IMG/VR virus record: IMGVR_UViG_3300029241_000080 | DNA length: 32,038 nucleotides | Reading direction: 5' to 3' (one strand) | DNA from: a virus | In this document: piece after piece, positions 1 to 32,038 of the stretch | Layout of the letters: every line of letters begins with the position of its first letter | Position numbering within the stretch: the stretch's first letter is position 1 | Made by a program: the position numbers and the translations under genes | The notes under the pieces: generated by a model | What the model was told of the DNA's origin: nothing | The model's input: only the letters and a program-made list of their open reading frames with translations | The model's database searches: none

Positions 1-99
1 CTCCGGCGGCCTTACTTTGCCCAATTATTTATTATCCGTCAGCTGCTTCACGCTCTGATTCAGCCCCGTCGCCGCCCATCCGGACACGATGCCGACGGC
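1..99. repeat. Terminal direct repeat, left copy (circular-closure overlap)
   Basis: Bases 1-99 are letter-for-letter identical to 31940-32038. The repeat contains the 3' end of the holin gene and one arm of a terminator hairpin, so it is an overlap of a circular or concatemeric sequence rather than an independent element. Confidence 0.95.
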
Positions 100-291
100 C
101 GCAGCGTTGAGCCAGTCGTGCGCCGGAAAGTCCGGCACACCCATCGCCCAGGCGACGACGCCAAGGATCAGGCCGGTCGCGCCGCAGATGATCGGGATCC
201 ACTTGTCCGCGGTCTCGGTCGCCTTGACGGCCATGCCCAGCAGATACGCGATGGCGGTGATCGCCGCCACAGATGCAATACCAAGTTCCAT
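25..291 (-). CDS. Putative holin (small multi-TM lysis protein)
   Basis: 88 aa with three hydrophobic segments (AAITAIAYLLGMAV, IPIICGATGLILGVVAWAM, AAAVGIVSGWAATGL) and a polar C-terminus. It is the last gene of the lysis cassette, downstream of the amidase, and is followed by a strong terminator. Confidence 0.7.
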   Translation of the reverse strand: MELGIASVAAITAIAYLLGMAVKATETADKWIPIICGATGLILGVVAWAMGVPDFPAHDWLNAAAVGIVSGWAATGLNQSVKQLTDNK

Positions 292-306
292 AATGATGTC
301 CTCCTC

Positions 307-579
307 TTAATTTTTGTGCTCCAGATCATCGATCCGGTGATTGGCCACCTTGATGCGCTCGCCGAGGAGCTCGGTGCACTCCTCCAGCTTATATGTACGC
401 GCGATGACCTGATTGTGCTTGTCCACCTTGCGCTCGAGCTGCTCAATGCGATACGCCTGCAGCTCGTCGCGCTTGTCCAGCTCCGCGATCAGCTTGTTGT
501 GCTGCGCGCGGCTGTTGATGAGGCCGACCACAATGGCGGCCGCTGCGCTGACCAGCGCGGCAATGACAACCTCCGACAT
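307..579 (-). CDS. Lysis-cassette membrane protein, BhlA/XhlA-like (N-terminal TM plus coiled coil)
   Basis: 90 aa with an N-terminal TM helix (VVIAALVSAAAAIVVGLI) followed by a charged helical or coiled-coil region. It sits between the endolysin and the holin, as in Firmicute phage lysis cassettes. Confidence 0.55.
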   Translation of the reverse strand: MSEVVIAALVSAAAAIVVGLINSRAQHNKLIAELDKRDELQAYRIEQLERKVDKHNQVIARTYKLEECTELLGERIKVANHRIDDLEHKN

Positions 580-586
580 CCGCGCC

Positions 587-1522
587 TCACTTCCTGCTGC
601 CAGCGGTGTCCATCATCCGCTGGCACACGAGCATCGTGCGCAGCATGTCCAGCGACAAGTCCAGCTTGCCGTTTCCGACACCGCTGAGTACATCCCGGTC
701 GATCAGCCGCTGCGTCTCCTCGCGCGCCCAGCCGGGCACGTCGTCGATCGTGGCGTATCTGGGGCTGCGCGCGTCCGAGTACCGCTTGCCGATCACCATG
801 CCGCGGATCATATCCAGCGACAGGTCCAGCCGCCCCTGATCGTCACCCTGCAGCGCGCCCGCGTCCATCAGCGCGCGCACCGTGTCCTGCGCCCAGCCGG
901 GCACGTCGTCAATGCTGTCGTATCTTACCATGTCGTCGTCCTCCTCGTCTGTATTTCCTGCGGTCATCTTGGCCGCAACGTCCGCCCGAAAGCCGTCCAT
1001 CGTCAGCCCAAACGCCCGCCATAGGTGTGTGGGATCTGCGTGCGCGCTGGCGATGCCTCTTGCCGCGCCCTCGGCGTGGCTGATGATAACGCCGTCCTCC
1101 AGCGGGTCCAGCGCGTACTGCGTGCACAGCTGCGCGAAAAGCTCCACGGCTGCGGCATACGTCCCGCGCACGTGCGCCTCGGTCGCAGCCGGGTCAAGGT
1201 CGCGCCAGCTCGCGCCGCCGGTATAGACGATGGACGCAGGCTCCGTCATCTCGATGCCGATGTGCGTTGCGTTCGCTGTGCCACCACAGTGCCACGCGCG
1301 CATGGTGTACGGCAGCGTCTGGTAGTACGTCCCGTCGCGCTGGATAAAGCCGTGCACGCACACGCTCCGTCCGCCCGGCTGGTACTGGTTGTAGCTGCGC
1401 GCCATCACCGCCGCGTTAGGCTGCGGCACACCGATGCTGTGCAGCATGATGCCCTGCGGCGTCAGCGGCGTCGCCACCTGATAGCACTTGTTTTTGGTGG
1501 CAAAAGCCTCCACGATGTCCAT
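587..1522 (-). CDS. Endolysin: N-acetylmuramoyl-L-alanine amidase (Amidase_2/PGRP type) with two C-terminal wall-binding repeats
   Basis: The N-terminal about 190 aa carry Amidase_2-like motifs (GIMLHSIG, AWHCGGTANATHIGIEM, ISHAE). The C-terminus has two tandem repeats of about 50 aa (IDDVPGWA...LDLSLDM.R). Confidence 0.85.
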   Translation of the reverse strand: MDIVEAFATKNKCYQVATPLTPQGIMLHSIGVPQPNAAVMARSYNQYQPGGRSVCVHGFIQRDGTYYQTLPYTMRAWHCGGTANATHIGIEMTEPASIVYTGGASWRDLDPAATEAHVRGTYAAAVELFAQLCTQYALDPLEDGVIISHAEGAARGIASAHADPTHLWRAFGLTMDGFRADVAAKMTAGNTDEEDDDMVRYDSIDDVPGWAQDTVRALMDAGALQGDDQGRLDLSLDMIRGMVIGKRYSDARSPRYATIDDVPGWAREETQRLIDRDVLSGVGNGKLDLSLDMLRTMLVCQRMMDTAGSRK

Positions 1523-1525
1523 CCT

Positions 1526-1921
1526 TTACACCTCCGTCCAGCCGTACACGCCGGGCTCCCATACGTTGTTGTCGGCAGTTGACTCCCATGTTTTGCCGTT
1601 GTGCGTCACTTTGTCGCCCTTTTGGTAGGGATTTGTGCTGTCCGGCTGCTGCCACTCGCCGATGCCGGTGCCGCCCTGGCCGGGCAGCACCTCGGCGAAA
1701 AGCGACGGCGCGGCCGGCGGCGTCCAGTCTGCCTGGCTGGTGTGCGCCTGCAGCACCTTGTACAGCTTGCCGTCATACACCACCCGGTCTCCGGCAGCGT
1801 AAGGGACTCCTACTGCAAAGCCTGGGTACAGGCACTGTGCCTCCACGGCCTTGGTGTCGTCCAGCGCCTGCGCAGCCAGATCGATCGCCGCGCGGTAAGC
1901 CATCGCGTCCTTACGTGTCAT
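1526..1921 (-). CDS. Carbohydrate-binding protein with two CBM5/12-like repeats
   Basis: Motifs YAAGDRVVYDGKLYKVLQAHTSQADWTPPAAPSLF and YQKGDKVTHNGKTWESTADNNVWEPGVYGW match the chitin-binding-type CBM5/12 pattern. The start is set at ATG 1921, which has GGGAGGTG about 6 nt upstream. The longer track ORF is an Arg-rich read-through. Confidence 0.7.
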   Translation of the reverse strand: MTRKDAMAYRAAIDLAAQALDDTKAVEAQCLYPGFAVGVPYAAGDRVVYDGKLYKVLQAHTSQADWTPPAAPSLFAEVLPGQGGTGIGEWQQPDSTNPYQKGDKVTHNGKTWESTADNNVWEPGVYGWTEV

Positions 1922-2141
1922 CAGCAGCACCTCCCGTGATGATCCGCAGCGCCTCCGTGTCGCTGATCTCCTCGCCGGGCGCATCGATCTCCGTCCAGCC
2001 GTCGGTCGTGTCTACGTCGACGCAGGTGTAGGTCGTCACGCCAGCGTCGTTAGTCAGCAGCTTGCCGCTGTCTGCCACGATATTGATGCGGCTGCGCTTT
2101 GTGCCGTCTCCGTATGTATACAAGATGTGTCTTTGCCTCAT
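1911..2141 (-). CDS. Hypothetical small tail-module protein
   Basis: 76-aa ORF packed tightly between the LRR gene and the CBM gene, overlapping both neighbours by a few nt. No recognisable motif. Confidence 0.5.
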   Translation of the reverse strand: MRQRHILYTYGDGTKRSRINIVADSGKLLTNDAGVTTYTCVDVDTTDGWTEIDAPGEEISDTEALRIITGGAADDT

Positions 2142-2968
2142 GCTGTCACCTCCGGCGTCGATGTGATGATGGTGTCGCCAGCCGCATAGGTAGCGCCGTT
2201 GTAGGTCGTATCCTCCGCCGCCTTAATTATGATCGTTGCATTGATAGCACCATTACGGATGTTTGATACGGCTGTATCAGCATCCGCTCCAGCAACATAG
2301 ATCTCTACGACCAGATTTTTGTTTGTGCAACCGCTAAACGTCGTTTTTGATGTCCTCGTGCACGGTTTTCCAACGCCACCGATTTTGCAGTTGACAAGCG
2401 CTGTGTTGCGACCGAGCGCGGCGTAAGAGCTGTCAGTACTGCCCTCGGTGAAAGCCACGCTACCATCGATAACGATATCTGTAAGGCTGCTGCACTTGTT
2501 GCACAAATTGTAGTGTATATTGCCATCCGCGTGGACTGTCAATTTGGTAATGCCGCCGCAATTTTGGAAAATGCCGCCGTTTGGATATTCTGTGACAAGC
2601 GCGAGGTCAACGTCTCCGAGGGCCAACGACTGAACATTGAAAAACGCTTTATCGCCGATTGACGTGATTGCACCAAAATCAACCCCGGTCAGCTCCTGCA
2701 AACTGACATTATTATGAAACGCGCGCGGGCCTATTGCTGTTATAGTCTGCTTTGCATTAACTTTTGCGAGGCGGTGGAAAGGATTATCCGCCTCATACTG
2801 GCACCCAAACTGCTCTACGCAAATTTGATGTCCGTAAAAGTCCACTACCGTGGCATACCCGTCCGCGTCTCGCGCCTTGACGACGATGCCGTCCGTGATA
2901 GCGTCTCCGCCTCCGCCGCCAGACCCGCCGCCGAGCCTGCGCGCAAGGATCACATCCTTTGCTGTCAC
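2138..2968 (-). CDS. BspA-type leucine-rich-repeat (LRR_5-like) protein, tail-associated
   Basis: Repeated IxxIGxxAFxxxxxLxxL units (TAIGPRAFHNNVSLQEL, ITSIGDKAFFNVQSLAL, and others). The start is set at GTG 2968, with GGAGGTG 5 nt upstream and a GTGA overlap with the stop of the upstream gene. GC is visibly lower than in the flanks. Confidence 0.7.
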   Translation of the reverse strand: MTAKDVILARRLGGGSGGGGGDAITDGIVVKARDADGYATVVDFYGHQICVEQFGCQYEADNPFHRLAKVNAKQTITAIGPRAFHNNVSLQELTGVDFGAITSIGDKAFFNVQSLALGDVDLALVTEYPNGGIFQNCGGITKLTVHADGNIHYNLCNKCSSLTDIVIDGSVAFTEGSTDSSYAALGRNTALVNCKIGGVGKPCTRTSKTTFSGCTNKNLVVEIYVAGADADTAVSNIRNGAINATIIIKAAEDTTYNGATYAAGDTIITSTPEVTA

Positions 2969-3165
2969 TTTGCCACCTCCGCCCAGCTGCCGTCGAGCGC
3001 CTTTTGCTTGATCTGATCGTACCCTGCCGTGTAGATGATCGTGCCGGCCGCCTGCTCGCGGCCGAGCGCTGCGTCGATCTCCGCGCCGGTCTTTGCCATG
3101 ATTGCCGCGCTTACCATGATCTCCGTGGGCACCCACGCGCGATTATCTGTGATTACATGATCCAT
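2965..3165 (-). CDS. Hypothetical small tail-module protein
   Basis: 66-aa ORF with GGAGGTG upstream of ATG 3165. Its stop overlaps the start of the LRR gene, which suggests translational coupling. Confidence 0.5.
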   Translation of the reverse strand: MDHVITDNRAWVPTEIMVSAAIMAKTGAEIDAALGREQAAGTIIYTAGYDQIKQKALDGSWAEVAK

Positions 3166-3207
3166 ATAGCACCTCCGTTTGCTTTTTGCTTGTCATACGA
3201 TGTCCCA

Positions 3208-5151
3208 TTACTTGTATCTGCCTACGACGTAGTAGCTGATGCGTGGAGTTAGTATCGTCGCCGTGGTAGGCCGTGCGAGTGCATACGCCGGCGCGCGGGT
3301 AAGCAGATCGTCGCTTGCGCCAAAAGTGGATATCAGCCAAGCGTCCTTATCCCCGCCGCTATAAGACGCCGATACCAACGGCGTGGCGATAAAAGCAAAA
3401 GGATACTGCCGTGCTGTGACGTTGCTCGGCAAGTCCATCCACGTGCCATAGTACATGCTGCCCCACGCGGACGTGATCGCAATCTGATCGACGCCGGATA
3501 CCGCCCACAGCTCCGCAATGCCGCTGCTCCACTTGCGCCACGTCCAAAAGTCATTCGCCCCCTGCTCGGTGACATAGTCCGAGCCGGTGACGACGCTATC
3601 CGCATATGCTTTTGCCGCGTCCAGCGCCGTTTTTACCGCGTATGGCGTGGCTGCAAGCACCTTGCTGATGGAATCGATTCTGGTCGACAGCATGGTTGTG
3701 CCGTAGTGCGACAGGCTCGCACGCACGGCGATGGCAGCATCCGTCTCCGCCTTGGTGTAGTAATCTCTGCCAGACATGGCGCCGATGTCGGCCAGCAGCT
3801 CGGCCGGTGTGCGATAGTACACCCAGCCAGACTCATCCAGTACGGCGATCTTGCCGGGTACGCGGCCGAGGTCGGTTGCCTCTGTTGTCTGCAGCCATGT
3901 ACCGGTAAAGTACTTGCCGGCGACATTGCCCGTAAAAGTCCCGCCGGACTTGTCCATCTTATCGCCCAGGGCAGTCTTGTCGGCCTTGGTGTCCAGCGCG
4001 GCCTTGATCGCCCGGTTTTGCACCGGATTTGTGGATGTGTCAGATAGCGCGCTGTCCACGTCGATCCCTCCGCCAGACGCAGCCACAGACCCGCCCGCTG
4101 ACCCGCCGCCGGAGGCGACGGCGCCGGTCAGCGTCTTACTGCCCCAGCCAAGCGTCAGGCTGTCTTTGTCGCCGACGAGACTTGTGTCCACTTTGGACAC
4201 CGTCATCACGGCGTCGATGCCGTGCGGCGGCGACACCACGCGCACGCTGTCGCCGACATCAAAAGGCTCCAGCTCCGTGTCTGCACCGGACAGGTCCGCC
4301 GCGCTGACCTCGATTCCACGCGACAGGCCGCAGTTTTTGGCAAGATAAGACGCCGCCGTCGACTTAAGCACGGCAGGATCATCCGTGTCTACCTGCACCG
4401 TACCGTCGATGCGGCCATACAGCGCCTCGGCGTCTGCGTTGATCAGATACGGGACCCCGCCGTTTACGCTGTCGATCGTCAGCCCGTCCTTGCCGACTGG
4501 GTAGACGCGCGTCAGCAAGTTCGCGCCGTCGATTTTGTCGGTAAGATTTAGTAAATTTTTGCGGATGTCCACCTGCTGTGTGCACATATGGCGATAGCTT
4601 TTGTGCACATCCAGGTATACGTTGCCTCCGGAGTATCGCAGGCGCATCGTCCCGCCAACGGCCGTCATGGCCTCCTGCAGCAGCGACAGCGTAGATACAT
4701 ACTCTGTATGCTGCACGGACAGCGTCGGCAGCGCGGAGTCCACCGTACCAAGCAAGATCTTACGCGCAGGTGCGCACGCAGCGTTATACTGCGTCAGCAG
4801 CGCGGTGACGTAGTACTCCACGGTGCTTGGTGACAGCGTAAAAGGTGCTTTGCATATATCGTCCAGCCACAGCATCGCACCGTCCACGCTATAGGTGCGG
4901 CTGCCGCGCAGATCCGTGGACGTGTCAGTCAAGCTGCCGCGAAAGATCTCCGTCCCGTCTTTTTGGATCGAGATCACGGATGCGCGCTTGATCGGCACGT
5001 CGCGCATGGCGTTGGACGGCGGCAGCACAAAATCCGCCGAGTCGATCTCGCCGACTGCGCGGTGCAGCGTGCCGGCAGAGATCTCGCGCCCGGCCATGCC
5101 GACCGCAAAAAGCAGCGTACCGTCTGTATAGCCAGCGTACATCAGATCCAC
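3208..5151 (-). CDS. Tail-associated lysin-like (Tal) / tail fibre, receptor-binding protein
   Basis: About 645 aa, positioned directly after Dit. It has a siphovirus Tal-like N-terminal part, Gly/Ser linkers (GGGSAGGSVAASGGG) and a fibre motif (SDTSTNPVQNRAIKAALDTKADK). The start is either GTG 5151 or ATG 5142; the latter forms an ATGA overlap with the Dit stop. Confidence 0.8.
   Translation of the reverse strand: MDLMYAGYTDGTLLFAVGMAGREISAGTLHRAVGEIDSADFVLPPSNAMRDVPIKRASVISIQKDGTEIFRGSLTDTSTDLRGSRTYSVDGAMLWLDDICKAPFTLSPSTVEYYVTALLTQYNAACAPARKILLGTVDSALPTLSVQHTEYVSTLSLLQEAMTAVGGTMRLRYSGGNVYLDVHKSYRHMCTQQVDIRKNLLNLTDKIDGANLLTRVYPVGKDGLTIDSVNGGVPYLINADAEALYGRIDGTVQVDTDDPAVLKSTAASYLAKNCGLSRGIEVSAADLSGADTELEPFDVGDSVRVVSPPHGIDAVMTVSKVDTSLVGDKDSLTLGWGSKTLTGAVASGGGSAGGSVAASGGGIDVDSALSDTSTNPVQNRAIKAALDTKADKTALGDKMDKSGGTFTGNVAGKYFTGTWLQTTEATDLGRVPGKIAVLDESGWVYYRTPAELLADIGAMSGRDYYTKAETDAAIAVRASLSHYGTTMLSTRIDSISKVLAATPYAVKTALDAAKAYADSVVTGSDYVTEQGANDFWTWRKWSSGIAELWAVSGVDQIAITSAWGSMYYGTWMDLPSNVTARQYPFAFIATPLVSASYSGGDKDAWLISTFGASDDLLTRAPAYALARPTTATILTPRISYYVVGRYK
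4184..4200. repeat. 17-bp palindrome GTGTCCA-CTT-TGGACAC, copy a (inside the Tal gene)
   Basis: Exact match, read directly. It encodes V-S-K-V-D-T in the Tal frame, just before the Gly-rich linker. Confidence 0.95.
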
Positions 5152-6146
5152 CCCCTCCGCCCGGTAAGCGTAAGCTCGCCGGCCGCGCCGCCGATCGCGT
5201 ATGCGTAGTCCGGCGTCTTGCGGATCTGCAGATACGGGCTGGATGTCTCGCGGTCGCCGAGCGTCGCCGGGGCATACGTGCGATCACAGCGATAGATCTG
5301 CACACGGCCTTGGTCGGAAGCCGGATACATCAGCCGGTCGCTGCACAGCCCGGCAAGCGATCCGGGCTGCGCGCGGAAAAGCTTGATGTTGCTTGCTGTG
5401 CACCCGCCGGGGTTGATCGTCTCCAGCATCATGTACAGCCCGCCGACCGGCACGCTGGAGATCCACCTGCTTTTGCCGTCGCCATATGGCTTACCGGATA
5501 CGTCCACGATGGTATACCACCCGCCGGTGATATCCGCGGACACAAGGCAGCTTCCGGCGGTCGGCCATGGCAGCCGGAAGCGTGCGTAGCCATACACGCC
5601 GCCACCGGTGTCGACAACGGACTTGATGCGTAGCACGCTGCTTGCTCCGTCTCCGACGACGTCAAAGTTTTCGTCGACCGATGACGATGATCCGACCGCA
5701 GTCACGCTCCGCCCGATCAGGACGTTGTCCGACGCCGCGAGCATCGGGATCTTTACGGATACCTCGGCGTCATCCAGCCGGTAAGGGTCGGCGTTGATCG
5801 TCAGGTCAAAGATCGTGCGATCCAGCGATGTGTCCGGCGTGCCGACCGCGCACCGCCCGATGTAGTAGCCGTCGCGGCCGTCTAGCTCCAGCTTTCGCCG
5901 CTGCCCATGCACGGCAGCGGCGAAAGCATAAAAGTCAAAAGATCCATGCGGGCAAAAGCCAAGCTTGAGCTTGATCTGGCGGTTGCCAAAGACAGGCTCG
6001 CCGGTCAGCGCGTCGGTAAGATCCAGCTCGCCGTCCGCGCCGGGGACGCTGACGGTCTGCGTTTTTACGGTCGGCAGCCCGATCTGCACGCCCATCAGCT
6101 GCAGGCCGTCGTACTGCACGCCGCCAATTTTACAAGATAGTGCCAT
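5142..6146 (-). CDS. Distal tail protein (Dit, Sipho_tail family)
   Basis: Lies directly after the tape measure gene. The start is ATG 6146, with a TAATG overlap onto the TMP stop and GGAGGA upstream. The N-terminus MALSCKIGGVQYDGL...GELDLTDALTGEPVFGNRQIKL is typical of Dit. The 433-aa track ORF is an Arg-rich upstream extension. Confidence 0.8.
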   Translation of the reverse strand: MALSCKIGGVQYDGLQLMGVQIGLPTVKTQTVSVPGADGELDLTDALTGEPVFGNRQIKLKLGFCPHGSFDFYAFAAAVHGQRRKLELDGRDGYYIGRCAVGTPDTSLDRTIFDLTINADPYRLDDAEVSVKIPMLAASDNVLIGRSVTAVGSSSSVDENFDVVGDGASSVLRIKSVVDTGGGVYGYARFRLPWPTAGSCLVSADITGGWYTIVDVSGKPYGDGKSRWISSVPVGGLYMMLETINPGGCTASNIKLFRAQPGSLAGLCSDRLMYPASDQGRVQIYRCDRTYAPATLGDRETSSPYLQIRKTPDYAYAIGGAAGELTLTGRRGWI

Positions 6147-8368
6147 TAGATAGTCCTCCGTGCCTTGCTTGTATAGATGCCGCCGAGTGCGTAGTCCATG
6201 CGCGTGGCGACCGAGCCGACAAGTGCGTCTCCGTCCATATAGATCTGCATCCCTGCGATTGCGCGCTCGAGGCGGTCCATGCGCTCGAGCACGGCAGCGA
6301 CGTCGCCGCCGGCGCCCGGAGCAGCGGCCGATTGCAGCGTAGCCGACTGCGCATACAGTCCCTGCATATCCACGCCGACGACGTACTGCGGCTGCAGCGA
6401 CTCGCCGATCTGGCGATTGATGTCGCCGATCGCATCGCTCCATCCGACGCCGATGCCGGCCGCCATATTTTGCCCGATATCCGCAAAGACGCGCGACGGG
6501 CTATTAATCTTAAGTAGTTTCTTGATCCAGTCGACAAGCCCCGTAAACAGGCCAGACACATCCGACTTAAGCCGCTGCCACTGCTCGACGATGCCCTGCC
6601 GCACGCCGTCCACGACGGACTTGCCGATGTACCAGTAGGACTTAACATTAGCCAAAAAGCCGCGGACGATCGTCTCCACCAGCCGCGGCACAGCCGCGAC
6701 GATGTGCCCGGCGTTGGACACAAGCCCGGACGCCAGCGCGATGACGATCTCGATGCCCACGCCGATGATCTCCGGCAGCATCGCGTAAAAAGACTCCACG
6801 AGATTTGTGATGATGCCAGGGACGGCATCGATCAGCTGCGGGATCGCCGCGATAAGCCCGCGGGCAAGTGCCAGCATCAGCTGCATCGCAGCCTGGATCA
6901 GCAGCGTGATCGACTCCGGGGACGTGATCTTGTCCACGATGCCTAGCAGCGCGGACATCGCTGCCGTCATGATGCCCGGCAGCTGATCCGCGATGCCGAG
7001 CAGCAGCGCGCCCACCAGCTCGATCGCCGTGCCCGTCAGATCCGGCGTCGCCAAAAGCAGCCCCGTCACCAATGCGCCGATAAAGGCAAGCGCTGCCGGG
7101 ATTGCCTGCGGCGCGTATGATACCAGCTGCGCGGACAGCGATGCGATCAGGCTGCCGGCGACGCGCGAAAAGCCATCTATGCCATCGTCCTCAAACGCCG
7201 TCGTCAGCTGGTCGACGGCGTCGATCGCCGTCGGAAGCAGCGTCGACAGCATCGCATCTGATACCGGCTGCATCAGCTCGCCCAGCATCGCGTTGACGTT
7301 GTCTTGCAATGTCGACGTCAGACCGGCGACCGTCTTACTGGCCGCCTCCATGCCGCCGGCAAATTTGCCGCCCGCGTCCGTCGCGTGATTTACCGCCTGC
7401 GTCAGCTCCTCGGCGGAGATGCTGCCGGCGGCCATGCGCTTTTGCACATCCTCCATGCTTTCGCCCGTCTGATCGCAGATGTCGATCAGCGGGTTCCAGC
7501 CGGCGTCGATCATCATCTGGACGGTCTCGCCGGTCAGCTTGCCCTGCGCCGTGGCTTTGCCGTAGGCGCGGGCGAGCGACTGCATCTTGTCGGCATTGCC
7601 GAGCGAGATGTCGCCAAGGCGCTGCAGCGTGCCGGACACGTCGTCCGACGCCACGCCAAAGGCAAGCAGTGTCTGCGCGCCGCCGGCGAGGTCCGACATG
7701 GCCAGCGGTGTGGCCGCCGCCAGCTTTTGCAGGCTTCCGACCATGCCGTTGGCAGCCTCCGAGCTCCCGCCGAGCATCGTCTTGAAGTTTGTGACGTACC
7801 CCTCCATCGCCTGGTTGTATTCCAGGCCGGCGGATACCATCTTTTTTGCGCCGTCCGCGACGGTGCTCACGGCTGCCTTGATCGCGCTCGAGGCGAGATC
7901 CGCCATCACGCCCTTTAAGACGGTCCATCCGCCGGAGGCTTTTTCGGCCTTTTCGCCGGCCTCCTCGGCTGCGTCACCGACATCAGCGACGGCGTCGTCC
8001 GTGCCGGAGGCAGCTGCCTCCAGCCGCGTGAGCTGCTGGCGCGTCGACTCGATCTCTCGCTCAAAATCACGGTACTGCTCCGGGCTGATCTTGCCATCGG
8101 CCAGCTGCTTGGACATCGACTCCTGCGCCGCGATCAGCATCTTAAGCTTGTCCTTTGCGCCAGCGATCGACTCGGCGAGGATGTCCTGCTTTTGCGCAAG
8201 CAGGACGGTGTTGGTGGGATCAAGCTTAAGCAGCGACTCGACGCCGCGTAGCTCGCCGCTCAAATCTTTTGCAGACTTGCGCGCCTTAAGGATCGCGTCG
8301 CCAAGCTTTGTGGTGTCGCCGCCGATCTCGACGGTGATGCCCTTAAGTGTCGTACCTTTGCCGCTCAA
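6146..8368 (-). CDS. Tail tape measure protein
   Basis: 740 aa with an N-terminal coiled coil, a central TMP core-like region (LAMSDLAGGAQTLLAFG) and long hydrophobic Ala/Leu/Ile stretches. It occupies the canonical position after the chaperone pair. Confidence 0.92.
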   Translation of the reverse strand: MSGKGTTLKGITVEIGGDTTKLGDAILKARKSAKDLSGELRGVESLLKLDPTNTVLLAQKQDILAESIAGAKDKLKMLIAAQESMSKQLADGKISPEQYRDFEREIESTRQQLTRLEAAASGTDDAVADVGDAAEEAGEKAEKASGGWTVLKGVMADLASSAIKAAVSTVADGAKKMVSAGLEYNQAMEGYVTNFKTMLGGSSEAANGMVGSLQKLAAATPLAMSDLAGGAQTLLAFGVASDDVSGTLQRLGDISLGNADKMQSLARAYGKATAQGKLTGETVQMMIDAGWNPLIDICDQTGESMEDVQKRMAAGSISAEELTQAVNHATDAGGKFAGGMEAASKTVAGLTSTLQDNVNAMLGELMQPVSDAMLSTLLPTAIDAVDQLTTAFEDDGIDGFSRVAGSLIASLSAQLVSYAPQAIPAALAFIGALVTGLLLATPDLTGTAIELVGALLLGIADQLPGIMTAAMSALLGIVDKITSPESITLLIQAAMQLMLALARGLIAAIPQLIDAVPGIITNLVESFYAMLPEIIGVGIEIVIALASGLVSNAGHIVAAVPRLVETIVRGFLANVKSYWYIGKSVVDGVRQGIVEQWQRLKSDVSGLFTGLVDWIKKLLKINSPSRVFADIGQNMAAGIGVGWSDAIGDINRQIGESLQPQYVVGVDMQGLYAQSATLQSAAAPGAGGDVAAVLERMDRLERAIAGMQIYMDGDALVGSVATRMDYALGGIYTSKARRTI

Positions 8369-8951
8369 GCGTCCACCTCCTCTTGCCGCCCGAAGGTGCT
8401 GCGCAGCCCGTCCACATCCGGCTCAGTCTGCTCCAGTCTCCAGGCGTTATCCAGATACTCGCGGCCGTCCGCCGACTGCAGCTTGCGCGCAATAAAGGCG
8501 TCGCGCAGCAGCAGCAGATAGTCGTCCAGCAGCAGATCGCAGACGTCCGGCAGAGTCATGTTGGCATACTGTGCCACCAGATGCTCGCCGACTGTTTCGA
8601 TCGTGTAGTGGCATCCCGTACCATCTCCGTCATCGGGATAGTACGGGATGGTCAGTTTTTTGCCTTGGTCGCCCCCGCGACAAAGTCCGAGTATGCGGCA
8701 AAAAAGCCGACGAGATCGTCAAAGGCAAAAAGCCCGGCGACCTCCTTGGGCGTAAGCGTCGCGCCCGTGCGGTTGCAGTTAAGGATGTCGCAGACGATAT
8801 CGATCATCTCATCCACGCCCGCACTGTCCTGCATAGCCGTCATCCGTTTAAAAACGCTCAGCGGCGGCACGGTCAGCAGCAGCTCGCGGCCGTCCTGCAG
8901 CTCCAGCGTAAAGATTGCCTTGTGCTGGCCAAGTGTAAAGCGATTTGTCAT
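8365..8951 (-). CDS. Tail assembly chaperone, -1 frameshift fusion (gpGT-like)
   Basis: After a -1 slip on A_AAA_AAC (8661..8655) the frame stays open to the stop at 8365. It runs through CTG ACC ATC CCG... into the 8365..8577 track ORF, and its end overlaps the TMP start. Confidence 0.75.
8652..8951 (-). CDS. Tail assembly chaperone (gpG-like, zero-frame product)
   Basis: 99-aa ORF between the major tail and tape measure genes. It ends GCA AAA AAC TGA, which contains a slippery heptamer. Confidence 0.8.
   Translation of the reverse strand: MTNRFTLGQHKAIFTLELQDGRELLLTVPPLSVFKRMTAMQDSAGVDEMIDIVCDILNCNRTGATLTPKEVAGLFAFDDLVGFFAAYSDFVAGATKAKN
8655..8661 (-). promoter_or_regulatory. -1 programmed ribosomal frameshift slippery site A_AAA_AAC
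   Basis: The heptamer lies immediately before the gpG-like stop codon. Five nt downstream is a 9-bp stem, ATCCCGTAC/GTACGGGAT (8649..8641 pairing with 8621..8613). Confidence 0.75.
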
Positions 8952-9514
8952 GCCGTGTACACCTCATCGTAGTAGATCAGCGTGCCCTCCGCGTCCATCG
9001 GGTCGGCAGCAAACTCCGCGTCGATCACGGTCTCCTTGTCTTTCACAAAGGCGATCTCAAAGCCCGACTGGTTTTTGCCGACGATGCGCACGTAAAGCTC
9101 GCGCTTGCCGTCCTTGTCAGCGTGCTTAAAGCACAGCACGTACTTTTTGCCGTCGGCGTTGTCGACGCCGCCGATCTTAACGGATCGCTTCGCGGGTTTT
9201 CCGCTCGCTGCGTCGGTCTCCGTCACGCGCGCCGTCGCGCTGAGCTTGGCCAGCGTGTTGCCGTCCCACGTCATCACGCCGGACTTAAGCGTCACCTCTT
9301 CGGCGGTGATCACAGTCTTGGACACAAGTCCAAGATCGTCCTTTGCGGTGTAAAAAGTCGGCTTGTACGACAGCGTCGCGCCGCCGGAGATGTAGCCCAG
9401 GATGTTGTCGTCCGTGCAGATCGCCTCGGTCTCCGGAACGGCCGTGCCGGTATATTCCTGCGCGTAAAGCTTGCCGGATCCCAGCGTGATATCTTTGCGC
9501 TTACTAAGTGCCAT
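8948..9514 (-). CDS. Major tail protein
   Basis: 188 aa starting at ATG 9514, with GAAAGGA upstream. It lies just upstream of the chaperone pair and has a beta-rich sequence (GSGKLYAQEYTG...) typical of siphovirus major tail proteins. The track ORF start at 9583 overlaps the previous gene. Confidence 0.8.
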   Translation of the reverse strand: MALSKRKDITLGSGKLYAQEYTGTAVPETEAICTDDNILGYISGGATLSYKPTFYTAKDDLGLVSKTVITAEEVTLKSGVMTWDGNTLAKLSATARVTETDAASGKPAKRSVKIGGVDNADGKKYVLCFKHADKDGKRELYVRIVGKNQSGFEIAFVKDKETVIDAEFAADPMDAEGTLIYYDEVYTA

Positions 9515-9516
9515 AG

Positions 9517-9834
9517 TCAAAATCCTTTCTCGGTGTACGTAAAGTCGTACACCGTCATAAAAAAGTGCTCCGTGTCGATCCACTCGCGCTCCTGCCGGAC
9601 GTACTCGATGCCGAGCGCGTCGAGCCGCCGGCCGATCTGGTCCTCCAGCTCCGGCACCGGCTTGCGCGCGTAGAGCTCCACGCTGATGTCGTGGTCGGTG
9701 ATGCCGTTATACAGGTCAGCGCCGCGGCGCTCGATGTGATCGTGATACACGGCATACGGCAGCTCCGGCGGCATCGCCCAGACTGTCTCCGTGTATCGGA
9801 TGCCCTCCAGCACCTCCGGGATGATATCAGCCAC
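9517..9834 (-). CDS. Tail completion / neck protein (head-tail joining module)
   Basis: 105-aa ORF in the conserved position between the gp10-like gene and the major tail gene. The assignment is by synteny only. Confidence 0.5.
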   Translation of the reverse strand: MADIIPEVLEGIRYTETVWAMPPELPYAVYHDHIERRGADLYNGITDHDISVELYARKPVPELEDQIGRRLDALGIEYVRQEREWIDTEHFFMTVYDFTYTEKGF

Positions 9835-10216
9835 CGCTTACCGCCTCCTTTACCGCCTCGAGGTACTCATCGATTACTTGCTTTTTTGCGTAGTCCAAAA
9901 AGTGCGTGCCAGGCACGCGCCCGCCGTTGACTTTTGCATGGCCGTCGTTAAGTAGATGCGTCAGCATCGCACGGTCTCCGCGCACATACCACTTTTTTGC
10001 ATAGTTGCTCGGCGTGTCAGCGGAGACTTTTGATGATATGCTTTTTGCATACTTGCCCGTGCGCCGTGGCGCGGTCGCCTTTGTGATGTGCACCAGCTTG
10101 CGCATGGCGTCGTCCACCAGCGCGCGCATCTTGCTCATCACGTCCGCGTTATACTCGTCAAGCACGCCGGAGATCGCTTTGTCCAGCGTGGATATCGTGA
10201 CTGTGACCTCCTGCAT
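9827..10216 (-). CDS. HK97 gp10-family head-tail joining protein
   Basis: 129 aa containing ...APRRTGKYAKSIS... and ...LLNDGH..., which resembles the HK97-gp10-like family. Position in the neck module is consistent. Confidence 0.65.
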   Translation of the reverse strand: MQEVTVTISTLDKAISGVLDEYNADVMSKMRALVDDAMRKLVHITKATAPRRTGKYAKSISSKVSADTPSNYAKKWYVRGDRAMLTHLLNDGHAKVNGGRVPGTHFLDYAKKQVIDEYLEAVKEAVSGG

Positions 10217-10223
10217 GCGTCCG

Positions 10224-10490
10224 TCACCTCACCACGATCTCAAGCCCGCCGTCCCGCGTCTCGTAGGTGCGCTCGACGATGTAGCGCCGGCCGCCATACT
10301 CGACAAATCGCTGGCCGTCATAGTCGCGCCAGTCGGCCAGCAGGAACTGCACCGACGGGTGCAGGCCAACGGCGGCCGCCTGGTAGTGCTCGGCGCGCGT
10401 GATGCTTTCGCGCCGGCAAAAAACCTCGTGGCTGCCGACGTCGTTGCCGCGCTCGTCGATCGCTACCAGCGTGATGATATCATCGTACAC
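10224..10490 (-). CDS. Head closure / head-tail adaptor protein
   Basis: 88 aa with a GTG start at 10490 and AAGGAGGGG upstream. Size, and position after the gp6-like connector gene, fit SPP1 gp16 / HK97 gp9-type proteins. Confidence 0.6.
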   Translation of the reverse strand: MYDDIITLVAIDERGNDVGSHEVFCRRESITRAEHYQAAAVGLHPSVQFLLADWRDYDGQRFVEYGGRRYIVERTYETRDGGLEIVVR

Positions 10491-10511
10491 ACGTGCCCCT
10501 CCTTTGCAGGT

Positions 10512-10528
10512 GTGTCCAAAATGGACAC
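10512..10528. repeat. 17-bp palindrome GTGTCCA-AAA-TGGACAC, copy b (intergenic)
   Basis: Exact match. The arms extend to 13 bp (10506-10534). It lies 7 nt upstream of the SD of the head-closure gene. Confidence 0.95.
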
Positions 10529-10544
10529 ACCTGCGCGTAGTTTT

Positions 10545-10832
10545 TTAGCCCTGCATCCGCTGCTTGCAGAGCCGATTGTTAATTTTTGCCCGCAGGTAGC
10601 GCGGCATTGCCAGTGTCGGCTGCTGCCTGCGCTCGTGCAGGTGCGCGGCGTACATCTCCAGCAGCAGCCGGTCGCCGGGGTCGTCCATATCCAGGACGAC
10701 GCCCTCGGTGCGCAGCATCTTGCCGGCGGCGGCGATCAGCGCCGCAAAGTACTCGTCGCGCTTGGTGTGCGTCACGCCGAGGTCGGCCTTGAGCAGCGCA
10801 AGCACCGTCTCGGCCGAGCTGACGTCCGCCAT
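10545..10832 (-). CDS. Head-tail connector protein (gp6-like)
   Basis: 95 aa immediately after the capsid gene, with a TAATG overlap. The helical N-terminus (LLKADLGVTHTKRDEYFAALIAAA) is typical of the Phage_connect_1 family. Confidence 0.65.
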   Translation of the reverse strand: MADVSSAETVLALLKADLGVTHTKRDEYFAALIAAAGKMLRTEGVVLDMDDPGDRLLLEMYAAHLHERRQQPTLAMPRYLRAKINNRLCKQRMQG

Positions 10833-12280
10833 TAGTCGCTGCCGCCAGCGGGCGGCGTGGACTGCGTCGTGTTGGCCGCGTCAGACGCAAAGGTCAGGCT
10901 GGTGGTCGCCGCCGTGTTGTCGTAGCGGACGATCACAAACGCCTCGCCGCGCACCGGCTTGCCATCGTAGCGGGCGGTCGCCTTAAACGCAGTCTGGTCC
11001 TCGATAAATTTGACCTCCGTGGACTGCTCGATGGTCGTGCCCTCGCGCTCGGCCAGCAGATACAGATCCATGTAGCCGCCGATGATCTCGTTGTCCGGCA
11101 CAAAGTCCAGCTCGACGATTTTGCCGCCGATGATCGGCATCTCGGACGTCACGCCGGCGGTCAGGGCCGCCGCGCTGTTAAAGGCAAGCGCCTTGCACTG
11201 CAGCGCCACGTGCGTCTTGTGATTGCACACCCACACCGGCGTGCCGTTGGAGTACTTGGGATCGGCAGCGCCCAGCGCGCCGATGAGATCGGCGTAAAAC
11301 TCCGCGCCGTTTTTGGCGGCGGAGTTGGCCTTGATGACGTTGGTCGTCGCAAGCGCCGTAAAAGTGCCCTGGTTGGTGCCCCACCATGCTGGCTGCTCGG
11401 CGGCGGCCAGTCTGGTCGCAATGCCGACCGGCATCTTGGTGCCCGTGCCAAAAAGGATGGCCTTGTCCAGCGCGTAGCCAATCGCCTGGCCGAGCTGGTC
11501 AAGGATCTCGGTCGCCAGGCCGATGTTGTCGTCGTCCTCCAGGTAGCAGTTGGAGACAAAGACGTAGCCGCCGACCTTGTAGCCGTCGGTCTCGATCTGG
11601 CTGATGGAGACGGTCAGATCGTTGAGCGTGCCGACCATCTCCGTCCACACGGCCTCCGGCACAGTGCCGACGACGTTCTGGCGCGCCTTGCCGCGCACCT
11701 GGCGCAGGCGGGTGTAGCCGATCAGCTTGCTGTATCTGTTGATGTTGTCGCGGATGATGTCCAGCATCACCTCCGGGATGCCGAGCGCGGCGCCGGACAC
11801 GGCGCGCTGCTGGCCAAGCATCTCACGGGTGCGGGTCAAAAATGCGGTGACGTCATCGCGGGCAAAAAATGCGTCGCGCTGGGCGTAGGTCATGCCGTAA
11901 AAGCGGCTGCGGGCATCGCCGCCCGCGGTGTTGGTAGGCATAGTGTTGTGTGCTCCTCTCTCAGTGTGATGTGTGGGGTTGGTGTGGGCCGCGCTGCGGG
12001 CCTCGGCGGCGTTGGCTTCGGCGGCCTCGATCTGCTCGGTCAGGCTCGCGGCATCCGCCTCGGCGGCCTCGATGTCTGCCGTCACCTTGTCGCGGTCCGC
12101 CTCAAACTCGCCGATTGCCGTCTCGCAGGCGGCACGCTCGTCGTCGGTCTGGGCCGCCTCGATGTCTGCGGCCAGCTCGCTCTCGCGGGTCTCCAGCGCC
12201 GCGGCCTGCTCACGCAGCTGTGCAAGCGTCGCGTTGACGGCGGACAGCTTATTGCGCAGCAGCAGTACTTTAAGTGCCAT
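10832..12280 (-). CDS. Major capsid protein, HK97 family, with N-terminal delta/scaffolding-like coiled coil
   Basis: 482 aa. The first about 110 aa are a coiled coil rich in Ala and Glu. The remainder shows HK97-fold capsid features (GYVFVSNCYLEDD, DKAILFGTGTKMPVGI). The gene follows the prohead protease. Confidence 0.92.
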   Translation of the reverse strand: MALKVLLLRNKLSAVNATLAQLREQAAALETRESELAADIEAAQTDDERAACETAIGEFEADRDKVTADIEAAEADAASLTEQIEAAEANAAEARSAAHTNPTHHTERGAHNTMPTNTAGGDARSRFYGMTYAQRDAFFARDDVTAFLTRTREMLGQQRAVSGAALGIPEVMLDIIRDNINRYSKLIGYTRLRQVRGKARQNVVGTVPEAVWTEMVGTLNDLTVSISQIETDGYKVGGYVFVSNCYLEDDDNIGLATEILDQLGQAIGYALDKAILFGTGTKMPVGIATRLAAAEQPAWWGTNQGTFTALATTNVIKANSAAKNGAEFYADLIGALGAADPKYSNGTPVWVCNHKTHVALQCKALAFNSAAALTAGVTSEMPIIGGKIVELDFVPDNEIIGGYMDLYLLAEREGTTIEQSTEVKFIEDQTAFKATARYDGKPVRGEAFVIVRYDNTAATTSLTFASDAANTTQSTPPAGGSD

Positions 12281-12872
12281 GGTTGTCTCCTCCTGTCAGT
12301 CTGGTTTTCATCTTGGTTTTCCACGCCTCGGCCTGCCGGCGCTGGATCTCGGCGAGATCCGCATGGCGGGCTTTGACGGCGGTCTCCTCGTAGGCCGGGA
12401 AAGTAACGACGGAGACCTCATACAGCGGATTTACCTTTGTGATCTCCCAGCGGCACTTTCCGCCGCCGAGATCCACAAAGGTCTCCTCCTCGATATCAAA
12501 GCCAAACGAGCACTGGTCGACGTCACCGCGCTGGACGCGCGCATAGAGGCTCATGGCGTCGGTGTCGGCTCGATTGATTTTGATGCTGCCCCAAAGGCCG
12601 CGCGAATCCTCGCGCAGCTCCAGCGTGCCTGCTTTTGTGCGGCCAAGCACAAGCCGCGTGTCGTGGTCGATCAGGGCGCGGATGTCGCCGGACAGGCATC
12701 CGGCAAAAGCGCCCGGCTTGACGATCTCCGTCGCGTCGTCCCACAAAGTGTACGGGCTGTCAAAGACGGCAAAGTATCCCTCGATGATCAGCTCGTCTCC
12801 GTCCTCCCGTGTGCAAAACTGCTGCGGGATGCTCCGCAGCTGCCGGCCGTGCCGGCTGTTAATATCAGGCAT
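12270..12872 (-). CDS. Prohead protease, HK97 family (S78/U35)
   Basis: 200 aa with GYFAVFDSPY...IVKPGAFAG...ALIDHD...LGR...L.L.ED..GL, typical of HK97 prohead proteases. It lies between the portal and capsid genes. Confidence 0.9.
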   Translation of the reverse strand: MPDINSRHGRQLRSIPQQFCTREDGDELIIEGYFAVFDSPYTLWDDATEIVKPGAFAGCLSGDIRALIDHDTRLVLGRTKAGTLELREDSRGLWGSIKINRADTDAMSLYARVQRGDVDQCSFGFDIEEETFVDLGGGKCRWEITKVNPLYEVSVVTFPAYEETAVKARHADLAEIQRRQAEAWKTKMKTRLTGGDNHGT

Positions 12873-14058
12873 CTGTGCCCTCCTTCTGCTGATCCTGGAT
12901 CAGCTTTTTTTGATCGCCGATCATGCCGGCGGGGATGTAGTTTTCCAGCATGACGAGCTGGTCGAGGTCCTTTTTGGGCGTCATGCCCAGCCAGTCGCGC
13001 ACCTCGTTGCCGGTCATCAGGCCGCGCACATACAGGTCGCACGCGACCGACGACAGGTCGGCCATGCTATAGGCATACAGGCTGCGCGGATTGAGGCGGA
13101 AATACCGGGACGGCGAGAGCAGCAGCTTTTTGGTCAGCTCCTGCTGGATGGCCGTGGCGATCTCCATCACCGTCGAGCGCACGTAGTTGTTGTAGGCGTC
13201 CTGGTCATAGTCCCCGACGCCCAGCAAAAACGCCGGGACATGCATCACGCTGGCCACCGTGCGCTTGTCCAGCGTCACGGCGTCGTTGATTGCCAGGTCC
13301 TGCAGCGACAGAGGCTTGATCTGCTGCACGTCCATCAGGTCGGCCTGCACCACCCACGGCTCGCCGGCCTCGTCGGTGCTCAGGTAGTCGTCCAAAAATT
13401 TGCGGCGGCCCTCCTTGCCTGCAAACTCCTCGGCGATGCCGTCCACGCGGACGATAATGGAGGGCTTCCACTTCTCGGACATAAAGCCTTTCTTGGTCGC
13501 TGCGGCCTGCTTAAGGCCCGCGGCCACGTCGCGCAGCTGCACCCGGTAGCCGGTGCCGCGCCACGGATAGGTCAAGTCCGGGTGGAGCACAAAGTGCAGC
13601 ACCTCGTCCGGCGCAAAACTGCGCCCGCGCCACTGCACGACGTAGCTGTCGCCGACCGGCTGCGCGGTTGCATCCGGCATCGGCATCAGGTCGTCCAGAT
13701 AACCGTTGGTCGTCACTGGCAGCACAAAGGCGTTGCCATCGCCGGTTGTCAGCATCGTGCGCACGATCCACTCGACCCACGTCTTGCGTGTGGTCAGACC
13801 GTAGGGGTTGATATCCACCTTGGTCGCCAGCGCATCGCGCACGCGCATGTCGCCCGCCTTGGTGTTTTCCATCAGGTGGATGGTCATGCTGGAGACGCTG
13901 CCGGCGATCGCATCGACCGCCGCGGCGACCTCCGGGCAGTCGATCAGCCGGGTGTAGCCGGGCACCTGCATCGCAGACCCGTCGCTGCCGACGATCCACC
14001 CGGTCAGGCCGCCGACACTTCGCTTTTTGGCCGCCTTGCGGCCCGCGAAAAGTCTCAT
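12865..14058 (-). CDS. Portal protein, HK97 family
   Basis: 397 aa in the canonical position after TerL, with portal-like motifs (VDINPYGLTTRKTWVEWIV, NGYLDDL). GAGGAG lies 8 nt upstream of ATG 14058. Confidence 0.9.
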   Translation of the reverse strand: MRLFAGRKAAKKRSVGGLTGWIVGSDGSAMQVPGYTRLIDCPEVAAAVDAIAGSVSSMTIHLMENTKAGDMRVRDALATKVDINPYGLTTRKTWVEWIVRTMLTTGDGNAFVLPVTTNGYLDDLMPMPDATAQPVGDSYVVQWRGRSFAPDEVLHFVLHPDLTYPWRGTGYRVQLRDVAAGLKQAAATKKGFMSEKWKPSIIVRVDGIAEEFAGKEGRRKFLDDYLSTDEAGEPWVVQADLMDVQQIKPLSLQDLAINDAVTLDKRTVASVMHVPAFLLGVGDYDQDAYNNYVRSTVMEIATAIQQELTKKLLLSPSRYFRLNPRSLYAYSMADLSSVACDLYVRGLMTGNEVRDWLGMTPKKDLDQLVMLENYIPAGMIGDQKKLIQDQQKEGTDA

Positions 14059-14070
14059 ATCTCACGCTCC

Positions 14071-15846
14071 TCACGCAAACCAGCCAAGGTCTTTGGCTGC
14101 TTTTTCGCTGTTTTCAAGCATCCGGATCGCCGCAAAGACGGACGCATCAAAGACATCGATGCGCAGCGTCGGCTCGATCTTTTCATACTGGATCATGTCG
14201 TCCGTTTTTTCGATCGCTCGGACATTTTGCACGCAGTACTCATACGGCTCGGCGCGCAGATAGTACAGCAGGCCGTTTTTTGCCGCGGCCTCGATATGCC
14301 GGAAGCCCTCCGACTTTTTGTAAAAGTACTGCGGCTGGTCGATGATCTTAAAGCCGGCCTTTTTCATGCCGGCGAAGTACTCGCGGCAGAATTTTCGGTC
14401 GTGCCCGACCTCGGCGATCTTAAAGCCCATCTGCCGCATCCGCACAAACCAAGCGACGATCTCCGCGTGGTTGACGGACTTGTCGTTGCTCATGCTCAGC
14501 CAGCCGTCCTCCTGCCAGCCAAACAGCGGAATGTTGTCCTCCTCGGCCTTGACGGCCGCTGCCGTGATCGGGAACCAGCAGTGCGGGATGATGATGTTGA
14601 TGCCCTGATACACGCCATACAGGCAGGCGGCCGTCAGGTCGTGCATCTTGGACAGATCGGCGCCGCCGTACCACTTGATCGGCAGCTTCGCCAGTTCCTC
14701 GATCGTCCAGTGATATTTGGCATCCGACGCCCGAAACTCCGCAATGTTAAAGTAGGCCTTCATGGCCGAGGTATAGACATTCAGCGACTTTGCAAAAAAG
14801 TCCTTGCGCTGCTGCGGGTCGTTTTGCGCCTGCAGCGCGTCGGTCATGATGTCGTTCGGCCGGATGGACTCCCCGTAGGCGGGGTTGGCCATGCGCTGCA
14901 CGTCGGCGTTGGTGTAGTCCACGTTCCCGGACTCATCGACCGGCGCAGCCGCGATAAAGACAAACAGCGCATCCGCGTCCGCGGACTTGATCGTGCCGTT
15001 GAGGATCTGCCGGCAGTACTTAAGCCTGTGGCCGCAAAAGCTGTTTTCGCGGTCGCCGGCCGTGGAGATGCCGATGACGAGCTTGTTGGTGTACGCCTTG
15101 GTCGCCTCCTTGAGCACGTTGTACTGCTTTGGCGACTTGTAGGCGTGCAGCTCGTCGGCGATGATGATGTTGGCGTTAAAACTGTCCTGCTGATCCGGAT
15201 TGGATGCCAGCGCGTTGATGTAGATAGATCCGTCGCCGACCGTGCCGGAGATGCTGCGCTCGGCGTTGTTGTCCAGGATGCGCATCCCGTTTGGGTCGTC
15301 GTCCTGGGACAGGCCAAGCCGCCGGACGTTGTAGGCCAAAAAGCCGAAAGACTCCAGCGACTGCTTGAGCGCAGCAGACACGATGTATACCTTGGACCCG
15401 GACGGCGACTCGATCAGCGCCAACGCCCAGGCGAGCGCGGCCGCAAAGGTCGTCTTGATGTTTTTGCGCGGTACAAAGATGAACGCCTCCTTAAAGCGGC
15501 GCTCCGACGTGTCGCGGAGATAAAAGCCGAGCAGGTTGTACACGCAAAACTTATGGTACGGCAGCAGCAAAAACGGCTGCCCGCGCAGCGGCGTCGCATC
15601 CAGGCGCTGCCCCTGCTGGTGGCACAGCATAGTCTCGATCAGCTCGATTGCGTACTCCGCCTCGGCCGGCCGAAAATCCCAGCGCTGGTCGGCAAGGTCC
15701 GCGACGAAGCGCTCGCACGCCTGCCGGATATCCGGGCAGGCAAGGATCGTCCCGTCCAAGCAGCCGGTGACGTAGGCAAGGACGTCCGCGGCGTTGCGGT
15801 GATTGCCGAGCTGCGTGCGCAGCAGGTCTGCACCCGCGCCGGTCAT
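14071..15846 (-). CDS. terL: Terminase large subunit
   Basis: 591 aa with a Terminase_1-like layout: a Walker A-like region ([18 protein letters not shown]), [10 protein letters not shown], and a C-terminal nuclease part. ATGA overlap with the terS stop. Confidence 0.93.
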
Positions 15847-16214
15847 TTCCCGGCCCTCTCTCGTGCCTCGGCAAGTGCGCGCTCCAGCGCGGTCGGTCCG
15901 GTCGGAGCCGCCTTTGCGTTGCCGAGCACGCGCCGCTGGCCGGTCGGCGTCAGGCCAAGCTGCGCCGAGATGTCGACGATCTGCCCGCGCAGCCCCTCGA
16001 CCACGGAGTAGTACGGATCTTTTACAGCGTTGGTCGCTCCGCTCTTGTTGGTGTACTCTGTCACAAACTCGCCGCCGTTCGCGCGCCAGTCGCGCTCGGC
16101 CTTTGCAAGCTCTGTCTGGATGCGGGCGAGCGTCTTGATGATCGGCTCAAAGGCCTGGTTGTAAGTCCCCGCGAGCCTCATGTTCTCGCGGATCGCATCC
16201 TCGCGCTTGCTCAT
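15843..16214 (-). CDS. terS: Terminase small subunit, P27 family
   Basis: 123 aa. ...[34 protein letters not shown]... matches the P27-family TerS pattern. It lies directly upstream of terL. Confidence 0.85.
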
Positions 16215-16432
16215 GTCTCACGCTCCTTTTGTGTCCACTTTGGACACGCTCCCGGCCGCTGTTTGGCCGGGAAAGTTTCGCTTTTTCGCGCAAAATCTGC
16301 GCGTCCCGAAAAATTCGCCTCCAAGGTTTCCGTGCGCGCGCCCGATTGCTTTGTTCCCGCGCGATCCCCCCGCGCCGAAAACTCGGCGCGGTTGGAGAGA
16401 GTTCCCGGTGCCGGTCTTTGGAGACCGGCCAA
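16215..16432. other. Non-coding packaging region, candidate cos site
   Basis: 218-bp ORF-free gap between the HNH and terS genes. It is rich in short hairpins (CCGGCC-N7-GGCCGG, CGCGCCGA-N4-TCGGCGCG, CCGGTCT-N4-AGACCGG), contains repeated TTTT-CGCGC-type motifs, and ends in a G8 run. Confidence 0.5.
16231..16247. repeat. 17-bp palindrome GTGTCCA-CTT-TGGACAC, copy c (abutting the terS SD)
   Basis: Exact match. In minus sense it reads GTGTCCAAAGTGGACAC-AAAAGGAG-8 nt-ATG(terS). Confidence 0.95.
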
Positions 16433-16735
16433 TCAAGGCCGCTGGTGGGGGGGCTTGCGCTGATCGGCGCGCCTCCGCCACTGCTCGCCCAGCGCCGTCA
16501 GCAGATCGCTGCCGCGATCATGCATCGCGTCGTGGCACTGTGCGCAAAGGGATACAAGATTCCAGCGCTCCCACGCCAGATCCGGGTACATCCCTGCCGG
16601 GTAGCAGTGGTGCACAGTCGTCGCCGCGCGGTGCTTGCCATAGCGCAGGCACTGCTGGCACAGGTAGCCATCGCGCCGCAGGATGCGCGCGCGCAGAGTC
16701 GTCCATCGCTTGTTCGCGTAAATGCCGGTCGCCAT
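16433..16735 (-). CDS. HNH endonuclease (terminase-associated)
   Basis: 100 aa with CQQC...HHCYP...WNLVSLCAQCHDAMH, an HNH/zinc-finger pattern. The HNH-cos-terS-terL order is typical of HK97-like cos phages. Confidence 0.9.
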   Translation of the reverse strand: MATGIYANKRWTTLRARILRRDGYLCQQCLRYGKHRAATTVHHCYPAGMYPDLAWERWNLVSLCAQCHDAMHDRGSDLLTALGEQWRRRADQRKPPHQRP

Positions 16736-16773
16736 AACGGGCTATCACCTCCGAGACGCCCGGCGATCTGCGC

Positions 16774-16834
16774 AAAATAAAAAACGCCCGAGCGACTGAC
16801 ACACATTGCTGCGTAATCAGATCGCTCAGGCGTT
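16774..16834 (-). terminator. Rho-independent terminator (minus-strand sense) upstream of the HNH/packaging operon
   Basis: A 13-bp stem pairs 16834..16822 with 16795..16783. It contains one position that is a G-U pair only in the minus-sense RNA and a C-A mismatch in plus sense. The stem is followed by UUUUAUUUU. Confidence 0.6.
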
Positions 16835-17017
16835 ATCGCTCAGGCGTATGCGGTTGTAGTCGACGATCGTCGTCCGTCTGCACCGGTGGCAGTATAGCGG
16901 AAAGTTGAGCACCACCGTGTCCGGCAGGATGACGACGCGCGTCACTGCTTGGCACACTGGGCACACGGCCCGGTTGCCTTGCACTATCATTTTACTGCTT
17001 TTGCAATCCTTTTGCAA
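16826..17017 (-). CDS. Cysteine-rich KTR domain protein (zinc ribbon)
   Basis: CPVC...TR..ILPDT.VLNFPLYCHRC...T.V matches the Cys_rich_KTR pattern common in Clostridia. The start is TTG 17017 with GGAGGG 6 nt upstream; ATG 16990 is the alternative. Confidence 0.75.
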   Translation of the reverse strand: MQKDCKSSKMIVQGNRAVCPVCQAVTRVVILPDTVVLNFPLYCHRCRRTTIVDYNRIRLSDNA

Positions 17018-17087
17018 GTAAATCCCTCCATTTTGTTTGGGCTGCGTCTAAAGATATACACAACCCCAAGACAGATAATATAGGCAT

Positions 17088-17846
17088 CTACTCCTTGCGC
17101 GCTCGGCGCTCCGGCAGCAGATACACTATATAATCATAGCATCCAAACTCGTTTTGCTTGTGGTCCGTGTCCAGTATGTACGCGCCCGGCGGCGCCGTGA
17201 CCGTCACCGACTCGTCCACCATCTCGGACTCCTCGACCGGCTTGCGCAGGTTGCGGCTGGCGTTCCAACCGCGGTCTCCGACCGCGGTTGCCGGCGCGTC
17301 CGGGTTGCGCTCGTGGAGCAGGTACTGCGCCAGCTCCAAAAAATCATCATGCACATACATCTCCGTCTCGCCGATCGGCAGGATCTCGACGTTGTCGCCG
17401 TTTGGCCACAGCGCGCGGATGGTGTCGTAGTCTCCCGCGCCCGTCGCGCTGATGATCAGATGGTGGTGCAGTCTCCGGCTGCCATCGCTTTGCAGCTCCT
17501 GCGTCACGTACACATATCTCAGCTCTTTGCCCGATCTCCGGTACTGCCGGCGCATCCGATCAAAAAATGCGGCGACCTGCTTTTTTGCAGCCTTGCGGTT
17601 TGGCGGCAGATGCGCGTCGTCGTATGTAAGCGTCACATACAGGTCGCGGCGCGAAAAGTTGGCGGCGAGCTGCATCTGCAGTTTTTGATACGCAAAGCGA
17701 TAGTTAAGCTTTTTCCGCGCCGCCGTGGAGCACTTGGCCTTTTCGGCTCGCGCCCTCGGCGTATCCGTCGCCAGCACCTGCGTGTAGCACACAGCCCGCA
17801 CCAGCCGGCCGGCCGTCTGCTTTTTAAGCCTTTTTGTTTTTGCCAT
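17088..17846 (-). CDS. HUH-type rolling-circle replication initiator-like protein
   Basis: 252 aa from ATG 17846, with GGGAGG upstream. It has motif 1 YVTLTYDD and motif 2 LHHHLII (HUH), and downstream Tyr candidates (MYVHDD, LAQYLLHE). The 319-aa track ORF adds a spurious RRKLR repeat, which is the alternative frame of the tandem repeat. Confidence 0.65.
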   Translation of the reverse strand: MAKTKRLKKQTAGRLVRAVCYTQVLATDTPRARAEKAKCSTAARKKLNYRFAYQKLQMQLAANFSRRDLYVTLTYDDAHLPPNRKAAKKQVAAFFDRMRRQYRRSGKELRYVYVTQELQSDGSRRLHHHLIISATGAGDYDTIRALWPNGDNVEILPIGETEMYVHDDFLELAQYLLHERNPDAPATAVGDRGWNASRNLRKPVEESEMVDESVTVTAPPGAYILDTDHKQNEFGCYDYIVYLLPERRARKE

Positions 17847-18693
17847 CCATGCCTCCCAGGGTCGCAATAATCGCTTTTTCGCGCGGCGACAGCCTCCACG
17901 TTTCCGCCGCAGCTTTCTCCGCCGCAGCTTTCTCCGCCGCAGCTTTCTCCGCCGCAGCTTTCTCCGCCGCAGCTTTCTCCGCCGCAGCTTTCTCCGACAG
18001 AAGCAGGCCGCCGCCGAAAATGGCTTTTCCCGCGCGGCGCTGGTCATCGAGTGCTGCGATCAGCACGCAGTCCCCACGCCGCACCCGGAAATCGACGCCG
18101 TACTTGCTGTATCTTTGCAGCATCGCAGCGGTGACGATGTGATCCGGATAAATGTACTTTGGTTTTGTGGCCGTCGTCATCGCTTTGATCTTTTTTACCG
18201 CCTCGGCGATCTTTGCTCCGAGATCCGGCGCGGTCTGCGCCACGATATCACCGCCATAGCTTGTCACAAAGGCCGTCTTAACGTGCGCGCCGTTTTCGTA
18301 AACTATGTCCGCGTCGCAAATGACGTGGTTCATCCGCATCGCCACATTTTTACCAGCAAGTGCCGTAAGACTCGGCGCAAAAAGGAAAAACGCGATGCCG
18401 CGGCTAAGATAAAAATTACAGATTTGTGACAGGATCGAAAACGGAGGATTGTCAAGAACGACACAGCCGTCCGGGTAGTCAAACGCCTCGTAGTCTCCGC
18501 CCGGATAAAACGGGCGGACGATACTGCCCGGATCGATACCATACTGCTCGCACGCCCAGTCGCGGATGGCATCGTAGACAAGCGGCGGCGTGTAGCAGTC
18601 GTCCGTCGTCTTTTTGGGCTCAAACTTTGCGACAAAATCGTCGTACTCTGGGTTGTCGGCAAAAAGCGACGTTTGTAAATTTTGGCTGATGAT
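17824..18693 (-). CDS. N6-adenine DNA methyltransferase (gamma-type order, TPP ... DNPPF) with C-terminal (AAEKA)n repeat
   Basis: Motifs CYTPPLVYDAI and VVLDNPPFS are present. There is no in-frame ATG, GTG or TTG between the upstream stop (18750) and the catalytic motifs. The start is tentatively ATC 18693, 6 nt after AAAAGGA. The upstream part of the 393-aa track ORF is an Arg/Gly-rich off-frame read. Confidence 0.65.
   Translation of the reverse strand: MISQNLQTSLFADNPEYDDFVAKFEPKKTTDDCYTPPLVYDAIRDWACEQYGIDPGSIVRPFYPGGDYEAFDYPDGCVVLDNPPFSILSQICNFYLSRGIAFFLFAPSLTALAGKNVAMRMNHVICDADIVYENGAHVKTAFVTSYGGDIVAQTAPDLGAKIAEAVKKIKAMTTATKPKYIYPDHIVTAAMLQRYSKYGVDFRVRRGDCVLIAALDDQRRAGKAIFGGGLLLSEKAAAEKAAAEKAAAEKAAAEKAAAEKAAAETWRLSPREKAIIATLGGMDGKNKKA
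17904..17993. repeat. Perfect 15-bp tandem repeat x6 (CCGCCGCAGCTTTCT)
   Basis: Six identical head-to-tail copies. They are in frame in the methyltransferase gene and encode (AAEKA)6. Confidence 0.95.
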
Positions 18694-18749
18694 ATCACAT
18701 CCTTTTGATAGTACGCAAAACGGCGGGGCCGCAGCCCCGCCATCCCTTT

Positions 18750-18998
18750 TTACTTGTTTTCGCCCGGCGCGAAAGCGACGCCGACCGAGTGTGCGATCTC
18801 CCAGCGATTGATATGCGCGAGATCCGCGAGCCGCGCCTCCGCCGCCATGCTGCTGGTAAAAGGTCGCTCGCCGAGGACCGGAAGCCACTCGTGCGTGTGC
18901 GGTGATCGCATACAGATCGTCCAGCCGAGCTGGCCATCGACGACCTTGCGGCGCACTGCAAAAAGATAGTCGCGCCGCCGATATGTCACGCTTTGCAT
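18750..18998 (-). CDS. Hypothetical protein
   Basis: 82-aa ORF with GGAGGA 6 nt upstream of ATG 18998 and a balanced composition. It is followed by a GC-rich hairpin at 18721-18740. Confidence 0.55.
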   Translation of the reverse strand: MQSVTYRRRDYLFAVRRKVVDGQLGWTICMRSPHTHEWLPVLGERPFTSSMAAEARLADLAHINRWEIAHSVGVAFAPGENK

Positions 18999-19001
18999 CC
19001 G

Positions 19002-19274
19002 TCATCCTCCTATGATGTCGATCTCGTACTCGTCTCGCAGCACGCGGATCAGGTCCGGTGCTGATACATACCCGTCCCGCACGCTCTCCGACAGCGCCTC
19101 GACTTCGCGCCAGATGCGCTGGAGCTGCTCGGCGTTCATGCCCTCTTTGTCCAGTAGAGCGGTAAAAAAGATCGCCAGCGTCACGCGGCAGGCATCCGCC
19201 GTCGCCGTGTCCTTCGCGCGCTGAACGTCTGCCATCGTCGCCGGTCTCCGGCGCGGGTTAATCCGCTTTGGCAT
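19002..19274 (-). CDS. Hypothetical protein
   Basis: 90 aa from ATG 19274, with AAAGGA 8 nt upstream. The longer track ORF overlaps the preceding small gene. Confidence 0.5.
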   Translation of the reverse strand: MPKRINPRRRPATMADVQRAKDTATADACRVTLAIFFTALLDKEGMNAEQLQRIWREVEALSESVRDGYVSAPDLIRVLRDEYEIDIIGG

Positions 19275-19404
19275 CGTCGTCATCCTTTCGCAACTCGTAG
19301 TATAGCTCCCAAAAGGTGCGGTCCCAGCAGTACAATCGCCAGATGAACAATCCGCAAGCTGCAATCCATCCCACGGCGGCAATAATCACCAGAACGTCAC
19401 TCAT
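19258..19404 (-). CDS. Small membrane protein (single TM)
   Basis: 48 aa from ATG 19404 (MSDVLVIIAAVGWIAACGLFIWRLY...), starting directly after the upstream stop codon. It has an acidic C-terminal tail. Confidence 0.45.
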   Translation of the reverse strand: MSDVLVIIAAVGWIAACGLFIWRLYCWDRTFWELYYELRKDDDDAKAD

Positions 19405-19405
19405 G

Positions 19406-19630
19406 CTATCTCGCCTCGCTTTCGTTATCGCCCATCCTTGCGCCGCAGTTGGGGCAGTAGTTAATGGGAAATACAGACAAGCAAGTATCCTCCTGCCAAA
19501 TCCACATTTCTTTGAATTCCACATCAATTTCCACAGAAATACCATTGCCACGATCCCGTGTAAGAACTTCTTTCCCCGAACATAGAGGGCATCTCCTATG
19601 CGCTGCTTCCCGTTCGATGCATTCAGCCAT
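19406..19630 (-). CDS. Zinc-ribbon protein (CxxC ... CxxC)
   Basis: 74 aa from ATG 19630, with GGAGGAGGG upstream. It contains CPLCSG and CPNCG pairs. Confidence 0.55.
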   Translation of the reverse strand: MAECIEREAAHRRCPLCSGKEVLTRDRGNGISVEIDVEFKEMWIWQEDTCLSVFPINYCPNCGARMGDNESEAR

Positions 19631-19632
19631 TG

Positions 19633-20133
19633 TCAGCCCTCCTCCACATAGCACCAGCTCTGGGGCGGGTGGCGAAGCGGCAAAGCCCCATTGTTGCAGA
19701 TACCGTTGTTGTTGCTGTACATGGCGCAGGATTCGCAGTATAGGTCATTAGGGCAAGCCCGCCGGAACTCCGTCAACTCCAGCGGCTGGTGATAAATGCG
19801 CAGGCCGGAGATGTGCCAGCCGTAACCGACGCCCTTGAGATACCGAACGATCTCTTCCCGCGTCAGGCAGGCTTGCTGCTCCACATCGTCTGGTGCATGG
19901 TTGAGAGGTGCGAGCCCGTAAATGCGGTCGCAGGTAAACTCGCCAATAACACGCCCTCCGAGTCTAAATTCCATGATGCCGTCCTTCTCCACCCAGCCCT
20001 GTGTTTCATAAATGTAGCACTTGAACGGCGTCTCCAGTTTCGGGCGCGTCTTGCGCACCTCAATCGTCTTTTCACCACTGGCAATTTTTTCGCACCACTT
20101 TGGGCGGATGCTGATAAGTACGGCCTTAATCAC
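19633..20133 (-). CDS. ASCH domain protein
   Basis: The N-terminus MIKAVLISIRPKWCEKIASGEKTIEVRK is the characteristic ASCH/PUA-like opening. 166 aa. Confidence 0.8.
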   Translation of the reverse strand: MIKAVLISIRPKWCEKIASGEKTIEVRKTRPKLETPFKCYIYETQGWVEKDGIMEFRLGGRVIGEFTCDRIYGLAPLNHAPDDVEQQACLTREEIVRYLKGVGYGWHISGLRIYHQPLELTEFRRACPNDLYCESCAMYSNNNGICNNGALPLRHPPQSWCYVEEG

Positions 20134-20488
20134 TGGGCATCGCCACCCCGTCCGGCAGCACCATCAAGCGCCCGGCCTTCCCAAGCGCAACCACCTCGCA
20201 CAGCTGTTCGACCGATACGCCAAGCGCAGCAGCCGCGCAGCGGACAATGATGTCCGAGCTCATGGTCCGCTTGTACTCCTCTGGCTCAAACCCGAGATCC
20301 ACGTAGGCCTTGAGCTTAACCACAGCATCCTCCGCCGCCAGCAGCACCGCGCAGCCGTGGACGCCGCAGTTGTGCTCGTGCCCGCAGCCGAGGCAGCTGT
20401 GTTTAAGGTCCCCGGTGTGGATTGCCAGCTCGTGCAGCCGCAGTGACAGGCCGGCCAAATCCCGCGACGCGTGATTATTACTTGCCAT
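20126..20488 (-). CDS. Hypothetical Cys/His-rich protein
   Basis: 120-aa ORF tightly packed with its neighbours. It carries a CLGCGHEHNCGVHGC cluster. Confidence 0.5.
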   Translation of the reverse strand: MASNNHASRDLAGLSLRLHELAIHTGDLKHSCLGCGHEHNCGVHGCAVLLAAEDAVVKLKAYVDLGFEPEEYKRTMSSDIIVRCAAAALGVSVEQLCEVVALGKAGRLMVLPDGVAMPSD

Positions 20489-21023
20489 GGCCGGCCTCCT
20501 GCTCGTCGATTAAAAATTGATGATGTTGCAGAAGCTCAAAGGCAGCCTGCAGCAGTATATCATCACAACAGTCGATGTCGCGCAGCGGACACTTGTCACA
20601 GTTTTCCTTGCTGGCGCCGATGCAAAGCCGTAACGTATCCATGACCTCGTCGCGTGTCATGCCGTTAAAATCCCAGCGCCCGCCGACGACGCCGCGGATT
20701 TTGCCCTCGCGTGTCGTCGCAAGCGTCCACCTGTAATAGCGCGCAGACTTGATGTCATACGTCGGCTTGCCGGTGTACTCCACCAAAAGGTGCTCAATCC
20801 GTGCACCTTTGGAGTCCTCCCAGCCCGGCAAAAACGCGACTGCATCCGCGCTGTCCAGCTGCGCAAAGCTGATGCGCATATAGTCGGCGTTGCTCATGCC
20901 CTCCGGCTGCATGGCCGGGTTGATGGGCGTGTGGCCGGCATCGGCGATGTCCGCCGCGGCGCGGGCAAACTTGGCCTTATAGTACGGGTCTCCGGTGATC
21001 TTACCTGCTATGTAGATTTTCAT
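20478..21023 (-). CDS. DUF4406-like (nucleoside 2-deoxyribosyltransferase-like fold) protein with Cys-rich C-terminal domain
   Basis: 181 aa from ATG 21023, with GGAGGA upstream and an ATGA overlap onto the ParB-like stop. MKIYIAGKITGDP...FLPGWEDSKGARIEH matches the DUF4406 pattern. Confidence 0.7.
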   Translation of the reverse strand: MKIYIAGKITGDPYYKAKFARAAADIADAGHTPINPAMQPEGMSNADYMRISFAQLDSADAVAFLPGWEDSKGARIEHLLVEYTGKPTYDIKSARYYRWTLATTREGKIRGVVGGRWDFNGMTRDEVMDTLRLCIGASKENCDKCPLRDIDCCDDILLQAAFELLQHHQFLIDEQEAGHGK

Positions 21024-22279
21024 GCGTCGTCCTCCTTTTTGTACTCGCGCTGCGGCAGCGCCGTAAAGTGCGGGTTGTCCGTCCGGCAGAGCAGATAGTC
21101 CGTGGTCACGCCGAGGATGTCGGCGGCCGCGACCAGCGCGTCGAGCGACTCGACAGCCACACTCCTGTAAGGCGCCCAATACGTGCCGCCACTCGCAAGC
21201 CCAGCCACAGTGGTGTGCAGCGCCTCGGCGACCGCCTCCTGCTCTCCGTATGCGGCGAGCGCGTGCGTCAGTCTGCCCCAGTAGATGCGGCACTTGCTCT
21301 CGCGCTCCCCGCGGCGCTTGGCAGCCTCGTCGTTCGCGCGCTGCTCGGCCTCGGCCTTATCCTCGCGGAGCTGCAGGTGCCTGTCCTTGGCGACCTTGCA
21401 GTACTTGTCGCACGTAGCGATGTCGTAGCACTCCATGCAGCAGGTGTGCTCGCAGCTGCGCATGTAGTTGCCGGTCGTCTTTTGCAGCGATTTGACCATG
21501 TTGCCGCACGGGACGCCGCATGCATACTTGCACTTGCGGGCGGCGAGACTGTCGCGGTCGCTCAGGATGCGCTCGGCCTCGCCGCAGCGCATGGCGACCA
21601 GACCGTCCTGGCCGTTGCCCTTGACCTTGGCGATCAGTTGCTGGTCGTCCGCGGAGCACTTGGCGATCTCGTAGGCCACGCTCTCGGGCATGCGGCCGTC
21701 GTCATAGTACTGCTTAATCTGCGGGATCAGCTTGGTCTTGATCGTGTCCAGCCGTGCGATCTTGGACGCCGAAATATTGCACGCGCTGGCGACGTAGTCG
21801 CGCATCCGGCCCGGGAACTCGTAGCCATGGGACTTGAGGCCGTACAGCAAATCGCGCACACGGTCGACCTGCTTGGAGGTCTCCGCCGAGGTCAGCACGC
21901 GCGTCGCGCTGTTGGCCTGGATCAGCATCAGCTCCTCCATCAGGTCGTCGCCCGGGTCGCGCACAAAGCACGGCGTCGTCTCAAACGGCTTGGTGTCCTC
22001 GGCGAGATGGTCGTCCAGGATCGTCATCAGCGCGCGGTGGCGCCGGTGGCCGGAGATGATGATGTAGCCCTCGCCGTCGCCGGACGGCCGGACGGTTAGC
22101 GGGTCGAGCAGCCCCTGCATCAGGATGCTGTCGATCAGGTCATCGACCTTGGAGGTGTCGTAAAAATTTTTGTCGTTTGCGAAAATCTTGCGCGTAGGGA
22201 TCATCTGCAGCCTGCGCTCGGCCGGCTTGGCAGCGCCCTCTGGCGGCTTGATGTAGTCCGCGAGGTTAAAATTACTCAT
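21020..22279 (-). CDS. parB: ParB N-terminal domain protein (partition/nuclease-like) with Cys cluster and C-terminal XRE-type helix
   Basis: 419 aa from ATG 22279. It has a ParB-box region (LIDSILMQGLLDPLTVRP...YIIISGHRRHRAL) and nine Cys between aa 250 and 294. The C-terminus LGVTTDYLLCRTDNP is typical of HTH_3 ends. It lies directly downstream of parA. Confidence 0.75.
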   Translation of the reverse strand: MSNFNLADYIKPPEGAAKPAERRLQMIPTRKIFANDKNFYDTSKVDDLIDSILMQGLLDPLTVRPSGDGEGYIIISGHRRHRALMTILDDHLAEDTKPFETTPCFVRDPGDDLMEELMLIQANSATRVLTSAETSKQVDRVRDLLYGLKSHGYEFPGRMRDYVASACNISASKIARLDTIKTKLIPQIKQYYDDGRMPESVAYEIAKCSADDQQLIAKVKGNGQDGLVAMRCGEAERILSDRDSLAARKCKYACGVPCGNMVKSLQKTTGNYMRSCEHTCCMECYDIATCDKYCKVAKDRHLQLREDKAEAEQRANDEAAKRRGERESKCRIYWGRLTHALAAYGEQEAVAEALHTTVAGLASGGTYWAPYRSVAVESLDALVAAADILGVTTDYLLCRTDNPHFTALPQREYKKEDDA

Positions 22280-23042
22280 CGTCTGCCGCCTCCTTGCCCA
22301 GGTACTCGTCCACAAAATCGCGGTAGTCGCGGGCGGCCGCGCACCAGCGGCTGTATGTGCTGATCGGCTGGCGCGCGAAGGTCGCCTCGTCCATCTTGTC
22401 CGTGCGGCGGATCGTGGTCTCAAACACCGGCACATCCATGGCGCGCAGGTACTGCTCGCCCTGCGTCACGACCGGCGCGTTGTGCCACATCGTCACCAAC
22501 ACACCGGCGATCCGGATGCCGCTGCGCACCGTCTGCACGGCGCGGATCTGCGCCGTCAGCTCGTCGATGCCGGAGATGGCAAAGGCGTCGACCTTGGCCG
22601 GGATGATGATGTCGTCGCTGACGGAGATGCCCGCGATCGACACCGCCGTAAAGCCCGGCGGGCAGTCGATGATGACATAGTCATAGTCCGACTCGTCGCG
22701 CATATCGCCGACAAAGTCCGCAAAATTTTGGATCAGCTTGGCGTCCGCGGTCGCCGCCGCGACGTCGAGCTGCAGCAGGTCCATGCTGGCGGGGATGATG
22801 TCCACGCCGTCGACCTGCGTCATCCAGCAGTAGCTGTCCCACGCATCCGGATGCGTAAACACGTCGCAAAGCTTCACCGGCGCATTTTCGCCGCCATAAA
22901 AGCGGGTCGCGTTGGCCTGCGGGTCTGCGTCGATCAGCAGCACGCTCTTGCCGTGCTCCGTCGCCAGGATGCTGGCCATGTTGATGGCGGTAGCGGTCTT
23001 GCCGACACCGCCCTTGAGATTTACAATGCTGATAACTTTCAT
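22272..23042 (-). CDS. parA: ParA-family partition ATPase
   Basis: Deviant Walker A (NLKGGVGKTATAINMA), LLIDADPQANAT and IIDCPPG motifs. 256 aa. Confidence 0.92.
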   Translation of the reverse strand: MKVISIVNLKGGVGKTATAINMASILATEHGKSVLLIDADPQANATRFYGGENAPVKLCDVFTHPDAWDSYCWMTQVDGVDIIPASMDLLQLDVAAATADAKLIQNFADFVGDMRDESDYDYVIIDCPPGFTAVSIAGISVSDDIIIPAKVDAFAISGIDELTAQIRAVQTVRSGIRIAGVLVTMWHNAPVVTQGEQYLRAMDVPVFETTIRRTDKMDEATFARQPISTYSRWCAAARDYRDFVDEYLGKEAADDE

Positions 23043-23323
23043 TTTTTTGCACCTTTCTTCCTGCGCTTTGTCTCGCCCGCCATCCGCGCCTCACGCGGTC
23101 GCCGCGGCGTGATGTTGGCATCCGGATCACCGGCGCGATCCGGGAAGTAGTAGCTCTCGCGGCACTTGCGTCCGCGGGGCATTTCAAACTCGACGGTATA
23201 AAACCGCCGCTGCGGATGGATGTACACCACTGTGCCGGTAAAGGCTTGCCCATCCGACACAAAGCCCGTGCAGCTGACGCCGTAGGACGGCACCATGCCG
23301 GGCAGCTTGTCGCCGATCTTTAT
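23039..23323 (-). CDS. Hypothetical basic-tailed protein upstream of parA
   Basis: The sequence (I/M)KIGDKLPG...GTVVYIHPQRRFYTVEF... ends in a Lys/Arg-rich tail. The first in-frame ATG is at 23296, but a strong SD (GGAGGGAGGAGG) sits 8 nt upstream of ATA 23323, which overlaps the dnaB stop as ATAA. Confidence 0.45.
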   Translation of the reverse strand: MKIGDKLPGMVPSYGVSCTGFVSDGQAFTGTVVYIHPQRRFYTVEFEMPRGRKCRESYYFPDRAGDPDANITPRRPREARMAGETKRRKKGAKK

Positions 23324-24627
23324 GGCAGTTCGCCTCCTCCCTCCGCGGTGCGCGGCCATGCCTGCATCCGCGGCCAGTCGTCCTCGTCGTCGTGGTCGGC
23401 ACGTGTGTCCATTTTGGACACCGCCGGCAGCATACGCAGATGCGCCGCGTCAAAGACCAGCTCGATCGCGCCGCGCTCTCCCTCTTTGTTTTTGACGATC
23501 GACAGCACCCGGTCGCCGCCGGGCTGCGCCGCGAGGATCATGATAGCGTCTGCGTCCTGCTCCAGCTGGCCGGACTCGCGCAGGTCCGACATCGACGGTG
23601 TGCGGCTGCGTGCCGTGCCTTTTTCGGGGCGCGACAGCTGCGACAGCGCGATCACGGCGATGCCGGTCCGCTGCGCCATCGTGTGCAGCGCGAGCGAGAT
23701 GTTGGTCACCTGCTCGACGCGGGTGTTGCCCTTGGCCTGCAGCAGCTGTACGTAGTCGATGACGATCACGTCGTACCGCCGCGCCATGGCGACCGCCTGC
23801 ACATCGGCGACGCCGAAACCGCCAGCGCGGATGACATCAAGGTTGATGTGCTCCGCCGTCCGGATCGCGGTCGTCGCGGAGGCATAGTCCTCGGCGATCA
23901 TCTGATTGCGCTTGATGCGCCCGAAGTTGATGCCCTGCACCTGTGCCACCATGCGGTCGTACAGCTTGGCGTCCGATGTCTCAAGGCTAAAAATCCCGAC
24001 GCGCAGACCGCTGCGCGCCATGTGCATCGCAAACTGCGTCGCCAGCAGCGTCTTGCCGCTGCTCGGCAGGCCGCCGAGGATGATCAGGTCGCCGCGCTCG
24101 GCGTAGAGCCTCTCGTCCAGCTGCCGGATGCCCCAGCGGAGATAGTCCGGCTGATGCCCATCGGCGTGGCGCTGGTAAAACTCGCACAGTCCCTGATGCC
24201 AGCTGACGACGCGCAGCGTCTTGCTGTCGCACAGGCACTCGCTCGCCGTCTCGACGGCCGCGCGCGCCTCGTCCAGCGTCACCGCGTCGAGCATCTTGGA
24301 CGCCGCATCCTTGATGCGCGCAAGCCTTGCCTGATCGCGCATCACGTCGGCATATGCCTCCCAGTGCGCCGCCGTCGGTGTGTCGTCCATGATCTGCACC
24401 AGCATCTGCCGATATGCATCGCCCAGGCGGTGCAGCACCGTGACCACGTCGACCGTCTGACACGCGGACCACTGTGCGCGGATGGCATCGTACACGTGCC
24501 GGTACTCCGGCGTCAAAAAGTCCTCCGCTGAGACGCGCAGCATCACGTCGCCGACGATCTCCGGCGAGATCAGCACGCTGCCGATCACGGCCGCCTGCGC
24601 ATCGATCAGTGTCTGCTTTACGTCCAT
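23320..24627 (-). CDS. dnaB: Replicative DNA helicase DnaB
   Basis: 435 aa from ATG 24627. It has a DnaB N-terminal domain, Walker A (GGLPSSGKTLLATQFA), Walker B (VIVIDYVQLL), SQLSRPEK and the RESGQLEQDAD motif. Confidence 0.93.
   Translation of the reverse strand: MDVKQTLIDAQAAVIGSVLISPEIVGDVMLRVSAEDFLTPEYRHVYDAIRAQWSACQTVDVVTVLHRLGDAYRQMLVQIMDDTPTAAHWEAYADVMRDQARLARIKDAASKMLDAVTLDEARAAVETASECLCDSKTLRVVSWHQGLCEFYQRHADGHQPDYLRWGIRQLDERLYAERGDLIILGGLPSSGKTLLATQFAMHMARSGLRVGIFSLETSDAKLYDRMVAQVQGINFGRIKRNQMIAEDYASATTAIRTAEHINLDVIRAGGFGVADVQAVAMARRYDVIVIDYVQLLQAKGNTRVEQVTNISLALHTMAQRTGIAVIALSQLSRPEKGTARSRTPSMSDLRESGQLEQDADAIMILAAQPGGDRVLSIVKNKEGERGAIELVFDAAHLRMLPAVSKMDTRADHDDEDDWPRMQAWPRTAEGGGELP
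23405..23421. repeat. 17-bp palindrome GTGTCCA-TTT-TGGACAC, copy d (3' end of dnaB, upstream of the par operon)
   Basis: Exact match. It encodes V-S-K-M-D-T in the DnaB C-terminal tail. Confidence 0.95.
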
Positions 24628-25385
24628 AGCGGCAGGCCTCCTCCCTCCGCCGGTTGCTCTGCCGGCGCGTGTGGCTCGTCCTCCCAGCGCCGCTGGTTTA
24701 GGTATGTAGCCGCATACGGGATGCCCACACCCCGCTGCCACTCCTCGCTGGCCATCTGGCGCTTGAGCGCTCTGGCGATGTCATCGATCAGCGCATCGTC
24801 CGGCTTGAGCTTGTCCCACGCGGCCGCGGCAGCCCTTGGCTTTTCGCCCCGTGGGTAGTACTTCCAAAACGCCGCGAAGCGTTCCGGCTTCCACGTCGGT
24901 TCTCGCCCTTGCTCTTTTTTCGGCGCTCGACGCCCCCTCTGGGGGGTAAGGGGGGTATTAGTATCTAAGTACTTGGTATCTTTAGTATTTGGTTGCGTTG
25001 GATTTCCCGTTGACGGGTTATCCGTCGACGGGTTTCCCGACGACGGTGACACCGTTGTGGGATTATCCGACGACGGTGTCGCATCAGCGCCCAGCGGCGC
25101 CTCGTGCACGATGTACTCGTTGCCCGCAAAAGATCCGTCCGCCGCGTGCGTCTGGCGGCGCTCAATGTAGCCCGCCTGCTCCAGCTCCACGATCGCGGAC
25201 CGGATGGCGTCCTTGCCCTCCTTGCAGATCCGAGCGAGGCCCTCGAGCGTATAATCCCAGTCGTCAGGCAGCCGCAGGATCTTGCTCAGCAGGCCGATCG
25301 CCTTGAGGCTCAGGCGGGGATCGTCCAAATGGCGATTGCTCATGACTGTGTAATTGCCTGTTTTCTCCACGCGCATGACGGCCAT
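24618..25385 (-). CDS. Replication initiator / replisome organiser (winged-HTH N-terminus, DnaD-like C-terminus)
   Basis: The N-terminus (YTVMSNRHLDDPRLSLKAIGLLSKIL...YIERRQ) is wHTH-like. A Pro/Ser/Thr/Asn low-complexity linker follows. The C-terminus (FWKYYPRGEKPRAAAAAWDKL...YLNQRRWEDE) is typical of phage DnaD-like organisers. It lies upstream of dnaB. Confidence 0.75.
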   Translation of the reverse strand: MAVMRVEKTGNYTVMSNRHLDDPRLSLKAIGLLSKILRLPDDWDYTLEGLARICKEGKDAIRSAIVELEQAGYIERRQTHAADGSFAGNEYIVHEAPLGADATPSSDNPTTVSPSSGNPSTDNPSTGNPTQPNTKDTKYLDTNTPLTPQRGRRAPKKEQGREPTWKPERFAAFWKYYPRGEKPRAAAAAWDKLKPDDALIDDIARALKRQMASEEWQRGVGIPYAATYLNQRRWEDEPHAPAEQPAEGGGLPLWT

Positions 25386-25433
25386 CAAAAATCCCCCCTT
25401 GCCAAATCAAAGCTTTTGCAGTAAGATAAAAGC

Positions 25434-25497
25434 GTAGTAGCTGCTACACTTTTGCACCTGGAGTCGTGCCCGTCGCCGCGGGCACGGCTCTTTTTTT
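25434..25497 (+). ncRNA. Candidate about 64-nt antisense small RNA (countertranscript) upstream of the replication initiator gene
   Basis: A plus-strand promoter TTGCCA (25399-25404)-17 nt-TAAGAT (25422-25427) is followed by an intrinsic terminator: stem 25465-25472/25479-25486, then T7. No plus-strand ORF is present. The region is antisense to the minus-strand intercistronic leader. Confidence 0.35.
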
Positions 25498-25512
25498 GCC
25501 CCATCATCATAC

Positions 25513-25800
25513 TCACACCACCCTCATGCCGGGGTAGTACTCCGGCACCGCGTTTTTGATCGGCCGGCCGCGCTTGCGCTTTTCCGGCTGCGGCTTCTGG
25601 CGCGGCTGCGGTGCGCAGACGGCTGCCGGTGCCGCTGCGATGCGGCAGCGCTCGACGTAGGCGTCTACGTCCGACTGGTAGTAGCGCAGCGACTTGCCCA
25701 GCTTGTAGCACGGCAGCTCGCCGTCCGTCACAAGCCGCCCGACGGACGACCGCGAGATCGACAGCTGATCGCACACGTCCTTAGTCGTCAGCATGGCCAT
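25513..25800 (-). CDS. Excisionase-family / MerR-like HTH DNA-binding protein
   Basis: 95 aa from ATG 25800, with GGAGGGG upstream. MLTTKDVCDQLSISRSSVGRLVTDGELPCYKLGKSLRY matches the HTH_17 (excisionase-type) pattern, and the C-terminus is basic. Confidence 0.7.
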   Translation of the reverse strand: MAMLTTKDVCDQLSISRSSVGRLVTDGELPCYKLGKSLRYYQSDVDAYVERCRIAAAPAAVCAPQPRQKPQPEKRKRGRPIKNAVPEYYPGMRVV

Positions 25801-26251
25801 CCTCGTCCCCTCCTTTTGCGTACTTAAGCTGCATCGCCGCCTGCACGATCCCGTCGAGCTCGCGTGTGATCCGCTCGAAGTCCGGTCGCTCGTCCTGGTC
25901 GATGCGGCCATCCTCGGCAATGTCAACGAGGCGGTCGATGCGGTGCGAGCTGTCAAAGTCGCGGATCCGGCGCAGCAGCTGGATCACGGCCTGCGGCAGC
26001 GCGATGGTGTCCACCTGCGGCAGCAGGTCGGCCGCGACGCGGCTCTTGTTGAGCAGATGCCAGTAGCCGAGCACCGGCGCGCCGGGCACCTCGACCATCC
26101 GCGTCACGACGTCGTCAGACGGCATCCCGCGCCCGGACTCGTACAGGCGCACGCTCTCGACGGAGATGTCCAGCGCCTCCGCCCAGCGCTCCTGCGTCAT
26201 GCCGGCAATGCGCCTGCCGGTTTGGCTGATATTGTGGTAGTTGTGCTGCAT
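25781..26251 (-). CDS. XRE-family HTH transcriptional regulator
   Basis: 156 aa. MTQERWAEALDISVESVRLYESG is an HTH_3 motif, followed by a C-terminal helical domain. It is in the early operon. Confidence 0.75.
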   Translation of the reverse strand: MQHNYHNISQTGRRIAGMTQERWAEALDISVESVRLYESGRGMPSDDVVTRMVEVPGAPVLGYWHLLNKSRVAADLLPQVDTIALPQAVIQLLRRIRDFDSSHRIDRLVDIAEDGRIDQDERPDFERITRELDGIVQAAMQLKYAKGGDEDGHADD

Positions 26252-26258
26252 GGTGTTT

Positions 26259-26474
26259 TTACGCCTCCATTGCTAAGATACTGGTATCGAGTTTGTTGCG
26301 CAGCTCCTCAATGCGCAGTGCTTCTAGCTCCGCCGTAGCAAGCACTTTGCGGAGCGTTTCGTCCATCTCCGGCGGCCTGTCGGGCACGCTGAGTAATACC
26401 TTGCGCAAATTAAGGATGTATTCGTTTTGTGCCTGTAACGCCAAGCTAAAGACAAAGTCAACGGTAACAGACAT
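26259..26474 (-). CDS. Hypothetical early protein
   Basis: 71-aa ORF with AAAGGAG 6 nt upstream of ATG 26474. It is the second gene of the early operon. Confidence 0.5.
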   Translation of the reverse strand: MSVTVDFVFSLALQAQNEYILNLRKVLLSVPDRPPEMDETLRKVLATAELEALRIEELRNKLDTSILAMEA

Positions 26475-26495
26475 GTTTTTGCTCCTTTCTGCCGG

Positions 26496-26687
26496 TCAGG
26501 CCGGCGCTTTGTACAGGTCGTCGATCGTGCAGCTCAATGCCGCCGCGATCGCGGGGAGCTTGGATGCCGGCGGGTAAGACTTGCCGGACTCCCATGCAAC
26601 GACGGCCGTGCGACATACGCCAACCTTTGCCGCCAAATCCGCTTGTGTAAGGCCTGCAGCCTTACGGGCGATGATAATTCCGTGCAT
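26496..26687 (-). CDS. Cro-like XRE-family HTH regulator
   Basis: 63 aa containing AAGLTQADLAAKVGVCRTAVVAWESGKSYP (HTH_3). It is the first gene of the leftward operon, divergent from the repressor gene. AGGAGGTG lies 5 nt upstream. Confidence 0.8.
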   Translation of the reverse strand: MHGIIIARKAAGLTQADLAAKVGVCRTAVVAWESGKSYPPASKLPAIAAALSCTIDDLYKAPA

Positions 26688-26708
26688 AAAAACACCTCCT
26701 GCTGGGCG

Positions 26709-26800
26709 AATGTCATAGTTTGCGACCTTGCAAACAGCAATGTCACCGTTTATGACATCATTTTACCCCCAAAAAACGCAAATGTCAATATCTTTGTCAT
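26709..26800. promoter_or_regulatory. Operator-like repeats of the genetic switch
   Basis: The palindrome ATGTCA-N7-TGACAT (26740-26758) overlaps the predicted early transcription start. There are further (A)ATGTCA copies at 26709, 26781 and 26794. The palindrome GTTTGC-N6-GCAAAC lies at 26718-26735, and TTGCAAAC recurs at 26819. Confidence 0.5.
26760..26788 (-). promoter_or_regulatory. Early (cro-side) sigma-70-type promoter TTGACA-17-TAAAAT
   Basis: Read on the minus strand, the -35 element TTGACA is at 26788..26783 and the -10 element TAAAAT at 26765..26760, with an exact 17-nt spacer. It lies about 70 nt upstream of the cro-like ATG. Confidence 0.7.
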
Positions 26801-26818
26801 TATTTTTTTGTCCGGATA

Positions 26819-26847
26819 TTGCAAACGTCAAAAATTGTGACTATTAT
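26819..26847 (+). promoter_or_regulatory. Repressor-side sigma-70-type promoter TTGCAA-17-TATTAT
   Basis: The -35 element is at 26819-26824 and the -10 element at 26842-26847, with a 17-nt spacer. The first start codons (GTG 26856, ATG 26859, ATG 26865) lie only about 9-18 nt after the -10, so the mRNA has a very short leader or none. Confidence 0.65.
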
Positions 26848-26855
26848 TTGATCGG

Positions 26856-27812
26856 GTGATGAAAATGCAAAATCTTAGGTATCTGCGCGACGCAAAAAAT
26901 ATTACGCAGAGCAAGCTGGCCGGCATGCTATCGGTGGCCAGGACGACGGTGACCATGTGGGAGACCGGCGACCACGAACCGGGACTTAAAACAATGCAAA
27001 AGGTGGCCGACATGTTCGACGTCCCGGTCGAGTTTTTGGGCGGAACTGGAATTTTTGAGAATTGGGACACCATCGTTGACCACTTTGCGGAGATATACGA
27101 TGCGATAAGCAGCGACATACCGGCGGACCTGTACATGCACAATTTTTCGGGCGAAATCACTTTAAAAAGTTGGCTGCTTAAAATTATGGTGTACGGCAAG
27201 CAAGACCTCGCAATAATTAATTGGTTTAAATTTGCAATCGCAAGCGTCGATTTTGAGGCGGGAGACGACGGTGGCACGGCCACGCACGTCGTATACACAA
27301 AGCAGTTTGCGTCAATAATTAAAATGCATACCAGTAAATATTTGAGTAGTGAGACGGCGCGCATCGTGTCCTATGATGATGCAATGCGGAATTTTATGGA
27401 CGCGCACGCCCCAGGTGATGCGATTAGAATCCCCGTCCTTGGATACGTAGCAGCCGGGATCCCGATCGAAGCGATCGAGGACATCGTCGGCTGGGAGGAC
27501 ATCTCCAAGGTGCGGTATGGTAGCGGCGAGTACTTCGGCCTGCAGATACAGGGGCACAGCATGGAGCCCAAGATCTCGGACGGCGACACCGTCATCGTCC
27601 GCCGCCAGCCGGACGTGGAAAGCGGAGACATCGCCGTCGTGCTTGTCAACGGCGACGACGCGACGGTCAAAAAAGTCAAAAAGAGCCCGCAGGGCGTGAC
27701 GCTGATACCCAGCAATCCCGCCTACGAGCCCATGTACTACACAAACGCAGAGATCGAGAGCTTACCCGTGCAGATCCTCGGCCGTGTGGTCGAGCTGCGC
27801 GCAAAATTTTGA
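26856..27812 (+). CDS. Prophage repressor, LexA/cI-like: XRE HTH plus S24 peptidase with an extra central domain
   Basis: The N-terminal HTH_3 is NITQSKLAGMLSVARTTVTMWETG. The C-terminal S24 domain has the cleavage-site-like YVAAGIP, catalytic Ser in QGHSMEP and Lys in ATVKKV. About 130 aa of AT-rich sequence lies between the two. The start is ambiguous (26856, 26859 or 26865). Confidence 0.88.
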   Translation: MMKMQNLRYLRDAKNITQSKLAGMLSVARTTVTMWETGDHEPGLKTMQKVADMFDVPVEFLGGTGIFENWDTIVDHFAEIYDAISSDIPADLYMHNFSGEITLKSWLLKIMVYGKQDLAIINWFKFAIASVDFEAGDDGGTATHVVYTKQFASIIKMHTSKYLSSETARIVSYDDAMRNFMDAHAPGDAIRIPVLGYVAAGIPIEAIEDIVGWEDISKVRYGSGEYFGLQIQGHSMEPKISDGDTVIVRRQPDVESGDIAVVLVNGDDATVKKVKKSPQGVTLIPSNPAYEPMYYTNAEIESLPVQILGRVVELRAKF

Positions 27813-27814
27813 TT

Positions 27815-27831
27815 GTGTCCAAAGTGGACAC
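27815..27831. repeat. 17-bp palindrome GTGTCCA-AAG-TGGACAC, copy e (between the repressor stop and the HIRAN SD)
   Basis: Exact match. It starts 3 nt after the repressor TGA and abuts GGGAGGAG. Together with copy f it forms a 21-bp perfect inverted repeat (27814-27834). Confidence 0.95.
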
Positions 27832-27848
27832 GGGAGGAGAGTCAAAAA

Positions 27849-28625
27849 ATGAAAAAGTGGTATCAGTACTGGACAGTCTGGGTGGCGATTGCACTGCTTG
27901 CTGGGTCTTGGGTGCCCGTATGGATCTTTGGCAATCAGGCGAGCGACGTTGTGCTCGGCGCTATCGTCTACGCGCTGGCGTTGGTTTCCATTGTGTTTTT
28001 TGTCGTGTTTGCTGTGCAGTATAATCGCGCAAAAAAGGCGGCGCGCGAAGCTGCCGACGCAGCGCACGCTGCCGAGCTGCGCGAGCAGTGGGCGCAAAAG
28101 CAGGCGGACGCAGCCGCATCCAAGGCAGCAGCCGAAAAAACGCCCGCAAAGCCCCGCGCAAAGTTTGAGCGCCACAAGGTCGCCGGCACGTCCTACCATC
28201 TGGATGCGATCATGGAGCTGGCCGAGGATAACCCAGACTACGACATGACACAGCGTGAGATTATCGACGACGGCCTGACCGACGAGCGCATCTATCAGTA
28301 TACTTTTACCGACGGGCCGGTCGAGCTGGTCGATGACCCGGGCAACGAGTACGACCCCAACGCCATCAAGGTGCTGGTCGCCGGGCAGCACATCGGCTAC
28401 ATCAAGCGCGGCAGCACCGGCCGCGTCCATAACCTGCAGCGCACCGGGCGCGTGCTCGGCGTCACGGCAGAGATCTACGGCGGCAAGTACAAGGTGGTGA
28501 TCTGTGACGACGACGATGACGGCGCAGAGCACTACGATCTGATCAGAGACGAGACGGGATACGGCGCAGCCATCGAGATCCTCGTCCGCCCGGAGCAGGA
28601 GCCCGTGTCCACTTTGGACACATAA
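27849..28625 (+). CDS. Membrane-anchored HIRAN-domain protein (lysogeny-module accessory gene)
   Basis: 258 aa from ATG 27849, with GGGAGGAG upstream. It has two N-terminal TM helices (WTVWVAIALLAGSWVPVWIF, VVLGAIVYALALVSIVFFVVFAV) and an Ala/Lys/Glu-rich linker. The C-terminal HIRAN-like motifs are KVAGTSYH ... LVDDPGNEYDPNAIKVLVAGQHIGYIKR. Confidence 0.75.
   Translation: MKKWYQYWTVWVAIALLAGSWVPVWIFGNQASDVVLGAIVYALALVSIVFFVVFAVQYNRAKKAAREAADAAHAAELREQWAQKQADAAASKAAAEKTPAKPRAKFERHKVAGTSYHLDAIMELAEDNPDYDMTQREIIDDGLTDERIYQYTFTDGPVELVDDPGNEYDPNAIKVLVAGQHIGYIKRGSTGRVHNLQRTGRVLGVTAEIYGGKYKVVICDDDDDGAEHYDLIRDETGYGAAIEILVRPEQEPVSTLDT
28605..28621. repeat. 17-bp palindrome GTGTCCA-CTT-TGGACAC, copy f (last codons of the HIRAN gene)
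   Basis: Exact match. It encodes V-S-T-L-D-T followed by the stop. The 21-bp sequence at 28602-28622 is the exact reverse complement of 27814-27834. Confidence 0.95.
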
Positions 28626-28631
28626 CAGTAA

Positions 28632-28667
28632 GCGCCCGGTGCAGTCACACCGGGCGCGAACTTTTAC
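28632..28667 (+). terminator. Intrinsic terminator after the HIRAN gene
   Basis: A 10-bp GC-rich stem GCGCCCGGTG/CACCGGGCGC (28632-28641/28648-28657) is followed by GAACTTTTAC, a weak U tract. Confidence 0.5.
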
Positions 28668-28673
28668 GAAGCT

Positions 28674-29843
28674 ATGCAAAATTATCTTAAAAAAAAGATT
28701 AAGGACGAGCGCGGCGTGTATATCGCCGTCTACGGCAAGACGCCGCAGGAGCTGGAGCGCAAGGTCGCCGAGCGCCTGGTCGAGGTCGAGCGCCGCACGC
28801 AGCTCGCGGAAAATCCGCTTGTGTGGCAGTATGCGCAGGCATGGTACAAGCTGTACACGCCGCGCCTGAGCGACAGCCGCAAGTCGGACTATGCCATCGC
28901 CATCAACCGCCACATCTGTCCCATCATCGGCGCGCGGCATATGCTCGACGTGACGCCGGGCGACATCGCCGACGTCATGCTGGCCTGTGCGGATCTGTCG
29001 CGCAGCTCGCAGGACAAGATCGTCTGCGCGCTTAAAAAAATTTTTTCCGCGGGCGAAAAGGCCGGCATCGTGCGTGTAAATCCGTGCGTGGATCTGCGCG
29101 CAGGCGGAAAGCGTGCAGCGGAAAAAGAGGCGCTTACCCGCCAGCAGATGCGCACGCTGGAGGACGCGGTCGCTGGCACGCGCATCTATCCCTTTGTGAT
29201 GATCGGGCTGTACGCCGGGCTGCGCCGCGAGGAGATTCTCGGCCTGCAGTGGGACTGCGTGCACCTCGACGGCGCCGCACCGTACATCTCCGTGCGCCGC
29301 GCGCTGCGCTGGGTGCACAATCAGCCGGTCGTCTCGGGCGAGCTCAAGAGCGCGGCCGCCAGGCGCGACGTGCCAATCCCGCCCACGCTCGTCGGCTGCC
29401 TCGCCGACCTGCAGCGCACCGCGACCGGAGACTATGTCATCAGCAGCAGCGACGGCCAGCCGTGGAGTATGACGGCGTACCGCAACGCCTGGCGGTACAT
29501 CACGCGCCGCCAGACCGGCACGGCCAAGCGCACGGAGCGCGGCGAGACCGTGCTCCGCGAAAAAAAGCTCGGCGAGACCGTGCGTAACTCGCGCGTGCGG
29601 ATCACGATCGACTTTGCCGTAACGCCGCATATCCTGCGCCACACATACATCACAAACCTGATCCTGGCCGGTGCAAACATCAAGGTGGTGCAGTATCTGG
29701 CCGGGCACTCCAAGGTGGAGACAACGCTCAACATCTACACGCATCTCATTGAGCGCAGCCCGGTGGCCAATCTCGGCGCGGTGCTGGCAGCTTTCCCCGC
29801 GCCGGAAATCTCGGAAAATATATCCCCAAAAATATCCCCATGA
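28674..29843 (+). CDS. int: Tyrosine integrase
   Basis: 389 aa carrying the catalytic signature GLRREEILGL (Arg), HILRHTYITN (His-x-x-Arg), LAGHSKVETT and NIYTHL (Tyr). It is adjacent to the attP-like region. Confidence 0.92.
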   Translation: MQNYLKKKIKDERGVYIAVYGKTPQELERKVAERLVEVERRTQLAENPLVWQYAQAWYKLYTPRLSDSRKSDYAIAINRHICPIIGARHMLDVTPGDIADVMLACADLSRSSQDKIVCALKKIFSAGEKAGIVRVNPCVDLRAGGKRAAEKEALTRQQMRTLEDAVAGTRIYPFVMIGLYAGLRREEILGLQWDCVHLDGAAPYISVRRALRWVHNQPVVSGELKSAAARRDVPIPPTLVGCLADLQRTATGDYVISSSDGQPWSMTAYRNAWRYITRRQTGTAKRTERGETVLREKKLGETVRNSRVRITIDFAVTPHILRHTYITNLILAGANIKVVQYLAGHSKVETTLNIYTHLIERSPVANLGAVLAAFPAPEISENISPKISP

Positions 29844-29882
29844 CGCCGCAGCGGGCACAAAATATCCGCTTTTTTATCCCCA
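29820..29882 (+). repeat. Arm-type direct repeats (ATATCCCCA family), left of the att core
   Basis: ATATCCCCA at 29820-29828 and 29832-29840, ATATCCGC at 29862-29869, and TTATCCCCA at 29874-29882, all in the same orientation. The first two overlap the integrase 3' end. Confidence 0.6.
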
Positions 29883-29924
29883 CGCAGAGGGCATACTGAC
29901 GCAATGCGGGCGCACTGCAAAACG

Positions 29925-29964
29925 CAAAAAACCCGGCAATCTCAATGGATTGCCGGGTTTTTTG
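29925..29964. terminator. Bidirectional intrinsic terminator
   Basis: An 11-bp stem ACCCGGCAATC/GATTGCCGGGT (29931-29941/29948-29958) is flanked by an A6 run on one side and a T-rich run on the other. Confidence 0.75.
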
Positions 29965-29965
29965 C

Positions 29966-30012
29966 TGGTGGACGATACAGGACTCGAACCTGTGACCCTC
30001 CGCACGTCAAGC
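29966..30012 (-). other. attP core candidate: 3' portion of a tRNA gene (anticodon loop to CCA)
   Basis: The minus strand reads GC-TTGACGT-GCGGA-GGGTC-ACAGG-TTCGAGT-CCTGT-ATCGTCC-A-CCA. This gives the anticodon-stem 3' half, variable loop, T arm, acceptor 3' half and CCA. No matching 5' acceptor or D arm is present upstream, so it is a fragment. The loop TTGACGT would imply a GAC (Val) anticodon, with low confidence. Confidence 0.65.
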
Positions 30013-30071
30013 ATGGTGTGCATTGCCACTATGCATTGGTATTACTGCATTGCGAGATATGGCGCAAATAT

Positions 30072-30091
30072 ATATCCCCATGATTATCCCT
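30072..30091 (+). repeat. Arm-type direct repeats, right of the att core
   Basis: ATATCCCCA at 30072-30080 and TTATCCCT at 30084-30091. The extended match TATCCC-ATG-C-CCGCAG also occurs at 29834-29851. Confidence 0.55.
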
Positions 30092-30107
30092 ATGCCACCG
30101 CAGTTTG

Positions 30108-30923
30108 TCATTTGATTTGCTGATACAGTATCCTGACTCGCTTCCCTCGCTGCTGTAGTATCCGTTGCACACGATTGTAATCTTTGACAGATATGATGGG
30201 CGCGTGACATCCCTTGTACAACTGGCCCTTATAGCTGTTGTAGCCAGCATATACCGGACAGATAAGTATCCGCCGGATTGATTCGGCAGTCTGTACTCTA
30301 CCGCGTTTCCCGGTGTAGCCGCGCAATCTGCACAGCTCGGCAACGGCCGACAGATTGCGATATTCCAAGTAACGATCAAAAATATACCGCACGCGCTCCG
30401 CTTCCGCCGGGTTGATCTTCAGGCTGTCCTTGCCATCGAGGTCATAGCCAAGGACTTCATTGCACGTCCGCTTTCCCTGCGCTGCCCGTTCGGCAATCGC
30501 CGCGCTGACACGTTCTGCCGTAAATTCTCGTTCCATCTGAGCAAAAATCCCGAGCATGCCCATCATTGCGCGCCCGGTCGGCGTGGTCGTGTCAAAAGCC
30601 TCTGTGTAGCTAATTAACCCGCAGTTGTGCGTCGCAAACAGATCCCACACGCTGTATAGGTCAGCAACGCTGCGCGTCAATCGGCTGAGCGCCCAGACGC
30701 ACACAACGTCGATTTCTCCGGCCTGCACATCGGATAGCAGCTGCAGCATTGCCGGTCGATGCTTGATGTCCTTCGCGCTGATCCCTTCGTCCGCATACAC
30801 GCCGGTTACATCATAGGCGCGGCCATTGCACCACTGCATCAAGCTCTTGCGCTGGGCGGCGAGGGAATATCCCTCTGCCGCCTGCTCGCTCGTTGATACA
30901 CGGATATAGATTGCCGCACGCAT
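30108..30923 (-). CDS. Serine recombinase, short form (resolvase catalytic domain plus recombinase domain, no zinc-ribbon/coiled-coil)
   Basis: 271 aa. The catalytic region is AAIYIRVSTSEQ...YADEGISAK...VWALSRLTRS, and a recombinase-domain-like part follows (...RRILICPVYAGYNSYKG...HAPIIS...). The ORF stops immediately after this, about 95 bp from the tRNA fragment. Confidence 0.85.
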   Translation of the reverse strand: MRAAIYIRVSTSEQAAEGYSLAAQRKSLMQWCNGRAYDVTGVYADEGISAKDIKHRPAMLQLLSDVQAGEIDVVCVWALSRLTRSVADLYSVWDLFATHNCGLISYTEAFDTTTPTGRAMMGMLGIFAQMEREFTAERVSAAIAERAAQGKRTCNEVLGYDLDGKDSLKINPAEAERVRYIFDRYLEYRNLSAVAELCRLRGYTGKRGRVQTAESIRRILICPVYAGYNSYKGQLYKGCHAPIISVKDYNRVQRILQQRGKRVRILYQQIK

Positions 30924-31294
30924 TACTGATCGTCATCCTCATGGCTCAGGCCAAGTGCCTTGAGAGCCGCGGCGCCCATGCGCTGTGCGGGGATCATATC
31001 GCCGTCACTGTCAATGATGCATGCATCGCTCCCGCTGATCTCGTCGTAAAGCTCGGTAAGCGTGGGCGGCTCTGCCTCACCGCTGTACGGCCACTCGGAC
31101 GCGATGCGCTCGACAAGGTCGCCGTCCCACGCTCTCCACGCCGTCGGATCTGCGGCAAGCTCCTGCAGTGCGTCGGCCAAAACGCCGCGCTGACCATACT
31201 CCCAGTTTTCAAAAATGGCGGCCGGCTTGCAATCGTCGTCGAGGATAGCGAGCATAACGGCGCCGCCGTTATTTTCGTAGACTTCGTACTTCAT
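30923..31294 (-). CDS. Highly acidic hypothetical protein
   Basis: 123 aa from ATG 31294, with AAGGAGGA 6 nt upstream. By hand count it has about 27 Asp/Glu against 7 Lys/Arg. TAATG overlap with the recombinase start. Confidence 0.6.
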   Translation of the reverse strand: MKYEVYENNGGAVMLAILDDDCKPAAIFENWEYGQRGVLADALQELAADPTAWRAWDGDLVERIASEWPYSGEAEPPTLTELYDEISGSDACIIDSDGDMIPAQRMGAAALKALGLSHEDDDQ

Positions 31295-31342
31295 AGTGTT
31301 TCCTCCTTGATTTTTCTGCCTTACTCGGTTTATAATCAAGGT

Positions 31343-31420
31343 GGCCGGGGTAAGGCTCCCGGCTCACCTTCTCGGGTGCGAGTAGCGGGGCTTTGGTCGG
31401 TGCCGCTACTCTTTTTGTTT
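31343..31420 (+). ncRNA. Candidate about 75-nt antisense small RNA in the leader of the acidic-protein/recombinase operon
   Basis: A plus-strand promoter TTGATT (31307-31312)-18 nt-TATAAT (31331-31336) is followed by a 10-bp bulged hairpin (31340-31368). A terminator follows: 9-bp stem 31380-31388/31403-31411, then TTTTTGTTT. No credible plus-strand ORF is present. Confidence 0.35.
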
Positions 31421-31532
31421 ACTCATGCATGATGCGCTTGACGCTCTCGCGAAGTTCTTCAAGCGTTTCGCACTTCTCGATGAGTTCGAGGATTGCTTTC
31501 AGCAGCGCCTCTGTGACGTTCATCTCGGTCAT
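31419..31532 (-). CDS. Unlisted 37-aa ORF (MTEMNVTEALLKAILELIEKCETLEELRESVKRIMHE)
   Basis: Found by hand translation; it is below the ORF-track size cut-off. AAGGAAGTGAGGGA lies directly upstream of ATG 31532. Third codon positions are GC-rich, as in the other genes. It is the first ORF after a consensus promoter. Confidence 0.45.
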   Translation of the reverse strand: MTEMNVTEALLKAILELIEKCETLEELRESVKRIMHE

Positions 31533-31579
31533 TCCCTCACTTCCTTTCACAAGAGGTTTCCCTCTGCCTTACGAGTATT

Positions 31580-31608
31580 ATTATAAACCAAATAGTTTAT
31601 AATGTCAA
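31580..31608 (-). promoter_or_regulatory. Consensus sigma-70 promoter TTGACA-17-TATAAT with a palindromic operator in the spacer
   Basis: On the minus strand the -35 is at 31608..31603 and the -10 at 31585..31580. The palindrome TTATAAAC-N6-GTTTATAA (31581-31602) fills the spacer. Confidence 0.7.
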
Positions 31609-31650
31609 CCATATATTTTAACTTTTTCGGATATTTCAGAAAATTTTTAG

Positions 31651-31679
31651 TTGACACGTTAAACTAAATAGGTTATGCT
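31651..31679 (+). promoter_or_regulatory. Promoter TTGACA-17-TATGCT for the 69-aa HTH gene
   Basis: The -35 is at 31651-31656 and the -10 at 31674-31679. The spacer carries a degenerate copy (about 15 of 22 positions) of the palindrome at 31581-31602. Confidence 0.65.
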
Positions 31680-31702
31680 ATCTAACAGAAGGAAGTGATA
31701 CC

Positions 31703-31912
31703 GTGACAGCGCGGCAAATAATTGAAATGAAGCTTGCGTATTTTGGGATTACAAACTCCGAGCTGGCGCGACGGCTCGGATGGTCCCCCCAGCTGCTTAA
31801 CAAACGGCTGAATACCGGAAAATTTACCGTAGAAGAATGGGAGCGCGTCGGAGAAGCACTCGGCTGCAAAGTCAACATCAAGTTTACGCTGCCAGATGGC
31901 ACAGAAATTTAA
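31703..31912 (+). CDS. Small XRE-like HTH regulator
   Basis: 69 aa with a GTG start and AAGGAAGTGA 4 nt upstream. GITNSELARRLGWSPQLLNKRLNTGKF is an HTH motif. It is divergent from the recombinase operon. Confidence 0.7.
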   Translation: MTARQIIEMKLAYFGITNSELARRLGWSPQLLNKRLNTGKFTVEEWERVGEALGCKVNIKFTLPDGTEI

Positions 31913-31921
31913 AATCACAAA

Positions 31922-31949
31922 GCCGCCGGAGCACTTACGCTCCGGCGGC
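31922..31949. terminator. Terminator shared by the lysis operon (minus) and the HTH gene (plus)
   Basis: An 11-bp stem GCCGCCGGAGC/GCTCCGGCGGC has a 6-nt loop. In minus sense it is followed by TTTGTGATTTTAAATTT. It lies downstream of the holin stop across the circular junction. Confidence 0.75.
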
Positions 31950-32038
31950 CTTACTTTGCCCAATTATTTATTATCCGTCAGCTGCTTCACGCTCTGATTC
32001 AGCCCCGTCGCCGCCCATCCGGACACGATGCCGACGGC
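31940..32038. repeat. Terminal direct repeat, right copy (duplicate of 1-99)
   Basis: Identical to bases 1-99. Implies a unit genome of 31,939 bp. Confidence 0.95.

What the first reader, a model, noticed from the sequence alone, without database searches (positions are those of the whole stretch)
4184..28621. Six perfect copies of a 17-bp palindrome GTGTCCA-N3-TGGACAC at module junctions
Exact copies lie at 4184-4200 (CTT spacer), 10512-10528 (AAA), 16231-16247 (CTT), 23405-23421 (TTT), 27815-27831 (AAG) and 28605-28621 (CTT).

A specified 14-nt arm pair is expected about 1e-4 times in 32 kb (32,000 divided by 4^14), so six copies cannot be chance.

Three copies lie inside ORFs, always in the same frame (GTG TCC ANN NTG GAC ACA). 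They encode VSKVDT in Tal, VSKMDT in the DnaB tail and VSTLDT at the HIRAN C-terminus, which indicates selection on the nucleotide sequence. Three sit directly 5' of a Shine-Dalgarno:
- terS: palindrome-AAAAGGAG-8 nt-ATG.
- HIRAN gene: palindrome-GGGAGGAG-9 nt-ATG.
- Head-closure gene: palindrome-7 nt-AAGGAGGGG.

Every copy lies at a functional boundary: Tal body to fibre, head to neck, regulation to packaging, replication to partition, and both ends of the accessory gene. The motif is absent from the cI/cro switch region, so it is not the repressor operator.

Three hypotheses fit:
- Dispersed parS-like centromere sites for the phage ParB-like protein. Chromosomal parS and F sopC sites are palindromes of similar size, and some are intragenic.
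- Stoperator-like silencing sites of the kind known from cluster A mycobacteriophages.
- An RNA hairpin (7-bp stem, 3-nt loop) read by a translational or antitermination factor.
Basis: partly seen in the sequence, partly recalled or inferred. Interest (0 to 1): 0.85.

Follow-up and report, generated by a model that had tools for sequence, protein, structure and literature searches.

The report
Dispersed ParB-binding boxes in gut phage
The six identical 17-bp palindromes are real and are most likely the docking sites (parS-like boxes) of the phage's own ParB partition protein, a site/protein pair shared by a large family of temperate phages of gut Oscillospiraceae, where the boxes also mark the edges of swappable anti-phage defence genes.

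Summary
In detail: six exact GTGTCCA-N3-TGGACAC sit at the stated coordinates, against 0 in shuffles. The window is a complete circular 31,939-bp phage genome that encodes ParA (22272-23042) and a ParB (21020-22279).

- In 80 ParB-homolog loci found by protein alone, the palindrome or a close arm variant occurs 256 times (about 0.5 expected).
- In 61 of those 80 loci one copy lies at the parA-parB junction.
- Each phage prefers its own half-site variant.
- The two arms of one site are no more alike than arms of different sites in the same phage. That fits a dimeric protein, not a hairpin.
- Among DnaB-related phages, 21 of 23 ParB+ loci carry sites against 1 of 40 ParB- loci.

The "same reading frame" point is explained by codon usage. 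The stoperator and RNA-hairpin ideas are not supported.

A new finding is that the boxes bound exchangeable defence-gene cassettes downstream of the repressor gene.

The closest analogues are the N15 IR1-4 centromeres and the RK2 KorB operators. No binding has been shown. Whether the system serves partition or silencing is inferred, not tested.

The parts
4184..4200 (.). ParB-box 1 (GTGTCCA-CTT-TGGACAC). It lies inside the tail protein gene 3208-5151(-), at codons 318-323 (VSKVDT).
   Evidence: The PHROG tail-protein match covers aa 3-342. Homology to relative L003 ends about 80 nt beyond the site.
10512..10528 (.). ParB-box 2 (spacer AAA). It is intergenic: 16 nt after the stop of ORF 10545-10832(-) and 7 nt before the SD of the head-tail adaptor gene 10224-10490(-). 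The flanks extend the palindrome to a 14-bp stem (10505-10535).
   Evidence: The position is kept in relatives L121, L123, L129, L130 and L131, with varying spacers. An analogous site lies at the 3' end of the Cormatin adaptor gene.
16231..16247 (.). ParB-box 3 (spacer CTT). It is intergenic between the HNH gene 16433-16735(-) and terS 15843-16214(-), directly before the terS SD.
   Evidence: The same position recurs in 7 of 19 loci with an HNH homolog and in Flavonifractor phage Cormatin.
23405..23421 (.). ParB-box 4 (spacer TTT), in the last 33 codons of dnaB 23320-24741(-). It lies 363 nt upstream of the parA start and is the site nearest the par operon in this genome.
   Evidence: It is present in relatives L132-L135 and absent as an exact copy in L121, L127 and L129-L131.
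27815..27831 (.). ParB-box 5 (spacer AAG). It lies 2 nt after the stop of the cI-like repressor gene (end 27812, +) and directly before the SD of the HIRAN cargo gene. It forms the left edge of the cargo cassette.
   Evidence: Homology to relatives with another cargo ends at 27836. The 'right after the cI stop' position recurs in 8 of 20 loci.
28605..28621 (.). ParB-box 6 (spacer CTT), in the last codons of the HIRAN gene. It forms the right edge of the cargo cassette, ahead of a GC-rich hairpin and the integrase gene.
   Evidence: Homology to relatives with another cargo resumes exactly at 28605. With box 5 it forms a perfect 21-nt inverted repeat (I14).
22272..23042 (-). parA: a 256-aa Walker-type partition ATPase.
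   Evidence: Pfam AAA_31 at 6e-40, plus CbiA and ParA. Homologs are found in 75 of 80 ParB-family loci.
21020..22279 (-). parB: a 419-aa ParB-family protein and the proposed reader of the boxes. It has an N-terminal ParB_N domain with GHRRHRA, a central helix-turn-helix, a Cys-rich segment, a coiled coil and an XRE-like tail (DYLLCRTD).
   Evidence: Pfam ParB_N. PDB sequence hits to Spo0J, ParB and Noc. The AF2 model (pLDDT 72.5) matches the NTD plus DNA-binding domain of C. crescentus ParB-parS (6t1f, TM 0.81), KorB (8qa9) and Noc. Conserved columns are listed.
27849..28625 (+). Cargo gene (HIRAN-domain protein) between boxes 5 and 6. The slot is exchangeable and holds other, defence-type genes in relatives.
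   Evidence: Pfam HIRAN. The same slot holds a DEDDh exonuclease-BRCT gene (PADLOC PDC-S48) in L121, L122, L126, L132 and L135.

Best explanation
The six palindromes are the cognate DNA boxes (parS-like sites) of the phage-encoded ParB (21020-22279), which works with the adjacent ParA (22272-23042).

**Shown by comparison.** The box and this ParB family are inherited together. The primary box of the family lies at the parA-parB junction. Each phage keeps its own preferred half-site at all of its boxes. The two arms behave as independent half-sites, as expected for a dimeric helix-turn-helix reader.

**Inferred from established ParABS, KorB and Noc biology.**
- A ParB dimer docks on each box, binds CTP (the GxRRxRA motif is kept as GHRRHRA), closes into a clamp and slides onto flanking DNA.
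- With six boxes on a 31.9-kb circle, no position is more than about 3.8 kb from a loading site, so the whole free genome can be coated.
- ParA then positions or segregates free circular phage genomes, after infection or after excision and before integration or lysis.

**A likely second role, also inferred.** Many boxes sit 0-100 nt after stop codons, directly before ribosome-binding sites, and at both edges of the cargo genes that follow the repressor gene. ParB made in the early lytic operon may therefore act there as a KorB-like roadblock or silencer.

**A likely by-product.** Because the boxes are islands of identity between otherwise diverged phages, they also serve as crossover points for exchange of cargo cassettes.
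For: 1. **Motif-first search.** Among 120 IMG/VR loci that contain the exact motif, 26 carry a ParA homolog and 21 a ParB homolog, at 28-45% identity. In at least 14 of them the motif lies exactly between parA and parB. All five loci with 3 or more copies carry parAB.
2. **Protein-first search.** The 80 GTDB loci were picked only by ParB homology and are almost all Oscillospiraceae.
   - They hold 95 exact copies in 1.28 Mb (about 0.005 expected).
   - They hold 256 copies of GTGYYCR-N3-YGRRCAC (about 0.5 expected), spread over 74 of 80 loci.
   - In 61 of 80 loci one copy lies at the parB 5' end. In 57 of 75 it lies 0-150 nt after the parA stop.
3. **Arm variants.** GTGCCCG, GTGCCCA, GTGTCCG and GTGTTCA occupy the same parB-proximal position, and the dispersed copies of a locus share the variant. 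Within-locus half-site identity is 0.60 against 0.31 in shuffles, and 0 of 2000 shuffles reached it.
4. **Phyletic control among DnaB-related phages.**
   - ParB+: 21 of 23 loci have sites, 70 sites in 378 kb.
   - ParB-: 1 of 40 loci has a site, 1 site in 754 kb.
   - The ParB- set includes loci that keep ParA, DnaB and the HTH_36 initiator (L303, L311) and 8 loci with at least 55% GC.
5. **Host flank.** There are 0 sites in 27.7 kb on the host side of the integrase, against 104 in 430 kb on the phage side.
6. **ParB fold.** The protein has the canonical two-domain ParB fold, including the DNA-binding HTH.
7. **No rival centromere.** No other repeat in the genome qualifies. The only tandem array (17888-18007) falls in a stretch that most close relatives' homologs do not match.
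8. **Cultured relative.** The inducible prophage Flavonifractor phage Cormatin (ParB 38% identical) has boxes at the parB 5' end, upstream of terS and at the head-tail adaptor. The last two positions match the window.
Against: - No binding experiment exists. The link is co-inheritance and position only.
- The window's own parB has lost the internal box typical of the family. No remnant remains, and its nearest box is 363 nt upstream of parA.
- I found no residue in the HTH region that tracks the half-site variants.
- Close relatives are integrated prophages in 140-385-kb host contigs, and the phage has an integrase. A need for plasmid-type partition is therefore not obvious.
- The enrichment just after stop codons and at cargo edges is not predicted by a pure centromere role.
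- The ParB- control loci mostly come from lower-GC hosts. Only 8 are at or above 55% GC.
Confidence: 0.72

Rival explanations
1. The boxes are operators of another phage-encoded helix-turn-helix protein. Candidates are the 156-aa HTH_3 protein (25781-26251), the HTH_36 replication initiator (24618-25388) and the cI-like repressor. On this view the linkage to parB is only positional.
For: These genes belong to the same conserved module. HTH_3 is found in 43 of 80 ParB-family loci, HTH_36 in 56 and DnaB in 71. Boxes recur right after the cI stop codon in 8 of 20 loci.
Against: - The cI/cro switch has no box but has its own three operator-like repeats over the predicted divergent promoters.
- Loci with HTH_36 and DnaB, some with ParA too, but without this ParB have 1 site in 94 kb.
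- A single near-invariant 17-mer across phages with 30-45% identical proteins is unlike immunity operators (general knowledge).
- The one position kept in about 75% of the family is the parB 5' end.
Confidence: 0.1
2. The palindromes act as RNA hairpins (7-bp stem, 3-nt loop) at intercistronic junctions. Possible roles are mRNA 3'-end stabilisers, processing sites, or targets of a translational or antitermination factor.
For: - Each site folds as predicted, at about -10 kcal/mol for the bare stem and -25 kcal/mol at 10512.
- 32% of family sites lie 0-100 nt after a stop codon, against 8% of random positions.
- Three window sites abut Shine-Dalgarno sequences.
Against: - The stem sequence is conserved to the nucleotide while the loop varies. 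That is the reverse of what RNA-binding proteins usually read (inference).
- At the parB junction, where the sense strand is known, 25 of the 29 imperfect sites carry at least one C.A or A.C mismatch and only 4 are G.U-only.
- The arms of one site are no more alike (58.5%) than arms of different sites in the same phage (59.8%).
- There is no Rfam match.
- The sites lack T-runs on the sense strand.
Confidence: 0.07
3. The palindromes are recombination sites for a site-specific recombinase, either the tyrosine integrase (28674-29843) or the serine recombinase (30108-30923). They would delimit mobile gene cassettes, somewhat as attC sites do in integrons.
For: - Cargo genes next to int are bounded exactly by boxes, and homology to relatives breaks at the boxes.
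- Arrays of 2-3 box-bounded cassettes follow the repressor gene in L157, L163, L162, L140, L206 and L188.
- The window cassette has perfect 21-nt inverted repeats.
Against: - The same boxes occur in structural and replication genes and at the parB 5' end, where recombination would delete or invert essential DNA.
- Perfect symmetry gives no directionality (inference).
- The phyletic link is with ParB.
- Crossovers at boxes are equally explained by ordinary homologous recombination at conserved 17-21-bp islands (inference).
Confidence: 0.06
4. The palindrome is the binding site of a host protein, or a general repeat of the host chromosome, that the phage merely shares.
For: I could not scan a complete host chromosome. 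The ParB-negative control phages come mostly from other, lower-GC hosts.
Against: - There are 0 sites in 27.7 kb of host flank, against 104 in 430 kb of prophage DNA.
- Each phage has its own preferred variant.
- One site is fixed at the parA-parB junction.
- High-GC phages without this ParB have 1 site in 136 kb.
Confidence: 0.04

Closest known systems
Phage-plasmid N15: SopA/SopB with four dispersed centromere palindromes IR1-IR4
   Same: N15 is a temperate phage genome that carries several single, near-identical palindromes scattered over the genome and bound by its ParB-type protein. The N15 IRs read GTGCGACC-NN-GGTCGCAC (oligonucleotide table in PMC7205306). They are similar in size and symmetry to the boxes here.
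   Different: - N15 is a linear plasmid prophage that never integrates. This phage has an integrase, and its relatives are integrated.
- N15 uses a type Ia SopA/SopB pair. Here ParA is a small 256-aa ATPase, and ParB has an added Cys-rich segment and an XRE-like tail.
- The box sequence is unrelated.
- To my knowledge, the use of boxes as edges of cargo cassettes has not been described for N15.
Plasmid RK2: KorB-IncC with 12 dispersed OB operators
   Same: KorB is a ParB-family CTPase with a ParA partner and a short palindrome (TTTAGCSGCTAAA) at many dispersed places. It acts both in partition and as a sliding-clamp silencer of distant promoters (PMC11790492). The model of the phage ParB superposes on KorB (8qa9, TM 0.66).
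   Different: RK2 is a plasmid, not a phage. KorB needs KorA or TrbA as a clamp-locking partner, and I identified no such partner here. No sigma-70-like promoter was predicted next to the six boxes, so an operator role is untested.
Chromosomal ParB (Spo0J)/parS and Noc/NBS
   Same: The protein fold is the same (6t1f TM 0.81, plus 1vz0 and 7nfu), with the GxRRxRA box. Sites are about 16-bp palindromes, several per replicon. From memory, they are often inside genes, including spo0J itself.
   Different: The site sequence differs (parS is TGTTNCACGTGAAACA; from memory) and has odd symmetry (17 bp with a central base). The replicon is a 32-kb phage, not a chromosome.
Stoperators of cluster A mycobacteriophages
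   Same: Both are many copies of one short site dispersed through a temperate phage genome, frequently at gene junctions.
   Different: Stoperators are asymmetric, oriented with transcription, and bound by the immunity repressor, whose true operator is one of them (from memory). Here the site is a palindrome, is absent from the immunity switch, and tracks ParB.

Membership tests
ParABS partition system (ParB-CTPase / HTH class) | A Walker-type ParA ATPase encoded next to parB | tested here: met
   Pfam AAA_31 at 6e-40, plus CbiA and ParA, for 22272-23042. It overlaps the parB start by 8 nt.
ParABS partition system (ParB-CTPase / HTH class) | ParB with an N-terminal ParB/Srx domain carrying the arginine-rich GxRRxRA box, plus a helix-turn-helix DNA-binding domain | tested here: met
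   Pfam ParB_N. GHRRHRA is invariant across homologs. The AF2 model matches the NTD plus DBD of ParB, Noc and KorB. CTP binding itself was not tested.
ParABS partition system (ParB-CTPase / HTH class) | A cognate palindromic site genetically linked to parAB | tested here: met
   A site lies at the parB 5' end in 61 of 80 family loci. In the window the nearest site is 363 nt upstream of parA, and the internal one is lost.
ParABS partition system (ParB-CTPase / HTH class) | ParB binds the site specifically | not testable with these tools
   Only co-inheritance is available: 21 of 23 ParB+ loci against 1 of 40 ParB- loci have sites.
ParABS partition system (ParB-CTPase / HTH class) | The system stabilises an extrachromosomal replicon | not testable with these tools
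   Relatives are integrated prophages. The window is a circular assembly, which may be the excised or packaged form.
KorB-type global regulator | A ParB-family protein with many dispersed copies of one palindromic operator | tested here: met
   Six copies in 31.9 kb. Family loci hold up to 6-7 copies per 21 kb.
KorB-type global regulator | Operators placed at or upstream of promoters whose transcription they repress | tested here: inconclusive
   The consensus scan finds no sigma-70-like promoter next to any of the six boxes. The boxes lie after stop codons or before SDs. The scan is crude, and late promoters may not be sigma-70-like.
KorB-type global regulator | A clamp-locking co-repressor (KorA or TrbA type) | not tested
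   Several small HTH proteins are encoded, but none was examined for this role.
N15-type dispersed phage centromeres | A plasmid prophage lifestyle without integration | tested here: not met
   A tyrosine integrase lies at 28674-29843. Relatives with 87% identical ParB sit inside 140-385-kb host contigs next to host genes.
Cluster A stoperators | An asymmetric site bound by the immunity repressor and also present as the operator in the immunity switch | tested here: not met
   The site is a perfect palindrome. None lies in the 26.2-26.9-kb switch, which holds a different 18-nt repeat three times.
Described structured RNA families (Rfam) | A match to a curated covariance model | tested here: not met
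   No family reaches its gathering score anywhere in the window.

The most novel reading that the evidence does not exclude
In this phage family the ParB boxes may be more than centromeres. They may form a genome-wide, roughly evenly spaced set of clamp-loading sites that also frame every cassette of the lysogeny operon, in the order repressor gene, box, defence gene, box, defence gene, box, integrase.

On this reading, ParB made at the onset of lytic growth would switch off or insulate the prophage's own defence cargo and lysogeny genes. The conserved boxes would also act as the crossover points through which defence cassettes are shuffled between phages. That would be a ParB-based functional analogue of an integron-like cassette array.
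Probability: 0.2. Interest if true: 0.8.

Novelty: new variant of a known kind. Interest (0 to 1): 0.62.

Why it matters
If confirmed, this defines a new ParB/parS pair: a 17-bp GTGTCCAA-W-TTGGACAC box read by a ParB with an unusual Cys-rich and XRE-like C-terminal half.

The pair belongs to a very abundant family of temperate phages of human-gut Oscillospiraceae. Thousands of near-identical terminase and ParB sequences appear in public metagenomes.

Four points follow.
- It would show that integrating prophages, not only plasmid prophages, keep a full ParABS system with dispersed sites. That raises the question of what partition or ParB spreading does for a phage that integrates.
- It offers an orthogonal ParB/parS tool for labelling DNA in anaerobes.
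- The link between the boxes and the edges of defence-gene cassettes gives a concrete, testable handle on how prophage defence hotspots are built and regulated. The cassettes include PD-Lambda-1, DEDDh-BRCT (PDC-S48), Mrr-like nucleases, and NYN and HIRAN proteins.
- A cultured system exists in Flavonifractor plautii YL31 with phage Cormatin.

Tried and rejected
- **Rfam gathering scan and tRNA scan of the window:** nothing found.
- **Megablast of 20 kb against GenBank phages:** only a 184-nt hit.
- **Literature searches:** a search for the 7-mer alone was uninformative, with 7,184 papers, mostly primers. The arm plus parS plus ParB gave no relevant paper. ParB plus Faecalibacterium plus prophage gave nothing on this site. 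Ravin & Lane 1999 is not held.
- **HTH residues against half-site variants:** I looked for residues that track the variants and found no clear pattern.
- **Intergenic enrichment:** a first, crude test with a stop-to-stop ORF classifier showed no difference from random positions. A better test against called stop codons did show enrichment.
- **terL homologs as a control:** the protein search returned only near-identical sequences, so it was useless as a source of distant controls. The terL-alignment scan gave ParB-negative phages with 0 sites, but mostly from low-GC hosts.
- **HTH_36 alignment:** too diverged to seed a scan. I used DnaB instead.
- **The 15-nt tandem array at 17888-18007 as an alternative centromere:** rejected. 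It lies in a stretch that most close relatives' Rep-like homologs do not match.
- **Same-frame coding as evidence of special selection:** rejected. Codon usage explains it.
- **Terminator function:** rejected. No T-run follows on the sense strand, and only 10512 scores, on the antisense strand.

Full report
**Observation.** The pattern GTGTCCA-N3-TGGACAC occurs exactly six times, at 4184, 10512, 16231, 23405, 27815 and 28605. No match occurred in 100 dinucleotide-preserving shuffles. Relaxing to three mismatches adds only chance-level look-alikes. The stated spacers, the encoded peptides and the three Shine-Dalgarno contexts are correct. The first 99 nt of the window repeat at its end. The window is therefore a circular assembly of a complete 31,939-bp genome at 60.7% GC, and six is the full complement of sites.

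**Genome context.** This is a temperate siphophage.
- Lysogeny and replication genes:
  - a cI-like HTH/S24 repressor;
  - a HIRAN-domain cargo gene;
  - a tyrosine integrase;
  - a serine recombinase;
  - an HTH_3 protein;
  - an HTH_36 initiator;
  - DnaB;
  - ParA (22272-23042; AAA_31, E 6e-40);
  - a ParB_N protein (21020-22279).
- Late genes: a Rep_ORF2/G2P-like protein, HNH, terS, terL, portal, protease, capsid, head-tail adaptor and tail genes.
- A relative with 87% identical ParB is integrated in 140-385-kb host contigs next to host genes. The closest genome hit is a Subdoligranulum variabile MAG, and nearly all homolog-bearing genomes are Oscillospiraceae.

**The motif travels with parAB.**
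Of these, 26 carry a ParA homolog and 21 a ParB homolog, at only 28-45% identity. In at least 14 of them the motif lies exactly between parA and parB. All five loci with three or more copies carry parAB.
- *Protein-first search.* I aligned ParB homologs found by protein search and fetched 80 loci from GTDB genomes by ParB homology alone.
  - These loci hold 95 exact copies in 1.28 Mb, against about 0.005 expected from base composition.
  - Loci without the exact motif carry variant perfect palindromes at the same place: GTGCCCG-N3-CGGGCAC, GTGCCCA-N3-TGGGCAC, GTGTCCG-N3-CGGACAC and GTGTTCA-N3-TGAACAC. Of all perfect GTGNNNN-N3-NNNNCAC palindromes in these loci, only three singletons fall outside these five types.
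  - With the degenerate pattern GTGYYCR-N3-YGRRCAC there are 256 sites (about 0.5 expected) in 74 of 80 loci.
  - One site lies at the parB 5' end in 61 of 80 loci. In 57 of 75 loci a site lies 0-150 nt after the parA stop.
- *Peptide imprint.* Most homologs carry an N-terminal peptide such as VSKLDT, which is the translation of the box. Where the DNA variant changes, the peptide changes with it (for example VPESGT). The DNA symmetry is therefore what is conserved, not the peptide.
- *The window's lineage is the exception.* It has lost the internal box and has one 363 nt upstream of parA instead.

**A protein-read DNA site, not a hairpin.**
- Over 88 distinct sites the consensus is (T/G)GTGTCCAA-W-TTGGACAC. 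The flanks are not conserved, and the central bases are variable and A/T-rich.
At the parB junction the sense strand is known. There, 25 of the 29 imperfect sites carry at least one C.A or A.C mismatch and only 4 are G.U-only.
- Half-site identity within a locus is 0.60, against 0.31 after shuffling; 0 of 2000 shuffles reached the observed value. Each phage therefore has a preferred variant.
- The two arms of one site are identical in 58.5% of sites. That is no more than arms from different sites in the same locus, at 59.8%. This is what a dimeric reader of half-sites predicts, and not what selection for base pairing predicts.
- The hairpins would fold, at about -10 kcal/mol. No Rfam family matches, and the sense strand lacks T-runs.

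**Who reads it.** The AF2 model of the ParB has a mean pLDDT of 72.5. It superposes over about 190-240 alignment columns on the N-terminal plus HTH DNA-binding domains of several solved proteins:
- C. crescentus ParB bound to parS (6t1f, TM 0.81);
- KorB-KorA-DNA (8qa9, TM 0.66);
- Noc;
- Spo0J.

The arginine box GHRRHRA and a QANSxTR segment are invariant.

The strongest discriminating test is phyletic. I took 79 IMG/VR loci found through DnaB homology and kept those with at least 3 kb downstream of dnaB.

| Group | Loci | Loci with a site | Sites | DNA scanned |
|---|---|---|---|---|
| ParB+ | 23 | 21 | 70 | 378 kb |
| ParB- | 40 | 1 | 1 | 754 kb |
| ParB- with HTH_36 | 6 | 1 | 1 | 94 kb |
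| ParB- with at least 55% GC | 8 | 1 | 1 | 136 kb |

- Two ParB- loci, L303 and L311, retain ParA, DnaB and the HTH_36 initiator and have no sites.
- terL-related phages without parAB have 0 sites in 443 kb, but they come mostly from lower-GC hosts.
- On the host side of the integrase there are 0 sites in 27.7 kb, against 104 in 430 kb on the phage side.
- The immunity switch has no box and has its own 18-nt repeat three times over the predicted divergent promoters.
- I found no residue in the HTH region that tracks the arm variants. The assignment to ParB rests on linkage, phyletic pattern and fold, not on a recognition code.

**Positions.**
- *Reading frame.* The shared frame of the intragenic copies needs no special explanation. 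GTG TCC ANN NTG GAC ACN uses common G/C-ending codons and is 90-350 times more probable under the phage's codon usage than the other two frames.
- *Stop codons.* Family-wide, 32% of sites lie 0-100 nt after a called stop codon, against 8% of random positions.
- *Recurrent secondary positions.*
  - after terL (15 of 41 loci);
  - at the start of the Rep-like gene (15 of 59);
  - between HNH and terS (7 of 19);
  - right after the cI stop (8 of 20);
  - just before int (8 of 18).
- *Cultured relative.* The inducible prophage Flavonifractor phage Cormatin has a ParB that is 38% identical. Its boxes lie at the parB 5' end, directly upstream of terS, at the 3' end of the head-tail adaptor gene, and at one further gene end (PMC10197239).
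- *Spacing.* In the window the largest gap between sites on the circle is 7,518 bp. For six random points the chance of so small a maximum gap is 0.011. This is suggestive of selection for coverage, but it rests on one genome.

**Cargo cassettes.**
- *Window and close relatives.* The HIRAN gene is bounded by boxes 5 and 6. Five close relatives hold a different 1.5-kb cargo between the same two boxes. Nucleotide homology to the window stops at 27836 and resumes exactly at 28605.
- *Distant family members.* The repressor gene is followed by arrays of two or three cassettes, each closed by a box 0-40 nt after the stop codon. L157 reads cI | box | BRCT/TerB protein plus ORF | box | two ORFs | box | NYN protein | box. 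L163, L162, L140, L206, L188 and L159 are similar.
- *Cargo content.*
  - PD-Lambda-1 (E 7e-110);
  - DEDDh exonuclease-BRCT (PADLOC PDC-S48);
  - an Mrr-like nuclease fused to FtsK-gamma;
  - HSDR_N proteins;
  - Bro-N;
  - DUF4352.
- *Interpretation.* The slot is a defence-gene hotspot framed by ParB boxes. The simplest reading (inference) is that conserved boxes are the only islands of identity between diverged phages and so become crossover points. A regulatory role for ParB on this operon is an open and more novel possibility.

**Mechanism proposed.**
- *Shown:* co-inheritance, a fixed position at parB, half-site behaviour and the ParB fold.
- *Inferred from established ParABS, KorB and Noc biology:*
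  - ParB dimers dock on the boxes, bind CTP, close and slide.
  - ParA segregates or positions free circular genomes after infection or excision.
  - Boxes next to ribosome-binding sites and around cargo genes may let ParB act as a roadblock or silencer.
- *Unresolved:* why a phage that integrates needs this system.

**Comparison with known systems.** The nearest precedents are these.
- The four dispersed IR centromeres of phage-plasmid N15, which read GTGCGACC-NN-GGTCGCAC (PMC7205306).
- The twelve dispersed OB operators of RK2 KorB, a ParB-CTPase that is both a partition protein and a sliding silencer (PMC11790492).

This case differs in four ways:
- the site sequence;
- the ParB architecture;
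- an integrating lifestyle;
- the cassette-framing arrangement.

I found no paper that describes this site, though the library is limited. I class the finding as a new variant of a known kind.

Noticed in passing
window 1-99 and 31940-32038: The first 99 nt are identical to the last 99 nt. The window is a circular or terminally redundant assembly of a complete 31,939-bp phage genome and contains no host DNA.
   Followed up: yes
L157 376-4402; also L163, L162, L140, L206, L188, L159, L200, L121: Arrays of one to three gene cassettes lie downstream of the repressor gene, and each is closed by a family palindrome 0-40 nt after its stop codon. The cargo is defence-like: PD-Lambda-1, DEDDh-BRCT (PDC-S48), an Mrr-like nuclease-FtsK_gamma fusion, NYN, HSDR_N, Bro-N and DUF4352.
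   Followed up: partly
window 27814-27834 and 28602-28622: The two boxes around the HIRAN gene are part of a perfect 21-nt inverted repeat (TGTGTCCAAAGTGGACACGGG / CCCGTGTCCACTTTGGACACA), four bases longer than the box itself. Relatives with other cargo do not show the extension.
   Followed up: partly
window 17888-18007: A 15-nt unit (TCCGCCGCAGCTTTC) is repeated six to seven times in tandem, in the 5' part of the Rep_ORF2/G2P-like ORF (17088-18047, minus strand). Most close relatives' homologs match only about 254 of the ORF's 319 residues, so the repeat-bearing part appears not to be shared. It may be a coding repeat or an iteron-like array.
   Followed up: partly
window 26709-26841: Three copies of an 18-nt operator-like repeat (AATGTCAnnnnTTnnnGAC) lie in the cI/cro intergenic switch. 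They overlap predicted divergent promoters (TTGACA-17-TAAAAT on the minus strand at 26788-26760). They are probably the true immunity operators.
   Followed up: partly
window 29815-29851 and 30067-30103: Direct repeats of about 37 nt (81% identical; core ATATATCCCCA...ATCCC.ATG.C.CCGCAG) lie just downstream of the integrase gene. In integrated relatives host DNA begins there. They are likely attP arm-type sites.
   Followed up: no
window 21020-22279 (ParB), residues ~250-294 and ~376-404: The ParB family has an invariant six-cysteine segment (C250, C258, C280, C281, C284, C294), a long coiled coil, and a C-terminal XRE-like 'DYLLCRTD' helix. Many homologs also have an extra C-terminal domain. 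This architecture is not seen in the solved ParB, KorB or Noc structures that matched.
   Followed up: partly
window 30108-30923: A 271-aa serine recombinase (Resolvase plus Recombinase domains) is encoded in addition to the tyrosine integrase. Its role is unknown: multimer resolution, inversion or a second integration route.
   Followed up: no
window 10505-10535: At box 2 the palindrome is extended by its flanks to a 14-bp stem (TGCAGGT...ACCTGCG; RNA fold -25 kcal/mol). On the antisense strand it is followed by a T-run and scores as a terminator.
   Followed up: partly
whole window (six sites on the 31,939-bp circle): The sites are more evenly spread than random. The gaps are 6328, 5719, 7174, 4410, 790 and 7518 bp. 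The chance that six random points leave no gap above 7518 bp is 0.011. This is a single-genome observation.
   Followed up: partly
L137, L138 (GTDB) versus L136: Near-identical prophages (ParB 79-96% identical to the window's) are binned in a Subdoligranulum MAG and in two 'Collinsella' MAGs, which belong to a different phylum. This is either mis-binning or wide dissemination.
   Followed up: no
L303, L311, L326, L328, L329: These DnaB-related phages keep a ParA homolog but lack this ParB family, and they have no boxes. They presumably use a different centromere-binding protein and site.
   Followed up: no

Follow-up and report, generated by a model that had tools for sequence, protein, structure and literature searches.

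A dispersed palindrome associated with ParA/ParB genes flanks an exchangeable gene slot in a temperate gut phage

The region between repressor and integrase

The window (the whole 32,038-nucleotide stretch analyzed) is a circular assembly of a 31.9-kb temperate phage. Its plus strand carries a CI/LexA-like repressor with HTH_3 and Peptidase_S24 domains (26856–27812), a cargo gene for a 258-amino acid HIRAN domain protein (27849–28625; Pfam HIRAN, 5.5e-7, 29.8 bits against a cut-off of 24.7), a GC-rich terminator-like hairpin 3′ of the cargo (28632–28657), and a tyrosine integrase (28674–29843). On the minus strand lie an attP core (29966–30012), which matches tRNA-Val over 47 nt in its 3′ part, and a 271-amino acid serine recombinase with Resolvase and Recombinase domains (30108–30923). 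The tRNA-Val match falls inside a 95%-identical alignment, and that tRNA-Val abuts the integrated relative L229. A blastn search of positions 26400–30200 against phage sequences in GenBank matched the tRNA-like att region alone, so the window has no annotated close relative, and a single-protein scan of genome contigs returned only three MAG contigs. The phage family is described as a large one of temperate phages from gut Oscillospiraceae.

The HIRAN protein begins with a hydrophobic stretch that, read off the translation, is predicted to span the membrane. Its PADLOC match (PDC-M03B, 5.7e-4) is marginal, and we therefore do not count the gene among known defence genes.

A perfect 21-bp inverted repeat surrounds this gene, as a sequence-only reading of the locus had reported: TGTGTCCAAAGTGGACACGGG at 27814–27834 is the exact reverse complement of CCCGTGTCCACTTTGGACACA at 28602–28622. 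The left repeat starts 1 nt past the repressor stop codon (TGA at 27810–27812) and abuts the HIRAN Shine-Dalgarno sequence GGGAGGAG, which together with the ATG at 27849 comes 3′ of it. The right repeat encodes the final 7 HIRAN codons (PVSTLDT), not the last six as had been stated, and is followed by TAA. Were the gene inverted, ...TTTTGATT-palindrome would be joined to its 3′ end in reverse complement (CTCCTGCTCCGG). The left repeat holds a 17-bp palindrome, GTGTCCAAAGTGGACAC, at 27815–27831, and the right repeat holds another copy at 28605–28621. Of the 4 flanking bases that were thought to set this pair apart from other copies, GGG/CCC is indeed specific to it, whereas the T flanks one side of all six copies in the genome. 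The GGG of the left repeat belongs to the Shine-Dalgarno sequence and the GGG/CCC of the right repeat is a Pro codon. Other palindrome pairs in the window match over up to 19–20 bases, which puts the extra length of this pair within chance expectation.

Six copies of a 17-bp palindrome

The core shared by the two repeats, GTGTCC-N5-GGACAC, occurs six times in the window, with starts at 4184, 10512, 16231, 23405, 27815, and 28605. Shuffled sequences gave a chance expectation of 0.07 copies for this pattern with up to 1 mismatch, and of 0.8 for a looser palindrome pattern. The site consensus is GTGTCC-RNNNY-GGACAC, an architecture of 7-3-7 that can also be written 6-5-6 or 8-1-8. Since copies of a palindrome are necessarily inverted repeats of one another, nothing more is needed to explain the inverted repeat formed by the HIRAN pair.

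Copy 1 (4184–4200) lies within a tail protein gene (3208–5151, minus strand), where it codes for VSKVDT close to the end of the protein's conserved N-terminal region. Copy 2 (10512–10528) is intergenic, between the ORFs at 10224–10490 and 10545–10832 of the head/tail block; a Shine-Dalgarno sequence with a GTG start follows closely, and the copy is kept in relatives and nested in a longer palindrome. Copy 3 (16231–16247) ends 16 nt 5′ of the start codon of terS, at the start of the packaging/late block. Copy 4 (23405–23421) falls in the non-conserved C-terminal tail of DnaB (as VSKMDT), about 360 bp upstream of parA. Copies inside ORFs are always in the frame that reads V-S-x-x-D-T. Members of the family have sites 5′ of terS and of int, within parB, and flanking the swappable defence-gene slot. 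In 12 relatives the outer arms of copy 3 are invariant while its inner 5 bp and the neighboring GC hairpin vary, and the same holds at orthologous positions more generally, where the inner 5 bp, the flanks, and the adjacent GC hairpin drift around invariant outer arms. Selection thus appears, from these alignments, to act on the palindrome arms and not on structure.

The palindromes could in principle be RNA-level punctuation, hairpins in the transcript that set stability, processing, or attenuation between cistrons. Each copy folds as a 7-bp hairpin on the transcribed strand, with arms extended to 13 bp in copy 2. Three of the six copies immediately precede a Shine-Dalgarno sequence, 46% of sites in the family lie within about 55 nt of a Shine-Dalgarno sequence and start codon (versus 12% of random positions), and in relative L140 the left site of the slot has been swapped for another, unrelated GC hairpin. 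Set against this, half the sites in the window fall within ORFs, and the same 12 outer bases, not compensatory drift, are seen across phages whose ParB proteins are only 27–40% identical. Variants affecting a single arm are seen in either strand sense at the same locus (G.T and A.C on different sites), which leaves no consistent RNA strand. No Rfam family matched in the window, and punctuation leaves the exclusive link to ParA/ParB described below unexplained. We consider it quite improbable.

Among known DNA motifs, the sites of Spo0A, DnaA, and TnrA, the LexA/Cheo boxes, and N4-type hairpin promoters were considered, and none fits the GTGTCC/GGACAC arms. A full-text literature search with the motif letters returned unrelated papers only.

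Orientation of the HIRAN segment

The sequence-only reading had proposed an ON/OFF switch in which a recombinase inverts 27835–28601, uncoupling the HIRAN gene from read-through from the repressor promoter. The locus does share with known inversion switches (Hin/Gin/Cin, Fim, and the gut “invertons”) an inverted repeat round a short segment and a recombinase gene nearby: the perfect 21-bp repeat encloses exactly one gene, and a serine recombinase (1.49 kb off, in agreement with the 1.5 kb first given) and a tyrosine integrase are both within 1.5 kb. In contrast to those systems, the segment is found in one orientation only. Among the 17 related assemblies with the cassette (7 viral and 10 metagenome contigs), none is inverted and HIRAN is always co-oriented with the repressor and integrase, a count of assembled contigs that leaves room for a rare minor orientation within populations.

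The repeats themselves also differ from those of a switch. Their paired extension and complementary centers (AAG versus CTT) are not kept: in relatives the left center is AAG, AAA, or AAT while the right is constantly CTT, which leaves many of the inverted repeats imperfect, and the flanks outside the 17-mer vary (GGAG, CGGG, or TGG versus CCT or CCC). Nor are the repeats unique to this segment: the genome has four further copies, hundreds of loci carry the palindrome without a paired arrangement, and related phages have the same repeats around unrelated genes, which the sequence-only reading had itself listed among the observations that would count against it. Serine invertases of the Hin type use 12-2-12 sites with a 2-bp crossover, and tyrosine recombinases use arms with a 6–8 bp spacer; a 7-3-7 (or 6-5-6) palindrome with a 3-nt center fits neither. 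By its best PHROG match, and by its Resolvase and Recombinase domains, which are typical of that class, the serine recombinase belongs with the large serine integrases and not with the invertases; a homologue of it was found in 0 of 120 motif-bearing loci, and it is not linked to the palindromes. The tyrosine integrase has a site of its own, the tRNA-Val attP. At the level of assemblies the invertible switch is already largely refuted, and we regard it as hardly credible. The inverted repeat that drew attention to this locus is deflated to a by-product of a repeated palindrome, with no sign of phase variation.

Cargo exchange between the palindromes

Sister phages carry a DEDDh exonuclease-BRCT gene pair between the same two palindromes in place of HIRAN. 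The two types are similar right up to the inner edge of each palindrome, where similarity stops, and the enclosed cargo differs. In relatives with alternative cargo the right site is directly 3′ of the cargo stop codon, and the terminator-like hairpin at 28632–28657 is kept in all relatives whatever the cargo. A second, distant lineage has the same palindrome-cargo-palindrome layout, again between repressor and integrase. The slot holds different defence-like genes from one relative to the next. The suggestion that the pair marks a cassette is therefore borne out insofar as cargo is swapped between the palindromes; the repeats are not specific to the cassette, and are instead family-wide and tied to ParA/ParB. 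Distant HIRAN homologues (L142–L147, 33–44% identity) are without palindromes, so the site belongs to the phage backbone and not to the HIRAN gene. The palindrome is thus a practical handle for locating the hypervariable cargo slot in these prophages.

The palindromes might themselves be the joints of this exchange, short identical crossover points at which “palindrome-SD-gene-palindrome” units are swapped. This would account for the position at which similarity between the HIRAN and exonuclease types stops, and both of these cargo ORFs extend up to or into the right palindrome. In the second lineage (ParB about 37% identical), where an HSDR_N nuclease is swapped for DUF4041-T5orf172, homology among L185, L177, and L180 picks up again at the first base of a palindrome next to this cargo. 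Homology breakpoints fell within 12 bp of a site in 44 of 2675 cases, versus 11.8 ± 3.4 expected. Sites are themselves enriched at gene starts to an equal degree (about 3.8x, against about 3.7x for the breakpoints), which makes the excess of breakpoints inseparable from a gene-boundary effect; given this confounding bias, we dropped it as proof of a recombination hotspot. Conserved sequence also runs on outside the palindromes, through the repressor 3′ end, the terminator, and the integrase, and ordinary homologous recombination there would give the same picture. Further points against joints are that the left junction of L180 is not at a palindrome, that a 17-bp match is short by the standards of homologous recombination, and that no dedicated recombinase co-occurs with the sites. 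We hold exchange at the palindromes to be unlikely, if plausible enough to keep in mind. Such a function is compatible with ParB binding.

Two other kinds of mobile unit were considered for the slot and rejected. For a transposon or MITE-like insertion, the bases outside the pair (…TTTTGAT | TAACAGT…) form no direct repeat, i.e., no target-site duplication, and the repeats are conserved backbone in relatives with other cargo. For an integron-type cassette, each palindrome is perfect and spans just 17 bp, the integrase pairs with the tRNA-Val attP, and there is no cassette array.

Association of the palindrome with ParA and ParB

The parA gene (22272–23042, minus strand) encodes a 256-amino acid ParA-type Walker ATPase (Pfam AAA_31, 6e-40, with CbiA and ParA; PHROG 164, “ParA-like partition protein”) and overlaps the start of parB by 8 nt. 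The product of parB (21020–22279, minus strand), a ParB-family protein of 419 amino acids, is the proposed binder of the palindrome. When 120 viral loci were gathered by the palindrome alone, ParB and ParA were the two top co-occurring protein clusters (26/120 each), and one or both were present in 31 loci. In about 15 of these 31, a site is at the parA-parB junction or directly after parB. The junction is the commonest site position in the family, and the family-consensus ParB N-terminus, VSKxDT, is the palindrome translated, the site there sitting in parB. The window is an exception: its parA-parB junction is without a site, its ParB N-terminus has lost VSKxDT, and the site nearest to the operon is copy 4.

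A reverse search used 80 loci gathered by ParB homology alone (27–41% identity). Exact sites were found in 71 of them (145 sites in 1.25 Mb) and, with a relaxed consensus, a site was found in 76. ParA was present in 75 of the 80, and every other window protein in at most 35. Two ParB-positive loci that lack an exact site, L243 and L249, have only degenerate copies of the same site, and a replacement palindrome, looked for in both, was absent. In a control set of 80 loci gathered by DnaB homology, the 8 with ParB contained 17 sites in 140 kb, whereas the 72 without it contained 1 site in 1.14 Mb, on a contig with a parA fragment at its end. Relatives of the window's ParB are encoded on at least 123 viral contigs, and GTGTCC-N5-GGACAC is an easily searchable mark of this widespread ParA/ParB module in integrating gut phages. 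Because ParA always accompanies ParB, the two cannot be separated statistically as the partner of the palindrome.

Another regulator, whether the CI-like repressor, Cro, a 156-amino acid HTH protein (25781–26251), or a host factor, could use the palindrome as its operator. The early region does encode several helix-turn-helix proteins, and the size of the palindrome is typical of dimeric HTH operators. The repressor, however, aligns to those of relatives only over its C-terminal S24 half (about 174 residues), and in L121 its N-terminal HTH region differs on reading while the palindrome is unchanged; by these comparisons the repressor does not appear to be the binder. Cro is only 57–78% identical between relatives with an identical palindrome, and the cI-cro switch region (26688–26855) is without a copy. 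The 156-amino acid protein is detectable in only 29 of 76 site-bearing ParB loci. A host factor would fit poorly with the DnaB-related, ParB-less gut phages of the control set, which have similar G+C and are essentially siteless. An operator of this kind seems very improbable.

A ParB-family protein as candidate binder

The window's ParB has a ParB/Srx N-domain (Pfam ParB_N, 2.4e-8), a ParB-type helix-turn-helix, a Cys-rich middle, and an XRE-like C-terminus. The arginine patch of the predicted CTP pocket, GxxRxxA, reads GHRRHRA, in which G77, H78, R79, R80, and A83 are invariant in 30 homologues, as are N123 and R127 of a box III-like “QANSATR”. In an AlphaFold2 model (mean pLDDT 81), the first 190–240 or so residues superpose on the Caulobacter crescentus ParB-parS structure 6t1f (TM 0.75), on KorB 8qa9 (TM 0.72), and on Noc, with 196–234 columns for 6t1f and KorB. 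Conservation across the family is strong in the helix-turn-helix segment, as it is in the site. We sought co-variation of helix-turn-helix residues with site variants and found no clean case; A/T and G/C variants at site positions 7/11 co-occur within single loci. The canonical N-terminal ParA-activating motif is LG[KR]G[LFI], also given as (L|F|I)G[KR]G(L|F|I) (PMC12704722). It is absent from the window ParB N-terminus, MSNFNLADYIKPPEGAAKPAERR, where a conserved FNLAD peptide might substitute for it.

The palindromes are, on the strength of their association with the operon, probably dispersed sites of the phage's own ParB-family protein, resembling parS or KorB operators and lying at gene boundaries. 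The ParA-ParB module and its parS-like or KorB-operator-like sites would form a unit based in the early/replication region. ParB dimers would recognize both GTGTCC half-sites via the helix-turn-helix and might then load and spread from them, by analogy with the CTP-dependent clamps of ParB and KorB. Sites may have been placed where they are tolerated, in short intergenic gaps 5′ of Shine-Dalgarno sequences or in dispensable protein tails, and the HIRAN pair delimits, on either side, a cargo slot of fixed orientation that lies between repressor and integrase. Against this reading, relatives integrate at tRNA-Val, so that plasmid partition in the classical sense is not obviously required, and the pair is dispensable at the slot: relatives keep the left site with the exception of L140, from which it is gone, and in L229 the right site has a mismatch.

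Comparison with known ParB systems

Among the closest parallels to such dispersed ParB sites is plasmid RK2, in which OB3 is the partition site of KorB and related sites are dispersed (PMC3597684). KorB, a sliding clamp that depends on CTP, exerts silencing from a distance (PMC11790492). The RK2/RP4 KorB-IncC system resembles the one described here in pairing a ParB-family protein with a ParA partner, in having an odd-length palindrome at many places round the replicon, both near promoters and far from them, and in the predicted fold of ParB, which matches KorB 8qa9 as noted above. The 12 dispersed OB operators of RK2 are 13 bp with a 6-1-6 architecture and serve a protein with a dual role in partition and global regulation, whereas the phage site has another sequence and is 17 bp (6-5-6 or 8-1-8). 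RK2 is a conjugative plasmid, unlike this integrating tailed phage of a Gram-positive gut host. No KorA-like clamp-locking partner was identified in the window, and its ParB has the additional Cys-rich domain and XRE-like C-terminus; the likeness is drawn from sequence and model.

ParB-family CTP switches acting outside segregation (KorB, VirB, Noc) are an active topic, and an integrating phage with 2–7 dispersed sites would be a new setting for the role of ParB in a virus. It is conceivable that this ParB is a CTP clamp of the KorB kind and that its dispersed palindromes serve beyond partition, with ParB made early after induction insulating or silencing the defence cargo of the slot and the sites, the same in phages that have otherwise diverged, acting as joints for cassette exchange; we regard this combination as decidedly doubtful.

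The chromosomal parS of Firmicutes is the 16-bp sequence TGTTNCACGTGAAACA. ParB(Spo0J)-parS shares with the phage system multiple dispersed palindromes, one of them within the parB (spo0J) coding sequence, and a ParB/Srx N-domain with an arginine patch together with an HTH domain. The site sequences are unrelated, and the window's ParB differs in being without LG[KR]G[LFI].

Among phages, the SopAB system of the linear phage-plasmid N15 reportedly has four dispersed centromere inverted repeats among phage genes, with a side role in late-gene expression. N15 is likewise a temperate phage with a ParA/ParB-type system, and one site of the window lies directly upstream of terS. N15 is an obligate plasmid prophage without an integrase, in contrast to the window with its tyrosine integrase and integrated relative; its Sop system is type Ia with a large SopA, unlike the short window ParA, and its site sequences are unrelated to the palindrome. 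In certain actinobacteriophages, parABS is said to replace the integration cassette, the prophage being extrachromosomal and parS clustered beside the operon. These prophages also carry parA-parB with cognate repeats, whereas in the window parAB coexists with an integrase and the sites are dispersed.

An inverted repeat made of two generic palindromes

Bases 1-99 and 31940-32038 of the window are identical in a self-comparison, and this exact 99-bp terminal redundancy shows the genome, that of a temperate tailed phage (31.9 kb, G+C ~61%), to have been assembled as a circle of 31,939 bp. A CI/LexA-like repressor with HTH_3 and Peptidase_S24 domains (26856-27812) is followed, 1 nt past its stop codon, by the left repeat (27814-27834), a Shine-Dalgarno sequence (GGGAGGAG) and the gene (27849-28625) for a HIRAN-domain protein of 258 aa, hydrophobic at its N-terminus. 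The last seven codons of this gene (PVSTLDT) form the right repeat (28602-28622). A GC-rich hairpin separates this gene from that of a tyrosine integrase (28674-29843).

The 21-bp perfect inverted repeat noticed in the sequence-only reading is real, the left copy (TGTGTCCAAAGTGGACACGGG) being the exact reverse complement of the right one, and it is generic. The core of each repeat is the palindrome GTGTCCA-N3-TGGACAC, of which the window holds six copies (starts at 4184, 10512, 16231, 23405, 27815, and 28605), versus 0.07 matches in shuffled sequence for GTGTCC-N5-GGACAC with up to 1 mismatch allowed. Since two copies of any palindrome necessarily form an inverted repeat, the question becomes whether the pair flanking the HIRAN gene is special. 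The extra flanking bases that had been taken to set it apart do not do so: a T lies beside all six copies, leaving only GGG/CCC specific to the pair, and other pairs of copies reach 19 to 20 matching bases. Complementarity between the flanks and centres of the two HIRAN-flanking copies is not maintained in relatives, and the pair is not clearly special among the copies.

Fixed orientation and variable cargo

It had also been proposed that the repeats form an invertible ON/OFF switch. Among relatives gathered via ParB, via HIRAN and via the junction pattern, the HIRAN gene is co-stranded with the repressor and integrase in seven viral contigs, and the normal outer flank (ATAAC and the hairpin) is seen in ten metagenome contigs. 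The orientation of the cassette is fixed: it is inverted in none of the 7 viral and 10 metagenome contigs, and because assemblies reveal the majority orientation only, rare inversion is formally possible, though nothing points to it.

The repeat architecture and the recombinases also argue against a switch, a reading that finds no support here. Serine invertases require a pair of half-sites flanking a 2-bp crossover, and for tyrosine recombinases the spacer has to be 6-8 bp; a 7-3-7 palindrome fits neither rule. The tyrosine integrase has a site of its own, the attP core (29966-30012, minus strand), whose 47 nt match the 3' portion of the tRNA-Val that adjoins an integrated relative, L229. The serine recombinase (30108-30923, minus strand; 271 aa, Resolvase and Recombinase domains) has as its best PHROG match the N-terminal part of large serine integrases, and no homologue of it occurs among the 120 palindrome-bearing loci listed. 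This protein is without a zinc-ribbon or coiled-coil region and is encoded across attP from the tyrosine integrase. L229 is integrated beside that tRNA-Val (2825-2901) in a MAG contig binned as Collinsella; the bin of a second relative is Subdoligranulum, and ParB homologues carry the label Oscillospiraceae.

The other suggestion, that the pair marks a cassette, is borne out in a limited sense, as far as the edges of the cassette are concerned. Five related loci (L121, L122, L128, L132, and L135) carry the same two palindromes, repressor 3' end, hairpin and integrase around different cargo (1335-2824 in L121), a DEDDh exonuclease with a BRCT-like C-terminal fusion (PADLOC candidate PDC-S48, 6.5e-29) partnered by a 176-aa Cys-rich protein, and similarity between HIRAN-type and exonuclease-type loci breaks off at the inner edges of both palindromes. 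In a second lineage (L185, L177, and L180), where ParB is only ~37% identical to that of the window, the order is CI-like repressor, a 151-aa gene, palindrome and cargo, and homology resumes at the palindrome's first base, the breakpoint falling exactly there. The cargo is an HSDR_N nuclease-like gene in L185 (1846-3021), bracketed by a second palindrome that is found in this locus only, and in L180 a DUF4041-T5orf172 gene (1944-3317) followed by an integrase, with no second palindrome. The pair thus marks the edges of a variable, fixed-orientation slot, and the cargo has been replaced between the sites.

Within 12 bp of the sites, the family's homology breakpoints are enriched 3.7-fold; the bias of the sites towards gene starts has the same factor, and the palindromes therefore cannot be called crossover points. 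Nor is the pair indispensable, since in L140 an unrelated GC hairpin (GCGCCCCGTCTGGGGCGC, 3960-4000) replaces the left copy upstream of a diverged HIRAN gene, and in L229 the right copy has a mismatch. These palindromes nevertheless tend to bracket a swappable, defence-like cargo slot.

The palindrome family is exclusively associated with ParA and ParB

A motif-first scan of viral contigs recovered at least 120 loci, many with 2-5 copies. When all ORFs of the listed loci were clustered, the top clusters were a ParB-like protein of ~470 aa and a ParA of 256 aa, in 26 loci each, level with the large terminase. The palindrome lies at the parA-parB junction or directly 3' of parB in about half of the 31 listed motif loci with parA or parB. 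The window encodes both proteins on the minus strand (ParA, 256 aa, 22272-23042; ParB, 21020-22279).

The reverse test, a search with an alignment of ParB homologues that ignored the motif, gave 80 loci at 27-41% identity to the window ParB. The exact palindrome is present in 71 of them (145 sites in 1.25 Mb, where by our own estimate from 14 specified bases chance would give ~0.005), and a site matching a relaxed consensus in 76. A control set of 80 loci, collected by DnaB homology, had a comparable replication module and spanned a similar range of G+C. A ParB homologue is encoded in 8 of these loci, which together contain 17 sites in 140 kb; the 72 without ParB have a single site in 1.14 Mb, on a contig that breaks off inside parA. 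ParA occurs in 75 of the 80 ParB-homology loci, and only ParA and ParB track the site family-wide; DnaB, Cro, a 156-aa HTH protein and the replication initiator are each found in at most 35. The ParB family consensus N-terminus, VSKxDT, is the palindrome translated, so that most members carry a site within the 5' end of parB, a copy that the window lineage has lost.

The window ParB has a ParB/Srx N-domain with GHRRHRA, and its invariant residues correspond to the nucleotide pocket. The first ~190-240 residues of an AlphaFold2 model (mean pLDDT 81) superpose on the Caulobacter crescentus ParB-parS complex (TM 0.75), KorB (0.72) and Noc. Inspection of the window ParB sequence showed the canonical ParA-binding motif LG[KR]G[LFI] (PMC12704722) to be absent. 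The family has an XRE-like C-terminal motif, DYLLxRTD, and the window protein ends in DYLLCRTD. The family architecture is unusual: behind the N-domain and helix-turn-helix lie seven invariant cysteines that may bind zinc (C250-C294), and then a long helix leading to an XRE-type segment at the C-terminus.

Constraint on the sites and a putative binding protein

Site positions are conserved, and selection acts on the arms. At orthologous positions (5' of terS, within the tail of DnaB and 3' of the repressor), the outer arms GTGTCC/GGACAC are unchanged, while the inner five bases (AAAGT, GAATT, AAATC, GAATC, and others), the flanks and the neighbouring GC hairpin vary. This combination marks sequence-specific selection on two half-sites and not on pairing alone, as would be expected of a dimeric DNA-binding protein. 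The palindrome hairpins do fold as RNA, but selection for pairing in an RNA-level role is an unlikely explanation, given single-arm variants in both strand senses and no Rfam match. The CI-like repressor is an unlikely binder: the palindrome is constant while only the C-terminal ~174 repressor residues align to relatives, the N-terminal HTH region of L121 differs on reading, and no copy was found in the cI-cro switch region.

We propose that ParB binds the palindromes and would load there as a CTP-dependent clamp. The consequence could be partition of the phage circle, whether excised or replicating, or regulation of the KorB type, acting for instance on the late block, int or cargo, or both. 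The parAB genes belong to the same block as cro and the replication genes, and transcription of this block runs away from the switch; ParB would then be made after infection or induction. An integrating phage has no obvious need of classical plasmid partition.

Beneath the inverted repeat lies a ParB-type system whose palindromic sites are dispersed over the genome of an integrating gut phage, and our literature search found no description of this ParB family or its palindromic site. Phage-plasmid N15, also temperate and with a ParB-type system, comes close with its four dispersed SopB sites, and chromosomal Spo0J-parS has a site inside parB, as do most members of the window's ParB family. In actinobacteriophages, by contrast, parABS replaces the integrase and its sites are clustered, whereas the window phage has an integrase and dispersed sites. 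The nearest analogue is KorB/IncC of RK2, likewise with dispersed palindromic sites, a 13-bp palindrome at 12 positions (PMC3597684; PMC11790492). A 2025 survey found ~1% of ParB homologues to be prophage-encoded, and divergent ParB-like proteins, frequent on plasmids and prophages, to be almost always orphans without the ParA-binding motif (PMC12704722).

Placement of the sites and local structures

Of the window copies, three stand immediately 5' of a Shine-Dalgarno sequence in short gaps between genes (those preceding HIRAN and terS, and one in the head/tail gene block), two lie in the dispensable C-terminal tails of DnaB and HIRAN, and the sixth falls within the gene for a tail protein, close to where the protein's conserved N-terminal region ends. 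Every coding copy is read in the frame V-S-x-x-D-T. A Shine-Dalgarno sequence and start codon follow within ~55 nt at 46% of non-redundant family sites versus 12% of random positions. We take the sites to lie at positions able to accommodate 17 fixed bases; regulation could also account for the placement.

The second copy along the genome is nested in a 29-nt perfect palindrome, GCAGGTGTGTCCA-TTT-TGGACACACCTGC (within 10499-10541), and in relatives a 4-bp extension persists, mismatched in places (cggc/gccg, cggt/accg). At 17888-18007, six 15-bp units in tandem (TCCGCCGCAGCTTTC) within the REP_ORF2/G2P-like replication-initiator gene (17088-18047, minus strand) could be iterons, with the origin inside the initiator gene, or a mere peptide repeat. 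In the predicted RNA fold of 27807-27848, the segment at the repressor stop (UUUUGAUU) is paired with one immediately 5' of the HIRAN AUG (AGUCAAAA), enclosing the palindrome hairpin and the Shine-Dalgarno sequence; as both segments are conserved in HIRAN-type relatives, this fold may be a translational control element.

Follow-up and report, generated by a model that had tools for sequence, protein, structure and literature searches.

The 32,038-nucleotide window analyzed here, from IMG/VR record IMGVR_UViG_3300029241_000080, carries a new member of a named kind of gene, thaL, as a "moron" (accessory) gene in a temperate phage whose hosts are likely gut Oscillospiraceae. The gene occupies a swappable cassette, new in this report, whose two ends coincide exactly with copies of a 17-bp palindrome tracking ParAB. 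Modeling of the gene product places a HIRAN-fold domain on the cytoplasmic side of the membrane, held there by a two-helix anchor and a linker of about 50 residues. A role in defense or exclusion is plausible but unproven, and we advance it tentatively from the sequence and its context.

Gene and Operon Layout

The thaL-like reading frame starts with an ATG at 27849, with a GGAGG 11 nt 5' of the start, and ends with a stop codon at 28623-28625 of a circular phage genome of 31.9 kb (Table 1). Its start lies 36 nt beyond the stop codon of the repressor gene on the same (+) strand, and a terminator scan of this gap (27813-27848) found no terminator-like site. The repressor matches Pfam HTH_3 and Peptidase_S24 (E = 2.9e-28 and 1.7e-12) and PHROG 4, transcriptional repressor; the gene is called likewise on public contigs. 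The sigma-70-like sequence directly 5' of the repressor start is a candidate maintenance promoter for a repressor-thaL transcript, and a divergent promoter on the - strand (26788-26760) matches the consensus at 11 of 12 positions. From gene layout alone, we infer that the thaL-like gene is probably co-transcribed with the repressor in lysogens.

The hairpin between thaL and int is terminator-like with a weak U tract; its stem is kept in relatives, and its loop is variable. Together with the adjoining palindrome, it has a predicted folding energy of -35.6 kcal/mol (z -4.9). A small serine recombinase is encoded nearby, besides the tyrosine integrase. The region 29930-30034, including the tRNA fragment, is the probable attP core, and ARAGORN found no complete tRNA. 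In a DNA search of GenBank phages, this attP/tRNA fragment alone matched, by short stretches found on contigs of other gut phages. Among species-representative genomes, matches were found in two MAGs only, assigned to Subdoligranulum and Collinsella, the latter probably mis-binned.

Table 1. Coordinates of the thaL-like gene, its domains, and surrounding features in the window
Feature	Position	Strand	Description or basis
ParB_N gene	21020-22279	-	Pfam families on identical public contigs
parA	22272-23042	-	Pfam families on identical public contigs
Further palindrome copy	23405-23421	.	upstream of orf106-parA-parB operon
Other palindrome copies	4184-4200, 10512-10528, 16231-16247	.	motif search
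Sigma-70-like promoter TTGCAA-17-TATTAT (candidate)	26819-26847	+	9/12 matches, consensus match only
CI-type repressor	26859-27812	+	317 aa from ATG 26859; HTH_3 + Peptidase_S24
Inverted-repeat left arm	27814-27834	.	core 27815-27831 = 17-bp palindrome GTGTCCAAAGTGGACAC; cassette left boundary
thaL-like gene	27849-28625	+	258 aa, TM1-TM2-linker-HIRAN
Two TM helices, membrane anchor	27870-28016	+	aa ~8-28 and ~34-56; Kyte-Doolittle
Linker, basic, Ala/Lys/Glu-rich	28017-28163	+	aa 57-105; predicted helix
Cytoplasmic HIRAN-fold domain (predicted)	28164-28598	+	aa 106-250; AlphaFold, Foldseek PDB and BFVD matches
Inverted-repeat right arm	28602-28622	.	core 28605-28621 = GTGTCCACTTTGGACAC; cassette right boundary
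G+C-rich hairpin between thaL and int	28632-28657	.	GCGCCCGGTG-loop-CACCGGGCGC; stem 10-11 bp
Tyrosine integrase	28674-29843	+	389 aa; Pfam Phage_integrase E 9.4e-19; PHROG 1, integrase
Strong terminator hairpin	29930-29966	.	terminator-type match
tRNA 3'-part fragment	29977-30034	-	tRNA model positions 10-63, 18.7 bits, under threshold

Assignment of the HIRAN Domain

HIRAN was the sole Pfam/NCBIfam match above a curated cut-off. Pfam PF08797 aligned to residues 157-198 with 29.8 bits (cut-off 24.7) and E = 5.5e-7, covering only positions 25-67 of the 96 in the profile, and this match is precomputed for nearly all homologues. The NCBIfam search gave nothing relevant, PHROG matches were to families without known function that align on the C-terminal domain, and PADLOC returned only weak matches at the HIRAN motif, the best being to PDC-M03B (E = 5.7e-4, residues 157-190). 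When PDB sequences were searched with the family profile, the only nucleic-acid-binding fold matched was that of the HLTF HIRAN chains (E = 0.14), with NEYDPNAIKV of the family aligned to NPYDKNAIKV of HLTF.

An AlphaFold model computed from a diverse alignment has a pLDDT of 92.1 over residues 106-258; a model from the close family alone (46 sequences, 58-100% identity) gave a C-domain pLDDT below 50 and was discarded. The top 16 matches in a Foldseek search of the PDB were all HIRAN domains (probability 1.0, E ~1e-3 to 6e-3, TM-score 0.39-0.53), from HLTF (4S0N, 4XZF, 4XZG, 6KCS, and 5BNH) and from L. plantarum lp_0118 (3K2Y). Besides one further HLTF entry, no other fold exceeded a probability of 0.3 in this search, leaving 4S0N, 4XZF, 5BNH, 6KCS, and 3K2Y as the sole convincing structural matches. 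The modeled domain contains a helical insert past the first strand and, at residues ~202-246, an extended beta-hairpin with a variable, acidic tip (CDDDDDGAEH); the TM-scores of just 0.4-0.53 against solved HIRAN structures are attributable to these two additions.

The likeness to HLTF resides in the common motif NxYDxNAIKV...GH/YxKK, and the positions matching N91, D94, H110, and K112 show little or no variation. Across 146 family domains, N166 and D169 are present in every member, K186 in 144, Y184 in 140, and Y214 in 129, and position 116 is Y, F, or H in 140. The equivalent of HLTF Y93 (position 168) is variable, and that of K113 (position 187) is K or R in just 90. We take N91, D94, Y72, H110, K113, and F142 to be the residues of the 3'-end pocket of HLTF, with equivalents assigned partly via alignment. 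The differences from HLTF are considerable: identity is 18%, the helical insert and the hairpin of ~45 residues are found only here, and the domain is membrane-tethered, without a helicase or ubiquitin-ligase partner. Moreover, whereas the HLTF HIRAN domain is basic, the one described here has a pI of only 4.2 (family median 4.95, with 92% below 6), a strong acidity that argues against extensive contact with the DNA backbone.

Membrane Anchor and Topology

Kyte-Doolittle hydropathy in 19-residue windows peaks at 1.88 in the first putative TM helix and at 2.91 in the second. The surrounding charges (MKK at the N-terminus, GNQASD in the loop, and RAKKAAR following TM2) point, by the positive-inside rule, to an N-in/C-in topology with a cytoplasmic C-terminal domain. 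Residues 58-110 hold 13 K/R versus 7 D/E (pI 10.1), and the linker stretch is a helix in the first AlphaFold model. Linker length differs among family members, and the insertions are Q/T-rich. The first-pass annotation had described two TM helices, a positively charged, helical Ala/Lys/Glu linker, and a cytoplasmic orientation, all of which agree with these data; its HIRAN assignment likewise survived the profile and structure searches above.

The TM region is the least conserved part of the protein among close relatives (45-46% mean identity). In near-identical phages, identity is 45% in the TM region, 55% at the hairpin tip, and 90% in the HIRAN core, and even there the TM region has been exchanged between unrelated alleles. 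A TM segment is present in ~81% of 149 family representatives, and the anchors at viral loci are N-terminal in 29 cases, C-terminal in 29, and missing in 18. Across the family, the anchor may be one or two helices, a TM2 domain, DUF4236, or just an amphipathic N-terminus. The anchor is interchangeable, and the HIRAN pocket residues are invariant.

This variability bears on a reading that we consider unlikely, namely abortive infection, in which HIRAN would sense phage DNA ends or replication intermediates and clustering of the TM helices would depolarize or permeabilize the membrane and kill the infected lysogen. A sensor domain and a two-TM module in one gene form a common defense-effector layout. 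Homologues in other lineages neighbor defense-type genes (Abi_alpha, HicAB, and an ion-channel gene), and sensing of phage ends by HIRAN has been published for HipL/HipN (PMC8262856). However, the anchor is conserved in neither sequence, number, position, nor type, its alleles are swapped in near-identical phages, and ~19-24% of members have none, so that a localization tag fits better than a specific pore-forming effector.

Genomic Slot and Alternative Cargo

The C-domain family comprises ~1,100 clusters at 50% identity, most of them membrane-anchored at one or the other end, and occurs in human-gut Clostridia, streptococci including S. pneumoniae, and Bacillus SPbeta. The close family gave 317 matches (58-100% identity), and each of its contigs that was looked up has the gene flanked by repressor and integrase. 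We surveyed 79 viral loci from 35 lineages, counting an integrase no more than 2.5 kb downstream on the same strand. Such an integrase, of the tyrosine or serine type, was found at 60 of the 79 loci and in 25 of the 35 lineages. The order repressor, TM-HIRAN gene, integrase is found again in distant lineages whose integrases are of unrelated types, with distant homologues in the equivalent slot of Streptococcus prophages IPP29 and Javan349, serine-integrase prophages, tyrosine-integrase lineages, and a lineage in which HicAB follows an S24 repressor. Family regulators also include short HTH-only and ImmR/ImmA types. In about a quarter of the lineages (9/35), the gene is sited outside the lysogeny module, for example on the lytic strand with early genes on one side and terminase on the other, adjacent to HNH/terminase, or beside lysis genes, and its expression is therefore not always lysogenic. 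The family is phage-borne and sits preferentially in the repressor-integrase slot.

In sibling phages, the equivalent slot holds a gene for a DEDDh 3'-5' exonuclease with BRCT (PADLOC PDC-S48, E = 6.5e-29). These siblings have the same repressor, integrase, and replication genes and lack the thaL-like gene, so the life cycle does not depend on it. The presence of a 3'-5' exonuclease in the slot suggests that the two cargos have a theme in common, acting on 3' ends. The first-pass annotation had placed the gene between repressor and integrase on the lysogeny strand, with a terminator-free gap after the repressor, in a slot typical of exclusion genes; annotation and the terminator scan confirm the arrangement, and its recurrence in distant lineages and the PADLOC candidate in siblings lend weight to the slot assignment.

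These comparisons also make it improbable that the protein serves the phage's own life cycle rather than defense, whether by holding or shielding the ends of the phage's genome or by influencing its excision, induction, or membrane-located replication. Such a role would suit the lineages with the gene by HNH/terminase or lysis genes, the link of the flanking sites to the phage ParAB system, and a Salmonella Typhi prophage HIRAN cargo gene that scored as required in a transposon screen, as did repressors (PMC3632133). Against it, siblings with common core genes carry an unrelated cassette instead, and both the neighbors and the alternative cargo are defense-type genes.

Relation to thaL and Other Known Systems

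The TM-HIRAN combination, which the first-pass annotation did not recognize as a described system, has already been named thaL in a preprint on the conflict between prophages and transformation, in which the gene of phiRMV8 was annotated only, not disrupted. Likewise, recognition of the DNA ends of invading phages by a bacterial HIRAN domain has been proposed for HipL/HipN (PMC8262856). The phiRMV8 gene encodes TM segment(s) and HIRAN and lies in the lysogeny module beside integrase and a C1-type (S24) regulator, all of which match the present locus; the host here is distant, among gut Clostridia, with 60% G+C. Homologues occupy the equivalent slot in pneumococcal prophages IPP12-30 (30.9-33.6% identity, E = 5e-7 to 8e-5), and pneumococcal and S. 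oralis prophage homologues are 31-34% identical over the domain (E = 5e-7 to 1e-8). By architecture and position, the IPP homologues are presumed to correspond to the named thaL. Unlike the present protein, many streptococcal versions have the reversed order HIRAN-linker-TM (IPP29).

Transforming DNA passes into Gram-positive cells with its 3' end foremost. A tethered HIRAN domain could take the leading 3' end of competence-imported single-stranded DNA, guarding the prophage from recombinational deletion ("anti-curing") or damping RecA-dependent induction of the S24-type repressor. We regard this as quite unlikely, even though the family is found in naturally competent Streptococcus and in Bacillus SPbeta and thaL received its name in work on the clash between prophages and transformation, from a prophage whose regulator is, as here, of the C1 type (S24). 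In that paper, the thaL-carrying RMV8 lysogen was picked for being transformable, and the competence-triggered lysis of another prophage was likened to that of phiRMV8. The family also goes with the short HTH-only and ImmR/ImmA-type regulators, and competence is undocumented in the likely Oscillospiraceae host.

Several Firmicute phages carry, in the interval from int to the repressor gene, a gene for a membrane protein of superinfection exclusion, among them Sie2009, Ltp of TP-J34, and Sfi21 orf203. Like HK97 gp15 and P22 SieA, these proteins interfere with the injection machinery on its outer or membrane side and are not known to contain a DNA-binding domain. The ThaL-like protein resembles the Firmicute proteins in slot, membrane location, single-gene organization, and presumed lysogenic expression, but its functional domain is predicted to be cytoplasmic. 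Pfam/NCBIfam and PHROG searches revealed no sequence or profile similarity to Sie2009, Ltp, SieA, or gp15. The HipN/HipL proteins of HipA-type kinase systems (PDC-M03; PMC8262856, PMC11706625) also contain a HIRAN module, and the PDC-M03B match at the HIRAN motif is weak. PDC-M03 is defined by an HMM match to component B with an adjoining HipA-like kinase; here the neighbors are repressor and integrase, with neither a HipA kinase nor a HipS-like domain nearby, and the effector would be a tether instead of a kinase toxin.

Palindromes at the Cassette Boundaries

A perfect 21-nt inverted repeat brackets the gene. Its left arm follows the stop codon of the repressor gene and precedes the thaL RBS, homology to siblings with other cargo ends at 27836, and as RNA the arm would form a 7-bp hairpin (-13 kcal/mol, z -3.1). 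Its right arm overlaps the last codons (PVSTLDT), and homology to the alternative-cargo siblings restarts at 28605; the 95% conservation of the C-terminal VSTLDT is explained by this DNA element. The first-pass annotation had overlooked both the repeat and the 28632-28657 hairpin.

The genome contains six exact copies of the palindrome, GTGTCCA-N3-TGGACAC, where ~1 would be expected even with three mismatches allowed. Co-occurrence analysis identifies parA and the ParB_N gene as candidate partners of this dispersed element. Among 120 motif-bearing viral loci, 19 encode ParA and ParB homologues, at 27-45% identity save for one close relative of this phage; in 13 of the 19, the motif lies no more than 125 bp from the parA 3' end or the parB start. 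Only multi-copy and ParAB-linked occurrences were counted, because in a collection as large as IMG/VR a motif of 14 specified bases will turn up by chance, which makes single matches there unusable. A trait common to thaL genes it is not, as the palindrome is absent around thaL homologues in other lineages. We also rejected it as a CI operator, since the divergent promoter region (26690-26850) has no half-site and carries other repeats, of the ATGTCA-N7-TGACAT type.

A short palindrome in multiple copies that co-occurs with ParA/ParB has the attributes of a parS-type centromere. Known comparators are the dispersed centromere sites of plasmid prophage N15 and chromosomal parS, which likewise combine scattered short palindromes, partly within coding sequence, with a ParA/ParB pair. 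The present palindrome is, however, unrelated to canonical parS, the phage integrates, the partnership with ParB is a candidate one, and we know of no parS that serves as a cassette boundary. That the repeats are crossover sites of the adjoining recombinase in a phase-variable, invertible on/off cassette is highly improbable: the perfect flanking repeats, the nearby tyrosine and serine recombinases, and central triplets that co-vary left and right as reverse complements (AAG/CTT and ATT/AAT) in both cassette types would fit, but the palindrome also occurs at four other genome sites and in unrelated phages, tracking parA-parB, and its 7-bp arms and 3-bp center are to our knowledge unlike recombinase core sites. 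An inverted junction was found in none of the public contigs, against 1 + 14 contigs with the native one, a comparison that could miss a rare inversion.

Proposed Function and Implications

In the defense or exclusion role that we tentatively favor, the anchor would solely localize the protein, and the HIRAN pocket would grip the free 3'-OH of incoming DNA as it crosses the membrane, for instance that of a superinfecting phage, stopping its circularization or replication. The integrated prophage would be spared because it has no DNA ends, and a stoichiometric binder would suffice because an incoming genome has just two 3' ends. In its fullest form, this model is doubtful, though worth stating. 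ThaL-type proteins would be non-enzymatic traps that seize the 3' ends of entering DNA at the cytoplasmic face, a new class of prophage immunity with purely topological self/non-self discrimination, in which membrane-near ends are foreign. The cassette would be "3'-end-directed," with the DEDDh exonuclease-BRCT gene as the alternative, and palindromes bound by ParB would promote cargo exchange and let ParB silence the cassette during the phage's own lytic replication.

The palindrome-bounded cassette and its exonuclease alternative provide a natural isogenic phage pair and hint at how cargo moves between phages. Among accessory genes in temperate Firmicute phages, those of the thaL family may be some of the more frequent. 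If 3' ends held at the membrane do block incoming DNA, this would be a new and very simple principle of immunity, with bearing on phage therapy, competition among gut prophages, and the conflict between prophages and transformation in pneumococci.

Architecture of the thaL-Like Protein

Hydropathy analysis of the thaL-like protein, whose start codon lies 11 nt 3' of a GGAGG, places TM1 at aa ~8–28 (peak 1.88) and TM2 at aa ~34–56 (peak 2.91), in agreement with the two N-terminal helices proposed in the first-pass annotation. Positive charge is found in the N-terminal MKK and in RAKKAAR after TM2 but not in the short loop GNQASD; the positive-inside rule predicts a cytoplasmic location for both termini. 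Residues 58–110 form an Ala/Lys/Glu-rich linker (pI 10.1) for which a model from a shallow alignment predicts helix, as expected of the positively charged, cytoplasmically oriented linker described earlier.

The C-terminal domain matches Pfam HIRAN with 29.8 bits (curated threshold 24.7), the aligned part covering only aa 157–198, and a profile of the thaL-like family gave HLTF HIRAN chains as its best PDB-sequence matches (E 0.14). The domain was modeled poorly from a shallow alignment and with a pLDDT of 92.1 from a diverse one. The 16 top-ranking PDB hits from Foldseek are without exception HIRAN domains of HLTF or of L. plantarum lp_0118 (probability 1.0, TM 0.4–0.53); together with the Pfam score, they uphold the original HIRAN assignment. 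Two additions to the fold, a helical insert following its first strand and a long β-hairpin with an acidic tip, account for the moderate TM-scores. Residues equivalent to the 3'-end-binding pocket of human HLTF are nearly invariant in the family (N166 and D169, 146/146; K186, 144/146; Y184, 140/146; Y214, 129/146); the position corresponding to HLTF Y93 varies. With a pI of 4.2 (family median 4.95), the domain is acidic.

Among nearly identical phages (alignment A1), the TM region occurs as two unrelated alleles (27882–28016, aa 12–56), as does the hairpin tip (CDDDDDGAEHYDLIRDETG versus RCVEEYQ-MQHYEMDRDES; 28497–28559, aa 217–237). The two sets of alleles are mixed mosaically, and the linker acquires Q/T-rich insertions. 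Anchor and hairpin tip evolve fast in these phages, with 45–55% identity versus 90% in the core.

Genome and Lysogeny Module

A 99-bp exact direct repeat at the window ends (1–99 and 31940–32038) indicates a circularly closed phage genome of 31,939 bp; lysis and tail genes run on across the ends. Human-gut metagenomes are the source of identical or near-identical contigs; among species-representative genomes, only two MAGs match, one of Subdoligranulum and one labelled Collinsella.

The repressor (HTH_3 plus Peptidase_S24) ends 36 nt before the thaL-like gene, and a scan of this gap revealed no terminator-like site. Layout and scan thus agree with the earlier placement of the gene between repressor and integrase without an intervening terminator. 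With a sigma-70-like promoter directly 5' of the repressor, this layout makes co-transcription of the two genes in lysogens a reasonable inference. The −10 element of this + strand promoter ends 9–12 nt before the repressor start codon, and the repressor mRNA may therefore be leaderless or nearly so. ATGTCA-N7-TGACAT-type inverted repeats, likely operators, lie in the divergent promoter region (26690–26855) that separates the cro-like gene from the repressor. A G+C-rich hairpin of 10–11 bp with a weak U tract, whose stem is kept in relatives while the loop differs, follows the thaL-like gene; beyond it lie the tyrosine integrase gene, then a strong terminator and a fragment from the 3' part of a tRNA, probably the attP core. 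The stretch with this terminator and fragment is the sole part common to other GenBank gut-phage contigs. A small serine recombinase gene sits just past attP, although the phage already has a tyrosine integrase. The presence of orf106-parA-parB in an integrating phage suggests that episomal maintenance or segregation is also possible.

Coordinates of features in the window and in compared loci
Feature	Position	Strand	Remarks
thaL-like ORF	ATG 27849, stop 28623–28625	+	258 aa
Palindrome copies	4184–4200, 10512–10528, 16231–16247, 23405–23421, 27815–27831, 28605–28621
Alternative cargo	L032 2330–3864 (also L033–L036)		corresponds to window 27815–28621
orf106-parA-parB	21020–23359	−	ParB_N, 419 aa; adjoins DnaB and HTH_36 replication protein
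Bidirectional terminator hairpin and adjoining tRNA 3'-part fragment	29930–30034	− (tRNA fragment)	3' of int
Small serine recombinase	30108–30923	−	271 aa; Resolvase and Recombinase domains, without zinc ribbon
Loci with defence-type or channel neighbours	L014 2286–3077; L023 5893–6520; L027 5746–6468

A Palindrome-Bounded Cassette

The thaL-like gene is flanked by a perfect 21-nt inverted repeat. Five sibling phages (L032–L036), which share the C-terminal part of the repressor and an integrase of 87% identity, lack the gene and retain both palindromes. Homology between the two phage types ends at the left palindrome (27836) and restarts at the right one (28605), and in each cassette type the pair are exact reverse complements (AAG/CTT in the window, ATT/AAT in the siblings). 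Because the siblings carry other cargo in this slot, the thaL-like gene is dispensable cargo. Its conserved C-terminal VSTLDT is a by-product of overlap with the right palindrome. The alternative cargo encodes a 319-aa RNase_T/DEDDh 3'–5' exonuclease fused to BRCT, which matches PADLOC candidate PDC-S48 (E 6.5e-29), and a second ORF (176 aa) without a family match. The exonuclease is thus another protein acting on nucleic-acid 3' ends and itself a defence candidate.

The 17-bp core, GTGTCCA-N3-TGGACAC, has six exact copies in the genome; chance would give ~1 even if 3 mismatches were allowed. Some of them sit between genes, shortly before an RBS, and others lie in coding sequence and read V-S-x-L/M/V-D-T. 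One copy is upstream of the orf106-parA-parB operon. Several copies per phage also occur in phages without DNA similarity to this one; 19 of 120 viral loci with the motif encode ParA and ParB_N homologues (27–45% identity, except one close relative), and 13 of these 19 have a copy no more than 125 bp from the parA-parB junction. The palindrome is best read as a probable parS-like site belonging to a phage ParABS family. The two copies at the cargo slot could reflect recombination where sequence is conserved, or regulation of the cassette by ParB. A CI operator was rejected, as the divergent promoter region carries other repeats, and the palindrome is not a general trait of thaL genes.

Family Size and Position across Lineages

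The 317 close relatives (58–100% identity) share the protein's length and domain layout. Wherever their contigs were looked up (seven places), repressor and integrase flank the gene, even where the N-terminal part of the repressor differs. When 1.84 billion cluster representatives were searched exhaustively, 1,112 clusters reached E ≤ 1e-3, including 757 at E ≤ 1e-10, with about 35–50% identity in the C-terminal domain. A hydrophobic anchor is present in about 81% of the best 149 family members, as one or two N-terminal helices, C-terminal helices, TM2 domains, DUF4236-TM, or zinc-ribbon-TM; in some members it is reduced to an amphipathic MGLFDFFKK-type N-terminus. Across 79 loci on viral contigs, anchors are N-terminal in 29 and C-terminal in 29, with none detected in 18. 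That anchors are exchanged while the pocket stays invariant argues for an anchor that serves localisation and for the HIRAN pocket as the working part.

Streptococcus prophages carry homologues between regulator and integrase, both in IPP29 (HIRAN-linker-TM) and in Javan349 (TM-coiled coil-HIRAN). Other homologues, with 38–49% identity over the domain, occur in the orders HTH repressor, gene, serine integrase, host genes; S24 repressor, gene, HicAB; HTH, gene, HTH, tyrosine integrase; and gene, ion-channel gene, tyrosine integrase. Of two exceptions, one lies on the lytic strand between early genes and HNH/terminase and the other next to lysis genes. In other lineages, an Abi_alpha gene, a HicA/HicB pair, or an ion-channel (Ion_trans) gene shares the lysogeny module.

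We surveyed the 79 viral loci with home-made iterative HMMs, defining lineages as clusters at 70% identity. A recombinase lies within 2.5 kb in 67 loci and, in 60, downstream on the same strand within that distance; 53 have, in addition, a same-strand HTH-like ORF no more than 1.5 kb upstream. A downstream integrase of tyrosine or serine type is found in 25 of 35 lineages, which bears out the lysogeny-module slot, and a quarter of lineages have the gene outside such modules. The link of the family to the lysogeny module is real, and it arose or persisted with unrelated integrases.

Possible Function

The best-supported model, which we favor tentatively, is a tethered trap for DNA ends. The thaL-like protein would be made in lysogens, and its cytoplasmic pocket would bind the free 3' end of DNA as it reaches the membrane, blocking establishment of that DNA; the integrated prophage, having no ends, would be spared. 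The lysogeny-module position, interchangeable anchors and variable tethers around an invariant pocket, the fast-evolving anchor and hairpin tip, and defence-type neighbours and alternative cargo all favor this model. The acidity of the domain, the variable Y93 equivalent, and the quarter of lineages outside lysogeny modules count against it.

An abortive-infection sensor-effector is unlikely, as the anchor is not conserved and at times missing. That the gene serves the phage's own cycle is similarly improbable given sibling phages without it. Capture of transforming ssDNA, preventing prophage curing, appears quite doubtful because a pneumococcal lysogen with thaL is transformable. An invertible switch is very improbable, the inverted junction having 0 matches versus 1 + 14 for the native junction.

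The observations of the first-pass annotation therefore stand, and its proposal of a superinfection-exclusion or defence gene is partly supported; its view of the combination as undescribed does not hold, since the kind had already been named. thaL is named once in its naming paper, where szaL and spaL were disrupted and thaL was not. HipA with HIRAN is PADLOC candidate PDC-M03, and a HIRAN gene carried as cargo by a Salmonella Typhi prophage scored as required in TraDIS (PMC3632133). No paper in the literature searched addressed the function of a membrane-tethered HIRAN protein. The thaL-like gene is a further member of a named, functionally uncharacterised kind, to which this analysis adds family size and phage-specificity, anchoring at either terminus, quantified integrase synteny, a palindrome-bounded cassette with an exonuclease alternative, and a link between the palindrome and ParAB.
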